DNA of 64,000 nucleotides, taken from Mobula hypostoma. Lineage: Eukaryota. The stretch is from the NCBI RefSeq assembly GCF_963921235.1, contig NC_086109.1, positions 12,524,001 through 12,588,000 of the forward strand. The letters are read 5' to 3'. Below the pieces are notes generated by a model that saw only the letters and a program-made list of their open reading frames with translations, had not been told where the DNA came from and did no database searches. The first letter of the stretch is position 1. The number at the start of each line of letters is the position of its first letter. The position numbers and the translations under genes were made by a program. Shown piece after piece: positions 1 through 64,000 of the stretch.

Positions 1-138
1 AAACTGGAGCACCCAGAGACACGTTCAATGGGCTGGACACAGAGACTCTGTACAGAACAACATCGGAATTGAACTCCGATCTCCAAAAAGCCCCAAGGAG
101 TAACAGTGTGGTGCTAACCCCTACGCTACCGTGGTGCC
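1..138 (-). mobile_element. tRNA-derived SINE 5' fragment
   Basis: Minus strand reads gggcaccacggtagcgtag..gttagcacc..ggagttcaattcc (A/B-box-like head), similar to the copy at 10949-11246. Confidence 0.6.
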
Positions 139-669
139 CATCTCAGGATCATCTCAGCAAAGCAGACCCGTGACTTAATCTACAGCAACCAATGAGAGCA
201 GGGTACTTTGTCCAGTGATATATAGTGAGTGGTAGATAGGTGAAAGATACACCTGATCTTTTTTTTTTGAGAATGACATGAGAGAATGAGTTTACACATA
301 CATTGTCCAAATGATTGCTTTTAATTTGGAAGTTGTACTGAGGAACAGCTTATGGAATACACCTTCAAATACAACAGCTAATTCCCCAAAACTGAGTACA
401 ACAGTGAGACCACCTAAATCTTTCTTCAACCCAGCCTCTTGGTTCTCTGCCATTCCACACCTGAGGTGAGATTCCATCACCTGATGTTTCAGGAATAATG
501 GAGTCACCAGGTTCAGTGGAAGCAACACCATTTTATCATGTGTTGTAAACCAACAAATTGGCACTCTAATCCTGGCTTTTTGTTGACGGCAACGAAATCA
601 AGTTCTTTAAGGTTCAGCTGCTAGTTATCATATTCATCATGAAATAATTAAAGGAAAAAAGAAACCTAC

Positions 670-761
670 CCCTGTTTTTTCTCTTCAGGTAGCAAAGTAG
701 ACAAATGACAAGTAGTATGAGAAGAGTTCCAACGACACTGAGCACAATTATGTAAGTAGGC
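670..761 (-). CDS. Gene B transmembrane exon: (M)PTYIIVLSVVGTLLILLVICLLCYLKRKNR(G)
   Basis: Acceptor ttctttaccacag, donor gtaggt; 92 nt, phase 2 to 1. About 23 hydrophobic residues followed by the basic stop-transfer KRKNR. No charged residue in the TM. Confidence 0.88.
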
Positions 762-1446
762 CTGTGGTAAAGAATAGGAAAGGGTCAGTCCTGGTTTGAA
801 ACTTATTCTTGGCCATTTGTAAAGTCTGACATTTACACAGCATTTTTCATGCATTCAGGATGTCTGCAGATCAGAAAATGAACATTAGACACTGTTGACA
901 GTGTGGGAAATTGCAATAGCCGATCTGCTCACAGCAAGGTCTCACAAGTAGAAATGTGACCACGACCAATGATAGCGATTTGGTTAAAGAGTAACTATTG
1001 TCCGGGCTATTTGGGAACCCTCACATGTTCTTTTACAAACATTTCATTGGAACTGTTACATTAAAGAATTGATTGGTGGCTTCTTCTCTGACAGACAGAG
1101 TTGCTGACCATGTAGCCGAACCTCTTCTTTGAATGGTTTCCATGGTTTTCTTTGTTTTGCGGCTGTCTGGACCCTTGTTTGGCTTGGACGAGTCAGGCTG
1201 AAGGGCCTGTTGTTCTAATATACAACAATGACTTTAGTACTCAGAATATTTAGGGTAAGAAGATTATCTTTGATCTCAGGCTTGACACCTGTACAAGAAA
1301 ATCAGTTTCCAACACATCATTTCATTGAAGTTAATCATGTCAAATGTTTTTAATACCAGTTAAAGAGAAACAGATTTCTCTCCCAACTGGCTCTATTTGG
1401 AAGGAGTAGCAGTGAAACCAGCCGTAGAGAGAAACTTATACTTTAC

Positions 1447-1525
1447 ATTTTATCTGATTTAGATTCTTCCCCTTGTGTAGTTGTCGTAGATTCTGTCACA
1501 GTATTTTCACAGAAATGGATTGGCC
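1447..1525 (-). CDS. Gene B stalk exon: (G)PIHFCENTVTESTTTTQGEESKSDK(M)
   Basis: Acceptor ttttcttttaacag, donor gtaaagt; 79 nt, phase 1 to 2, which matches the flanking C2 and TM exons. Thr/Ser-rich; the xCE motif is shared with the gene A stalk. Confidence 0.82.
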
Positions 1526-2305
1526 CTGTTAAAAGAAAATCAAATTAAATTTTATCTGCTTTGTATTTGCAAAAACAAGAGAGCACAATCGGTGGACCAA
1601 TGGGTACTTGAGCACGGTAGACCAAAGGTGATCTGTTATCCAATACACATTTAAAGATTAAAGATGAGATTTATTTGTCATATGTTCATCAGATCACACA
1701 GTGAAATGCATTGTTAGCAATGACAACCAACACAGCATATTTTCTGGGGGAAGCCTGCAAGTGTTCCATGCTTCCAGCACCAAAATGGCTTGCCTATGAA
1801 TTACTAATACTTGCCCGTGTGCCTTTGGAACGTGACAGGAAATCAGAGTACCCAGAGGAAACCCACACAGTCACTGGGAGAATGCACAAACAACTTGCAA
1901 CAGTGGTGGGAATTGGGCTCCGGTCGCTGATCACTGGTGCTGTAGTGGTGTTATGCTTATTGCTGTTCTCCTGAGCACCCAATTACATTCACTGACAATT
2001 TGGATTCTTTCCCGTATTCAGGTACTGGTGGTGTGGAGATGCCGCTGGGGACTTGGACTGAGGGAACTGTAATCCCAATCATAAGGGGAAGTTCCAGCCA
2101 GGGAGCTGGCCTCTGCCAGCCATGGGGAGACTTCTTTCCGGGGCCCCATCACCCTCTGCAGGGGCGTGGTCATAACTGTGCTTGAGTATTCAGGCAGATA
2201 ATGGTTCAAGTACACTTTTTATCCAACAGGATAATGCAGGACGTTTTCTCAATGAAAAGGCTGTTCCTCAGTACAAACTCCAATTAAGTGCAATCATTTG
2301 TACAT

Positions 2306-2660
2306 AAACACGAGGAAATCTGCAGATGCTGAAAATTCTAGCAACACACACAAAATGCTGGTGAACCCAGCAGGCCAGGCAGCATCTCTAGGAAGAGGTA
2401 CAGTCGACGTTTTGGGCCGAGACCCTTTGTCAGGTGTAACTGAAAGAAGAGATAGTAAGAGATTTGAAAGTAGGAGGGAGAGGAGGAGATCCGAAATGAT
2501 AGGAGAAGACTGTAGGGGGACAGATGAAGCTAAGAGCTAGAAAGTTGATTGGCAAAAGGGGTACAAGGCTGGAGAAGGGAAGGATCATGGGATGGGAGGC
2601 CTAGGGAGAAAGAAAGGGGGAGGGGAGCACCAGAGGAAGAAGGAGAGCAGGCAAGGAGTT
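2306..2660 (-). mobile_element. Penelope-like element 3' end/pLTR fragment with degenerate hammerhead motif
   Basis: Near-identical to the 3' UTR of the GIY-YIG-coding copy at 19759-20545. Confidence 0.75.
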
Positions 2661-3314
2661 CAACATAAACTCCATCCATCCCTCAGGGAATATTTCATGT
2701 ATTAAAGAGATCCCCTCTGAAGCTTTTAGACTGTTGAGCACGACTCTCAAATGAGATTTGTAGATCTATTAGGTTCAACGAAATGTGAAATGTTTGGTAG
2801 AAACAGCAAAGTTGAGTATTAGAAGTAGTTTAGAATTCATGACAAAACAAAGTAATTGATTAAAGCATTGAAAATACAGAACATGAGCAGGTTTACAGGG
2901 AACATATATACCTATGTGAAAACTTCTATAGATATGTGAAGAGAAGATTAACTAAAACAAATATTGGCCATCTAATAGACCGAAATGGGAGAATTTATAA
3001 TGGGCACAAAGAAACACAAGACCAATTCAATATTTTGGTTTTGCCTTTTGTCCTGCTTCACCACATTTCCTGATAACTCATGTCAGGCTAGTTGCTCTAT
3101 AATTTCCACTCTTCTCTGTACCTCCTTTTTTAAAATAGAAGGGTTAGCATCTCTCCTGTCCATTGGAATTAAATATGGCCGATAATGCATCTATAGTTTT
3201 CTCATGCCAATTCCTTATGTCCTCTGGGATGTAGAGTATCAGAACCTGGAGATTTATTGGTTTTCAGTCACATCAGTTTTCCCATCACCATTCTGATATT
3301 ATTGGTGAATACCG

Positions 3315-4494
3315 ACTTTCTTCTTCTTTGGTTGTCCATCGAAATCGGATGACAACGTCCACTCCTTTAACGGTGTGACCTTTGATGACTATACAGTCCT
3401 ATCCTGGACCCACAAGCTCTATTGCAGGTGGAACATGCATATGTAGTAGTGGTGGAAACCATGGCTGCATTTCTCCTGGCTCTCTTCTGCTGTCTTCTGG
3501 TTGTTCTTTCCATCCCCAGAATACGAACCCCGTCCCTACACAGCTGTCGCCAAGTGATACGGTCAGCAGCAACATCCTCCAGGTCCTTGGGTCTGATCTT
3601 GCACTTCCTTAAAGCATTCTTCATCTGATCCTTATAGCACTTTTTCAGCCCTCCAGCTGAGCGTCGACCATGATGTAGCTGGCCGTATAACACTCTGCGG
3701 GTTAGCTGGCATGGGGGCATCCTTATCACGTGCCCCAGCCATTGCAGCTGACGCTGGGTGATCATGGCCTCCATACTTCTGCAGTTGGTCTTTACGAGTA
3801 TTTCAGTGTGAGACACCCGCTCACGCCAAGTAATTCCCAGGACACACTGGAGGCAGCTTATGTGAAAGCACTCCAAGGACTTGATGTGATGGCCGTAGGC
3901 CATACTTCACAGCTATAAAGGAGGGTGGTGACACAGACTGCTTGGTATACGGCGACCTTTGTGGAGGGACAAAGACTCCTGTTCTGAAAGACTCTACGCT
4001 GAAGTTTCCCAAAGGCAGCTGATGCCTGTTTAATGCGGCTCTGGATGTCGTTGTCAATGCCGCTATCCTCAGACAGAATGCTCCCCAGATATTTGAAAGA
4101 TGGCACTACTAACAGCTTTTCATCACCAACAGTGAAGGCAGGTAGAGTGGGTGGGATGCTGGTACTCCACTGGCAAAGTGGTATTGACAGTCAGCCCAAT
4201 CGTGCTGTACGCTCTCACCACCACAGCAAGGACAGTCTGAAGATCCTCTGGAGTATGGGCCACAAGAGCACAGTGGTCTGCATACTGCAGTTCCAGGTCC
4301 TGCTCTCCACGGAGTTTGGTGGTTGTGTGGAGCCTCCCAATGTCAAAGAGGTTGCCATCTAATCTGACGTCCACTGCCACACTGCTGATGTCTTCAGTCT
4401 TGTTGTGGAGAAGCTTGGTAACACACAAGAGGAAGATGTTAAAGAGCACTGGCACTAGCACACACCCCTGCCTCACCCCTGTTTTACCTTTCAA
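3315..4494 (-). mobile_element. RTE-clade (BovB-like) LINE, 5'-truncated and frameshifted
   Basis: RT motifs (GVRQGCVL..LFNIF, LQYAD, FKYLGS), WLGHVIRMP and a C-terminal zinc finger CSTCNRACGSRIGLYSHQRSH spread over ORFs 3367-4494. Confidence 0.9.
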
Positions 4495-4645
4495 TAAACC
4501 CTCTGATCTCCAGTATTTCTGGGAGAGTAATTGTTTCCCATATCTCTTAATCTCTCCACCTCTGAAAAAAGTAACTAGATCTTACTTGAATACATGTTCA
4601 TCACTTTCTGGGAGAAGAAATCTTTCCTAGTCGCAGTCTTAAATA

Positions 4646-5256
4646 TGAGGGATGATTGATAAGTTCATGGCCTAAGGTAGAAGGAGTCCGTTTTAGAAAA
4701 CCTAGCACACTTATTTTCCAACATAGTCCCCTCCTACATTTACACACTTAGTCCAGCGGTTGTGGAACATAAGAATCTTGGACCTCCAGAAAGTGTCCAC
4801 AGCATGGGTGATTGATAAGTTCGTGGCCTAAGGTAGAAGGAGATGCGTTACAGCGTTACACAGCTCTCGTTACATGCACATGCAGTTCAACTCCTTGAGT
4901 GATTATACAGAAAGTTTGAAGTTAATAAATAACTCATTGGGGTGATTGATAAATGTGTGGCCTAAGGTAAAAGGAGATGAATTATTAACTTCAAACTTTG
5001 TACATAATCACTCAAAGAGTTGAACTGCATGTGCATGAAACTAGAGCTGTGTTACTCATCTCCACCTACCATAGGCCACAAACATAAAAATCATCCCTGC
5101 TGTGGACACTTTCTGGAGGTCCAAGATCCAAATGCTCCACGACCGCTGGACTAAGTGTGTAAATGTAGGAGGGGACTATGTTGAAAAACAAATGTGCTAG
5201 GTTTTCTAAAATTGACTCCTTCTACCTTAGGCCACGAACTTATCAATCACCCCTCA
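4646..5256. mobile_element. Palindromic mariner-derived MITE with TA target-site duplication
   Basis: TA at 4644-45 and 5257-58; arms of about 200 bp are inverted copies; the right arm encodes the mariner C-terminal motif RWTKCVNVGGDYVEK. Confidence 0.85.
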
Positions 5257-6499
5257 TAGCTCACCCTTAGATTATTCTCAGATTCCATGCACTGTCCTGT
5301 ATTCCCTGGCATTGGAGGCAACCTACCTGCTTATCACCCTGCTAAAATATTGCAAGTTTCTATGAGATCACCTCTCAGCCTTCTACACTCCAGCAAATAA
5401 AAACCTTATCAACCAAATCTCTGATCTTTTGTCACTTGTGACATTCCAGAAATCAGTCTGCTGATCCTTTGCTTGCCGCCTTCCATAACAAGAACATCGT
5501 TCATTGGCTCAAATCTGCTGACAATGCTGGTGGCCCGAGAGCAAGGAACAAGTCAATATGTGACCGATTTAAGCACCAGGCCAGATTGAAAAGGTCCGGG
5601 TGTCAGGGCTGGATGAGAGGGACTGGCTGAAGTGAGGCTAAATGCTCTGCAAGATTTACTCATCTCAGCATTGAACTGAGGCTGTGGCCTGCAACTAACA
5701 GGCTCTGAGACGGGTTGTGACTGGCTTCATGGCTGTGGACTCACTTGCATGAATTTCACTCCTGAATGCTATTTGCTTACTATCATTGTTTGAATGGTAT
5801 CTTTTTTTTTCTGCAGTTCTATTAGGTTTCTTTGTTATGTGGCTGCCTGCAAGGAGACAAATCAGAAAGTTGTATATGGTATACATACTTCGATAATAAA
5901 TGTATTTGAACTTTGGTCCTAACTGATAAAATCCCTGTATCATTACAGTGTTTCATGCTTGTTCCTTTACTCAAATCTCTCTGAAAGTCCGAATACAATT
6001 TGCATGCCTTATGCCCTGCTGCATCTGCATGGTTTACCTTCACTGAAAGATGTACAAAGATATTCAAAACTCATTATATTTCCCCCCCTTTCTATTCTAT
6101 TACCATTTAGGAAATTATCTACATTATTGTTATTGCCCCAGTCTAAGCAATACTAATTTTTTCCTAAGTATTTCTGATTAGCTGAATTGGGGAAATAGTA
6201 AGGCCCAATATAATTTATCCAAGTCTCCATTGGTTGAGTGGTTGAATGATTCCAATATAACCCTTCCCTCTTCAATAATGTTTCTTGAAGCTACTCATTA
6301 TAGGATTCATTTGAGTTCAGTCTATCTACACTTTTGCTTGGAGACTCAGTGAACTAGGATACACAGTTTTTTGAGGTCACATCTCTCAATTCCATCTATT
6401 AGAGAAAGATATGTTGGCTTTCAGGACACAAACATTCACAATCCATGTGATTTCTGCTCATTTTATCAAGGTACAACTGCTTTGATTTTATGACTCAGC

Positions 6500-7000
6500 C
6501 CATTTTCTCTCAAATGCAGCACAGATAATTGTTAATAAATTCAGGTAGAGCAAACATGGATAAAAGTCTATAAGGAGCTCTGCCACGAGAAAGCAGCATC
6601 CATCATTAAGGACTGCTACCATCCAGGCCATGCTCTCCTCACGCTGCTGCCATTGGGCAGGAGGTGTCACACCAGCAGGGTCAGAAACAGTTATTACCCT
6701 TCAACCATTAGGCTCCTGAACTAGCATGGATACCTTCACTCACTTCAACACTGAACTGCTCGCTTCCAAGGACTTACCAACTAATGCTCTCAACATTAAT
6801 TATTTATTTACGTGTTAATAATTTGATCCTTTTGTATTTGTATGTGTCTTTTGCACATTGGTTGTTTGTCCATCTTGGATTGTGTGTTTTTCATTGCTTC
6901 TGTTTTATGTATTTGTTTCTACTGTGAATGTTTGCAGGAAAATGGAACTCAGGGTAGAATATGGTGACATATATGTACTTTGATAATGGATTTACTTTGC
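6500..7000 (+). mobile_element. Rex1/Babar-like LINE 3' fragment
   Basis: Shares the 3' ORF end (atccatcattaaggac..ccatccagg..) and 3' tail with copies at 34050-36250 and 29470-29900. Confidence 0.6.
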
Positions 7001-7282
7001 ATCTTGCGGTAGTTTACCTTGGAAGGACTATCTTAATGAATGGCCGAAAAAATTACCACATTCACACCCAGCCACCGAGAGCAGATCGAAAGCAGGAGAC
7101 ACTCTGGTGAGAGACTGAGGTTTGAACTGCTGTGCCAAAAGGCTGTTGATTCTTTGAAAAGTGGTGACAGCATACACTCCATGCTCCTGAGTGAAGATCC
7201 AACAACAGAAAATCCAGCACGCCACAGTTGCTCAGTTATACTCCATTGACCATCATAAAGAATCAAACCCTGCACTACTTAC

Positions 7283-7603
7283 CCATGCTGTTGACTTCAA
7301 TCACATTTCTGCAGGTCCTGACACTGTTGGAGATGGATACGTTGACCATTTCACTGGACATTGTTCCATTAACATTTGAGGCTTTGCAATAATATAGATG
7401 ATTTTTGTATTTTAAGGATTGACAGCGTAGATCCAGTTTATTTGTGTCAGAGATCTTTGAATCCACAGATGGGGTCTTTTCATACCATGAGTACTGAATG
7501 GGAAGGGATCCATGGACAGACTCACAGGACACTGATACAGAGTCCCTACAACTTGAGCCACTTGTTGGTGGTGAAAATCGAAGCAAAGGAACAGACACGG
7601 GTT
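7283..7603 (-). CDS. Gene B second (membrane-proximal) C2-set Ig exon: EPVSVPLLRF...SCES...YSWY...YYCKASN...TCRNVIEVNSM
   Basis: 321 nt, phase 1-1, acceptor ttttccacag, donor gtaagt; canonical Cys-Trp-Cys; paralogous to the three other C2 exons. Confidence 0.93.
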
Positions 7604-8252
7604 CTGTGGAAAAGAATCAGTGAACTTCTGAAAATCAAACACTCCGAAGATTTCAGCAATTCTGTATCTCAACCAGGACCCACCAGTTTGCAAACTGAGC
7701 AGATCATCTTCCTCTCTGTGTCTCTGCATCCTCACATCTGCCTGAACTGCCATGTCTGACATTATCCCTGAACACAGCAGGTCTCCAGATCAGAACAGCA
7801 TTGATGACACAAAGTCTGTGTCAGTGTGAAAATCAGTTACAATCTCTCTCAGACACAAGGAGACAGTCTAAAGTGGCACCTAACAGTTTGACTTTGCAAT
7901 GGCGGCATTTGCGTGTGTCCAGGAAAACCCCCATAATATGAAAGCAGGAAATTGTCAGATATGTACAAAATGAATGGTGACTTTACGGACAGAGTATAAT
8001 TGTGATTTGTTTCAGTGACCTACAGCAGGAAGGGATCCCATTAGTACTGATATCTATTGAGGGAGAGTATAATTGTGATTGGTTTCAGTGACCTGTAGCA
8101 GGAAGGGAACCCATTAGTTTTGAGATCTATGTGAGACTGGAGAATCAGAAAGACCATAGACCATAGGGTCATAAGAGATAGGAACAGAGTTATGCTATTC
8201 ACTCCATTGAGTCTGCTCCACCATTCCATCATGGCTGATTTAATATCCCTCC

Positions 8253-10285
8253 ACGTGACAAGATAGGCCAAAGCCAGCATTGTTTCCTGAAAGGAAAATC
8301 CTGCCTGACAAACATACTGTAATTCTTTGAAGAAATTACAAGCAGAGTAGACAAAGGAGATGCAGTAGACGTGCTGCACTTGGATTTTCAGAAGGCCTTT
8401 GATAAGGTGCCATCCATGAGGCTGCCTAGCAAGATAAGAGCCCATGAAATTATAGGGAAGTTACTAGCGTGGGTGGAGCATTAGCTGGTCGGTAGAAAAC
8501 AGAGAGTGGGAATAAAGGGAATCTGTTCTGGCTGGCTGCCAGTTACCAGTGGAGTTCCACAGGGGTTGGTGTTGGGACTGCTGCTTTTTACGATGTATGT
8601 TAATGATTTCAACTACAGTATTAATGGACTTGTGGCTAAATTTGCCAATGATACAAAGATAGGTGGAGGAGCGGGTAGTGTTGAGGAAACAGAGAGCCTG
8701 CAGAGAGACTTAGATAGTTTAGGTGAATGGGCAAAGAAGTGGCAAATGAAGTACAATGTTAGAAAGTGTCTGGTCATGCACTTCGGTGGAAGAAATAAAC
8801 AGGCAGACTATTATTTAGGTGGGGAGTGAATTCAAAGTGCAGAGATGCAAAGGGACTTGGGAGCCCTTGTGTAAGATACCCTAAAGGTTAACCTCCAGGT
8901 TGAGTCAGTTGTGAAGAAGGCGAATGCAATGTTGGCATTCATTTCTGGAGGTATATGTAGAGGTTTCTTCTTTTATGTTATTGCATAGGCTAATTAAAAT
9001 GGATTCTTTGTTATGTTATAATTAAAATGGCTTCTTTGTTATGTTAACAGCTGAGAAAGTTCTCCCGCTAGCAGCTTGTTTGGATTATGTTATTGATAAG
9101 AGTGTGAACAAACCAATTGGGATAGATGTTATTCTTTCTAGTGTGTCTGTGAGTTCGTGTGATGCGCGGGTTTTTGGGCAGAAGGCGCGATGGAGAGCAA
9201 GAGAATGGACAAGGTGCTGTGAACCAATTAACGAGGTCGAACCCCGAGCAGGAGTCCGAGATCCAGGGTCTTTGGCGAGGAGAGGAGATGGAGACAGACT
9301 CGTGTGGTGTGTCTGGTCCACCACTGTGGTTGGTCCCAGGTGGCAGGTCGAGGTGGTCAGAGGGGATCGAATGGTGAAGAGAGGATGTTACTAGAGCTCC
9401 AACTGTCGTGCACGAAGGGATTGAACTTTGATAAGTGTGGCGCTTTATATTTTATCTCTATTAATTATATAGTTCCAGTAATATCTATAAACTGTCATTC
9501 ATTTGATTGTATATGGTGTATTGTCTGTTATTTGGCAGGGTGGGGTACATCACACAGCATCCACACAAACTTAATTACCCAGTTTGGCGGGTCCGAGGGC
9601 TGTTTCCCTAGACGACAGTGAGTTGAGCGACCCTGAGGCTTGCCGGGGGGCTACATATAGAATAAATATAGGGATGTGATGTTGAGGCTCTATAAGGCAT
9701 TTGTGAGACTACACTTGGAGTATTGTGTGCAGTTTTGGGCTCCTTATTTTAGAAAGGATATACTGACATTAGAAAGGGTTCAGAGATGATTCACGAGAAT
9801 GATTCCAGGAATGAAAGGGTTACTGTATAAGGAACATCTGGCAGCTCTTGGGCTGAATTCCCAGGAATTCAGGAGAATGAGGGGGGAATCTCATAGAAAC
9901 GTTCCGAAGATTAAAAGGGCTGAACAGATTAGATATGGCAAAGTTATTTACCATGGTAGGGGATTCGAGGACAAGAGGGCACGACTTCAGTATTGAAGAA
10001 TGTCCTTTTAGAACTGAGATGCAGAGAAATTACTTTAGTCAGAGGGTGGTAAATCTGGAATTTGACGCCCTGAGAAGCTCTGGAGGCCAAGTCACTGGGT
10101 GTATTGAAGGCAGAGATAGATAGGTTCTTGATTAGCCAGGATATCAAAGAGTATGGGGAGAAGGCAGGGGAGTGGGGATGACTGGAAGAATTGGCTCAGC
10201 CCATGATTGAATGGAAGAGCAGACTCGATGGGCCGATTGGCCTACTTCTGCTCCTATATCTTATGGTCTTATGGTCTTATGGTCT
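8253..10285 (+). mobile_element. CR1 LINE RT/3' fragment interrupted by a solo LTR
   Basis: WLPVTSGVPQGLVLG..FANDTKIGG; (ttatggtc)n 3' tail at 10260-10285; CR1 sequence resumes directly after the LTR. Confidence 0.88.
8956..9655. mobile_element. Solo LTR (TGTAG...CTACA) with 4-bp TATA TSD
   Basis: Inverted termini TGTAG/CTACA; tata at 8952-8955 and 9656-9659; inserted inside CR1. Confidence 0.85.
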
Positions 10286-10948
10286 AAGTCAATTCTCCTG
10301 CCTTCTCTCTGTATCCTTTGATGCCCTTACTAATGAAGAACCAATGAACTTCCATTTTAAATATATCCAATGATTTGGCCTCCACAACTGCCTGTGGCAA
10401 TGAAATCCACAGATTCACCAGCTTCTGGCTGAAGAAATTCCTCCTGATCTCTACTTTAAAGGGATGTCCTATTCTGAGTCTGTGCCTTCAGGTCCTATAT
10501 ACTCTTACTGTTGAAACATCGTCTCCACATCCACTAGGCTGTTCAATGCCTGATAGCTTTCAATGTGATCCTCCCTCATTCTTCTAAACTCTGATGAGCA
10601 CAGGCCCAGGGCCTTCAAACACTCTTTATTCATTAGGGGAGTGTGACGTCACCTGGAATTTAAAATCTGAGTCCCTTCAGAATTGATGTACAGAGAGTTC
10701 TTGGGGTACAAGTCCATTGCTCCCTGAAATTGGCAACACAAGTGAACATAATAGTAATGAAAGCATTCAGCACGTTTTCTTTCTTCATTCTGCATGTTAG
10801 AGACTAAATCTGACAAGGCATTTTGTAGCTTCATAAAACTCTGGTTAGGTTATATTGAGAACATAATGCGTACTTCTGGTTGCAACACAATAAGAAAGAT
10901 GTTGAGGTTTTGGAGAGGGTAAGGAGGCTCACCACAATGGTACCAGGG

Positions 10949-11246
10949 GTGACACAGTAGCATAATAGTTACCACAATGCTTTACAGTACCAGTGACCTG
11001 GGTTCAATTCCTGCCACTGTCTGTAAGGAGTCTGTACTTTCTCCCCTTGACTGTGTGCATTTCCTCCGGGTGCTTTGGTTTCTTCCCAAATTCCAATGAC
11101 CTACCAGTTGGTAAGTGAATTGGTCATTGTAAATTGTCCTGTGATTAGGCTATGGTTAAATCTGGGGATTGCTGGGCGGTGTGGACCGAGGGTTGGAGGG
11201 TTGATTCCATGGTGTTCCAAACAAACCAACAAATAAATAAATAAAT
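10949..11246 (+). mobile_element. tRNA-derived SINE, near full length
   Basis: A/B-box-like head (gacacagtagcata..gggttcaattcc), conserved core, (aaat)n tail. Confidence 0.75.
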
Positions 11247-11259
11247 ATATGTTTCCTGA

Positions 11260-11720
11260 ATAGGAGTGTATTAGTTATGGGGAGAAGTTTGAAAAACTTG
11301 GTTTGTGTTCGCTTTATTGTAGGAGGGTGAGGAGAGATCTGATAGAAGTCTATAAAGTTCTAGAAGACCATAGATAGGGAAGATAGTCAGAATCATTTTC
11401 CCAGAATTGAGATATCAAATCAGTGTGAGCATAGTTTTAATGTAATCGGGGAAAAGTTTAAGGATGTTTGCGAGACAAGCTTTTCTTTACACTGTGGGTA
11501 GTGACTGCATGGAACACACAGTCAGACCAGTTGGTGAAAGGGATATCATGTCAATATTTAAGAAGCTTTTGGACATGGACATGAAAAGGGAGGAATTGGA
11601 GAGATATGGATCACATGCAATAAGATGGAAATAGCTTAGAATGATATCATGGTCAGTGTAGACATGGTGGGCCAAAGAATCTATTCTTGTGCTGGACTGT
11701 ATCCCAAGTTCTCCCTAACC
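11260..11720 (+). mobile_element. CR1 3' fragment
   Basis: Degenerate LEKLGL..R RLRGDLIEVYK..; ends in a CR1-type 3' UTR. Confidence 0.7.
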
Positions 11721-12277
11721 CCATTGCTCTATTTCCCACCAGAAATGGGCTGGATGGGGAGACTGGCTGCCGGGAAGTGTATGGTCTATGGGTGCCGGCG
11801 GGTGGTTTATGAGAGCACAGAGAGAGTGCAGGGTAGGGGTGGGAGTGACTAATCCACGAAGCAGGGATGGGAAACAGAACAGTCTGCCCTGGGAGGACTG
11901 AACACAATCTGTTGTGATCTGGATCTGATTCCCTTTCTATGCTTTCTGAAGTGTTTAGACCATGTGTAACACTTGTTTCTCATTGACCTGTTAATAGCAG
12001 ATGATTAGTTTTAGTCTGAATGCAAACCACTGACAGAGTAACGTTCCATACGGTTCAGAAGCAGGATAATGTGCTGAGCCTCCCACTGGAAACCAGTGGG
12101 TCAGACCCCACACTGGATGAGAGCAACTGGAGTGGGGTTTCCTGAAACAGGCACCCTCCCCATGGGGGCCTGCACTGTAACAGACCGCGGAATATCGGTG
12201 CTGCCCTGACACTTCCCAGAGAAAACATGAATCAGACACTTCAGTGGAAAGATAAAGTCAATCAATGGGAAACCTAC

Positions 12278-12598
12278 CATCAGATACTTGTAGATACACG
12301 TTAAATATTGGAGAATTGCCAGATGATGTAATTACACATATGTAATCCCCTGTATCGTTAGAGTCAAGGTGCTCCATAGTAACAGTAAATATTCCCTGGG
12401 ATGTGTTATCTCTGATTGTCATTCTTCCATACTGCTCATTTTGCCCATTTGTATTCACTCTGGATGTGCATCGGCGATCCCATATGCGGCACAAAAACTT
12501 TGAGTTTGAGCGATATATTAGTGCATAGTGCCAATCGATTGTGATCGCTCTTCCCACAACTCCTCTCACTTTATCTTCTGCCCATAAAGCACCTGAAA
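12278..12598 (-). CDS. Gene B second V-set Ig exon (divergent; canonical Cys->Trp and Trp->Leu)
   Basis: 321 nt (315 with the inner acceptor), phase 1-1, donor gtaggt, open frame; ...ITIDWHY...KFLCRIWDRRC...DTGDYIC. Confidence 0.9.
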
Positions 12599-13587
12599 CT
12601 GAGGGAGAAGTTTTTCAGAATATGGACTGATAAAATCAAATTTACACAAGCAGATTCTAGACTCTAGATTCAAAATTGTTTAATGTCATTTCCAGTGCAC
12701 AAGTGTAAAAGAGAATGAAATAATTGTTACTCTGGTCTACTGCAGCACAAAAACACAAAAGATAAAGAACATAATAATAATAAACAAAGATGTTTTATTT
12801 AAAGCTGTCACTGTGTTCTAAGGAATCTGCCCACATTGTCAATTGCTATCATTGAATTCCACATGGACTGAGAAGACAACAGCATCGTCCCTCATCACGT
12901 GCTCACAGTTCTTCACAAGTAAAGATTTTTATTTGACTGGAGTCATCATTGTCACTGCCCACTAATGTCTCAGCGTGTTTCCACATTTCTGAGTCAATAG
13001 ATTACTGATCCAGTCCCATTCCAGGCAGGTGAGCACAAGATCACTGGTGAGTAACTTACTGGAGGTGATTGTGTGAGACAGGATCTACCTGAATTTGCCA
13101 AAACAAGATCTGATTTGGGATTGTCAATGTGATTTTGGGCATGGGATATCCTCTTTCAATCAAATATGGCTGACTTTTTTGGAAGAGATAATATAAGGGA
13201 CTGCTGAGGTCAGGGCAGTAGTCTTTAGCCCATAGAGCTTAGCAAGGCTTTTGACAAGATCTTGCATTGTCGACTGATCTGTAATGTGAGCTCGCATGGT
13301 GAGCTAACTGGATGGATACGGAATAGGCTTGGCGGAAGGGATAAGATTGTGATTGTGAAGTCTGACAACATCAGACTTTATCACCAGTGGTGTGCCATCG
13401 GGATCAGTGCTGTTATTCATTAACCACTGTTATTGTCATTGATATTAATAATTTGTAATGATAATGTAAGTCACATGATTAATAAGTTTCAGATGACACT
13501 GTAGTGTGGTGGACAGTGGAAAGAGTTGTCGAATTTTATAATGGGATCTGGAAAATGAACCAGTGTTCAGCCACGTTACTCTGTACC

Positions 13588-15190
13588 TGTCATGGTCGGG
13601 ATCAGGTTCCCTTTAAACTTCCTTTGTTTGTGTTACGATCGGGACAGTTGACTCCTTGTTTCCCTTTAATTCCCTGTTTTCCCGTGTCCCTCTGGATTAA
13701 GGGCAATTTACTCTCGACTGAACCGGCAGTTTATAAGTCTCCGGCTTTCAGCCGTTCGGTGCGAGAGCATTATGGAGCATTAACGAGGTCACCGAAGCTA
13801 GTGCGAGCCAAAGTCACCTTGCCGGAGCCAACAAAGTTTCTTGCCGCAGCAAGCCAAGTCTCCTCCTGAAGCAAGTGCCAGCAATTCGCCTTCCCTTGCA
13901 AGAGCAGGTCCATCAAAGATAACCCGCCGGGGGGAGTCAAGATCTCGCCGCTGCTTGGAGCGCACTTGTGTCCAGCGAAGAAACTGTCTATCATTATGTG
14001 GTCTCCGTCTCCATGTCCTGTGTCGAAAAGGGGTCCCAGCCCTGTGCCCTAGAAGGGTCCTGACCCTGTGTCAAAAAGAGTTCCGACTCTGTCCTGTGTC
14101 CTGAGAGGAGCCCTGGCTCAGTGTTTCTTGTCCTCGCCTCCACAGGGTAGGCCCGACTGTCTGTCGCTACCCTGTGTTGGGAACTGTCTCCTCGTGTCCA
14201 AGTCCAGGTCCAGGTTTCGTGGATCAAATCCAAGCTCCGAGGTTCAAGTATCCAGTCCATGTCCGGGACCCAAGTTCCAGGTTCCAGTTCCAAGTCCAGG
14301 TCCAAGTCCAAGTCAAAGCTTTGTGTTCTCGTCCTGTCCAGACCGTTCGGGCTGACCGGAAGTGCACTGAGAGCGGTAAGCGTAAAGGAGTTCGGTGCTT
14401 ACTGTTCTGGTTAACAACAGATGGTGCAATCCGGGTCATATTACGATCAAGGAACATGTTTGTAGACTGGATATTGAACCTTTTACTGTTGGACTTCGGC
14501 CATATTCCACCGAGATACAACACTGGGCGGCATGGGAGGTCGTTCCTGCCTGTGGCCATCGAACTTGCAGCTCCTCCCATGAAGGGTCAGACACCCTGAG
14601 CCAATAGACTGGTCCTGGACTTATTTTCCATCTGGCATAGTTTGCATTTTGTTGTTTGATTGTTTGTAGTTTTTGCATTGCTATATTTATGCTCTATTCT
14701 TGCTTGGTGCGGCTGTAACGAAACCCAATTTATCTATCTATCTATCTTCCTCGTCCAATCCTGTTGCCTTACCACGTCTTGTCCTCGCCTAGATCCGGAG
14801 TCCGAGCCCGAGTCAAGACCCAGGTACCGGGTCCCTGTCCAGTCTCTGGCTCGGAGTCCTTGTCCAGGTTCCAAGTTCCTAGTTCCTCGTCCAGGTCCCG
14901 CTTTCCTAGTCTAGTCCTAGCCCAGGCCCAGTATCCTAGTCTTGTTAAGGGCCTGTGTCTTGTCCAGTGTCGTTTCTTCCCCATTTCCCTTGCTTTCTTG
15001 ACACACCTAGTCCTGTTCCCAGTCCATTACGCTTATTCCTGCTTCCGCTTTGCTCTCTCCTTGATTTCTTTCTGTTCTATCCTTGCATCATGGCTTTCCT
15101 TGTAATTATTAATAAATTCTCTTTAGTTAACCCTACAAAACGTGTTTGTGTCCTGCATTTGGGCCCCACCCTCGCTCCGCACTTGTGACA
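13588..15190 (+). mobile_element. Solo LTR (TG...CA) with 5-bp GTACC TSD, containing hexamer tandem repeats and a nested LINE remnant
   Basis: gtacc at 13583-13587 and 15191-15195; TGTCA...TGACA termini; aataaa near the right end. Confidence 0.85.
14345..14745 (+). mobile_element. Internally deleted Rex1/Babar-like LINE nested in the LTR
   Basis: Endonuclease-like LVNNRWCNPGHITIKE..LRPY fused to the C-terminal PPRYNT..RSFLPVAI; (tatc)n tail. Confidence 0.6.
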
Positions 15191-16789
15191 GTACCAGCAC
15201 AATCCTTCCACCTGAGCCCATCCCATTTGTCTGAATATGAAACATCTACCTCTCTTCACACTACCACCATTGGGTAGGACATACAGGAGTCCTGGACCAG
15301 TTTCACTCGCCTCAGCGCTGAACTGACTTTGCAGCTGTGGACTCACTTTTGGGGACTCTGTGACTCATGTTCTATGTATCATTTGTTTACATATTCTTAT
15401 TATTTGCACGATTCATCCTCTTTTGCACATTGGATGCTTGTTAGTTTTTGTTGTGTGTGGTTTGTCGTGGATCCTGTTGTGTTTCTTTGTTTTGTGGGTA
15501 TCTGCAAGAAGATGAATCTCTAGATTGTTTATGGTATACATAGTTTGATAATAAATTTACTTTGAACTTTGAACTAGGTAAGTGGCCAATGGAACAGGTG
15601 ATGGAATTGATCTGTGAAATTTTGGGATTTTGGGAAATTAAACAAACACAACTTACACTGTCGGGAGCGAGGTGTGCAACCTCATTGGTCCCTGAAAGTG
15701 GCAACACAGGTGGACAAAGTGTTGACCAAGGCAAATGCCATGCTTGCCTTCATTGGTTGGGGCATTAAGCACAGTTGGGATGGTATGTTATAGCTATAAA
15801 GGATGTTGACAAGACTTCAGCTTGTCCAGAGGAAGAGTGTGATTAATTTAGAGAAGACATCCACAAAGATTCTGCTGGGATTGGAAGTTTTGGGATATGG
15901 ATAGGCTGGGACTGTTTGCCCTGAAGTGAACTCTGCTGAAGGGTGACCTTGGTTTAAAAATTAAGAGGGACAAAGGTATGATGGATAATCACGGTCTTTA
16001 TTGCAGACTAGGGACGTCAAAAACTAAAGAGTCTCATCTGAAGGTGAGAGAAGAGTCTTAGAAGGCTGGGAGGGGTAGTGTTTTCCACACAGAGCAGTAT
16101 GTGCATGGAAAAAGTCAGAAGAAGTTTTGGAGGTGGGTACAAATACACTATTTAAAATACATTTGGACAAGTTCATGTCCAGGAAAGCTTTAGAAGGATG
16201 TGGACCAAATGCAAGGAAATGGATGAAGCTCAGCCTTGTTTGTATCTCTAAAACCACTCTTTCTAGTCTTTTCAATATTCGATAGGATTCAATGAGATAC
16301 TCCTTCATCAAAGTCAAAGTCAAAGTAAAAGTTTGTTATCAGAGTGCATACATCTCACCACACATAAACCTAAGATTCTTTTTCTGCAGGCATACTTAGC
16401 AAATCTACAGAACAGTAACTGTAAACAGGATCAATGGAAAACAAACAGTGTAAACTTTGACTTTGACTTTCACTTTGACTTTATTGTCCCCGAACTTGGC
16501 CACGAAGCCATCAATACTGTCATCCAAATCGTTGACATGAAATGTGAAAAGAAGTGGTTCCAACACAGACCACTGTGGAGTCATTGGCAGCCAAACGGAA
16601 AGGCACCATTTTGTTCACGCTCTTTGCCTCCTGCCAGCCAGCCAATCCTCTAACCATTCTGGAATCTTTCCAGTACTACTGTGGCTTCTTCCTTAGCAGC
16701 CTCAAGAGTGGCACCTCGTCAAAGGCCTTCTAAAAATCCAAGTAAACAATATCCACTGACTCTCCTTCATCTTTAAAATTTCAGAAAAG

Positions 16790-17345
16790 AATACTGAAGG
16801 GTCTCCTGTCTCAAGTCCCTCGGGGAGACCAATTAAACCTAAGTTTTTTCTTCTGGATCAGTTTTCCAGATCAGTAATCTTGGATTTAAGACTCTCCAGC
16901 TGTTTATCTGTCGAAGCAACTTTTAGTTCCAAACTCCCGATTTTTTGATCTTTCTTTCATGCGTTCTCCTTCAGTTCAGCGATTTCGTTTTGTTGCTGTT
17001 GAACTTGATGGTCGAGCACATCAATAGAATCCGTAATTGACTTAATCTCGTCTTTAAAACTTCCGTGTATTTCTGCAGCTTGTTCACGGAACAAATTCAA
17101 CATCAATTCATAAGTTAAGACAGGTTGTTTAGGATCGTGTTTCTTTCTTCCATCGCCATTGGCTTCTTTTGCAGGTTTAATGTCTCGGACTTTAGGTCTT
17201 GTAACTGTCTCTTTGTTCGTGTCTTCAAAGTTCAAAATCCAAACTTAAAAGTAAATTAAATAAAGGTGATCATAGATATAAAATGAAATGGTAATAGAGC
17301 GAAGCCAAGAAGTGACCTCACACCATGAGCGCCATCTAGAGAATC
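16790..17345 (-). mobile_element. L1 5' fragment (5' UTR plus ORF1 coiled coil)
   Basis: agatggcg-type 5' start; ORF 16957-17235 continues past a stop into KITDLEN..RRKNL.LIGLPEG, an L1 ORF1p motif. Confidence 0.8.
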
Positions 17346-17349
17346 CTGA

Positions 17350-17830
17350 CTTTCTTCATCTATCCTGCCTGTAATTTCCTCAAAGAATTTTAACTGATTT
17401 TTCAGGCAAGATTTCCCCTATATGAAACCATATTAATCATGTGCCTTCAAGTAAACCCAAAGCTCATCCTTGATAATGGAGTCCAACATCAACATCTTCA
17501 CAACCACTGAAGTCAGGCTAACTGGTCTATAGTTCCCTTTCATTTGCCTCCCTCTATTTTTAAAGAGTGGAGGAACATTCCCAATTTTCCAGTCCTAGAA
17601 AACCATTCCAGAATCCAGTTATTCTTTAAAGATCACTTCTTATGCCTCCACAATCACTTCAGCTGCCTCTTTCAGAACGCTGGGGTGTAGTCTGGCTGGT
17701 CCAGGCAACCTATTAACTTTCAGACCTCTCAGCTTCCCAAGCACCTTCTCTTTAGTAGTAGCAACTACACTCACTCCTGCCCTCCGACATACTTGAATTT
17801 CTTTCATACTGCTTGTGTCTTCTTTAGAGT
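17350..17830 (-). mobile_element. CR1 ORF2 fragment
   Basis: KEKVLGKLRGLKVNRLPGPARLHPSVLKE matches the CR1 linker seen at 25598-27283. Confidence 0.8.
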
Positions 17831-18127
17831 CCTTCCTTTTGTTTATATGATAGTGTCTCTGTCTCACAACTCGACAAAAGTATGAATGGAATTCTCTCTT
17901 TTTTCTGGAGGTGCAAGTCCAACTATGTTTAGATGCTCCACATCTTCCAGGAGGAAGTGACAGACTTAACTGTTTACCACACTTTATTTCTACACCATGG
18001 TGGCTGCAATGTGCAGCTTCTACAAATGCAAAGAAATTCCTTACCCTCACTAGAAGTATATGAGCAGCAGTAACAGAGTAACAAAAAAAAATATTTAAAT
18101 ACATCTTGCCTCAAAATTAGAACTTAC

Positions 18128-18448
18128 TGGTGCCATTGATTTCTGTCACGTAGCTGCAGATCTCTCCGTTGTTGAAGACTGTCACATTAACCGTTGCACT
18201 GGATCTTGCTCCAAGCCAATTCAAGGCTCTGCAGTAATATCGATGGTGCTGCTGGTTGAAGGATTGACAATGTAAAGCCAGTTTATTGGTGCCTGATACC
18301 TTTTGATACCCAGATGAGGTTTCTTCATACCAAGTATACTGAATGGGAAGAGATCCCTGGAAACACTCACAGGAAACTGACACTGAGCCCCCGAGACGTG
18401 AGACATTTGCTGGTGACAGATATCGAAGCACAGGAACAGACACAGGTT
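18128..18448 (-). CDS. Gene B first C2-set Ig exon: EPVSVPVLRY...SCECFQ...YYCRALN...ICSYVTEINGT
   Basis: 321 nt, phase 1-1, acceptor cccacag, donor gtaagt. Confidence 0.93.
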
Positions 18449-18509
18449 CTGTGGGAAGGAATTCAACAATCAGACACTGAATGAACATCTGAAAATCAAA
18501 CACTCTTCT

Positions 18510-19032
18510 GCCACTTTATTAGCTACACCTGTTCACCTAGTCATTAATGCAAATATCAAATTAGTCAATTATGTGGCAGCAACACAGTCCATAAAAGCAT
18601 GCAGACATGGTCAAGATGTCCGGTTGCTGTTTAGGCAAAACATCAGAATGGAGAGGAAATGTGATCTTAGTGACTTTGACAATGGAATAATAGTTGGTGC
18701 CAGATGGGGAGATTTGAGGATCTCAGAAACTGTTGACCTCCTGGGATATTCATGCACAACAGTGTGGTGAATAAAACAAAATGTATCCAGTGAGCAGCAA
18801 TTCCGTGATCAAAAATGCCTTCTTTATGAGAGAGGTCAGAGGAGAATGGCCGGACTGGTTCAAGCTGACAGAAAGATGACAGGAGTTTAAATAACCATGT
18901 GTTATGATGGTGGTGTGCAGAAGAGTATCTGAACCTTGAAGTGAGTTGGTCAGAGCAGCAGAAGACCATGAATGTACACTCAGTGGCCTATTTATTAGTT
19001 ATGAAGATACCTAATAAAGTTGCCACGGAGTG
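18510..19032 (+). mobile_element. Tc1-like transposon remnant
   Basis: TIR-like gccactttattag / ctaataaagttgccac; transposase N-terminus MERKCDLSDFDNGIIVGAR. Confidence 0.8.
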
Positions 19033-19386
19033 CTTAAAGGCAGCAACTTGTGAGATATCCGTCACATGTTTGGTGGCTTTCATAAGAAAATGACCTTCCG
19101 TAGACAGGGAAACTTCTGGCACTGATATTAATACAAAGGTAGTGAGGGGTGGACAATGCCTGGACAAGGATCTTGTAATCTGTGCTGAGGCTGAGCAGGA
19201 GGAGGAGGAGAATGCTGTTCTTCAGACACATCCATGAGATGGACATTTCTGCATTTTACAAGCTTAACCCTGGGATCAGCACATCGTCACTTCCCAGGAC
19301 ATCTAGTGCACTGACCCTTCCCAGGGGAAACATGGATGAGACATTTATTTTACTGAAGGCACAAAGTTATTCACTAAGAAACCTAC

Positions 19387-19707
19387 CAACAGATACTTGT
19401 AGATCTACGTAAAATAATGGATCATAACCGACTGTTGTAATTCCACAGCTGTACCATCCTGTATCTCTGGTTTGAAGATTCTCCATAGTAACAATAAATA
19501 TTCCCTGTTCCGGGTTATCTGTGATTGACACTCGTCCACTCCGTCCGTGTTGCCTATTTGTTTCCACTAAAACTGAACAGTGACGAGTCCGTCCACGGCA
19601 CCAATACTTTGTGTGTGAGCGGTACGTTGCTCCATAGTGACAATCGATTGTGATCACTCTTCCCACAACTCCTCTTACATATTTCTCTGCCCACAATGCA
19701 CCTGAAA
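19387..19707 (-). CDS. Gene B first V-set (CD300/pIgR-type) Ig exon
   Basis: VSGALWAEKYVRG..IDCHY..KYWCRGRTRHC..DTGWYSC; 321 nt, phase 1-1, donor gtaggt. Confidence 0.93.
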
Positions 19708-19758
19708 CTGAGGGAGTTATTTTCAGATTTGCGGGGAAAGGAACAATTAATGCAAACT

Positions 19759-20545
19759 CACAAAAAAAGTACTGGTGAACGCAGCAGGCCAGGCAGCATC
19801 TATTGGAAGAGGTACAGTCGACATTTTGGGCTGAGACCCTTCGTCAGGACTAACTGAAAGAAGAGATAGTAAGAGATTTGAATGTGGGAGGGAGAGGGGG
19901 AGATCTGAAATGATAGGAAAAGACAGGAGGGGGAGGGATAGAGCTAAGAGCTGGAAAGTTGATTGGCAAAAGGGATACAAGGCTGGAGAAGGGAAAGGAT
20001 CATGGGATGGGAGGCCTAGGGAGAAAGAAAGGGGGAGGAGAGCCCATTATAGTGAGAGGGACAGAGGGAGAAAAAAGAGAGAGAGAAAAAAAGGGGAAAA
20101 AAATAATAATAAATAAATAAATAAGGGATGGGGTATGAAGGGGAGATGAGGCATTAACGGAAGTTGGAGAAGTCAATGTTCATGCCATCAGGTTGGAGGC
20201 TACCCAGACGGAATATAAGATGTTGTTCCTCCAACCTGAGTGTGGCTTCATCTTGACAATAGAGGAGACCATGGATAGACATATCAGAATGGGAATGGGA
20301 CATGGAATTATAATGTGTGGCCACTGGGAGATCCTGCTTTCTCTGGCGGACAGAGAGTAGGTGTTCAGCAAATTGTCTCCCAGCCTGCGTCGGGTCTCGC
20401 CAATATATAGAAGGCCATATCGGGAGCACCGGACGCAGTATATCACCCCAGCCGACTCACAGGTGAAGTGTCACTTCACCTGGAGGACTGTCTGGGGCCC
20501 ATGAATGGTGGTGAGGGAGGAAGTGTAAGGGCATGTGTAGCAAAC
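19759..20545 (-). mobile_element. Penelope-like retroelement 3' part (GIY-YIG endonuclease plus pLTR) with 11-bp TSD
   Basis: IYCVRCSRYGLLYIGETRRRLG..HL..; TAATGCAAACT at 19748-19758 and 20546-20556; an empty site is seen in gene A near 53195. Confidence 0.9.
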
Positions 20546-20871
20546 TAATGCAAACTAATATTTTTGAACATGACGATGAAAACAGGTGCAGGTCACGTCC
20601 AACATGTGGTCCATGACACCACAGCCAATGATTTTGGTCTGAGGTGCAGTCAGTGCTGTTACTGTGTCAGCTGTGTCAGTACTCTCTCCCCTGTGTCAGT
20701 ACATTGTGGGTTCACTTCCCACTCCAGAGTCCTGAGCAGAAACCCAGGGCTGACCTTTCAGTGCAGTACTGAGGGAGAGACGCAGTGTTGAACTATCAAT
20801 TACCTCCTATCAGCCTTTCAAATATTCACAAAGTTCCCAACGAATTAACTTGGGATGCTCCCAGATTTTTT

Positions 20872-20890
20872 TGTGTGTGTGTGTGTGTGT
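20872..20890. repeat. (TG)n microsatellite
   Basis: Direct reading. Confidence 0.95.
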
Positions 20891-20929
20891 CAGATTCCAG
20901 GAAATTGGAACTGGAGGCGGAGCCTAACG

Positions 20930-21690
20930 GCAATTCCTTTGCTTGCATCTTCAGAAACAGCTCTATTTCTATCTTTGGTAGCTCTCTTTATCCCCCTCAA
21001 GATTCTTTTGCAGTCCCTGATCTGAAGGTTACATGCTCAATTCAATTCTTGGCGGAAATGGGACCTGCTTTTGGGGCCTCACGACTGGTCGCTTTTCGAT
21101 ATGCCAAAGATGCAGCCTGGAAGACCAGCGTGCCGGCTTTTCATGGCTCTGGAGGCAGGCGGATTCAAGGCTGGTGAGTCGTGGGAGTACGCGGAAGATT
21201 GTAAGCGGCGAGCTGGCTACAGGCTGTGTTCCCAGAGGCCCGAGTCTTTTGGGCACAGGGCTTGGAAAATGCGACGCAACAGACTTTTAACAGCATAATT
21301 CAACGAGTCCCTTTGTTAAATCTCCCTTCTACCTGTGAAACAGGGACACCTCTTTTCCCTTATCAGGGAGAGAGAGAGCCTGTAGTATGTTAAGTTACCG
21401 GGTGAATGAATAATCTTCAGGATACTGCAAGTCTGTGTCTTTATTAATGCTTTGCTGCATGCTTGAGTGCTCAGTGGGAGGTGCTGATGCTTTTTTGCTG
21501 TGTCTTTGCTTTGCTGCTGCTTATGCATGGGAGGGGGAGTTGGGGGGGGCTTTGGGGTTCTAACATTTAACTGTCATTCATTCTTTGAGGCACTCCTCTG
21601 TTTTCATGGATGTTTGCTCAGAAAAAGAATTTCAGGATTTACATTGTATACATTTCTCTGACATTAAATGTATCTATTGAAACCTATTGA
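20930..21690 (+). mobile_element. Unclassified retroposon-like element
   Basis: CpG-rich 5' part, no convincing ORF, 3' end attaaatgtatctattgaaacctattga resembling a LINE-type repeated tail. Confidence 0.4.
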
Positions 21691-22708
21691 GATGGGGTCG
21701 GTAGGATCATTTGAGATCATGTTTCAGTCCTCTCCATTAGACTGGTGTCCTGATTTACTCCTCACTTACAGACAAGTTTATAAACTGCAGAAAGAAACCC
21801 CTCATGATGTCTAAAACCAGGCCCTCTGGTTCTGATGGAAACTTTATATTTTGTACCTATCAAGTATTTCTCTGTCTAATTAGAAGGTGGTGTAACAGTG
21901 GTCATTACTACTTTAGTGTCTAGAAATTCAGGTGCAATTTTAATTTCTGTGAGGATACATTGAGAGTTTGTATAGATGATTTATTAATTACTTCTGGTTT
22001 AAAACACATATCAATAATGATAATGATCAACTACCAGACTGACAAAATCCCATCTGGATCAGAAAGGCCTTTCAGGACAGAAATCTTTCATCCCTACACA
22101 CCCTAGTTTACCTTTGACTCCAGATCTAGTAATGTTCTTTACTAATTGGCCCACTGAAATGGCCCAGAAATGACACTGATTTCAAGACAATAATGTCAAT
22201 TGTCATAGTGATCCCTGCAGAGTGAGATAAGATTCCAACAAAGGTAGACCTGATGTTCTCGCTTAACAGCCTCTAGAAGATTTCTCCAGCTGGACATATT
22301 CTCTCCCCACCTGGCTCCACACTATTCACCTTTTCTCTTTATCTGCTTCTGCCTCTCACCCATCTCCAAACTCCACCCCTTTTCCTCCCCATTCCATTTG
22401 CCTGTTGTGCTTCACCCCTCCTCAGTTCCTGACCACCTATTGGACCCAGTCTCACACCTCCCCCTCTCCTATGTACACTATCTCCCTCTGCACTCACACC
22501 TGATGCAGGGTCTCAACCCAAACTGTTGTCATTTCCTGTCCCCATGACAGATGTTGCTTGGCCTGATGAGTTCCTCCAGGAGTGTACTCTGAACTCCATT
22601 TTCCAATATCTTTTATGTCTACAGGTATTCAAGCACTGTTGTGGAAACCGTGTACGACCCCCAATCCAACAATGACTATGCGAATGTACAGCGCTGGTTG
22701 TCACTCAC

Positions 22709-22745
22709 CAGGTAGGAAACCAATCAGAATAATCGAAGGCCACAT
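22709..22745 (-). CDS. Gene B leader (signal peptide) exon: MWPSIILIGFLP
   Basis: ATG at 22745, 37 nt, donor gtgagt, phase 1; paralogous to 60095-60131. Confidence 0.9.
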
Positions 22746-22819
22746 CATTTTATTCACAGGATCCAGCTCGGATCTATCTGTCCTCAGAGAGAAATAACTG
22801 TAAAATAAAATGGAAGAAG

Positions 22820-22875
22820 AAGTCAGCGGGAAGTTTGATCAAAAAAACCACAGTGACCCAACTGCTGTGTGGTAT
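22820..22875 (-). promoter_or_regulatory. Gene B proximal promoter: Ets (GGAAGT) and two RUNX (ACCACA/TGTGGT) motifs
   Basis: cgggaagt 22827-34, aaccaca 22846-52, tgtggt 22868-73; same order and similar spacing upstream of gene A. Confidence 0.55.
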
Positions 22876-23329
22876 GTGACAATCTGAAAAGCTTTCAGTT
22901 ACATTTAGCAATACAGAAACATTTAAGCAATTCCCCAAGACTGAATGAATTGGTGAGAAGTTTTAAAACGGTAGGTGCAAGCAACAGCAAATGATTTGAT
23001 CGGAAGGAACAATAAATGGCTGGAAGGTTTCCGAAGCAGGAGATTAATCTGAAATGTTGATCACTCTGCCTCTGTAGATTCCACCTGATTCACCATGTTC
23101 CTCCGGAAGTTGGAGAAGCAGACTTGATGCGCCAAATGGCCAACTTCTGCTTCTAAATCTTATGGTCTTATGGTCTAAATTTTATTTTTTGCTTAATTAA
23201 AATGTTAGCTGTGGTGAGTCATTGGGGAAAATGTTCATAGTGAAAATTTAACGGTGGAAAGGGAAAGAGCCCATGTTGAGTGTTGTGACCGAGATTGAAA
23301 GTTACCTCACCACTAGTACTGCCCAGAAG

Positions 23330-23760
23330 AGCATTTGATGGCTCTGGGACTGTACTCACTGGAGATTATAAGAATGAGAGTGGTTCTTATTGAACCCTAT
23401 TAAATATTGAAAGGCTTAGATAGAGAGAATGTGGAGAGGATGTTTCCTGTAGTAGGGGAGTCTGGGACCAGAGGGCACAGCCTCAGAGTACAAGTACATT
23501 CCTATAGAACAGAGATGAAAGAATTTTTTTAGACACGCGGTGATAAATCTGTGGAATTCACTGCCACAGACAGCTGTGGAGGCCAAGTCATTGGATATAT
23601 TTAAAGTAGAAGTTGATAAGTTCTTGGTTAGAAAAGACATCAAAGGTTACAGGGAGAAAGCAGGAAATGGGGTTGAGAGGTAAATTAAATCAGCCAGGAT
23701 GAAATGGTGGGACAGATTCTAAAGGAAGAATGACCTAATTCTGCTCCTATGTCTTTTGTT
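23330..23760 (+). mobile_element. CR1 3' fragment
   Basis: ALGLYSLE..R.. motif and CR1 3' UTR. Confidence 0.75.
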
Positions 23761-24402
23761 GTACAACTACCAATCTGATGAGTTTCTTCTGCAACACGAA
23801 TTCTTGAATGTTAAATGTTCATCCAAATCCATAAGCTCTCTTTAACACCTACTTTACCATCTCCCTCTGTTCCAAATCTCAGGGAGTTATGGACTTACAG
23901 TCCAAGATTTGTACATTAATCTGAACCTGCCTTGATGATGATTCAATCAAAATGAGACACGAGAGAAACACGACATGAGACCTGATGAAGGGTCTCAGAA
24001 AGAAACATCAATTCTATACCCCAACCCTGCATACCTTTGCTCAGATTCTCAGTTGCTAGCTTCCCAATATCCCTGTTCACCTGGTTAGATCTTTCAACAT
24101 CAGTCGAAGTGTGATTAATCCAGATTCATGCTGCGTGATTCCTAGGGCAGATGAAGTCTGAGGAGAGCTTCAGTACAAGTGAAAACACTTCTCACGTGTC
24201 ACACATATTGGAGAAGTAATACAGAATCAGGTTTAATATCACCGGCATACTGTATGTTGGGAAATTAGCTGCAGTTGTCCTAAATGGGAATATTTGATGA
24301 TTCCCATTGGAGCTGTTCGGAGAATCGCCACATATTGGCGGCATCTTGAAGCTTAACTAAAAATGTTAATTGCTCAATTCTGATTTCATAGCAAATGCAA
24401 GA

Positions 24403-24830
24403 AAATCTGTATTTGCTGGAAATCAACACACCCAAAATGCTGGAGGAACTCAGCAGGCCAGGCAGCATCATCTGTGGAAAAGAATAGATAACTTACATTT
24501 TGGCCCAAGGCCCCTCTTCAGGTCTGAGAATGAGGGAGGAATGTTTTGGAATAAAAAGCCTGGGAGGAAGGGAAGGAGGCTAGCTGGAAGGTGATAGGTA
24601 AAGACAGGTGAGTGGGAAAGGTCAAGGGCTAGAAACAAAAGAATCTGATATGAGAGGAGAGTGGACCATAAAAAAAAGGAAGGAGGATGGGACCCAGGGG
24701 GAAATAACAGGCTGAGAAGAGGAGGTAAGTAAGGGTAGCAGCCTGATATCTTGACTATCTATTCATTTCCATAGATGCTGCCTAATGTGCTGAGTCCCTC
24801 CAGCATTTTGTATGTTTTGCTTTTGATTTC
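24403..24830. repeat. Inverted pair of Penelope 3' ends
   Basis: aaaatgctggaggaactcagcagg..gcagcatc (24435-24470) versus gatgctgcc..gctgagtccctccagcatttt (24775-24810). Confidence 0.65.
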
Positions 24831-25618
24831 ATTGTAGTGTGAGGGTTGAGGTGATCCAAGAATGTGGCTCATTTATTTTGTCCTGAATTTTTGTTGCTGA
24901 CTTTACAATTGTTTAGAAATAGATAAATGATAAAATAATTCAGTTTACACGGAGAGCTTTTGTTACTTTGGGTTTGTTACATTTGTCCTGGGGGAAACAG
25001 TGCAGCGTATTAGCCGTGAATTTATATCTGCTTAGATTCTGTACATTGCATAGTATGAGTGCTGGCTCTATTGCATCAGTCACTGCTGTCAACTGTGTAA
25101 TGTTCACCTTCAGTGAAGGATAAGAGAGGTTAAGATAAGGAAAGCTGAAACTTTATTTACCCCAAAGGAAATTATTGTTGCAAAGATGCATAGTCAGACA
25201 TATACTGTATACTTTAAAATACAAAAATTACACATTGATGTGCTTAGAACTTCTATCCTTTTTACTTGACTTAACAGAATATGGAGAAGTACCAGTGGTT
25301 GCTATACACTGACAGAAGTTCCGGTCTCTTTCTGCATTGCTCCATCACTTTTTGGAAAACTTCTCAGTGACTATTGTGCAATATACTGACGTGAACAAGT
25401 GCAGAGATACAAAACATCTTCAGCAAAGCATTTTTGTTTCTGCAACTAGAGCAATGAACAACAATAACAGTCTGGTGAAGAAAAGTGAAAAGGCCACTTA
25501 GCCATTGTGTTTAAACCTAATCCCAATCGGTGGGATAACGGTGGGATTATAAAACATTTTTCATTCGGTGTTGAGAAGTTATCCAAGAACTGAGGCTTTA
25601 TAAGGTATTCATCAGATC

Positions 25619-28050
25619 ACATAGAAACATAGAAAATAGGTGCAGGAGTAGGCCATTCGCCCCATCGAGCCTGCACCGCCATTCAGTATGATCATGACTG
25701 ATCATCCAACTCAGAACCCTGTACCAGCCTTCTCTCCATACCCCCGATCCCTTTAGCCACAAGGCCATATCTAACTCCCTCTTAAATATAGCCAATGAAC
25801 TGGCCTCAACTGTTTCCTGTGGCACAGAATTCCACAGATTCACCACTCTCTGTGTGAAGAAGCTTTTCCTCATCTCGGTCCTAAAAGGCTTCCCCTTCAT
25901 CCTTAAACTGTGACCCCTCGTTCTGGACTTCCCCAACATCGGGAGCAGACTTCCTGCATCTAGCCTGTCCAAACCTTTTAGGATTTTATACCTTTCAATA
26001 AGATTCCCCCTCAATCTTCTAAATTCCAGCGAGTATAAGCCTAATTCATCCAGTCTTTCATCATATGAAAGCCCTAACATCCCAGGAATCAATCTGGTGA
26101 ACCTTCTTGGTACTCCCTCTATGACAAGAATGTCTTTCCTCAGATTAGGGGACCAAAACTGCACACAATACTCCAGGTGTGGTCTCACCAAGGCCTTGTA
26201 CAACTGCAGTAGTACCTCCCTGCTCCTGTACTCGAATCCTCTTGCTATGAATGCCAGCATACCATTCACTTTTTTCACCGCCTGCTGTACCTGCATACCC
26301 ACTTTCAATGACTGGTGTATAATGACACCCAGGTCTCGTTGCACCTCCCCTTTTCCTAATTGGCCACCATTCAGATAATAATCTGTTTTCCTATTTTTGC
26401 CACCAAAGTGGATAACCTCACATTTATCCACATTAAATTGCATCTGCCATGAATTTGCCCACTCACCTAACCTATCCAAGTCACCCTGCATTCTCTTAGC
26501 ATCCTCCTCACTGCTAACACTGCCGCCCAGCTTCATGTCATCCGCAAACTTGGAGATGCTGCATTTAATTCCCTCGTCTAAGTCATTAATATATATTGTA
26601 AACAACTGGGGTCCCAGCACTGTGCCTTGCGGTACCCCACTAGTCACTGCCTGCCATTCTGAAAAGGTCCCGTTTATTCCCACTCTTTGCTTCCTGTCTA
26701 CCAACCAATTCTCTATCCACATCAATACCATACCCCCAATACCATGTGCTTTAAGTTTGCACACTAATCTGCTGCGTGGGACCTTGTCAAAAGCCTTTTG
26801 ATAATCCAAGTATACCACATCCACTGGTTCTCCCCTATCCACTCTACTAGTTACATCCTCAAAAAATTCCATGAGATTCGTCAGATATGATTTTCCTTTC
26901 ACAAATCCATGCTGACTTTGTCCGATGATTTCACCACTTTTCAAATGTACTGTTATCACATCTTTGATAATTGACTTTAGCATTTTCCCCACCACTGATG
27001 TTAGGCTAACCGGTCTATAATTCCCTGGTTTTTCTCTCCCTCCTTTTTTAAAAAGTGGGGTTACATTAGCCACCCTCCAATCCTCAGGAACTAGTCCAGA
27101 ATCTAACGAGTTTTGAAAAATTATCACTAATGCATCCACTATTTCTTGGGCTACTTCCTTAAGCACTCTGGGATGCAGACCATCTGGCCCTGGGGATTTA
27201 TCTGCCTTTAATCCCTTCAATTTACCTAACACCACTTCCCTACTAACATGTATTTCCCTCAGTTCCTCTATCTCACTGGACACTCGGTCCCCTACTATTT
27301 CTGGAAGATTATTTATGTCCTCCTTAGTGAAGACAGAACTAAATTAGTTATTCAATTGGTCTGCCATGTCCTTGTTCCCCAAGATCAATTCACCTGTTTC
27401 TGACTGTAAGGGACCGACATTTGTCTTAACCAGTCTTTTTCTTTTCACATATCTATAAAAGCGTTTACAGTCAGTTTTTATGTTCCCTGCCAGTTTTCTA
27501 TCATAATCTTCTTTCCCTTTCCTAATTAAGCCCTTTGTCCTCCTCTGCTGGACTCTGAATTTCTCCCAGTCCTCAGGTGAGCCGCTTTTTCTGGCTATAT
27601 TGTATGTTCCTTCTTTGGAATTGATACTATCCCTAATTTCCCTTGTCAGCCAAGGGTGCGCTACCTTCCCTGGTCTATTCTTTTGCCAGACTGGGATGAA
27701 CAATTGTTGTAGTTCATCCATGCGATCTTTAAATGCTTGCCATTGCATATCCACTGTCAACCCTTTAAGTGTCATTTGCCAGTCTATCTTAGCTAATTCA
27801 CATCTCATACCTTCAAAGTTACCCTTCTTTAAGTTCAGAACCTTTGTTTCTGAATTAACTATGTCTGTCTTCATCTTAATGAAGAATTCCACCATATTAT
27901 GGTCACTCTTACCCAAGGGACCTCTCACGACAAGATTGCTAATTAACCCTTCCTCGTTGCTGAATACCCAGTCCAGAATGGCCTGCTCTCTAGCTGGTTC
28001 CTCGACATGTTGGTTCAGAAAACCATCCCGCATACATTCCAAGAAGTCCT
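25619..28050 (-). mobile_element. CR1 LINE, 5'-truncated, with long open RT region
   Basis: ORFs 27344-28042 and 25598-27283 (YRPVSLTS, QHGF, KAFDKV, GVPQGTVLGP, FADD); (ctatgttt)n tail. Confidence 0.95.
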
Positions 28051-28089
28051 GTTCCTCACCTGGAATATGGTGAACGATCTTGGGCCCCT

Positions 28090-28620
28090 TAACTATTAAA
28101 GTATGTTCTGTAACTGGAGAGGATCCAGAAGAGATTCATGAGAATGACTCCAGGAATGAAAGGGTTAATGTGTAAGAATTGTTTGATGGCTCTGGGCCTG
28201 TACTTGCTGGAGTTCAGAAGAATGATGGGGAAATTTCATTGAAACCTCTTGAACAGTGAAGAGCTTTGAACCTCAATGGAGTGTATGTGGAGAGGATGTT
28301 TCCAATAGTGGGGGAGTCTCAGACCAGAGGGTATAGCCTCAAAATACAAAGAGGTCCTTTTAAGTGAGAGATGAGGAGGAATTTCTTTAGCCAGGTGGTG
28401 ATGAATCTGTGGAATTCACTGCCACAGGCAGCTATGGGGGCCATGTAATTGGGTATGTTTATAGCAGAGTTTGATAGGTTTTTGACTGGTGAGATTGTCC
28501 AAAGGTTACAATGCGAATGTGGTTGAGGGGGATGATAAATCAGTCTCTATGGAACGGTGGAGCAGAGTGAATGGGCTAAATGGACTAATTCTGTTCCTAT
28601 CTCTTTTGTTCTTTTGGTCT
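28090..28620 (+). mobile_element. CR1 3' fragment
   Basis: Same 3' ORF end and UTR as other CR1 copies. Confidence 0.7.
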
Positions 28621-29196
28621 TAAATGATGGAGCAATGCAGGAAGATGACAGAACAATTTGTTTTCGTCAGGCATCCATTGGAACTTCCCTAAATTCTGTT
28701 TTGTAAGTCAAGTAAAGAGCCACAGAATTTTGAACCATGTCCTTTGAGAATTGCTTTAGGGAATCTGGTTCAGAGAAAGGGTCGCTTTCAAAATCTGAAT
28801 CAGATTTATTTACACTGCCTTCTGATGTGAAATGTGTTGATTTGCAGTAGAAAAAACACAAAGCAAGTTCCTTCCCTCAGACCTTTAACAAGCTCAGGTT
28901 TAACAGGCCCAAATTCACAAGTGGGACCACTGCATCTGGAATTATCTCCGGCTCATCAACATCCATCAGATAACCTTGAGCTGAAGAGATCAAGACCTCC
29001 AAACAGACTCTGGTGTTACCGCTTCACATCCTCACACAGCTGGTGAAGGATATAATGTGATATTCCCAAATTGTGAATGGTGCATTTCAAAGTCCAACAT
29101 TCAAATTATGTCTACCAGCAAAGTACATATGTCACCATAGACTACACTGATTATAATGACAATAATGCAGTTCACCTTCTCTCATTTATAAGATGC

Positions 29197-29202
29197 TTTA
29201 TT
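29197..29202 (-). terminator. Candidate polyadenylation signal (AATAAA) of the relic paralog
   Basis: Positionally conserved with 36758-36763; a second conserved AATAAA lies at 29315-29320. Confidence 0.4.
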
Positions 29203-30209
29203 GTACATTCATGGGTTACAGTCACAGATCAGTACTGAGAAAAGTTATACCTTCTCTTTGCAGACTCATGCCCTGATGACCAAAGCAAGTTGCAGTAATT
29301 TGCAGCTCACTCATTTTATTCAGCACACAACTTGTATTTCCATAGCTCATTCTCCTTTAAGACCTTTGTACAGTGATTGGAAATTTTCATTCTTGTGTCT
29401 CTTTCTCACTCCATTTCTACAAAATGTGTTCTGAAACGTCAGCAATCATGCACCTTATCAAAGTTCCAAAAGTACGTGGTAAATTTATTATCAAAATACA
29501 ATTATGTCAGCATATGCCACCCAGAAAGTCATTTCCTTGCTGGTGTTCACAGTGGGACAAAGAAATACAACAGATTCAATGAAGATTAACACAGAGATAT
29601 GGACAAAGAAACAATCTGTAAAGGAAGACAAACTGAAAATACAATAAATAAATAAATAAATATATAAAACTGAGAACATGTGTTGTAGATTCCTTGAAGG
29701 TGAGTTCAGAGGTTGTGTTCAGTGATCATTTCAGGGTTGAAGTGAGTGAAATTAATCCATGCTGGTTCAGGAGCCTGATGGCTGAATTGTTCCTGAACCT
29801 GGTAGTGTGGGATCTGAGGCTCCTGTACCTCCTTTCCATTGGCAGCAACAAGAAGAGAGCATGTCTGGATGGTGGGGGTCCTTCATGATGGATTCTGCTC
29901 TCTAGTGCCAGGATTCCTTTGCAGATGTATTCACTGGTGGGCTGGGCTTCACCTATCAACTAATCAGATCAATCTTAATCAATCTCCATAAGGACTATCC
30001 CTGAGTAATGAATGGGTTCTGTTTTTGCAGATACCTCCAGGCCAATTTTACCCGTATGTCAGAAAGCACAACAAATATCACTCAATATCATATCCATACC
30101 TCCATGGTATTGTAATGAAAGGCATCAACTGCATATAAAACTGACAAGAAAGAGTAATTCTGAAAAGAGGAGAGAAAGGAAACTAGTTCTGTTATTTGTA
30201 AGAATGGAG

Positions 30210-31080
30210 AACATACAGCATAGTACAGGCCCTTCACCCCACAGTGTTGTGCTAATCTATACCCCATGATCAATCTAATCCTTCCATCCTACACAGTATA
30301 TAACCCTATATTTTCATACATGTATGTATTTGCCCACCTGAGAGCCTCTAAATATCCCTATTGTATCAGCCTCTACCACCATGCCTGCAGTGCGTTGCAG
30401 GGACCCACCACTCTGTGTAAAAAAAAATTCTACCTCTTACATCTCCCCTAAACTTTCCTCCACTCATCATAAATGGATGAGAATTAAGTGCTGGTTGTCC
30501 ACTCTATGTCTTATACTCCTCTTCTACACCTGTCTACCAAGTTACCTCTCACCCTCGTTTGCTCCAAAGACAAAAGCACCGGCTGACTCAACTTTTACTT
30601 TTCCTCATGAGACATGTTCTCTGATGCAGATAGCATCCTGGTAAACCTCCTCTGCACTGTCCCTAAAACTTCAACAACATCCTTACAATGAGGCAATCAG
30701 AACCGAGCACAATACTCCGTGTGACCCTACCAGAGGTTTATAGAGCGGTAACATTACCTTGCATCTCTTGAACTCAATCCCCTTGACTAGTGAATTCCAA
30801 CACCTCATACACCTTCTTTTCCACCCTTTCAAATTGCACAGCAAATTGGAGGAATCTACCACAGACTTGGGCCCCAATATCCCTCGATTTCTCCTCATTG
30901 TTAGGAATCCTGCCATTAACCTTCAAGTTTGATCATCCAAAATGTACCACTTCACATGTTGCGGTGTTAACCTCCATCTACCACTTCTCCACCCAGCACT
31001 GCATCCTGTCTTTATCCTGTCGTAACATTCAACAACCGTCTGTGCCATCCACAACATCAACAATCTTCATGTCATGTGTA
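30210..31080 (-). mobile_element. CR1 3' fragment
   Basis: Degenerate KGIEFK..VMLPLYK.LV..H.EYC motif in ORF 30683-30916. Confidence 0.7.
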
Positions 31081-31399
31081 GATATATGTACATATACATA
31101 CATTGGACTTTTGAATTAAGCAATATTACAGAGTCTTGTTCATATGTAGAAGTGTCCATAAATCAGGGTTTCATCACCTGAGACAGAACTGTATCGTCTT
31201 TTAACTTACACATCTTTCCTCTGACAAGATCTGCTTTCTAAACTGACAGTCTTCCACTTTTTATCCAGATCTGAGGAGGGGTCCCTGACCTGAAAATGGG
31301 TTCAATGAAGGGTCTCAGCCTGAAATATCAACTGCTTATTCTTTTATATAGATGCTGCCTGTATTGTCGAGTTCCTCCAGCATTTGTATGTCTTCAATC

Positions 31400-31900
31400 A
31401 GCATGTTGGAGGATGATTGAAAATCTGACTGAATGGTGTCACAACAACCACCTCTCACTCAGCATCAGCAAAACCAAAGAGCCGGTTATTGACCATGGAG
31501 GAGGAAGCCAGAGGTCCATGAGCCAGTCCTCATCAGGGGATCCAGAGATGGGAAGAGTCAGTAACATTAACCTCTTTGGATCTGCCCCGGGTCCAGCACT
31601 TAACTGCCATTACAAAGAAGGCATGGCAGTGCCTTATTTTCTTGGAAGTTTGCAAAGAACAAAATGCCATCTAAAACGTTGAAAAAGTTCTATAGATGCA
31701 CTGTGGAGAGCATTCTTACTGGTTGCATCATGGCATGGTATAAAAACACCAATGCCCTTGAACAGAAAAACCTACAAAAGGTGGTGGATACAGCCCAGTT
31801 CATCGCAGATAACCCCCCTTCGCCCCGCCTCACTGTTGAGCACATTTACAAGGAGCATTGTCACAGCAAAAACAGCACCCTTCATTTATGAACCACCATC
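31400..31900 (+). mobile_element. Rex1/Babar-like LINE RT C-terminal fragment
   Basis: WCHNNHLSLSISKTKE; KFYRCTVESILTGCI.AWY. Confidence 0.75.
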
Positions 31901-32132
31901 CAGGCCTTAATAATGGATTCTAACATCTTACCAACCACTGAAGTCAGTAATTTGCCTATAATATCCTACTTTTGTCTCCCTCCTTTCTTAATGATGCCTG
32001 ACATTTGTAATTTTTCAGTCCTCTGGAACCACATTTGGAAGATCACTGCTAATGCTTCCACGATCTCTTCAGCTACCTCATTCAGAACGCTGTGAACAGA
32101 CCAGTGCTGACCTGGTATCTGCAAATAAAACA

Positions 32133-32169
32133 ATGTGGATTTTGATTCGTCTAATTCATTTCCTACCCA
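32133..32169 (+). pseudogene. Inverted leader exon copy: MWILIRLIHFLP
   Basis: 37 nt, ATG at 32133, donor gtgagtgacaaccag identical to the gene B donor context; Arg and His in the hydrophobic core; no plus-strand Ig exon found downstream in the window. Confidence 0.85.
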
Positions 32170-33419
32170 GTGAGTGACAACCAGTATGGGAGATTTTCAT
32201 AATCCATTTCAGATTGGGGGTCGTGCATCATTTCCAGAACAGAGCGTGAATATTTGTAGACACCAAAGATGCTGGAAACTGGAATTTCAGAGAAAACTCC
32301 CGCAGGAACTCAGCAGGCCATGCAGTGTCTGTCAGGGGGAAGAGAACTGTCGAAGGTTTGGGTCAAGACCCTGCATAGAATCTGAGTGGAGGGGGATCAT
32401 TGTGTAAATAAGAGAGTGGACATTGTGAAAATAACTGTCAAATCAAAATAAGGAAGGAAGGAGCAGGAAGTCCGATTTTGAAACCTTAGCAAACCAAATG
32501 AAGTGTGATATGTGACAATATGAAAAACTCATAGTTATATTTAACAAAATAAAAAAAAATTCCTATTGATCAGTCTCCAGAGAAAACAATCCTTGTTTAT
32601 ACAACTTCTGCATGCAACTTACATGCTCTCATCCAGAAAATAAGCAAGCAAACCTTTTCTTCAGTTGCTCCCCTGAAGGGTTTGCACCTTTCCCATTATG
32701 TAGCTACCAGAACTACGCACATACTCCAAATGTGTCTTAAGCAAAGTTTTATACAGCTGTTACATGCATTCATAACTTTTTTGGTTAATGTCCTGACTGA
32801 AGGCTGTTTTACCACCAAAATTACATCTGTCTATGTTGCCACCTTCACAGAGTTATGGACCTGAACTCCAAGATTTGCATATCCTTCTGGATCTGCCTTG
32901 GTGATAATTCAGTCAAATCTGTTTTGGAGAAGCTGCCTCTCGAGAGCAATGCAGGGAGCAGACATGACGTAGAAGGGGCCTTTCATGCAAACAAACTCAG
33001 CATGCAATACATAGCTTCATTTCCTTTCAAGACTGTGTCAGATCTTTTGAGCCAACTTTTAAATTCACCTCTTCTGAAATGCATTGTATTGGTCAGTGTA
33101 GTTTCAAAAGCTACGATGGGATTTCACTTTACTTCAGTTCAGTACTAGGGTGAAATAGTGGATCGAATTACACATTACACATTATCACGGTGGTAAAATT
33201 CATGCCAGCTCTGTTCTTGAGTCAAATCAGGAAATGGAAATGGTCTGCGTGAGTCATTTAAATATTTCTCATAGAATGATACAGGACAGAATTTGGACAG
33301 GCCACATGTACAGTATCTATTGACCCTATGTTCTCTCTCACCTCTAACCTAGCACACCCTCACTCACCTTGTCAGCTAATGGAAATTGCCAATTCCACAA
33401 TATTCAGTACAACAACAAG

Positions 33420-33950
33420 AAATTATGCAGATACTGGAATTCCGAAGTAACATACACAACATAGTTGGAGGAACTCAGCAGGTCAGGCAGCATCTAATGA
33501 AATGAATAAACAGCCGACATTTCCAGCTGTGAACCTTCTACAGGACTGGGCAGAAGACACTAGAATAAAAATATGGGGGGAGGGAAAAGAGGATATCTCG
33601 AAGGTGATAGGTGACACCAGGTGGGTAGGATAAATAAAGGGCTGGAGAGAATGGAATCTGATAGGGGAGGATAGTGGGCCATAGGAGAAGGGAAAGGGGA
33701 GGGAATGTAGGTGAAGGTGAAAGGCAGCTGAGAAGAGGTAAGAAGCCAGAGTGGGGAATAGAAGAAGAAGGGTGAGGTTGTATTTTTTTCACAATGTTCC
33801 ACAACATGTCCTCATGATCCAGTCCTAATGAAGGGTCTCAGCCTGAAACATCAATTTCTTATTCCTTTCCATAGATGCTGCCTGACCAGCTGAACTCATC
33901 CAGCATTTTGTGTGTGTTTCTCTGGATTTCCAGCATCTGCAGAATCTCTT
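33420..33950. repeat. Inverted pair of Penelope 3' ends
   Basis: Left arm tgcagatactgg..ggaggaactcagcagg; right arm gatgctgcctgacc..ccagcatctgcag. Confidence 0.65.
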
Positions 33951-34049
33951 GGATTTATAAATCCGCCATATGATTGCTCACCTGGTCAAATTGTTAGATA
34001 TTAATTGAAATGTGATCTATTCAGTTCATGCTGCGTGGTTCTCTGACTC

Positions 34050-36250
34050 CTCAAAGAAACGTGGCTGCCGATCAGGGATGTGGGTGTATTTAAGAAAATG
34101 GGGATTTCACCTTCCAGTACCGACTATCTTGCTGGGAATCGTACAGTCTCTAGTAAATAAAATTGAAGATCTCAGAACTACGGTGAAGTATCAGAAGGGA
34201 CATTAGGACTGCTTGAATCATTTGTTTCATAGAATCCTGGTTAACCCCTTCCATTCCAGACGCAGCGATTCAGATTGACTGTATTCAGGGATTCACTTTC
34301 GAATCTGGACGAGTATGCTGCAGTTGTTATCAACTTCATTAAATCCTGTGTGGATGAGTATTTGTCTACGAGAACTGGCTGTACATTCCCAAACCAAATG
34401 CCGCAGATGAACCAGGAGGCACATCATCTGCTGAGGGCTAGTTCTATGGCATTTAAATCTGGCGACCCAGGCCTGCACAAGAAAAATCAGGTATGACTTG
34501 TGGAGGGCTATTTCAAGAGTGAAGATACAATTCTGAGCATGGTTGGAGGTGGCATCGGATGCACGTCAACTCTGGCAGGGTTTGCGGGACATTGCTTCCT
34601 ACATTACTACCAGATGAGCTCAATGCCTTCTATGCCCCCTTTGGAAGGGAGAATATTACTACAGCTGTGAAGATCCCTGCGGCACCAGGGGACCCTGTGA
34701 TCACTGCCTCTGAGGCCAATGTCAGGCTGCTTTCGGGAGGGTGAACCCTCGCAAGGCAGAAGGCCCCGATGGAGTACCTGGGGAGGCTCTGAAAATTTGT
34801 GCCATCTGACTGGTGGGAGTATTCAAGGACATTTTCAAACTACCACTGCTACGGTCGGAAGTCCCCACCTGCTTCAAAAGGGCAACTATATACCTGTGAC
34901 CAGTATGAGCTGCCTTAATGACTATCGTCTAGTTGCACTCACGTCTATGGCGATGAAATACTTTGAGAGGTTGGTCATGGCTAGAGTCAACTCCAGCCTC
35001 ACCAAGGACCAAAGGCCCACTGGAATTGGCCAGTCACCACAATGGATCTATGGCAGACTCAATCTCAATGGCTCTTCACACGGTCTTACATCACCTGGAC
35101 AATAAAAACTGCTATGTCAGATGCTGTTTGTTGAATATAGCTCAGCATTTAACATCATCATTCCCACAGTTCAGTTATAAATTCGGATCCTGGGCCTCTC
35201 TACCTCTCTCTGCAATTGGATCCGCAGCTTCCTAACTGAAGACCACAATCTGAGTGGATTGGAAATAATATCTCCTCCTCGTTGACGATCAACACTGGAA
35301 CACCTCAGGGGTGTGTGCTTTGCCCACTGCTCTAATCACTCTATACTTAATTTATGACTGTGTGGCTAGGCATAGCTTAAATGCCAGTATATATTTTCTG
35401 ATGATGCAACCATTGTTGGTAGAGTCTCAGATAGATAAGAGAGGACGTACAGGACCGAGACCTAGTGGAGTGGTATCACAACAACAACCTCGCATTCAAC
35501 ATCAGTAAAATGAAAGAGTTGATTGTGGACTTCAGGAAAGGTAAGATGAAGGAGCACATACCAATCCTCACAGAGGGATCAGAAGTACAGAGAGTAAGCG
35601 GTTTCAAGTTCCTGGGTGTCAAGATCTCTGAGAATCTAAGCAGGTCCCAACATATTGATGCAGCTATAAAGAAGGCAAGACAGTGGCTATGTTTCATTGG
35701 AAGATCAAAGATATTTGGCTTCTCAGCTAAACCACTCAAAAACTTCTATAGATGTACTATAGAAAGCATTGTGACAGGCTGGTATGGAGGATAGGGGAGG
35801 GCTACTGAACAGGACTGAAAGAAGCTACAGAAAGTTGTAAAATAAGTCAGCTCCATCTTGGATACTAGCCTCCATAGTATCCAAGATGTCTTCAAGGAGC
35901 GGAGCCTCAGAAAGTTGGCATCCGTTATTGAGGACCCCCACCACCCAGGATACGCCCTCTTTTCCTTGTTACTGTCAGGAAGGAGGTACAGAAGCCTGAA
36001 GGCACAGACTCAGCGATTCAGGAACAGCTTCTTCCCCTCTGCATCTGATTCCTAAATGCACATTGAACCCATGAACACTACCTCACTTTTAAAAAATATA
36101 TATTGCTTCTGTTTTTGGGATATTTTTAATTTATTCAATATACATATATATTTACTGTAATTGATGTATTTTTAAAAATTTCTATATTACCATGTATTGC
36201 TAAATTAACAAATTTCACAACACATGCCGGTGATAACAAACCTGATTCTG
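34050..36250 (+). mobile_element. Rex1/Babar-like LINE with internal deletions
   Basis: PTILL..VQSLVNKIEDLR (EN start); NDYRLVALTS.AMK.FERLV; KELIVDFRK; aaacctgattctga 3' end. Confidence 0.85.
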
Positions 36251-36757
36251 AGATATGAAACACTTCCTGTGTTTCTACGGCTGGATTAGAGCATCAACAC
36301 CTTACAACAATTTGGTGAAATGAGTGAAGATGCTGTTTAATCATATTTGCTGGAACCTAACACCAATCTTGTAAACTGAACAGTGGAATATTGCAATGTT
36401 TTCCACTCTGTGTTTCTGAAGTGCTTTGTGATGTCCCACGACAGGGTCAGGCTGGATTTTAAGCATTCCTTCCCTCAGAGCATTGACAAGCTCAGGTTTA
36501 AGAGGTCCGGATTCATCAGTGGGGCAACTGCATCTGGAAATATCTGTGGCTAATCAACACTCATGAGATAACCGTGACCTGAAGAGATCATGAACTCGAA
36601 CCAGACTCTGGTCATGTTGCATCACTTTCTCACATATCAAATGAAGGATGTTATGACACCTGATCATTTGTACCTGATTAGGAGTGAGTAATCTATGTTT
36701 TCTAACTTCTTGATTACAACAACAGAGCTCCGCTTCTGTCATTTTCAAATAGGATGA

Positions 36758-36763
36758 TTTATT
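36758..36763 (-). terminator. Candidate polyadenylation signal (AATAAA) of gene A
   Basis: About 1.2 kb downstream of the predicted stop; conserved in the paralogous block at 29197; a second site at 36854-36859 is also conserved. Confidence 0.45.
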
Positions 36764-37963
36764 GTACAATCTTGGGTTACAGTCACAGATCAGCTTTGAT
36801 ATACACACACCCCGATGACTGATACAACATGCAAAAAGTTGTGCATCACTCATTTTATTCAGTTCCCTATATTACTTTCTATTGCTCCTGGTCCTTTATC
36901 ACTTTTGTACAGTTACATCAAAAGTACCCATATTGAATAATTCATCACAGCAATCACTATGTATCAATATTTCTGAACACACAAAAGCAAAATAAGATAG
37001 TGGCGCGTTTGATTGCTGCAGCTCCAACAGGGTCGCAAGAACCTGCTGAGCATTAAGAACTGAAAGTACTGCTGGTCTAACCCATTTGAGAGTTGTTCGT
37101 TGGTGGAGAAACTGAAGGAGCCAGATCTGGTGTGGACGGTGATGCTGCATGCAACAGAGAGGCATTGGTGCGCGAAGTCTAGCAGTGAGTGATTGTCTTA
37201 TTCGCTTTTCTTGAGGTCGCACAACACTGCTGGGGACTGGTAATGTGTAATGCTGCAGGTCAGTATCACTGATTTACAGGCCGATGGCAGGACAGCTGTG
37301 TGGCCTTAGTCATAGAAAGGACTTGGCCCCAAGCTGTGCTGTCTGTTTACAGCCACCCATGAGAGAGGCATCAGAGTTGGTGCCCTCCACTGGAGGCAGT
37401 GTGGCACAGCATCCAAACTGGAGACAGTGCTGCCTCCCAGTGTTCACTCAGCAGAAGACAAGCCATTTTGTGTTTGACTGCAGATTTTTGCAACATTCAT
37501 GGGACTTAGGGTCTTGTGTGACTGTATTTTACTGATATAGAAACATGTTTGTTATTTTACATGTATTATAGTGCTTTGTGCTGTGTGTGACTGTTGGTAC
37601 TGTGTTTTGCACCTTGGCCCCAGAATAACACTCTTTCATTTGGCTATATTCATGCATATTCAGGTATGGTTGAATGGCTATGAAACTCGAGCTCTCTATA
37701 TGTACCTATTGAAATGAAAGCAGCATATAATTGAAATACCCAGCAAATCAGTTGGCATCTGCAGAGATAAATCTGCCATAATATTGATATCAATGAGGGT
37801 AACATTTTGAGAAGGAAATCAAAAATTAAAGTCATTGACTTGAAGGATGGCAACATTATCTTGTTCGGTTTTCATTTTAATTCTCACTGCACAAAGTGTG
37901 CTGAAGAATGAATGTTCGAACTTGATGTAAAATTCCAGCACAGTCAGTGTAATCTGGGAGTCT

Positions 37964-38014
37964 TCACTTTACCTCCTGGACCATCAGGCTGAAAAGATCA
38001 GATTCATCACGTCT
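37964..38014 (-). CDS. Gene A probable terminal coding exon: RRDESDLFSLMVQEVK*
   Basis: Nearby good acceptor (gccttttccag) downstream of the phase-0 TM donor; no tyrosine. No paralog in the window to confirm it. Confidence 0.5.
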   Translation of the reverse strand, partial: RRDESDLFSLMVQEVK

Positions 38015-38277
38015 CTGGAAAAGGCAATGGTCAACCCATCAGATTTTTCAACAATGCTTTAGTTTAGATGGCCACTCATAATGGAATTCTGTCTGAAAGA
38101 AGCATTCCATACATACATCAATCATTCTACATACAAGAGACCATGTCAAAGCTGAGCCATATTATTTGCATAAAGTATGGTTTTACCATAGGATAAGAAG
38201 AGATTCATGTATTTAAATGTTTTTCCTCAAATGAACAGTATATTTGAAAGTGATTCCACTGATGTCCATAAGCCTAC

Positions 38278-38368
38278 CTTCGTTTCTCTTGTGAACCACA
38301 TGACTGAAATCGTGCTGATCATCAGGAGAGCGAAGAGCATCCAACGACCCACCTTCCATATCATGAAA
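38278..38368 (-). CDS. Gene A transmembrane exon: (S)FMIWKVGRWMLFALLMISTISVMWFTRETK
   Basis: Acceptor ctcttcccctttgctcag, donor gtaggc; 91 nt, phase 2 to 0, fits the stalk exon; hydrophobic run with Lys/Arg at the outer end. Confidence 0.82.
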
Positions 38369-38959
38369 CTGAGCAAAGGGGAAGAGATATAGAATCAGTG
38401 CGAGGAAATGAGGTGGCTTTGTGTTTCCGCTGTAATCTCAGTGGAGTGGAGTGAGGTAAAGCAGCTGAGCCAGGGGAGTTCAAACAGGAGGCGAAACGAG
38501 TGTTCGACAGAGTGAGTGAGAGAATTACCTCTGATCATCAGTTACAGACCTCATTACTGGGACATGACCGCACAAAAATGAGGACTGTAAATCAGAAATT
38601 GCAAAGTGAAAATAAATTTTGGAAAGGAAGAAAAGGAAATAGTGAAGTGCAGAGGTGCGACAATGATAAAGAAATACAATTGAAGGAAGCGGACACTGCC
38701 GTAAGGAAGACAGTCCACGCGGATAGATGTGAAAGATAATAAATGACGTGTGACTGATGGTGAAAGGGAGAAAGGACATGAAATCATGCAGACAAATTAG
38801 AATCACAAGCAAGTGCCACACCTGCCCCTACACCTCCTCCCTCACTACCATTCAGGGCCCCAAACAGTCCCAGCAGCTGAGGTGACACTTCACCTGTGAG
38901 TTTGTTGGGATCACCTGTGAGTTTGTTGGGGGTCATTCACTGTGTCCGGTGCTCCCAGT

Positions 38960-39620
38960 GTCACCTCATGTATATCGGTAAGAGCTGACGTAGATTGGAA
39001 GACTGCTTCGCCGAGCACCTATGCTCCGTCCCCCAGAGAACATTGGATCTCCCAGTGTCCACCCATTTCAGTTCTACTTCCCTTTCCCATTGGGACATGT
39101 CAGTCCATGGCCTCCTTCCTCTATTGCTGCGATGAGGCCACACTCTGGTTGGAGGAGCAACACCTTATATTCTGAACAGGTAGCTTCCAACCTGATGGCA
39201 CGAACATTGATTTCTCAAACTTCTGGATATTGCCCTCCCCCACTTCACATTTCACCATTCCTGTTTCCCTCTCTCACCTTATCTCCTTACCTATCCATTA
39301 CCTCCCTCTGGTGCTCCTTCCCCTTCCATTTCTTCCATGGTCTTCTGCCCTTTCCTATCAGATTACACCTTCTCCAGCCCTTTATCTCTTTCACCAGTCA
39401 ATTTCCCAACTCTTTACCCTTCCCCTCCTTCCCCTCACTCTGTTACACCTATCACCTACCACCTTGTACATTTTCCTCCTCTTTCCCCACCTTCTTACTC
39501 TGACTTCTCCTCTTTCTTGCCAGTCCTGATGAAGGGTCTCTCCCTGAAACATCAACTGTTGACTCTTTTCCATAGAAGCTGCCTGGTCTGCTGATTTTCT
39601 CCAGCATTTTGTGTGTGTTG
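38960..39620 (+). mobile_element. Penelope-like element 3' part (GIY-YIG C-terminus plus pLTR)
   Basis: DEATLWLEEQHLIF..QPDGTNIDFSNF matches ORF 20154-20429. Confidence 0.85.
39521..39558 (+). ncRNA. Minimal type I hammerhead ribozyme motif in a Penelope pLTR
   Basis: CAGUC-CUGAUGA-AGGG(UCUCU)CCCU-GAAA-CA-UC-AACUG: intact core, 4-bp stem II, stem I with one mismatch. Confidence 0.65.
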
Positions 39621-40450
39621 CTTCAGAAAACTTAAGATGGATAACTTAGGGTGCCAGGGTGGAAATATGACTCTACCAAAGCAGCTATAAAGTACTGCAG
39701 CCCACCGCTTGCCTGCAGATCACCATGGGCCAGATAAAGAACATGCTTCACCCCACACCACCCCCACCAATCAGGGTCACGTGGTGCAGGTGGTGGATAG
39801 TTGTATGAGCAGCTGGTGCATATCACAAGTCCTGGTAATGCGACCACTTACACCAGCCAGATAATTTCTGAAGCGTATTGATAATGGCTGGGTCAGCCAT
39901 CTTATAAAGGCACTGCCCGGCAGAAATCAATAGCAGACTACTTCAGAAGAAAAATTTGCCAAGAACAATCATGGTTATGGAAAGACCGTGATCGTGCACG
40001 TCATACAACATGGCACATAACAAATGAATATAGAACTGAGTAAGATAATCTTTGGTGATCAGAAAAAAGACTCATTACTCTCTGGACTAGTGTTTATGTG
40101 GGGTTGGAGGAATTAAGTTCAACAATTTCATAACACATCTAAAAGCCAATAGAAGTCTTTGCAAATTGAAGCAAATGTGGGATAAATTAACCAGAGCATT
40201 TATGAAAGGCAAAAAGAAGTGACAACAATAAAATGCACTTTATCATGATAAGAAAAACAAGTTAATGCATTAAGGAAAAAAACAGATGTTGAGTGGCTCG
40301 GCATAGAGATTTGGTAGATAAAGTGTGCAAGAAGAAGAGAAGATTCAAAATGATTGATCACGGAGACACAGCATAATATTAGAAAGGGTCAATCATAGCA
40401 CCAGCAATGAGAACATTGTACTTTCAGCAAAACTGGATCAAGTGGTTTAC

Positions 40451-40496
40451 CTTGCAGTTGACGCTGTTGTAAATGTTTCACATGAATATTCACGTC
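40451..40496 (-). CDS. Gene A stalk exon: (G)REYSCETFTTASTA(S)
   Basis: Acceptor ttttctttccttgtttcaacag, donor gtaaac; 46 nt, phase 1 to 2; xCE motif as in the gene B stalk. Confidence 0.8.
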
Positions 40497-41623
40497 CTGT
40501 TGAAACAAGGAAAGAAAATTCAGTCTCACGTGTTTTCCAAACGCACCCAAGTAGGAGTATATGATTGACAAGTGGAAACTCATGCCTTGAGTGAAAAATG
40601 ATTGCTTTCACACATATTTCCTGTGCATTACTGAACATCAGTGTTGCTGGGGAAGATCCTTAGGGGCATCACAGAGGAGATGCCAAAGTGTTTACATTTG
40701 TTAGAGGATCTGTAACATATTAACAAGGTTAAGATTACAACACACCCATCTGTGCCAGCTTCCGAGGTTTAGGAGCTCTAACTCCCCAGAGTGTGGATAG
40801 GTGGTGTGGCCCCTTTAAAGATTAAGGACTGACCCAGTTATTGCCAATCATATTCTGGGCACCAAGGATTGAGTGTTCAAGAAATAGCTGAAATGAGGTT
40901 CGGTGTTCAATCATAAGCCTACAAGTGATTTCGTCTAGTGTTTGTTTTGAGCTCAGATCCAAACCTTCTTCCAGATATCCCAGTATATGGGTCCAATTCA
41001 TCCACATCAAGGACTCTCATCACAAGGATATGGTGATTCAAAACTGAGGTGCTTAGGAACTTGTTCACATCTCTGGAATTCTCCACATGGGAGGTTGTGA
41101 TGCTGAATCAAAGGGGGTACTTAAAGAGAAAGTAGATAATCATTTTTATAGACAAAGAATGGAGAACTGTGGGAAGAAGAGTTGAAACCTGAGATAGAAC
41201 AGTCCTTCTAATAAGAGATGAAATGGCCTGCTACTGCAAGTATCTTGAGTTCTTATACTAACTGCATGAGCTTTCTAGAGGTTTTTTAGATTGCCTATTT
41301 TCTATAGAATAAATACACTACAGGAAAATGTTTACAGATCTAGAAAGAGCATATTTGGTTATTTACTGCTTCTCAAAGATGAGAAAATCTCAGTCAGTAG
41401 TTTAAACACAAAGCCACCATATTCAGCTAGAGCGAGCTGGAGATACGTTGCTCTCTGGTGAAGGACGGACTTCTCAGCTACTGACTGGTAGGGCATTCCA
41501 TTCTCGGCAGGAAACTTCATGGTGGAGACAAATACAAGTCTAAGAATATAACATTCATTACAAACCGCACATTCAATTACACCACAGTGTTCACCCAAAG
41601 GAGTCACTCCCTCCACAACTTAC

Positions 41624-41944
41624 CCCCGTGACTCAATTCCATCAGATACTTGTACTTCCCTCCTCTGTTGTAGATGGATATGTTCACCATTTCACTGGAT
41701 TTTGTTCCAAGAATATTTGTGGCTTTGCAGTAATATTGATAGAGTTGGTGTTTGAAAGGTTGACAATGTAGATCCAGTTCATTGGTGTTTGAGATCTTTG
41801 AATCCATAGATGGTGTCTTTTCATACCATGAGTATTGAATGGGAAGGGATCCCTGGACAGACTCACATGACATTGATGCTGAATCCGCAAGGTGTGAATC
41901 GTTTGGAGCTGACAGAAATCCAAGTACCGGAACAGATACGGGTT
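41624..41944 (-). CDS. Gene A second C2-set Ig exon: PVSVPVLGFLSAPNDSH...SCES...YYCKATN...ELSHG
   Basis: 321 nt, phase 1-1, acceptor ccgcag, donor gtaagt, open frame. Confidence 0.92.
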
Positions 41945-43105
41945 CTGCGGATCAAATATTTAGACACTGAGTAAACATCAAAAATCAATCACTCTCGAGT
42001 TTCACCATTTTTGTATCTCAACTAGGGCTCACCATTTTGGAATCTCACCAGCTCATTTACCTCTCTGTGTCTCTATATCCTCCTACCTACCTGATCTACC
42101 ACGTCTGCCATTATGCCAGAACATAGAAGGTCTTCAGATCAGGACAGCAGTAATGATAACAAAAATGTGTCAGTGTGAAAATCAGGGCTACAAACTCTCT
42201 CAGCTGCAGGGAGCCAGTTTACAATTATATTTCTCACCAGAAGTGAACTGGATGCAAAGAATCTGAATTAGAATCAGATTTATTATGATGAACACGTGAC
42301 AGTATGTGTTCCCCTGACTTCCCATTCTGAAAGTCCGCAATCATTTCCTTGATTTCGCTGACGTTAAGTGCAAAATTATTGCTGTCACACCACTCAACCA
42401 GCTGATCCAACTCACCCCTGTATGCTTACTCGTCTACCAACAACAGTGGTGTCATCCACAAATTTATAGATGGCATTTGAGCAGAACTGAGCCACACAGT
42501 CACGTGTGTAGAGCAGAGGACCAAACACTCACATTTGAGATGTGCCTGTGTTTATTGTTGGTGAGGAGGACATGCTATTATTGATCCACTCTGACTGTGG
42601 CCTCTTAGGAAGGCAGCCTGAGTACAGGGAGTAATATCTTCTGGGAGTGGGGGCATGGTGTAAGAGACTGCAGGGTGGGGGAGGAATTGAATCATCCCTG
42701 AGGAAGGGGTGGGGAGCAGGCTGGCCTTCCCTCTAAGAACTGAACACTGTCTATTGTTCTCTGGGGGCTGATTAACTCTTTATAATTTTCGAAGTATTTA
42801 GACCATGATCATCACTTGTTTCTTATCGATCTGTTACTGTTGAATTATTAGTTTTAGTCTGAATGCAAAATTCTGACAGGGTGACATTTCATACAGTTCC
42901 GAGACAGAATAATGTGCTGAGCCTCCCAGTGGAAATCACTGGCCAGTCAGTGGGTCAGACAACATAAGTGAGGTTTCTCGACCCCTGCCCACACCTCACA
43001 GGTCTCTGCACTGTTGTGGAGCCTTGGCTGACCGGAGCTGCCATGGCCCTTCCATAGATCAGACATTTCAGTGGGGGACATAAATTCAATTGTTGAGAAA
43101 CTTAC

Positions 43106-43426
43106 TGTCAGAGACTCGTAGATGTACGACAAATGTTGGATTGTTGCCAGATGTTGTAATTCCACATCTATACCACCCTGTATCTCCAGAGCGAAGATCC
43201 TCCACAGTAACAGTAAATATTCCCGGCCCTGGGTTATCTGTGATTGACCGTCTTCCACTCTGTCCTTGTGTCCCATTTGTTTCCACTAAAACTGTACACT
43301 GGTGATCCCACATGCGGCACCAATACTTTGTGTGTGAACGGTACATTGGTGCATAGTGACAATCGATTGTGATCGCTCTTCCCACAACTCCTCTTACTTT
43401 ATCTTCTGCCCATAAAGCACCTGAAA
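43106..43426 (-). CDS. Gene A second V-set Ig exon
   Basis: ALWAEDKVRG..IDCHY..KYWCRMWDHQC..DTGWYRC; phase 1-1, donor gtaagt. Confidence 0.93.
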
Positions 43427-44409
43427 CTGAGGGAGAAGTTCTTCAGAAAACGAACAGGTAAATTCAAACTGACCCCAAAAAAAATATTTTAATCAGCCAC
43501 CACACTGTACCAAAAGTATGCCCACTTCATCCATTAATACAAATGAATACCACATAGACTGAGAACAGAAACAATAACATCATCCCTAATCACGTTCTCA
43601 GGATGTTGCAAAGGCCCTCACAACCACTGATTTGCTTTTGATCAGAGCTGCCGTTGTCAGTGGCTGACTTTTATCTTTCCTCATTTCTGAGTGAATTTCA
43701 GATTCCAGTCTCACTCTAGCATCCTGACAATAGATTCTCAGATGCCCCATCCAGTGCCTATCCTGAGAGACTGCAAACACTGTCCAAGGAGCTCCCTGTC
43801 ACTGAGATGAGGGCCTCCTCTCATTAGATTAGATTTGATTCAACTTTATTTTCATTGTGCCGAGTACAGATAAAAAGCCAATGAAATGCAGTTAACATCT
43901 GACCAGAAATGCAAAGAATAGTGTTATTTACAAAACAACTGCGAATCAAAAGTAAGTGCTACAGCACACAGATATAAAAGTACTGAGACAGTACAATATG
44001 GGTGCAATACTGCTTAGCACTGTGATGTGAGGTTCAGCAGGGTCACAGCCTCAGGGAAGAAGCTCTTCCTGTGCCTGCTAGTGCGGGAGTGGAGGCTCCT
44101 GTAGCACTTACTGTAAGGGAGGAGAGTAAAAAGTCCACGGTTAGGGTGAGATGCATCTTTGATAATGCTTTTCACCCTACCCAGGCAGTGTTTATGGTAG
44201 ATGTTCTCAATGGTGGGCAACTGGGTGCCGATAATCCACTGGGCAGTTTTCACTACATGCAGATGGCAAAACTCCATTGGTATCACTTGAAAGAAGAGAA
44301 GAGGAAATATGCCCAGTGCCCTAGGCAGTCTTAATAATCCTTGTGAGAATATACAGTATTGTCTGGCTATTACTAGCATGTGGTGTGTGATCTTGCTGCA
44401 CTCAGTGGA

Positions 44410-44950
44410 CTCTTTATTGGCTACACCTGTACACTTGCACATTAGTGCAAATATCTAATCAACTACTCAGGTGCCAGCAACTTGATGCACAAATGCACGC
44501 AGACACGGTCAAGAGGTTCTGTTGTTGCTGTAACCAAACATCACAATGAAGAAGAAATGTTATCTAAGTGACTATGGAATGACTGTTGGTGATAGATGAA
44601 TTGGTTTGAGTATCTCAGAATCTGCTGATTTCCTGGGATTTTCACACACAACAATCTCCAGAGTTGACAGAGAATGGTGAGAAAAATAATAGAGGAAGAA
44701 ACATTGAGTGTGCAGCAGTTCTGTGGGCGTAAACACTTCGTTAATGAGAGAGGTCGGAGGCGAATGGCCAGACTAGTTCAAGTTGACAGGAAGGTCACAG
44801 TAACTCAAATAGCCACAGATAACAACAGTGCTGTGCAGAAGAGTATCCCTGAATGGATAAACTCATTGAACCTAGAAGTGGAGGGCTACAGCAACAGGGG
44901 ACCTCACCGGGTTTCACTACTGTGCTGTACCCAATAACGTGGCCACTGAG
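44410..44950 (+). mobile_element. Tc1-like transposon remnant
   Basis: cactcagtggactctttattgg ... gtggccactgagtg termini; GRKHFVNERGRRRMARLVQ.DRK.TVTQI. Confidence 0.8.
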
Positions 44951-45959
44951 TGTTGGTCCAATTCGTCCTGCAAATTTGATGTCCCTGCACATACTTGCTG
45001 TAAAATCTTGAAGTAGTGAATTAGCTAAAAAAAGTAAATAATTTTTCCTCACATCATCTACTTGAATTTGACATTCTCAACCTCCAGCATCACCACAGTG
45101 ACGGCGGAAAGAAAATTGTCTCACCAGCTTTATCGTTGGCAACATTTCCTGCAGCAGGATCTTCAGAAGGAAGGTGAACATAGTGCATGCAGCCAAGGAC
45201 AAGAAGAGGAAGAGAACTGAGGTAATGCAGGAAAAATTCAGGTTGTTAAAGGTGAATAATTGAAGAGCACCTCAGCCAAGAACTAGTGTTAATGTGACAT
45301 GGTGGTCAGTACAAGAACAAGGAAAGATGGGGACACTCATTGTCTGGGGAATACGACAAAAGGGAATGAATCAGAATACATCTGGGGAGGGGAGGTCTGT
45401 TCTCGAAGAGAAGTGGTTTGTACACCATAGAAAGCCATTACTGGAATGGTTAATGAATCTACCTATCTATCCATCCTTCTACCAATATGAGCCATTCCAT
45501 CCAGCAACCCACCTTTTTAAGCTTATCCTAATTACATGGCAATTTACAATGATCAATTAACCTGCTAACCACTACGTCGTTGGACTGTGGGAGGAAACCC
45601 AACTTCTCACTGGAAGAATGTACAAATTTTCTTACAGAGGATGCCAGAACTGAACCCCAAACTCCGACGCCCCAGGCTGTAATAGCATCATACTAATCAC
45701 TACACTACCATGGCGGACTTGGATCAGTGGGCATGTGGGGAGATGAACTTTGGCGAGAGAGGTTACATTAGAATGGCAGGAAGGAAGTTTAAGATAAGAG
45801 CAGAGAGAAATGCAGAAAGGGGAAAAGATAAAGGAAGTTTAAAGAAGGAAATTGGGAGAGAGAAATGTCCAGAATTGCTTTTCCACTATCAGGCTCAACC
45901 ACAAACTGCTCTGAAAAGCCATCTCATTGGCATTCTACAAATTCTCTTTCTTGGCAACC

Positions 45960-46590
45960 AACACCAACTGGATTTTTCCAATTGGCCTGCGTATTGAAAT
46001 CCCCCATGACTATGGTAACATTCACTTTTTGACATGCCTTTTCTATCTCCCATTGTAATTTTTATTCCACATCTTGGCTACTGTTCAGAGGCCTGTATAT
46101 AATTCACATCAGGGTCTTTTTACCTTTGCGGTTTCTTAACTCTAGGCACAAAGATTCTACATGTTCCGATTCTATGCCACCTCTTTTTTGCCAACAGAGC
46201 CACGCCAAGCCCTCTGCCTACCTGCCTGTCCTTTAGATACAATGTGTATCCTTGGATGTTAAGCTTCCAACTCCTTCTTTCAGCCACGACTCAGTGATGC
46301 CCATAATGTCATACCCGCCAAACTCTAACTGTGCTACAAGATCATCTACCTTATTGCCTATAGTACATTCATTCAAATATAACACCTTCAGTCCTTAATC
46401 TGTCACCCTTTTCAATTTTATCCCCCTTTTACAATACAACTCATCCCACTGACTACAATTTTGTCCTACCATCTGCCAGTCCTTTCTGACGGTCTAACTG
46501 TCAGAAAGTCTAACTAATACTTCTGCTTGTAAACCAAGAGCCCTATCTGTCCAGTTCACATCCTCCTGCCAAATTAGTTTAAACCCTCCC
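45960..46590 (-). mobile_element. CR1 5'-region fragment
   Basis: gggagggtttaaactaatttggcagg and downstream endonuclease-like codons. Confidence 0.6.
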
Positions 46591-46824
46591 TGTTCTGTTT
46601 TGTATCTCAGTAAACATTAAGGTAATTCAAAGGAAAACAAGAGAGCTAAGAGCTATGAGTCTTAGTTGTTCTTCACTTTAAGTGAGGCGTGCACATATCA
46701 GGTGGTCACGTCATGACGTATGCAATTCATGTAATTTTACATATAACCCATGGTGAATTATTTAAATGAACAAGAATGCTTCAACAAACAGTATATTTAC
46801 AATATCACTGAAATATTAAATGCA
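46591..46824 (-). mobile_element. 3' LTR of a Gypsy element
   Basis: TG...CA on the minus strand, immediately preceded by the polypurine tract aagcagggaagaggg. Confidence 0.7.
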
Positions 46825-48190
46825 TAACCCTCTTCCCTGCTTCGCTATAAACTGAAAATCAATAGAGAATGCATCTCAACTCTCTACACAACATACTATT
46901 TAATACAACTACTATATACAGATATCCAGAGCATTGTAAATTTTAAACTGTTCCATTCAGGCCTAAAGATTTAATTGCTATGCACAATTTCATACTCTTG
47001 TGAGATAACGTCTTTCCTGACGAGGAGGATTACTCTGCTTGTCAGGTGAGATTTACGGCTGTGTAACAATCTCAGGACCTGCAATTTCTCTTCGTTGTTT
47101 GGCCTGCATACTCCTTCTGAGAATGGGTTTGAGGAGAACCAAGTGTGAGCACAAGTAATGACCCAGGAGCAGCACAGCTGGTGAGTTGTTGGCTATGAGG
47201 TGTGCTACTAGCAAGCTTCTGATTCAGTGTCAGTGTGGTGTATTTTACTGACGTTTCTCGAAGTGCCTTCTTTAGACTCTGGACAAACATTTCCACAAGC
47301 CATTTGTAGCTTGGTGGTATGGTCCAGATGTAATATGTGTCGTTCCATTCATTTTCAGGAATGATTGCCACAAACTGTAGTCCATTGTCACTGACTTGGT
47401 GTTCTGGAACACCATTCCTTGAGAAGAGGCTTCTGAACACATCAACAGTGTGCAAGGCTGTAGTGGAAACTATTGGGAACATTTCTGGCCACTTTGTAGC
47501 TGCATCCACTACTACAAAGAAATCTGTGCTCATGAATGGTTCGGCAAACTCCACATGGATCCTCTTTAGTCCTATGCAGGCCATTCCCAGGAAGGCAGAG
47601 GGGCTGCTCTTGGCATCTTTTGGGCATGCTGGCATCCCAGAGAGTGCATGGCAACCTGCTCAGTCTAATGTTCTTTCCCAGACTACCAAACAAAACTTAG
47701 AGCTAACGCTTTCATTTTGACTTCACCTAGATGACTAGCATATGGCTAGTCTAACACTTTAGCTCTCAACTTCGATGGTACTCTCAATACCCACTAAGGC
47801 AACCCCTGTCAAGGGCAAGTTCATCCCAGTGCTAGTATAAAAAAGGAACTGGAGATCCTGCTGCACATTTCAGCCATTTTGGGTGGCCATGTAGACCTGA
47901 GACAGTGTGGGGGAATTTTTTTTTGGTTTTCCTTTGGATCATCTCTGCCACAATAGGGAGACTTTCAATTTGCTTAAGGGAGAATACATCGAGGAGTGTC
48001 CTACTTTGTAAATATTCCAGTATTTCCTTTTCCAGCAGTAAATAGGACAATCCATCAGCATTTCCATTTTTAATTGTGCTCCTGAATTCAGTCTTGTAAT
48101 TGAGTCCTCCAAGAAACAGAGACCCTCTCTACATTCATGCTGCTGATGTTTGTGGAACACCCTTCTGTGGATTGATAATGGACACCAGTG
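46825..48190 (-). mobile_element. Gypsy pol fragment (RNase H end plus integrase), degenerate
   Basis: RIHVEFAEPF..FFVVVDAATKWPE..FSRNGVPEH.VSDNG.QF. Confidence 0.88.
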
Positions 48191-48194
48191 TTTG

Positions 48195-50215
48195 ACAATA
48201 GACAGTAGACAATCGACAATAGGTGCAGGCGTAGGCCATTCGGCCCTTTGAGCCAGCACCGCCATTCACTGTGATCATGGCTGATCATCCACAATTAGTA
48301 TCCAGTTTCTCCCTTATCCCCATAACCTTTGATTCCGCTATCTTTAAGAGCTCTATCTATCTCTTTTTTGAAAGCATCCAGAGACTTGGCCTCCACAGCC
48401 TTCTGGGGCAGAGCATTCCATATATCCACCACTCTCTGGGTGAAAAAATTTTTCCCCAGCTCCATTCTAAATGGCCTACCCCTTATTCTTAAACTGTGGC
48501 CTCTGGTTCTGGACTCACCCATCAGCGGGAACATGCTCCCTGCCTCCAGCGTGTCCAATCCCTTAATAATCTTATATGTTTCAATAATATCCCCTCTCAG
48601 CCTTCTAAATTCCAGAGTATACAAGCCCAGTCGCTTCAATCTTTCAACATTTGACAATCCCGCCATCCCGGGAATTAACCTTGTGAACCTACGCTGCACT
48701 CCCTCAATAGCAAGAATGTCCTTCCTCAAATTTGGAGACCAAAACTGCCCACAGTACTCCAGGTGTGGTCTCACCAGGGCCCTGTGCAGCTGCAGAAGGA
48801 CCTCTTTGCTCTGATACTCAATTCCCCTTGTTATGAAGGCTAGCATGCCATTAGCTTTCTTCACTGCCTGCTGTACTTGCATGCTTGCTTTCAGTGACTG
48901 ATGTACATGAACACCTAGATCTCGTTGTACTTCCCCTTTTCCTAACTTGACTCCATGTAGATAATAATCTGCCTTCCTGTTCTTACCACCAAAGTGGATA
49001 ACCTCACATTTATCCACATTAAACTGCATCTGCCATGCATCTGCCCACTCACCCAGCCTGTCCAAGTCACCCTGCATTCTTATAACATCCTCCTCACATT
49101 TCACACTGCCACCCAGCTCTGTGTCATCGGCAAATTTGCTAATGTTACTTTTAACTCCCTCATCTAAATCATTAATATATATTGTAAACAGCTGCGGTCC
49201 CAGCACTGAACCCTGCGGTACCCCACTGGTCACCGCCTACCATTCCGAAAGGGACCCATTAATCGCTACTCTTTGTTTTCTGTCAGCCAGCCAATTTTCA
49301 ATCCATGTCAGTACTCTGCCCCCAATACCATGTGCCCTAATTTTGCCCACTAATCTCCTATGTGGGACTTTATCAAAGGCTTTCTGAAAGTCCGGGTACA
49401 CTACATCCACTTGCTCTCCCTTGTCCATTTTCATAGTTACATCCTCAAAAAATTCCAGAAGATTAGTCAAGCACGATTTTCCCTTCGTAAATCCATGCTG
49501 ACTTGGACCGATCCTGTTACTGCTATCCCGATGTGTCATAATTTCATCTTTTATAATTGACTCCAGCATCTTTACCACCACCGACGTCAGGCTAACTGGT
49601 CTATAATTCCCTGTTTTCTCTCTTCCTCCCTTCTTGAAGAGAGGGACAACATTAGCCACCCTCCAATCCCCAGGAACTGATCCTGAATCTATAGAACATT
49701 GGAAAATGATTACCAATGCGTCCACGATTTCTAAAGCCACCTCCTTAAGTACCCTGGGATGCAGACCATCAGGTCCCGGGGACTTATCGGCCTTCAGACC
49801 CAGCAGTCTACCCAACACCATTTCCTGCATAATATAAATTTCCTTCAGTTCATCCATTACCCTAGGTCCTTTGGCCACTATTATATCTGGGAGATTGTTT
49901 GTGTCTTCCCTGGTGAAAACAGATCCAAAGTACCTGTTCAACTTGTCTACCATTTCCTTGTTCCCCATAATAAATTCACCTGCTTCTGTCTTCAAGGGCC
50001 CAATTTTGGTCTTAACTATTTTTTTTCCGTTTCACATACCTAAAGGAGTTTTTACTATCCTCCTTTATATTCTCGGCTAGTTTACCTTCGTACCTCATTT
50101 TTTCTCCGTGTATTGCCTTTTTAGTTACCTTCTGTTGCTTGTTAAAAGTTTCCCAATCCTCCGGCTTCCCACTCGTCTTTGCTATGTTATACTTCTCTTA
50201 TACTTTTATACTGTC
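48195..50215 (-). mobile_element. CR1 LINE inserted in Gypsy; RT with one in-frame stop
   Basis: ORFs 49237-49995 and 48295-49233 are separated by TAG; (ctattgt)-type 3' tail, different from the 25619 copy. Confidence 0.95.
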
Positions 50216-50479
50216 AGATCAGTAACAATTGTTTGATGATCAGTACAAGGATAAATTCTCTCCCATACAAGTACTGGTTGAAACATTTTATGCCCAAACC
50301 AGTCTCAATTCCTCTCTGTCAAACTGAGCATAATTTTTCTCTGCAGAGGTAAGGAAATGTGATTCAAAGGCTATGGGGCATTCACTTCCTTCACTCATAA
50401 CGTGAAAGATTGCACCTATGCCATAGAGAGAAGTGTCACAGGAAAGCTTCACTGGACGATGTGGATCATAACATGTGAG

Positions 50480-50765
50480 TACAGTTTCCTACAGAGTCAC
50501 CATTCTCTTTCCCGTTTTGAAAGCAACCTCACACTGCTTTGTCCATTGCCATTCCTTTCTGATCTGCAGAAATGAGCTTAAGCAGTGGCGCACAGTAGCC
50601 AGACATGGCAGGAACCTGTTATGGTAATTGACAAATCCTAAGAAGGACTGCAATTGTGACACATATTTTGCCTTTGGGGCATCCACCACCACTTGAGTTT
50701 TCTCTGCACACTTGTGTAATCCTTGTGTGTCAATGGTGTGAGCGCAGTAAGTGATGTTTGGTTTA
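50480..50765 (-). mobile_element. Gypsy RT/connection fragment
   Basis: SQLQSFLGFVNY.NRFLP.LAT....L..FL....WQWTKQCEVAF. Confidence 0.8.
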
Positions 50766-50769
50766 ATGG

Positions 50770-51540
50770 GTGCCACCTTTTTGAGGCATTGCTCCTTGAA
50801 GATGTCCTGGATACTATGGAGGCCTGTACCCATGTTGGATTTGACTGAGTTCACAGCTTTCTGCAGATTATTTTGATTCTGTGCAGTGGACCCATCCCCC
50901 CCCCACCCCGTTACCAGAATGTTTCGCAGCCAGTGAGAATGCTGTCCACAGTACATCCTTAGAAGCTTACCAGTGTCTTTGGTGACATACCAAATCTCTT
51001 CAAACTCCTAAGGAAATATGGCCACTGCCGTGACTTTTTTTGTAGCTGCATCAATATGTTGGGCCCAGGATTGACCCTCAGGTATGTTCACACCCAAGAA
51101 CATGAAGTTTCTCACTCTTTCCACTTCTAGTCCCTCGATGAGGACTGGTATGTGTTCCATTGTCTTACCCTTTCTGAAGTCCACAATCAATTCTTTGATC
51201 TTACTGACATTGAGAGCAAGGTTGTTGCTGCAACGTCACTAGACCAGCTGATCTACCCCATTCCTGTACGCCTCCTTGTCACCATCTGAAATTCTGCCAA
51301 CAATAATTCTATCATCAGCAAATTTATAGACGGCAGTTGAGTTGTGCTTAGCCACGCAGCCATGAAAACAGCAGACAGAGACGCAGATTACAATATCACT
51401 AGATGCTGCAGGAATCATCATAGTTGTAGTTTTATTCTCCCTTTCAAAGCATGCATAAAAGGTGTTGAGTTCATCTGGGATTGAAGCATCACTGCCATTC
51501 ATGATGTTAGGTTTTGCTTTGAAGGAAGTAATGGCTTTAA
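50770..51540 (-). mobile_element. Rex1/Babar-like LINE fragment
   Basis: PDELNTFYACFERE; YKFADD; IVDFRKGK. Confidence 0.8.
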
Positions 51541-52060
51541 CACATGACCTACAGTTCTTGTCCCACCCAACCTCAGTGGAAAAAAAGTCTGTTTGGTTTT
51601 ACCCTTTATAATTTTGCATACCTCTATCAAATTTTCTCTGACTCTTCAACACTCCAAGGAATAAAGGGTCTCGGCCTGAAACGTCGACTGCACCTCTTCC
51701 TAGAGATGCTGCCTGGCCTGCTGCGTTCACCAGCAACTTTTATGTGTGTTGAAGGAATAAACTTCTAACTTATCCATCCTGTTTCTATCACTCAGGTCCT
51801 CATGACCCAGCAATGTCCTTGTGAATTAAACCTATTCCATGGTCATTGTCACCGAGATCACATTTTTCCCCCGTTTTGATCTTTGGTCTGAACAACAATT
51901 GAACCTCTTGACCATGTCACCACGAGTTTATGCATTGAATTGCTGTCACATGATTTGCTGATTCGATATTTGCATTAATGAATTGCAGTATAAATATGTG
52001 AAATAAAGTGGCCACTGAGTGTAATTAAATGCGTCCTCCCCCCAAAAAAAAAACACTTAC

Positions 52061-52381
52061 TAGTGCCATTGATTTCTGTCACATAACTGCAGTTCTCTCC
52101 ATTGTTGAAGATGGTCACGTTGACCATTTCACTGGATTTTGCTCCATGCCAATTTGAGGCTGTGCAGTAATATTGATGACGTTGATGTTTGAAGGATTGA
52201 CAATGTAGATCCAGTTTATTAGTATCTGAGATCTTTGAATGCCCAGATGAATTGTTTTCATACCATGTGTACTGAATGGGAAGGGATCCCTGCACAGACT
52301 CACAGGACACTGTCACTGAGCCCCCGAGACGTGAAACATTTGCTGGCGACAGAAATCCGAGCACTGGAACAGACACGGGTT
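52061..52381 (-). CDS. Gene A first C2-set Ig exon: EPVSVPVLGF...YYCTASN...NCSYVTEINGT
   Basis: 321 nt, phase 1-1, acceptor ttctttcccacag, donor gtaagt. Confidence 0.93.
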
Positions 52382-52831
52382 CTGTGGGAAAGAATCAAAT
52401 ATTTAGACACTGGATGAGCATCTGAAAACTTAAAAAAGCATCAATTTCTCAGATGTCTTGAATACGTTGATGGCTCTTGATAGAAAATGTAATTATGACT
52501 GTGTTTGGAGACCTGTAGCAGGAAGGAAAACACTTGGCACTGATATTAACATGGAGGCAGCAAGGGATGGACAAGGACTGAAAAAAGATCTTGTACTCTT
52601 GTGTTGGCGAGGAGGAGGAGCAGAAATAGGAGGAAGAGGAGGAGGAGGAGGAGAAGATTGTCTTTATTAATATGATGATGACCCTCAGCCATGAGAGCAA
52701 CATCTCCCCAATTGGCAGGGACACCTGTGCATTATCTTCCCCAGTCATCGTTTGTTCTGACTCTTTCCAGAGGAAACACAGATCAAACATTTATTTAATG
52801 AAGACACAAGGGCAATCACTAACAAACTGAC

Positions 52832-53152
52832 CGTCAGATACCAGTAGATATACTCCAAACAGTGGATTGTCGCCAGATGTTGTAATTCCACAACTGTACC
52901 ATCCTGTATCTCCAGGGTGAAGATCCTCCATAGTAACGGTAAACACTCCTCGTATCCGGTTATCTGTGATTGACACTCTTTCACTCCGTTCTGGGTGCCC
53001 ATGTGTTTCCACTACAGTTGAACATGGGTGGTTGAATCCAATGCACCAAAATTTTGTGTGAAAGAGGTACATTGCTTCATAGTGACAATCGATTGTGACT
53101 GTTCTTCCCACAACTCCTCTTACATATTTCTCTGCCCAAAATGCACCTGAAA
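52832..53152 (-). CDS. Gene A first V-set (CD300/pIgR-type) Ig exon
   Basis: VSGAFWAEKYVRG..IDCHY..KFWCIGFNHPC..DTGWYSC; phase 1-1, donor gtcagt. Confidence 0.93.
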
Positions 53153-53429
53153 CTGAAGGGGATAGTCTCAGATGTGGGGTAAAAGAAGCTATTTAATACA
53201 AACAAATATACTAAGAAAATAATTTCAAAAAGAGCTGCAGGTCATGTCCTAGGATATGTCTGATGACCTCACAGTTAATGATTTTGGTGCTGTCGGTGCT
53301 GCGACTATGCTGGCTGCAGAAATTCTAGGGTCACTTTCTACTCCAGAGACCCAAGTGGAACTCCCAGCTAACGTTCTGGTAAGGAGTGTGGCAGTGCAGT
53401 GGATGCTAACTTTCAATTAACCCAGACCA

Positions 53430-53930
53430 TAGTCACAGAGTCATAGGGCACTACAGCACAGAAACAGACCCTTAGATCAGTTTAGTCCATGCCAAACTAT
53501 TATTCTGCCTAATCCCATTAACCTGCACCTGGACCAGAGCTCATCCACGTACTTATCCAAACTAATCTTGAATGTTGAAATCGAACATGCATCCACCACT
53601 TGCTCTGGCAGCTTGCTCCACTCTCTGACCAGCAATGAAGAAGTTCCCCCTCAAGTTCCTGACACTTCACCTTTCACCCTTTACCTCTAGTTCTGGTCTC
53701 ACCCAACCTTAGTGGGAAAAACCTGCTTGCCTTCACCTTATCTATATCCCTCATAATTTTGTATACCTTAATCAAATCTTCCCTCATTCTTCTACACTCT
53801 AGGTAATAAAATCCTAACCTATTCAACCTTTCCCTATAACTCAGGTCCTCAAGTCTAGGCAACATCCTTGGAAACTTTCTCTGCTCCCTCACAATCTTAT
53901 TGATATCTTTCCTGCAGGTATTATGCCCCT
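53430..53930 (-). mobile_element. CR1 3' fragment
   Basis: MLPRLEDLSYRERLNRLG..R.MREDLI.VYKIMR. Confidence 0.8.
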
Positions 53931-54354
53931 CTAGCGTATTTTATTTGGGATTGTCTCAGGCGGGCAGGCGAACTTTCATGCCACTGCAAATACTGGGAGG
54001 GGAGGGCTAGACCTACCTACAGACAATTACTGTGACCACTGCCTGAGAGATCACAGGAGAAAGGACTGTTCGTCAGTCTCAGACTTGGAGAATCTGTGAG
54101 GCTGGGTCGAAGGACAAGTAGGTACTGTGTAAAGCCCTGAGTTCTCCCACGCCTACAGAGGTTTATTACAATACTGCAATATTTCACATCCAGAACACTC
54201 TGCAGCCCCTGTGGTGCCAGCGGTCACAGAAATCCCTGATTTTACGCATGGATACCACATGCTCCTTCTACAGGGATGGTCCAGTTGCCTTGGAATCTGT
54301 TCCAAATTCAGTCCATATTTTGTTCCTGCCAAGTATCCTTCAATGAGTTGTTTG

Positions 54355-57300
54355 AATATTTTCATTTTAAAATCTTTTGAATAATTATTATTGAAGATTA
54401 ACAAAAAAAATACATTAAAGTACTCAAGTCAACATGTCAATATGTAAAATGAGGAATTAAATTAACAAATAACTGATTAGCAAAGCTAAACAATATATCA
54501 ATAATAAGAAGAAAAAATCAAGTGTTAAAACTATTTTGTTTTTGGAAAAAAGAAAGAAGGGAAAAAGAACCCCTACTAACTAAAACAAAAAAACCCTGCT
54601 AACAAAAAACCCGAAAAAAATCCCCATTGGGAGCACGACCCCAGAGCTATACGCCATACAAGCTTCCATAAAAGAAAAACATCAATCCGCCAACTCAAAT
54701 CCATTTAAACAAGAATCAGAAGGAAACCATCTAAATTAACTCAAATCAGATGATGGTAGTGGGCAAAAGAACTCCACCTTTTCTCAAAGTCAAATCGAGG
54801 ATCAAAAGTTTGACTTCTGATTTTCTCCAAACTAAGACATAGCATCACCTGAGAGAACCATTGTATCAAAGTGGGAGCAGGGGCATCTTTCCATTTCAAT
54901 AAAATAGCCCTTCTGGCCAATAATGTAACAAATGCAATTACATGTTAGTCTGATATTGAAGTACAATGAATATATTGAGGGATTATACCGAACAAAACTG
55001 TCAATTTATTAGATTGTAAATTATTTTTTAAAGCTTTAGAAATTGTAGAGAAAATAGATTTCCAAAACTGTTTCAATATAGAACATAACGAAAACATATG
55101 TGTCAATATGGCTCTCTCAGTTTTACATCTATCACACTGATTATCAACATTAGGAAATATTTTATACAGTCTCTCCTTCGTCAAATAGTAACGATGTACA
55201 ATTTTAAATTGAATTAAAGAGTGACTGGCACAAATCGAAGAAGACTTAACCAACTTCAAAATTCGCAACCAATCCTCTGTTATCAAGGTCATGTTAAGCC
55301 CTCTCTCCTAATCTTGCTTAATCTTAGGTGAAGGATAATTGTACTGTTGTAATAGTAAATAATAAGTTTTCCCAATAAAACGTTTCACTAAAGGATTCAC
55401 TTTTAAAATAATGTCTAACAGGTCAGAATCCTGTATATATGGAAAACTACTTAAATATTCTTGTAAGAAATGTCTGACCTGAAGATATTGCAATAAATGT
55501 GAGAACGAGAGAGAGTGTTTAGTTACTAATTTCTCAAAAGACATCAATCGGCCTTTTTGGAACAGATCCATGAAGGGATAGACTCCCTTATTCCTCCAAA
55601 GAAAAAAGGTAGGATCACTTAGTGAAGGTTTAAATAAATAATTTTGATAAATTAAACTAAGAAGGTTAAATTTTCTGAGATTAAAAAAATTACGAAACTG
55701 GTACCAAATTTGGCCAGTTAACAAAAGTGTAAGTGGGTTCCATCTACAAAATAATTGCTTCATAAAATCCACTAAAGGAACCAAATTAGCTCCATAAAAG
55801 TCCCTGTAATTTTTACTGATAATAAGACCTAAATATTTAAAAGAGTCCGTAACTTTAAAAGGAATGTCATCATATATAGAAGCAAAATCATTTAGAAGAA
55901 ATAATTCACTTTTATGAAGGTTTAGTTTACATCCCAAAACTTTCCAAATTCATTTAATAATTTCAATAAACTAGGAATGCATTCTTCAGAATTTGGAACA
56001 TAAACTAAGAGATCATCTGCATAAAAGGATATCTTATGAATAGTCCCATTTATGGAAATTCTCTTTTTTCTAAATTTAAACTTTTTTCTAAATTTAAATT
56101 ATATGATGAGAGGAGCGGAGTTAACGACATTATTGAACATATCCGATATAAGCTGTTGGTCTAGCCCTGTTTTGTTTTTTTTTCTTCTTGGGGGTTTTTT
56201 TCTTTTTTTCTTTTGGGTTTTTTTTCGTTTATATATTTTTTTTCTTTTTATTTCTTTTTTAATGTTTCATCTCATTACGAGTTTGGAAGTCTTTTATATC
56301 TCTGTTACTTAAAATTCATTTTATGTACGTTGATGAACATTTTTCCAATCTCTTTGTACCAACTTTGTTATTGAGTTTGTAATTTTGAAAAATTAATAAA
56401 AAGATTTAAAAAGAAAGAAAGGAAATTCTATGGATATCTTTAGCTTCACGAAGTGCAATGGCCAAGGGTTCCAACAACAAATTAAATAACAGGGGACTTA
56501 GCGTACATTTTTGTCTTGTACCCTGCGAAAGTTGAATAAAAGGAGATCTGCAATTATTAGTAATAACAGTAGCAATAGGGCTTTTATATATCACTCTAAT
56601 CCACTTATTAAAATGAGTACCAAAGCTGAATTTCTCTAAAACGTTAAATAAGTATTTCCATTCAACTCTATCAAATGCCTTTCCAGCATCAAGAGAAACA
56701 ACACATTGGGGAGTCTTAGAAAAGGATAAGGATATGACATTTAACAGTCTCTAAGTATTAGAGAAGGAATAACGGCTCTTTACAAAACTTGTTTGGTCCT
56801 GAGAGATAATTTTAGCTAGAATATTCTCCAGTCGATTAGCTATTACTTTCGAAAGAATTTTAGCATCCACATTTAATAATGAAATGGGTCTATATGTAGC
56901 GCAGTCAGTAGGGTCTTTATCTTCCTTTAAATTAAAGAAGTAGAAGCTTCATAAAATATGGGAGGTAACTCTCCTAACAAAAAAGAATCTTTAAGCTTTT
57001 CTGACATATATGGAGGAAGCAATTTTTCAATTTTTTTATAAAATCCTACAGAAAAAACATCCAATCCAGGAGCTTTACCAGATTGTATTGAAAGAATAGC
57101 TTTCTGAATTTCTTTTTCAGTAATAGGAGTATCAAGAGTTTGTTGATCTTCAACAGATATTCTAGGAAAATCAATCTTTTGTAAAAGGGCATTCATTTTA
57201 GAAGGATCAGCTGGAAACTGAGATTTATAAAGTTCAATGTAACAGTCTTGAAAAATTTTATTAATGTCTTCATAATTACAAGCTAAACTACTGTCTCCCT

Positions 57301-58240
57301 TATGAATTTTTAAAATTTGTCTTTTAGCTCTAGCTGCCTTTAATTGGGATGCTAATAGCATATTATTTTTACCTCCAAACACATAAAATTGACTTTTCAA
57401 TTTAAGCAGATTTCTTTCAATAGGATAAGTTAATAGTAAATTATATTGTGATTGAAGTTCAACCATTTGTTTAAATAAATCAATGTTAGGAGAGATTGCA
57501 TAAATATTATCCAAGTCTTTAATTTGTTTTGAAATCTTATCTAACTCTGTTTTTGTCTAGTTTCTCTAGAGTCTAGTAACTCTAGTTTCTTAACCTTAGC
57601 TAAATAGGAGATTATCTGACCACGCAAATATGCTTTAAATGTATCCCATATAATCAATTTCGACACATTTCCCATATTGTTAAAAAGGTAAAAAGTCTTT
57701 TCTGAGTCTCAATAAATTTGACAAAGTCTGAACTTTGTAATAAATTTTCTGGAAAACACTAATGCAAGTTTACAATACTGACATCATTCAATTCAAAAGC
57801 TAAGCTTAAAGGCGCATGATCCGAAACGACGATAGCGACATATTCATATTTCTGGACTTTGGACAAAAATTGGAAATCAGCTATAAAATAATCAATTCTC
57901 GAATTTTTTTGTGAACATGTGAATAAAAGGAATAATCTCTGTCATTAGGATGTAGATGTCTCCAGATTTTGATCAAACCATAATTGATTAAAGAAGAGTT
58001 AATAGTGATGCCGAACAACTTGGAAGCTGCTGATTGGTTGAACTCTTGTCAATCAAAGGATTTAAACAACAGTTAAAATCACCACTCATTAATAACATAT
58101 ATTCGTTTAAATCTGGCAATAAACCAAATACATTTTTTAAAAAAAGAAGGATCATCTACATTAGATCCATACAGATTAACCAGGACAAATTTTCTATTAC
58201 AAATTGTTCCTTTGACAATTAAATATCTATCATTAGTATC
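54355..58240 (-). mobile_element. L1 ORF2 (endonuclease, RT, C-terminus) plus 3' UTR, degenerate
   Basis: GDFN, SDHAPL, GKAPG.D.F, YRPISLLNVDAKIL, LDA.KAFDRVEW, GTRQ.C.LSPLLF, YADD, FKYLG. Confidence 0.92.
56063..56420 (+). mobile_element. L1-type 3' fragment inserted antisense into the older L1, with 9-bp TSD
   Basis: GGAAATTCT at 56054-62 and 56421-29; aataaa plus A-rich tail; the host RT frame rejoins across it (KDIHRISINGTIHKISFYADD). Confidence 0.8.
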
Positions 58241-59049
58241 TGACACAATGTCTTCTTAGATAAATAAAATATTAAATTTAATAAAAAATAGACATTCCCT
58301 TTGTTTTATTTTGACAAGTGGCATGAGATTGAAGGCCCTTCCACATTTTAAAAAATCTATTTTGATGGCCTGTTCTGATATGCGCTTCCTGAGTTTGAGT
58401 ATTTTACAACAGTGGTCGGACCAATTTTGCATCAGGAAGTCCAGATGTGATTTCAAATTCCATGAGGGGACATTGATAATTCAAATACAATTTATTATTT
58501 AATTCTGGAATTAATAACCATGTATCAATAATGATAAAATAATTATAATGATCAAGAGACCTCTAGGTGGTTACCAAAATTGTACGAGAGTTGCAAAGCC
58601 ACATTAGGGATGGAAATCTAACATCCCTACCCAATCTGGTTTACCCATAAATACAGAACTATCAATCTTCTTGACTATTAATTGTGCCCCCCCCTCACTG
58701 AAATAGCCCCATAAAGACACCAAATTCAAGAGAACAATGCTGATCTTCACTGCAATCAGTGCACTACAAGATCAGATTCTAGTACTGGTAACCAGATTTT
58801 CCCACTTAACATTCTCCAGCAGTATTCTCCACCCCTACCTCTTTTTCCAATGTCTGCTTCCTCTCCCACCCACATGCCTCTGTCTCCCAACTGCACCCCT
58901 CTCCCTCCCGGCTCCTTCATCCCCACTTCCCCCTTGGTCCCTCTGTCACCTATTTGACCCTGATTCACACATTGTTCTGTCCTCTTTACACTACACACTG
59001 TGACCACGTTACTGTGTACCTATTAAAGAAGCCACTTTCAATACCCCTT

Positions 59050-59548
59050 TTTCCTAATAAAGTGGCTACTGAATGCATGTTTGTGGTCATCTGCTGTACT
59101 CTATCAACTTCAACGTTTGACGTGTTGTGTGTTCAGAGATGTTCTTCTGCATACCAATGTTGTAATGCTTGGTCATTTCAGTTATTATCACCTCTCTGTC
59201 AACTTGAACCAGTTTAATCATCCTCCTCTGACCTCTCTCATTCACGAGGCAATTTTGCTCACAAAGCTGCTGCTCGCAGGATGTTTTTTGTTTTTGTTTC
59301 TCAGATTATTCTCTTTAAACTCTACAGAAAATCACAGGAGATCAGCAGTTTCTGATATGCTCAACCCATCCCTTCTTACACCAACAGTGTCACCTAAATC
59401 ACATTTCTTCCCCATTCTGATGGTAGGTCTGAACAACAACTGACCTCTTGACCACATCTGCATTGAGTTGCTGCCGCATAACCGGTGGACTGGATATTTA
59501 CATAAACGAGCAGGTGTTCAGCTGTACCTAAAATGGTGGCCACTGACT
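59050..59548 (-). mobile_element. Tc1-like transposon remnant
   Basis: Reverse-oriented match to 18510-19032 and 44410-44950, with gtggccactga termini. Confidence 0.75.
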
Positions 59549-60094
59549 GTATCTTCACTCTCCACTTCCAATCTGATGCAGGGCCTCGGCCCAAAATGTT
59601 GACAATTCCCCTCCTTCCGCAGATACTACTCAACCTGCTGAACTCCAGTCATTTGCTTCGAACTTTGCATTCCGGCATTTGCAGTCTTTTATGTCTACAC
59701 ACATTAGAGCAACGTAGAATGGTCTGGCACCCTTCGGCCTAACCAGTTCATTCTGAGCACAGCGCCTATATAGTTAGTCTAAGTTTTCTGCATTTGGTTC
59801 ATTTCCGTCCAAGCCCAACACCTCTGTGTACTTAATGAAAAGTCTCCTAAATGATACTACTGCACCTGTATTCAACAGTACTGCTATCATTTCCTTCTAC
59901 AATCCACTGGGTACTCCTCAGGTGCTTTTTAAATCTTTTCCATCTCATCCTAAATATACGCCAACCACCACCCCCCCCCACGCACTTAAATTCTGTACTC
60001 GACTAAATCTAGGGAAGCACTCTGCTGCGCAAATGGTGCACTATACCCAACCTAACACTGATGATGTGAATGTCCTGCGCTGGCTTTCACTCAC

Positions 60095-60131
60095 CAGGTA
60101 GGAAACTAATCAGCAGAACTGAAATCCACAT
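60095..60131 (-). CDS. Gene A leader (signal peptide) exon: MWISVLLISFLP
   Basis: ATG at 60131, 37 nt, donor gtgagt, phase 1. Confidence 0.9.
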
Positions 60132-60199
60132 CGTTTTATTTGCAGAGATCCGGTCAAATACTCCCTGTCCTTGGAGCGAAATAACAGAAATAAAATAGA

Positions 60200-60255
60200 G
60201 GAAGAAGGCAGCAGGAAGTCTGATGATAAAACCACAGCAAACTGAAATGTGGTAC
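60200..60255 (-). promoter_or_regulatory. Gene A proximal promoter: Ets, GATA and RUNX motifs
   Basis: caggaagt 60212-19, tgataa about 60224-29, aaccaca 60230-36, tgtggt 60248-53. Confidence 0.55.
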
Positions 60256-61549
60256 ATTACAAAATGAAGAAATGTGTTTTATTATCAAAGGACATGTATA
60301 CCACCATATACAACTCTGAGATTCATTTTCTTGCAGGCATAGGCAGCAAATCTATAGAACAGTAAAGTGAATCTTTTCTCGCTGCTGTCATTGGAAAGAA
60401 GGTACAAGAATCTCAAGTTTCACAACTTCATGACCAAGAACATTTCCTACCCCACAACCATTAGGCTCTTGAACAAAGAGAATAACTACACATCCATGGA
60501 AATGTTTCCACTACCAATAATCTCGCTTCAAGGACTCTTTATCCTGGATCAATGAAAAATCAACCAGAGTGCAGAAGACAACAAACTGCAATTGCAAACA
60601 TAAATAAATAGCAAGAAATAATGAGAACTTAAGATACTAAGATACTAAGATAACCAACCATGAACTTTGCCATCAGGGCTACATCAGAGTTGGTCATGGC
60701 AAAACAAAGCAGCATTGCCAGGGTCTGGCAGATACAACTTCCTTCAAACCATAAAACTTCTGAAGGGTGGCAAGTGGAAGAATCTGTTCTCAACAAGCAA
60801 AACTGCGAGATGCAAACCCATTTTGAAAAGTGAAATTCTAAAATAACAATTTCAACTTACAGGTCTAAAGCAACACAGAATATTTATAGAGACTAATCTA
60901 CCTTGGGGTCTCAGGATTGCAATCTGTGAGAGAGGGTAGCGTATAGTCCTCTCGCATTATTTCAGTACGATTGAAGTCAATACTCTCACAGGCACAACCC
61001 TAGAGAATGAAAGTGGGTGCACCGCTCAGTCCCCCCTCCCCCACCCTCCGTAGTCCACCACCATCAATAACATCACTGCAATTATATCTCATGTGGCAGT
61101 TGTGTCACAAAGCACTGGTAATTGAGGACATTCTGCCTTTCGATGGAACTGGATCTTGCAGTATCATTGAATCTTATTTCTGAATTTTCGGAATATGAGG
61201 CTCTTGTTGATTATGTTGCTGAAGTTCCACAAGGATATCAGATTCTGTGGAGATAAGGAGATAAGACTCAATTCCAACAGCTTCCCCGTGGCAGGGTGCA
61301 GACGAGACGGATTGTTTTATTCACAGACAGCAGGCCAGCCCTTGTCACTTATTCAACCAGCTCTTCGATGAGTTAAATGTTAGGTAGGAGACACATGAGG
61401 AAGAAAACACCAAGAAGCTCTATAGTTGTACGACAGTGAGACAGCTGGCAAAATCACCCTAGAATGCAATATCATCTGTTATATTTAACAAATTGGTTTA
61501 TCGAGTTATTACTGTCACGTGTACAGACACACAATGAAAAACTCAAAAC

Positions 61550-61745
61550 CACACACACACAATGCCAGTGGAACTCAAAGGTTCAGGCAGCATCCATGGA
61601 AACGGGCAGTTAGGGTTTCGGGCTGAGAATCTCACTCAGGACCCGAAGTGTTGACTGTTCATTCACTTCCATAGGTGCTGCCTGAACTGCTGAGCTTCTC
61701 CAGCATTTTCTGTGCGTTGTTTTGGATTTTCTGCGTCTGCATATT
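61550..61745. repeat. Compact inverted pair of Penelope 3' ends
   Basis: ggaactcaaaggttcaggcagcatccatggaa versus ttccataggtgctgcctgaactgctgagcttc. Confidence 0.6.
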
Positions 61746-62563
61746 TATTATTATCGTGTTAGTGAAAAGCTCAGCCATTCATACAGAAGCTTTTATCGTA
61801 TCAGTACATCAAAGTTAGTGCAAGAGAAAAGCAATAACAGAATGCAGAATAAAGTTACTGCAAAAGAGGAAGTGTCGTGTCAGCAACTACAACAAAACGA
61901 ACTTCCAATGTCTGCTATAATTAGTGAGAGGTGGTTAAACTGTTAGAAGGTACTTGTGGTAAATTGTGAAGATTGTGAAGTGAGAAATTAAAAAAAACTC
62001 CGGACCAGCGTGTGTGGCTTCATTGCCTCAGTTATGAGCTGATTTCATTCACAGCCTGTGGCCTCAAATTCAGGGATTCTGCAGTTCATGTTCTCAATAT
62101 AATATGTTTAATTTTATTATTTGCCCGATTTGTCCTCTTTTGCACATTGGAAGTTTTTTGGTCTTTGCTATATGACAGACTCTACTGCATTTCTTTATTT
62201 TCCTGTGAGGGCCGGCAAGAAAATGAACTTCGGGGATGTATGTTGTTTACCTACTTTGATAATAAATTTACTTTGAACTAGGGAGGAACTCAGTGGGTCA
62301 GGCAGCATTCATGGAGGCAAATTATGATCGTTGTTTTAAATTGAGATGCTACATTTTGGACAGTGAGAAGGAATGATGAGAGTAGTGGTACCAGACCAAG
62401 TGGGACGTCCCACTGCTGGGCAGCACGATAGAGGTGGTTAGACTTCTGTACAGAGAGATGGGCATTATACCAAAGTCAGGACCTATCCTGCCTCTCCAGG
62501 GAGGATCTGGTGATCCGGAGTGTACCCGTTGTGGCCAGTGTAGGCAGTTGTGATCTGGACTAA

Positions 62564-63042
62564 AGCCCAATTTATACTTCTGTGTCAAATGTACGCCGTA
62601 GGTACCGCGTACCCTACGCCATAGGGTGACATGCGCCTCCCCGAAAAATTAACTCACGCGTTGCGGCGACGCAGACCGCAACAACTGAAATTGGTCCACC
62701 TGGTAGCATCGCATTTCCTCCTACGCATTTCTGGTTGCTTTTCTCCGCCATGTCCGCACACTGATGCAAAATAAATGGTTGGAGATGATGAACCAAATCG
62801 TCAAATCCACCTGCCTACATCCGAAAATATTTGAAATGCATTTCCTCGTCCATGTCTTTCACGAAGAAACTCAACACAGTAGCATAGAGACCCCACCGCT
62901 AACTAGCATTTTGGCGGTGAATTGCAGAGCGACTCAGACACAACAACGCATGCTCGCTACAGCGTAGGGCTACGCAGTAGTATAAATCAGGCCTACTGCG
63001 TAGGATACGGCGTAGCTCGTACACGCAAGTATAAATCAGCCT
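62564..63042. mobile_element. PIF/Harbinger-type MITE with TAA TSD
   Basis: TAA at 62561-63 and 63043-45; TIRs agcccaatttatactt / aagtataaatcagcct; subterminal tacgccgtag repeats. Confidence 0.75.
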
Positions 63043-64000
63043 TAAGCCGACATCTGGGTCCAGTTGCATGGAGCGGGGTCACAGTCTGTTGCTGTAATAA
63101 AACTGGTAATCAAGCTCATGAGAACAAATCCCGCCCAAGAGAATTATGTCGGTGCCCATAGTCAAAGCCTCGACAACACCTCTATAAAAAGTATTGCTTC
63201 TGACCAGTCCTCGGCCCTCGGGCCATCAGCGAGATCATATATCCATTCTGCAGCCACTGACCGGATGGTCGCTGGTCGCTCTGACAACAAGGCAGCTGAT
63301 GGGTCAAACAATTTGACCTTCGCCACCATCTTTAATGTTCATAAACAGGGAGTGTGTGCCCACAGTCCTTAGTTAGTCCAATCTCGGCATTCCCGCCTTT
63401 CCCAAACTGTACCTGCAATTCGTTTTATGTGAGGTGTCCAAATATAATTGTTGTTATGCTTGTTTGTGAATATTTCAGACTGTTTAAAATGGGTAATATG
63501 GGTCCAAAGTTGTCAAGCCGAGGAGCGGTAGTGGGGACAAGCTCCCATTACCTAAAAGTGCTTCTCATGGCAGGCGACTCAAATAGCCTCTGACAACCAA
63601 GTCCAACTCCTGGCCTTCTCGTGTGGCTTAGCCTCTAAGCCTAGCGGAACTGTTTCTACTGACAGGAGAAGGGGCAAAGGCAGGACCTGGCGCCTTAAAA
63701 CCAGTGCTTCGGGTAGATGGAGCTCGTCAGCCTAGGAAGGCAGCCCATCTAAGAGAGGGAAAACTCTGATTTCAAACCTCCACTGCCTTGCAGCCATACC
63801 TACTCATGGGAAAGGCTTCGGGAGTAAATCCTGAGAACAAATCCGGAGCTGGAGTCCCTAAGGCAGTCCGACTTTGCTTTCAACCTCGCTCTGGCAACTT
63901 CTGCAACGTCACTGGTGCCAAGCTGTATTGGCACTTGCCCTTCCCTTGGACAACATTGGTAGCATGGAGAGGGGAGACTTGCTGCTTGGGCAACTGCCAG

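Follow-up and report, generated by a model that had tools for sequence, protein, structure and literature searches.

Two immunoglobulin (Ig)-domain receptor genes, here called A and B, lie in tandem on the minus strand of the window, the 64,000-nt stretch of Mobula hypostoma DNA that was analysed (NC_086109.1:12524001-12588000; 0 N). Gene A extends from 60131 to 37964 and gene B from 22745 to 670, with its tail beyond the left edge (Table 1). Both follow one plan, a 37-nt leader followed by a GTGAGT donor, four Ig exons in the order V-C2-V-C2 and a stalk exon with an xCE motif, and each of the eight Ig exons is exactly 321 nt long, in phase 1 and flanked by AG and GT. This agrees with the original prediction of two tandem genes sharing an ectodomain exon plan, whose limits, 670 and 60131, fall exactly at the end of the transmembrane (TM) exon of gene B and at the ATG of gene A. 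The exon calls are far beyond chance because the exons match a RefSeq protein of M. hypostoma at 100%, 440 + 484 residues encoded in the window being found without change in XP_062921374.1 (P0151).

Table 1. Features of genes A and B, in window coordinates
Feature	Position	Strand	Remarks
Gene A promoter-proximal region / 5'UTR	60132..60320	-	Block common with gene B: TGTGGTTTT + ACTTCC
Gene A exon 1, leader MWISVLLISFLP	60095..60131	-	37 nt coding, donor GTGAGT; P0151 and P0200 begin with the same residues
Gene A exon 2, V domain 1 (A_V1)	52832..53152	-	V-set 3.5e-11; 100% to P0151
Gene A exon 3, C2 domain 1 (A_C1)	52061..52381	-	Ig_3 1.6e-9; PDB FcRL5 5.6e-42
Gene A exon 4, V domain 2 (A_V2)	43106..43426	-	V-set 2.3e-12; PDB pIgR 9.6e-54, CD300f/CLM-1 4e-18
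Gene A exon 5, C2 domain 2 (A_C2)	41624..41944	-	Pfam Ig; 100% to P0151 and P0200
Gene A exon 6, stalk (G)REYSCETFTTASTA(S)	40451..40496	-	46 nt, xCE motif (GREYSCETF...); same as P0200 stalk
Gene A exon 7, TM FMIWKVGRWMLFALLMISTISVMWFTRETK	38278..38368	-	91 nt, ends phase 0; WKVGRW, membrane Arg, variable Lys
Gene A exon 8, tail RRDESDLFSLMVQEVK + stop	37964..38014	-	Without Tyr
Alternative 3' exon	29729..29959	-	92% identical to isoform X3 (P0221) of M. birostris gene A orthologue
Gene B promoter-proximal region	22746..22935	-	Conserved with that of gene A
Gene B exon 1, leader MWPSIILIGFLP	22709..22745	-	37 nt, donor GTGAGT; 40 nt if counted from an in-frame ATG 3 nt upstream
Gene B exon 2, V domain 1 (B_V1)	19387..19707	-	V-set 2.6e-14; 100% to P0151 442-547
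Gene B exon 3, C2 domain 1 (B_C1)	18128..18448	-	Pfam Ig; 321 nt, phase 1
Gene B exon 4, V domain 2 (B_V2)	12278..12598	-	V-set; B-strand Cys to Trp, C-strand Trp to Leu
Gene B exon 5, C2 domain 2 (B_C2)	7283..7603	-	Pfam Ig; 90% to H. akajei P0013
Gene B exon 6, stalk (G)PIHFCENTVTESTTTTQGEESKSDK(M)	1447..1525	-	79 nt, xCE (GPIHFCENT...); 100% to P0151 869-895
Gene B exon 7, TM PTYIIVLSVVGTLLILLVICLLCYLKRKNR	670..761	-	92 nt, ends phase 1, uncharged; 100% to P0151 896-925

Domains were assigned with Pfam on the exon translations and with sequence searches of the PDB (E ≤ 0.01). The V exons were recognised as V-set (E 4e-7 to 3e-14) and the C exons as Ig_3, Ig_2 or Ig_C17orf99. The best PDB match of the V domains was pIgR (9.6e-54), with CLM-1 (4e-18) and the IgM receptor FAIM3 also retrieved, and that of the C2 exons was FcRL5 (5.6e-42 over five domains), in line with the pIgR/CD300-like V and FcR-like C2 domains that had been proposed. 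Each of the four V exons has an extra C-C' cysteine pair, WCxxxxxxC, with LC replacing WC in B_V2. Ly9/SLAMF3 has the domain order V-C2-V-C2; kinship with Ly9/SLAM was nevertheless rejected, as the order is alike but the PDB searches showed no sequence relationship to A or B, with no SLAM-family chain among the matches at E ≤ 0.01 in either the V or the C2 searches. In the domain phylogeny a clade of D3-type V domains and a clade of membrane-proximal C2 domains were supported at 84-100%, the latter including domains of the skate receptors MDIR5 and MDIR3.

Gene A, once spliced, is an intact open reading frame of 502 aa in eight exons with canonical splice sites, 98.4% identical to the orthologue P0200. 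Its TM exon is matched by 41 family proteins, and the Arg of VGRW is kept in 27/27 proteins retrieved with the pattern W-x-[VIL]-G-[RK]-W. The cytoplasmic tail has 21 residues and no tyrosine, so that the Arg/Lys-bearing TM and short Tyr-free tail foreseen for this gene are both found. Gene B is open across all seven exons in the window, also with canonical splice sites. Its cytoplasmic exons lie to the left of the window and the tail was read from the RefSeq protein P0151, not from DNA; in that protein it comprises about 100 residues with the motifs IVYADL, NVYANV and VTYADI, two canonical ITIMs and one near-ITIM, and is thus not short like that of gene A. The TM exons of the two genes share no sequence similarity and each family protein matches one or the other. 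The expectation of unrelated TM exons, uncharged in gene B, and of opposite signalling types therefore held, an Arg-TM with a short tail in gene A standing against an uncharged TM with an ITIM tail (per P0151) in gene B. By analogy with other Arg/Lys-TM immune receptors, the Arg of gene A would pair with an ITAM adaptor having an acidic TM residue, a step against which counts the absence of the FcR gamma chain from cartilaginous fish according to one review (PMC5742104). The ITIM tail taken from P0151 would, when tyrosine-phosphorylated, recruit SH2 phosphatases to gene B.

These receptors are real and intact, yet they are not a new kind, since MDIRs (modular domain immune-type receptors) have been known from skates since 2006. 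They were described in the clearnose skate (Cannon 2006, cited in PMC3031540) as multigene activating and inhibitory families related to CD300, TREM, FCAR and pIgR (PMC3031540). A search with a gene-B-like stingray protein (P0013) retrieved skate MDIR3, MDIR5 and MDIR2 by name, and the homology to the skate proteins is collinear over their full length. MDIR5 (ABC86800.1, P0202) has 501 aa against the 502 of gene A, to which it corresponds at 63-64% over the whole length, interrupted by only 2 gaps; with the orthologue P0200 it is collinear from the leader through the KRDES tail (64% over 493/502 residues). It has the same leader, V-C2-V-C2 domains, xCE stalk, WKVGRW TM and short KRDES tail, but comes from a skate, of another batoid order than the myliobatiform ray, and differs in the regions of the C-C' and FG loops. 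MDIR3 (ABC86797.1, P0176) is 54% identical, over 584 residues that take in the TM and the tyrosine motifs, to the part of P0151 that belongs to gene B. Like gene B it combines a V-C2-V-C2 core with an uncharged TM and a long tail in which several [IV]xYAx[VI] motifs occur, but one more V domain stands at its N-terminus (V-V-C-V-C) and it keeps the third-domain Cys that is Trp in gene B. The suggestion of an undescribed chimeric family was therefore not upheld, since the layout L-V-C2-V-C2-xCE-WKVGRW-TM is found unchanged in MDIR5, and MDIR3 represents the ITIM form. As in the skate proteins, the Ig domains are modular and position-specific, some CD300/pIgR-like and others FcR-homologue-like, and the family holds both charged-TM, short-tail forms and ITIM-tailed forms (27 Arg-TM and 65 multi-ITIM-like forms in a sample of n=241 proteins). 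The V-C2-V-C2 order, combined with one or the other TM type, is the MDIR layout seen most often across rays, and both types are found in five ray species. Genes A and B are thus very probably adjacent MDIR members of M. hypostoma, one MDIR5-like of activating type and the other MDIR3-like of inhibitory type, most likely with separate promoters.

The closest counterpart of gene B is a protein of Hemitrygon akajei (XP_072886821.1, P0013), named 'polymeric immunoglobulin receptor-like' and likely its orthologue, which has the same V-C2-V-C2 order, stalk, TM and three-tyrosine tail and is 85-91% alike in D3 and D4; D1, however, reaches only 67%, and the RefSeq model stands alone (597 aa). Likeness to the mammalian systems is partial. 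The V domain with an extra C-C' cysteine pair is shared with CD300 and pIgR, but their TMs and tails are unrelated to those of genes A and B. CD300 members include activating (charged TM) and inhibitory (ITIM) forms; they have one V domain, against the two V and two C2 domains of A and B. Mammalian pIgR has five V-type domains with no C2, and its long tail carries sorting signals, whereas A and B interleave FcRL-like C2 domains, the tail of gene A has 21 aa and that of gene B is of ITIM type. The likeness to FcRL5, the name given by RefSeq to several family members ('Fc receptor-like protein 5'), is confined to the C2 exons; the FcRL ectodomain is C2-only, without the CD300-type V, while A and B carry V-set domains at positions 1 and 3.

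The RefSeq model behind P0151 (1025 aa, gene span 64.5 kb) joins the Ig exons of gene A directly to those of gene B. Taken at face value, a single promoter at 60.2 kb would drive an 8-Ig inhibitory receptor (A1-A4 + B1-B4 + ITIM tail) with the stalk, TM and tail of gene A as an alternative 3' end, activating 4-Ig and inhibitory 8-Ig forms then arising from one locus. XP_062921374.1 is exactly this 8-Ig model, the symmetric 1-1 phase of the Ig exons keeps the junction from A_C2 (41624) to B_V1 (19707) in frame, and models with six or more Ig domains are seen in other species. Automatic gene models of tandem paralogues, however, tend to fuse neighbours. In the sister species M. birostris the orthologue of gene A occupies 30.4 kb, all four of its isoforms close with the gene's own TM and tail, and a separate gene begins 6.95 kb downstream, precisely at the position of the gene B leader; the 6,984 nt from 29729, the low-coordinate end of the alternative 3' exon, to 22745 agree with that distance. 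Gene B also keeps a leader typical of the family, with its GTGAGT donor, and shares with gene A a conserved promoter-proximal block, the proximal 120 nt being 73% identical between the two; within the block TGTGGTTTT may be a RUNX-like and ACTTCC an ETS-like site. The M. birostris annotation, the gene B leader and promoter and the 3' exons of gene A all argue, at the level of sequence, for two genes and not one, and a single gene is improbable. More doubtful still is the reading of gene B as a pseudogene in decay. In its third domain the canonical Cys and Trp of the Ig core are replaced (ITIDWHY in place of ITIDCHY, KFLC in place of KYWC) and the canonical disulfide is lacking, but the same Cys-to-Trp change is seen in P0013 of H. 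akajei and has thus been retained across genera, the Trp-to-Leu change is common to a wider clade of D3 domains, and the open exons and canonical splice sites described above do not fit decay.

The idea that A and B are paired receptors stood in part: they are adjacent, with the same plan and opposite signalling modules, but their ectodomains are only 58-77% alike (65, 77, 66 and 58% identity for D1 to D4) and their nearest relatives are other genes or in other species. D3 and D4 of gene B find their 85-91% match in P0013, an inhibitory gene of another genus, the domains of gene A have other nearest relatives, the membrane-proximal C2 of gene B groups with mostly inhibitory forms in a clade of good support, and A and B are unlike in the variable loops C-C' and FG. 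A strict pair of the kind formed by KIR2DL/DS, SIRP alpha/beta or PILR alpha/beta, both members seeing one ligand and having near-identical ectodomains that are each other's closest relatives, is accordingly unlikely. By their sequences A and B are old paralogues, each with closer relatives elsewhere, and not a near-identical pair; they would have their place inside a large, transposon-rich cluster and did not arise as a pair by recent duplication. That the receptors bind immunoglobulin, as an Fc or polymeric-Ig receptor of cartilaginous fish, is speculation and quite improbable. The closeness of the V domains to pIgR and FAIM3 and of the C2 domains to FcRL5 speaks for it, as does a review according to which cartilaginous fish have no known gene related to FcR/pIgR (PMC5742104). 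This V type, however, also occurs in lipid-binding CD300 and in TREM receptors, the tail is unlike that of pIgR, and a large, fast-diversifying multigene cluster suits innate receptors for patterns or self-ligands better than a dedicated Ig transporter. Equally improbable is the wider proposal that MDIRs are both the Ig receptors long sought in cartilaginous fish and a surviving likeness of the ancestor of the V-only pIgR/CD300 and C2-only FcRL lineages, which draws on the presence of pIgR-type V and FcRL-type C2 domains in one chain, in Arg-TM and ITIM forms.

Beside the two genes, orphan leader and stalk exons can be seen within the window, and a single chromosome-scale contig carries many of the family paralogues of a species.

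The sequence of the window is free of gaps, and the features of interest all lie on its minus strand. Genes A and B each contain four of the eight Ig-domain exons, all of exactly 321 nt, bounded by AG and GT and in phase 1 at either end. In Pfam searches four of the eight were assigned to the V-set (E-values 4e-7 to 3e-14), all of them with the additional pair of cysteines that characterises V domains of the CD300/pIgR kind, and the alternating other four matched Ig_3, Ig_2 or Ig_C17orf99. The transmembrane (TM) exons of the two genes bear no mutual similarity and differ in their end phases. Two tandem genes with a shared exon plan and unrelated TM exons are thus confirmed by the Ig exons, leaders, stalks and TM exons, as are the outer limits first proposed, 670 and 60131. 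Once spliced, gene A yields an intact ORF of 502 residues from 8 exons with canonical junctions, and the reading frame of gene B is open across its 7 exons in the window and then past the left edge. A hydrophobic stretch at about 40261 was dropped, as no homologue supports it.

Positions of exons, upstream elements, putative relics and long ORFs in the window
Feature	Position	Strand	Remarks
Leader exon, gene A	60131	-	37 coding nt, then GTGAGT
Leader exon, gene B	22745	-	37 coding nt, then GTGAGT
Stalk exon, gene A	40496-40451	-	short, xCE type
Stalk exon, gene B	1525-1447	-	short, xCE type
TM exon, gene A	38368-38278	-	
TM exon, gene B	761-670	-	
Third Ig exon, gene B (B_V2)	12278-12598	-	
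Upstream elements, gene A	60220-60245	-	TGTGGTTTT (RUNX-like), then ACTTCC (ETS/PU.1-like); ~90-110 nt upstream of ATG
Upstream elements, gene B	22835-22860	-	as for gene A
Alternative 3' exon	29729-29959	-	
Leader-like exon	32133-32169	+	37 nt, then GTGAGT; donor at 32170
Stalk-type exon	61148-61234	-	~1 kb upstream of gene A leader
Long ORF	25598-28042		transposon-remnant survey
Long ORF	48295-49995		transposon-remnant survey
Long ORF	47072-47635		transposon-remnant survey
Long ORF	55308-57514		transposon-remnant survey
Long ORF	3367-4494		transposon-remnant survey
Long ORF	8506-8829		transposon-remnant survey

In RefSeq the locus is modeled as a single gene of 64.5 kb, in which the fourth Ig exon of gene A is joined straight to the first of gene B to give an 8-Ig protein (XP_062921374.1 of Mobula hypostoma, LOC134355435, 1025 aa; hereafter P0151). 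Exact matches to this protein cover 440 residues from gene A and 484 from gene B, which identifies the window as the corresponding locus of the lesser devil ray. The direct junction between the two genes keeps the frame because every Ig exon is of the 1-1 phase type. The model omits the stalk, TM and tail exons of gene A and the leader of gene B; however, gene A has 3' exons that are both intact and canonical, with conservation in M. birostris as well, and the leader present in gene B is of the family-typical form. Furthermore, the two genes agree at 73% over the 120 nt ahead of their ATGs, with identity falling to background further upstream. The gene A orthologue of M. birostris spans 30.4 kb and has four isoforms, each ending in the TM of gene A, and a separate gene begins 6.95 kb downstream of it, a spacing in agreement with the 6,984 nt that separate the alternative 3' exon from the gene B leader in the window. 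Genes A and B are very likely two genes, and the RefSeq protein is probably a fusion of them. As a correctable annotation error, it would keep from view that M. hypostoma has an intact, MDIR5-like receptor of the activating type, for which no stand-alone 502-residue model was found in the 90% cluster of the M. birostris orthologue (P0200). The RUNX-like and ETS-like elements shared by the two upstream stretches would fit expression in haematopoietic cells, if the motifs are read correctly.

HMMER, run exhaustively with a single V exon as query, retrieved 124 proteins at E<=1e-30, the closest being those of rays and skates. A word-indexed search with the Hemitrygon akajei protein XP_072886821.1 (P0013), the likely orthologue of gene B, retrieved 111 members of the family, whose sources are batoids, sharks and a chimaera; most are automatically annotated as 'polymeric immunoglobulin receptor-like' or 'Fc receptor-like protein 5', and three, from clearnose skate, are named modular domain immune-type receptor (MDIR) 3, 5 and 2. 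P0200, which is 98.4% identical to gene A of the window, can be aligned with skate MDIR5 from the leader and the four domains to the xCE stalk, the TM segment with WKVGRW and the tail with KRDES; identity is 64% across 493 residues, and two gaps are needed. For the gene B portion of P0151, the alignment with skate MDIR3 covers 584 residues at 54% identity and takes in both the uncharged TM and the tyrosine motifs. Domain parsing of 40 batoid proteins gave V-C-V-C as the commonest layout, found with either TM type in Mobula, Hemitrygon, Hypanus and skate. In the domain trees the clades are position-specific, with support of 84-100% for the D3-type V clade and of 91% for the membrane-proximal C2 clade that takes in the MDIR5 and MDIR3 domains; therefore, the four-domain plan is older than the skate/stingray split.

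According to a statement in PMC3031540, the MDIR family was first described in 2006 (Cannon 2006); MDIRs are presented there as multigene families with activating and inhibitory members and with relatedness to CD300, TREM, FCAR and pIgR. The clearnose skate work of 2006 already covered the family, the modular arrangement of its V and C2 domains and its division into activating and inhibitory forms, and the combination of V and C2 domains that the original prediction called chimeric is therefore the defining trait of a described family. The novelty claimed for it was not upheld: genes A and B align over their full length with skate MDIR5 and MDIR3, and the domain homology searches and trees that had been proposed as a check, once run, place them among known MDIRs. 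They are another species' copy of a known family at a locus already annotated in RefSeq, which leaves little scope for discovery, and no direct study of these receptors was found in the literature searched (pIgR/CD300/shark; DAP12 in cartilaginous fish).

The identity between the ectodomains of genes A and B is 65, 77, 66 and 58% for domains D1 to D4. In D3 and D4 gene B is 85-91% identical to P0013, an inhibitory gene of Hemitrygon, and in D2 it is 86% identical to an inhibitory Hypanus gene; in the domain trees, the membrane-proximal C2 of gene B groups with mostly inhibitory forms in a clade that has full support. The Mobula orthologue aside, the nearest relatives of the gene A domains are found not in gene B but elsewhere. 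From these comparisons the two genes are old paralogues in a family that includes both signalling types, and gene A is not an activating copy that arose recently from an inhibitory gene. The predicted activating/inhibitory pair thus stands in the loose sense of adjacent genes with opposite signalling modules, but not as a recent duplicate pair, at 58-77% identity per domain.

The only hydrophobic stretch of membrane-spanning length in gene A is IWKVGRWMLFALLMISTISVMWF. Its Arg would lie within the bilayer, since a helix begun past this residue leaves just 17 residues. In all 27 family proteins found with the pattern W-x-[VIL]-G-[RK]-W, the [RK] position is occupied by Arg and in none by Lys; in the same proteins the Lys preceding it is not fixed (K, T, S, M, E, N or Q). 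The tail, TRETK followed by RRDESDLFSLMVQEVK, is devoid of tyrosine, so that the TM and tail exons, as read, agree with the Arg/Lys-bearing TM and short Tyr-free tail foreseen for this gene. By analogy with mammalian Arg-TM receptors, gene A may pair with an ITAM adaptor bearing a TM Asp; the FcR gamma chain is reported, in a passage of PMC5742104, to be lacking in cartilaginous fish. The alternative 3' exon forms the 3' end of isoform X3 in M. birostris (P0221, 92% identical) and would swap the short tail for 77 unrelated residues. It looks like exonised intergenic or repeat sequence.

The TM of gene B is uncharged and of the inhibitory type, as anticipated, and the tail read in P0151 is long (about 100 residues past the TM) and ITIM-bearing, unlike that of gene A. 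Two of its motifs, IVYADL and VTYADI, are canonical ITIMs and a third, NVYANV, is one position off; the same three are present in P0013. The tail would recruit SH2 phosphatases. In P0151, residues 904-1005, which form the TM and tail region, match the Pfam SIT model below its threshold. The tail exons are placed about 4.4 kb beyond the left edge of the window, and tblastn with family tails found no cytoplasmic exon in positions 1-669. In B_V2, the third Ig exon, the B-strand Cys is replaced by Trp and the C-strand Trp by Leu, but the Cys of the F strand and the additional C-C' pair are retained. The Cys-to-Trp change, taken as a possible sign of decay of gene B, was rejected as such, as P0013 has it too, and the Trp-to-Leu change occurs in a broader group of D3 domains. 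Both are old, retained changes and not a recent defect, which argues against decay. That an inhibitory MDIR lineage has retained, across stingray genera, a V domain lacking its canonical disulfide is a small structural curiosity.

Among PDB sequences, the V exon matched pIgR across several domains (9.6e-54) and CD300f/CLM-1 (4e-18), together with CD300a and NKp44, and more weakly TLT-1, the IgM receptor FAIM3 and TREM. The C2 exon matched FcRL5 across five domains (5.6e-42), and FcRL4 and CD22 weakly. These matches to the solved pIgR, CD300 and FcRL5 structures settle the fold classes at the level of sequence. Genes A and B nevertheless fall outside the CD300, pIgR and FcRL families, because neither has the domain composition that defines each of them, and domain order is the only feature they have in common with Ly9. 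The abstract of Cannon et al. in 2006 reportedly remarked already on the likeness of MDIRs to FcR homologues. A 2017 review states in one passage that cartilaginous fish are without any gene related to FcRs or pIgR (PMC5742104); given how strongly the MDIR domains match pIgR and FcRL5, this is an overstatement at the domain level. For the same reason MDIRs should be considered where the origins of Fc receptors are discussed; a role as Ig receptors would be a long shot.

Putative relics lie around the two genes. Between genes A and B, in opposite orientation, is a third exon of leader type, MWILIRLIHFLP, with the AAATAAAAC box of the family ahead of it; the hydrophobic core of this exon is broken by Arg and His, and the plus strand of the window has no Ig exon after it. 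The gene table of the locus includes a 1350-aa V-set model on the plus strand spanning the whole region, and this leader may be part of that long automatic model or an orphan relic. Introns and intergenic space are full of transposon remnants. The long ORFs include reverse-transcriptase ORFs (RVT_1 at 1e-31, 4e-16 and 9e-12 in Pfam), and an integrase-core fragment fell below the Pfam threshold; the remaining long ORFs among those scanned had no Pfam match. Upstream of gene A, the stalk-type exon (…SYSENSEIRFNDTARSS…) is followed by no activating-type TM exon anywhere in the window. It shows 62% identity to the stalk repeats of two H. akajei MDIR-like proteins (P0007 and P0094) and is probably a relic of another gene of the family.

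Follow-up and report, generated by a model that had tools for sequence, protein, structure and literature searches.

The exon at 12278-12598 (minus strand) of the window, the whole 64,000-nt stretch of DNA that was analysed, encodes the third Ig domain (V2) of a four-Ig inhibitory MDIR/pIgR-like gene arranged as leader, V1, C2a, V2, C2b, stalk, transmembrane segment (TM) and ITIM tail. V2 is a natural, transcribed V-set domain, common to two species, in which a disulfide Cys is replaced by Trp (residue 22) on a Leu background (residue 35). Given that it belongs to an intact, transcribed four-domain gene and that the same residue pair is found in a stingray ortholog, the pair is best read as a tolerated variant of the core and not as the mark of a dying exon. 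It is suggested, with a probability of roughly 70%, that V2 is a tolerated V-set domain lacking the B-F disulfide: Trp22 would pack into the core next to Leu35, the C-C' disulfide would stay in place and Cys87 would be a buried thiol. The features on which this reading draws are as follows.

22709-22748, minus: leader exon (MMWPSIILIGFLP, then the G of a split codon); donor CTG/gtgagt, phase 1; resembles the leaders of P0007 and P0001
19387-19707, minus: V1 exon, 321 nt; canonical CD300/pIgR-type motifs TIDCHY, KYWC and WYSC; equals residues 441-547 of P0151
18128-18448, minus: C2a exon, 321 nt; 100% identical to residues 548-654 of P0151
12278-12598, minus: V2 exon, 321 nt, phase 1-1; Trp22, Leu35, Cys36-Cys43 pair, F-strand Cys87
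12531-12533, minus: TGG, Trp at the canonical B-strand Cys site (residue 22); at the end of an exact contig of the RNA-type run X9; same residue in P0007
12492-12494, minus: TTG, Leu at the canonical C-strand Trp site (residue 35); inside the exact X9 RNA-type contig
7283-7603, minus: C2b exon, 321 nt; protein 90% identical to the stingray ortholog
1447-1525, minus: stalk exon (GPIHFCENTVTESTTTTQGEESKSDK); ends in phase 2
670-761, minus: transmembrane exon (PTYIIVLSVVGTLLILLVICLLCYLKRKNR); the ITIM/ITSM tail lies beyond the window start

An internal V exon of a four-Ig receptor gene

Two proteins place the exon. A HMMER search of the full protein library recovered P0007 (XP_072886821.1), a 597-aa protein of the red stingray Hemitrygon akajei made up of leader, V1, C2a, V2, C2b, stalk, TM and a tyrosine-motif tail, whose parts map in order on window exons at about 19.7, 18.4, 12.6, 7.6, 1.5 and 0.7 kb. 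A search by region then recovered P0151 (XP_062921374.1), the M. hypostoma RefSeq protein named 'uncharacterized protein LOC134355435', residues 656-761 of which are identical to the translated V2 exon. The seven exons inside the window join into a stop-free precursor of 498 aa that equals residues 441-925 of XP_062921374.1 from its residue 14 onward. Every Ig exon of the gene has 321 nt and phase 1-1, and at the junction ahead of V2 the end of the C2a exon (...EINGT and the A of a split codon) yields the Ile that precedes SGALWAE. As in the MDIR family, the ectodomain is modular (leader-V1-C2a-V2-C2b, with Pfam V-set matches on the V exons) and the protein has the features of a type I membrane receptor, with the TM exon at 761-670 and a tail, outside the window and read from the RefSeq protein, that contains IVYADL and VTYADI. 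In itself the gene is ordinary, an already annotated member of a large, fast-evolving and known receptor family.

The earlier note had assigned the exon to a 'gene B' and had compared it with three paralogs. Both proteins map across the neighbouring exons of the window, so the exon is internal to the four-Ig gene and no separate gene begins with it. The three other V exons do exist, but the one at 19707-19387 is the V1 of the four-Ig gene, whose leader lies at 22748-22709, and the supposed paralogs thus include the gene's own first domain. V2 as the first V domain of a gene of its own was considered and rejected, the proof that the exon is internal making the search for an own leader moot; no leader exon for such a gene was found, and the conserved block at 12828-12905 has no phase-1 ATG-to-GT segment. 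The sequence SGALWAE at the start of V2 is left over from the V-C2 duplication and does not work as the tail of a signal peptide.

All four V exons are preceded by a conserved block of about 60-80 nt (12828-12905, 43519-43600, 20579-20638 and 53228-53288, minus strand). The copy before V2 starts with ATG and is without a phase-1 donor, and the block may be what is left of an ancestral leader or may serve as a splicing element.

Several further observations concern the models and exons around V2. XP_062921374.1, with 1025 aa and 8 Ig domains, looks like a fusion of two adjacent four-Ig genes (window 7283-60131, minus strand). In the upstream gene, a leader at 60131-60096 is followed by V and C2 at about 53.1 and 52.4 kb, by a second V and C2 at 43.4 and 41.9 kb and by an activating TM with Arg at 38370-38278, and the downstream gene is the inhibitory one containing V2; the RefSeq model passes from the upstream C2 (...LSHG) straight to V1 at 19707, omitting both the TM at 38370-38278 and the leader at 22748-22709. 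In Mobula birostris the upstream half is modelled alone (P0188, 502 aa). Repeat insertions (window 8145-11330) bring the intron between V2 and C2b to 4.7 kb, compared with about 1.2 kb in the upstream gene; these repeats occur elsewhere in the window in both orientations and reach very high depth in every run, RNA-type included. The motif VSCECFQ of the C2a exon (18128-18448) corresponds to VSCESFQ or VSCESLQ in the related proteins checked, which gives C2a a fifth, odd Cys directly after the B-strand Cys. A link between the unpaired Cys87 of V2 and the extra 'SSC' Cys of C2b was also considered, and was rejected, since every C2b-type domain carries the 'SSC' Cys irrespective of how its V2 reads.

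Sequence state, splicing and conservation of V2

The translation of the V2 exon (minus strand, 12598-12278) is free of stops and reads SGALWAEDKVRGVVGRAITIDWHY...SKFLCRIWDRRC...DTGDYICVITSS...LQVSD, the V2 segment also being given as ...GRAITIDWHYALIYRSNSKFLCRIWDRRC...DTGDYICVITSS...LQVSD. Its acceptor (...ctccctcag/TT) and donor (GATG/gtaggt) are canonical and of phase 1-1. The two substitutions described in the earlier note, TGT to TGG at 12531-12533 and TGG to TTG at 12492-12494, are real: the codons were re-read and XP_062921374.1 agrees with them. Re-reading also bore out that neither the frame nor either splice site is disrupted, that the F-strand Cys and the C-C' Cys pair are kept and that the three other V exons in the window (19707-19387, about 43426-43107 and about 53152-52833) keep both residues, all three having TGT on the B strand and TGG on the C strand; the F-strand Cys codon is TGT in all four. 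V2 thus has Trp22 in place of one Cys of the canonical B-F disulfide of CD300/pIgR-type V domains, with the other, Cys87, kept, and it reads FLC where such domains have the YWC motif. Cys36 and Cys43 (KFLCRIWDRRC) lie at the family columns for the C-C' disulfide and would form that bond.

The substitutions might instead reflect an error of sequencing or assembly, or an allele private to the sequenced animal. Nothing was found in favour of such an error or allele; the organism A RNA-type runs described below could stem from the same animal as the assembly. Either origin is extremely improbable for three reasons: first, the same residue pair is present in the protein of another species; second, exact RNA-type contigs match the V2 exon, the X9 contig being without differences and the RefSeq protein identical; and third, two separate single-base changes 39 nt apart would be required. 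The window itself contains no N.

Four runs were aligned on window 7150-13100 (5951 letters), the label 'RNA-type' being a guess where it is used. X9 and X10, both RNA-type and from organism A, have zero depth in unique intron bins and contigs on the exons, and hold 41% and 37%, respectively, of the sampled words of the V2 exon. An exact X9 contig at 12412-12533 spans the Leu codon and has the Trp codon at its very end. A 154-nt contig of X10 places 124 letters on 12278-12401 with 0 differences and its first 30 letters on 7574-7603; this joint between 7603 and 12278 skips 4674 bases with GT..AG ends on the minus strand and falls exactly at the predicted exon borders. The contigs across the V2-C2b joint have only 28-30 letters on the C2b side, 30 letters being the contig overlap length. 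The same 12278-7603 joint is found at high depth in X13, an RNA-type run from another organism, where it possibly comes from a paralog. V2 is transcribed and is spliced to C2b at canonical sites.

The splicing data raise the possibility that V2 is a cassette exon, giving four-Ig and three-Ig (V1-C2a-C2b) forms, so that the odd domain would be present in part of the receptor pool. Skipping of V2 would suit the common length and phase of the Ig exons, and a model of an activating paralog in M. birostris (P0223, 'Fc receptor-like protein 5', 332 aa) joins a C2a-type directly to a C2b-type domain (...EINGT/NPVSVPLL..., with no V2 between), which either sets a precedent for a V2-less form or reflects a gene model that passed over the V2 exon. 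The de Bruijn contigs end exactly 30 letters inside C2b, which is what more than one upstream partner would produce, but paralogs with the same C2b start can equally cause such a break; moreover, no skipping joint was observed in the stretch 7150-13100, which is without C2a at 18128, and RefSeq has the inclusive form only. Alternative inclusion is considered rather unlikely, and it is compatible with, not opposed to, V2 being a tolerated domain.

Over the whole protein the stingray ortholog is 80% identical to the Mobula gene, with no gaps, and its V2 reads TIDWHY...KYLC, that is, it has the same Trp/Leu pair as the V2 of the window. By domain, the identity is 85% for V2, 90% for C2b, 79% for the tail, about 80% for C2a and about 67% for V1. 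V2 is not the least conserved domain, given its 85% against the values for V1 and the tail.

These comparisons bear on a further explanation, that constraint on V2 is relaxed and that a misfolded or dispensable domain is becoming a pseudo-exon, which persists since phase 1-1 skipping is harmless. Compared with the in-window paralogs, V2 has a pairwise dN/dS of 0.79-1.0, the closest of them giving about 1, and among the other V exons it is 0.73-0.74; however, values are high in all V domains of the family and the range of 0.73-1.0 throughout the in-window V exons does not discriminate. In the Trp lineage the branches exceed those of the sister V2-type domains by a factor of 3-4, and together with the dN/dS values these long branches fit either relaxed constraint or the remodelling of a ligand-facing domain. 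The searches by region found no M. birostris protein carrying Trp22 and no annotated counterpart of V2 from that species. The homologous exon contig of X13 differs at 17/193 positions and the adjoining intron contig at 41/552, but the X13 contigs may derive from a paralog. Against these signs stand the 107-codon frame, open in two species at 85% identity with no indel, the splice sites, which are canonical and used, and the V1 of the same gene pair, which is more diverged than V2. Beside the open frame in two species and the splicing seen, the signs of looser constraint are weak, and it is improbable that V2 is on its way to a pseudo-exon. The decaying exon proposed in the earlier note is mostly contradicted by the open frame, the canonical sites, the RNA-type joint, the inclusion of V2 in RefSeq and the 85% identical stingray domain.

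The predicted fold enters the same argument. Pfam V-set (PF07686) scores V2 at 30.6 bits (cut-off 26), against 44-54 bits for the in-window paralogs. AlphaFold2 was run with a 71-sequence family alignment and with the internal V domain at 43107-43424 as control, and returned a mean pLDDT of 90.1 and a pTM of 0.80 for V2, against 93.3 and 0.85 for the control, with the same strand pattern; one of the five V2 models has a pLDDT of 78.8. The lower Pfam score and the slightly lower AlphaFold2 confidence could be counted towards relaxed constraint. Foldseek placed CD300lf first among the matches to the predicted V2 (TM 0.85-0.88), followed by pIgR D1, and by sequence the closest solved relatives are pIgR and CD300f. 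The V2 sequence is thus read by Pfam, AlphaFold2 and Foldseek as the same V-set fold, predicted and not solved; the AlphaFold comparison called for in the earlier note gives V2 the fold of the control, and its figures are no measure of stability and say nothing reliable about it.

The two core positions in the family

The census covered 677 V domains with all three key columns, from 247 family proteins. At the C-strand position these have Trp in 426, Leu in 118, Phe in 87, Ile in 29 and Val in 12, so that the Trp of YWC is not strictly defining for the family, being absent from 37% of its V domains. The B-strand position is far more uniform, with Cys in 666/677 and Trp in only two, the V2 of the window and that of its Hemitrygon akajei ortholog; the remaining exceptions (Tyr in 4, Phe in 2, and Leu, Asp and Arg in 1 each) all come from teleost pIgR-like proteins. 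The V2-type domains listed from Mobula and Hemitrygon have Leu at the C-strand site, except for one Trp, one Ser and a few Phe, and where V2-type domains from Mobula, Hemitrygon and Hypanus otherwise retain the two Cys pairs, the residue is nearly always Leu and occasionally Phe. The C-strand change from Trp to Leu is ordinary and the B-strand change from Cys to Trp rare. The earlier statement that both hallmarks of the Ig core are lost is therefore an overstatement for V2: the rarity of the Cys to Trp change stands, whereas Leu is normal in the stingray V2-type clade and in the solved domains D2 and D3 of pIgR. More generally, what looks like a 'lost hallmark' beside a few paralogs can turn out to be normal for a subfamily.

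The V2-type clade also lacks the Trp of the F-strand motif DTGWY.C (V alignment column 84; window 12345-12347), where it has Leu, His, Pro or Val, with Asp in the V2 of the window and Tyr in that of the stingray ortholog. V2-type and V1-type domains differ at two Trp positions, not one.

The two core positions look coupled. Every one of the nine hydrophobic or aromatic replacements of the B-strand Cys lies on a non-Trp C-strand background, compared with 241/666 of the Cys-bearing domains (one-sided Fisher p = 1.2e-4, a test that ignores phylogeny, over about 6 lineages), and this family-wide pattern suggests coupling of the two positions. The compensatory core repack of the earlier note survives in spirit through this co-occurrence, though not in its detail, as Leu is not a lost hallmark and came first.

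The order of events is read from the tree, in which the V2 domains of the window and of the stingray ortholog are sisters (support 100/94) within a well-supported clade of Leu/Phe-bearing V2-type domains, with the Trp-bearing internal V exon at 43.1-43.4 kb just outside that clade. Since the pair is nested among Leu/Phe-bearing domains and the Trp-bearing exon lies just outside, the change to Leu came first and that from Cys to Trp later. In a denser tree, residues 317-422 of the Hypanus sabinus protein P0180 join the two V2 domains (support 100/95). P0180 is a likely ortholog of 556 aa that ends in the stalk (...TTSPEM) without a TM, being either a secreted form or an incomplete model; it has the orthogroup markers APIY, ITSS and IF.xYLQVSD, and its V2 carries Cys22 and Phe35. 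Trp22 has not been kept in every lineage, given this Cys and Phe pair. Hemitrygon and Hypanus are both dasyatids. The history of Trp22 is one of three: gain plus reversal, two gains, or a gene conversion patch from Hypanus paralogs, with which P0180 has the motifs VTINCHY and FCH in common. A reversal from Trp22 to Cys is possible because the F-strand Cys87 is kept.

With V2 taken as a tolerated domain, a stepwise route can be proposed. In a first step, the C-strand Trp would have changed to Leu in the ancestor of the stingray V2-type domains, and in a second, on this Leu background, a single base change from TGT to TGG would have turned the B-strand Cys into Trp. The indole of Trp22 would then occupy the core space next to Leu35, the Cys36-Cys43 disulfide between strands C and C' would still staple the domain and the F-strand Cys87 would stay behind, buried and unpaired. 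Core packing, free thiol and stability are the inferred part of this route; the sequence state, the gene structure, the splicing of V2 to C2b, the residue pair in the stingray ortholog and the co-occurrence across the family were observed. A bolder version holds that the core Trp has in effect been shifted from strand C into strand B in place of the disulfide, and that V2 obeys an epistatic rule of the CD300/pIgR-type fold, by which the B-strand Cys can give way to a bulky hydrophobic residue only once a smaller residue stands in for the C-strand Trp, a rule followed independently in about 6 fish lineages and, in stingrays, through two gains or one reversal. This version is offered tentatively and is on balance doubted.

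For protein engineers and for the study of Ig-fold evolution, V2 lends itself to a test with four variants (wild type, Trp22Cys, Leu35Trp and both changes combined), which would show how an Ig core manages without its disulfide. The novelty of the core variant and of the co-occurrence rule is modest.

Comparison with known receptors

Among the closest known receptors are MDIR2, MDIR3 and MDIR5 of the clearnose skate, Rostroraja eglanteria, in which CD300/pIgR-type V domains likewise alternate with C2 domains and of which there are inhibitory and activating forms. With V2-C2b of the stingray ortholog as query, MDIR3, MDIR5 and MDIR2 match at E = 1.6e-174, 2.9e-139 and 2.4e-63, respectively, and the similarity extends to the window gene through this ortholog, 80% identical to it. 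All the skate MDIR V domains examined keep the B-strand Cys and the C-strand Trp, whereas the ray V2 has Trp and Leu. MDIRs have been described as relatives of CD300, TREM and pIgR, and CD300 V domains as having the YWC motif and two disulfides (PMC3031540). CD300/CMRF35-like receptors (CD300lf, CD300a) match the predicted V2 best in structure and share the two-disulfide design with YWC, but, unlike the ray gene, they have a single V domain that always carries the canonical Cys pair and Trp.

For the C-strand position there is a parallel in mammalian pIgR, whose domains D2 and D3 (solved in 5D4K, 7JG2 and others) are V-type, have the extra C-C' disulfide and carry Leu at the Trp site (KSLC in mouse D2, KYLC in mouse D3 and KFLC in human D3, the last being the motif of the ray V2). 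Given that these solved domains carry Leu, the change from Trp to Leu is compatible with a folded domain. In contrast to the ray V2, mammalian pIgR keeps the B-F disulfide, and in contrast to the ray gene, which alternates V and C2 domains and has an inhibitory tail, it consists of tandem V-type domains, with an Ig-binding D1, without C2 domains and without an ITIM tail. The RefSeq label 'pIgR-like' is consequently one of resemblance and not of orthology.

Domain 1 of CD2 and the V domains of the SLAM family are Ig V-type domains that fold without the B-F disulfide. They belong to unrelated subfamilies and are without a compensating C-C' disulfide, and none is known to have Trp at the Cys position. 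The same rare loss of the B-strand Cys to a bulky hydrophobic residue, here Tyr, Phe or Leu, occurs in V domains of teleost pIgR-like proteins (Albula, Clarias, Hemibagrus, Ictalurus, Xiphias, Phoxinus and Cirrhinus). These differ from V2 in that none has Trp there, in that they arose in separate lineages and in that some have also lost the F-strand Cys; like V2, they always have a residue other than Trp (Leu, Phe, Ile or Val) at the C-strand position.
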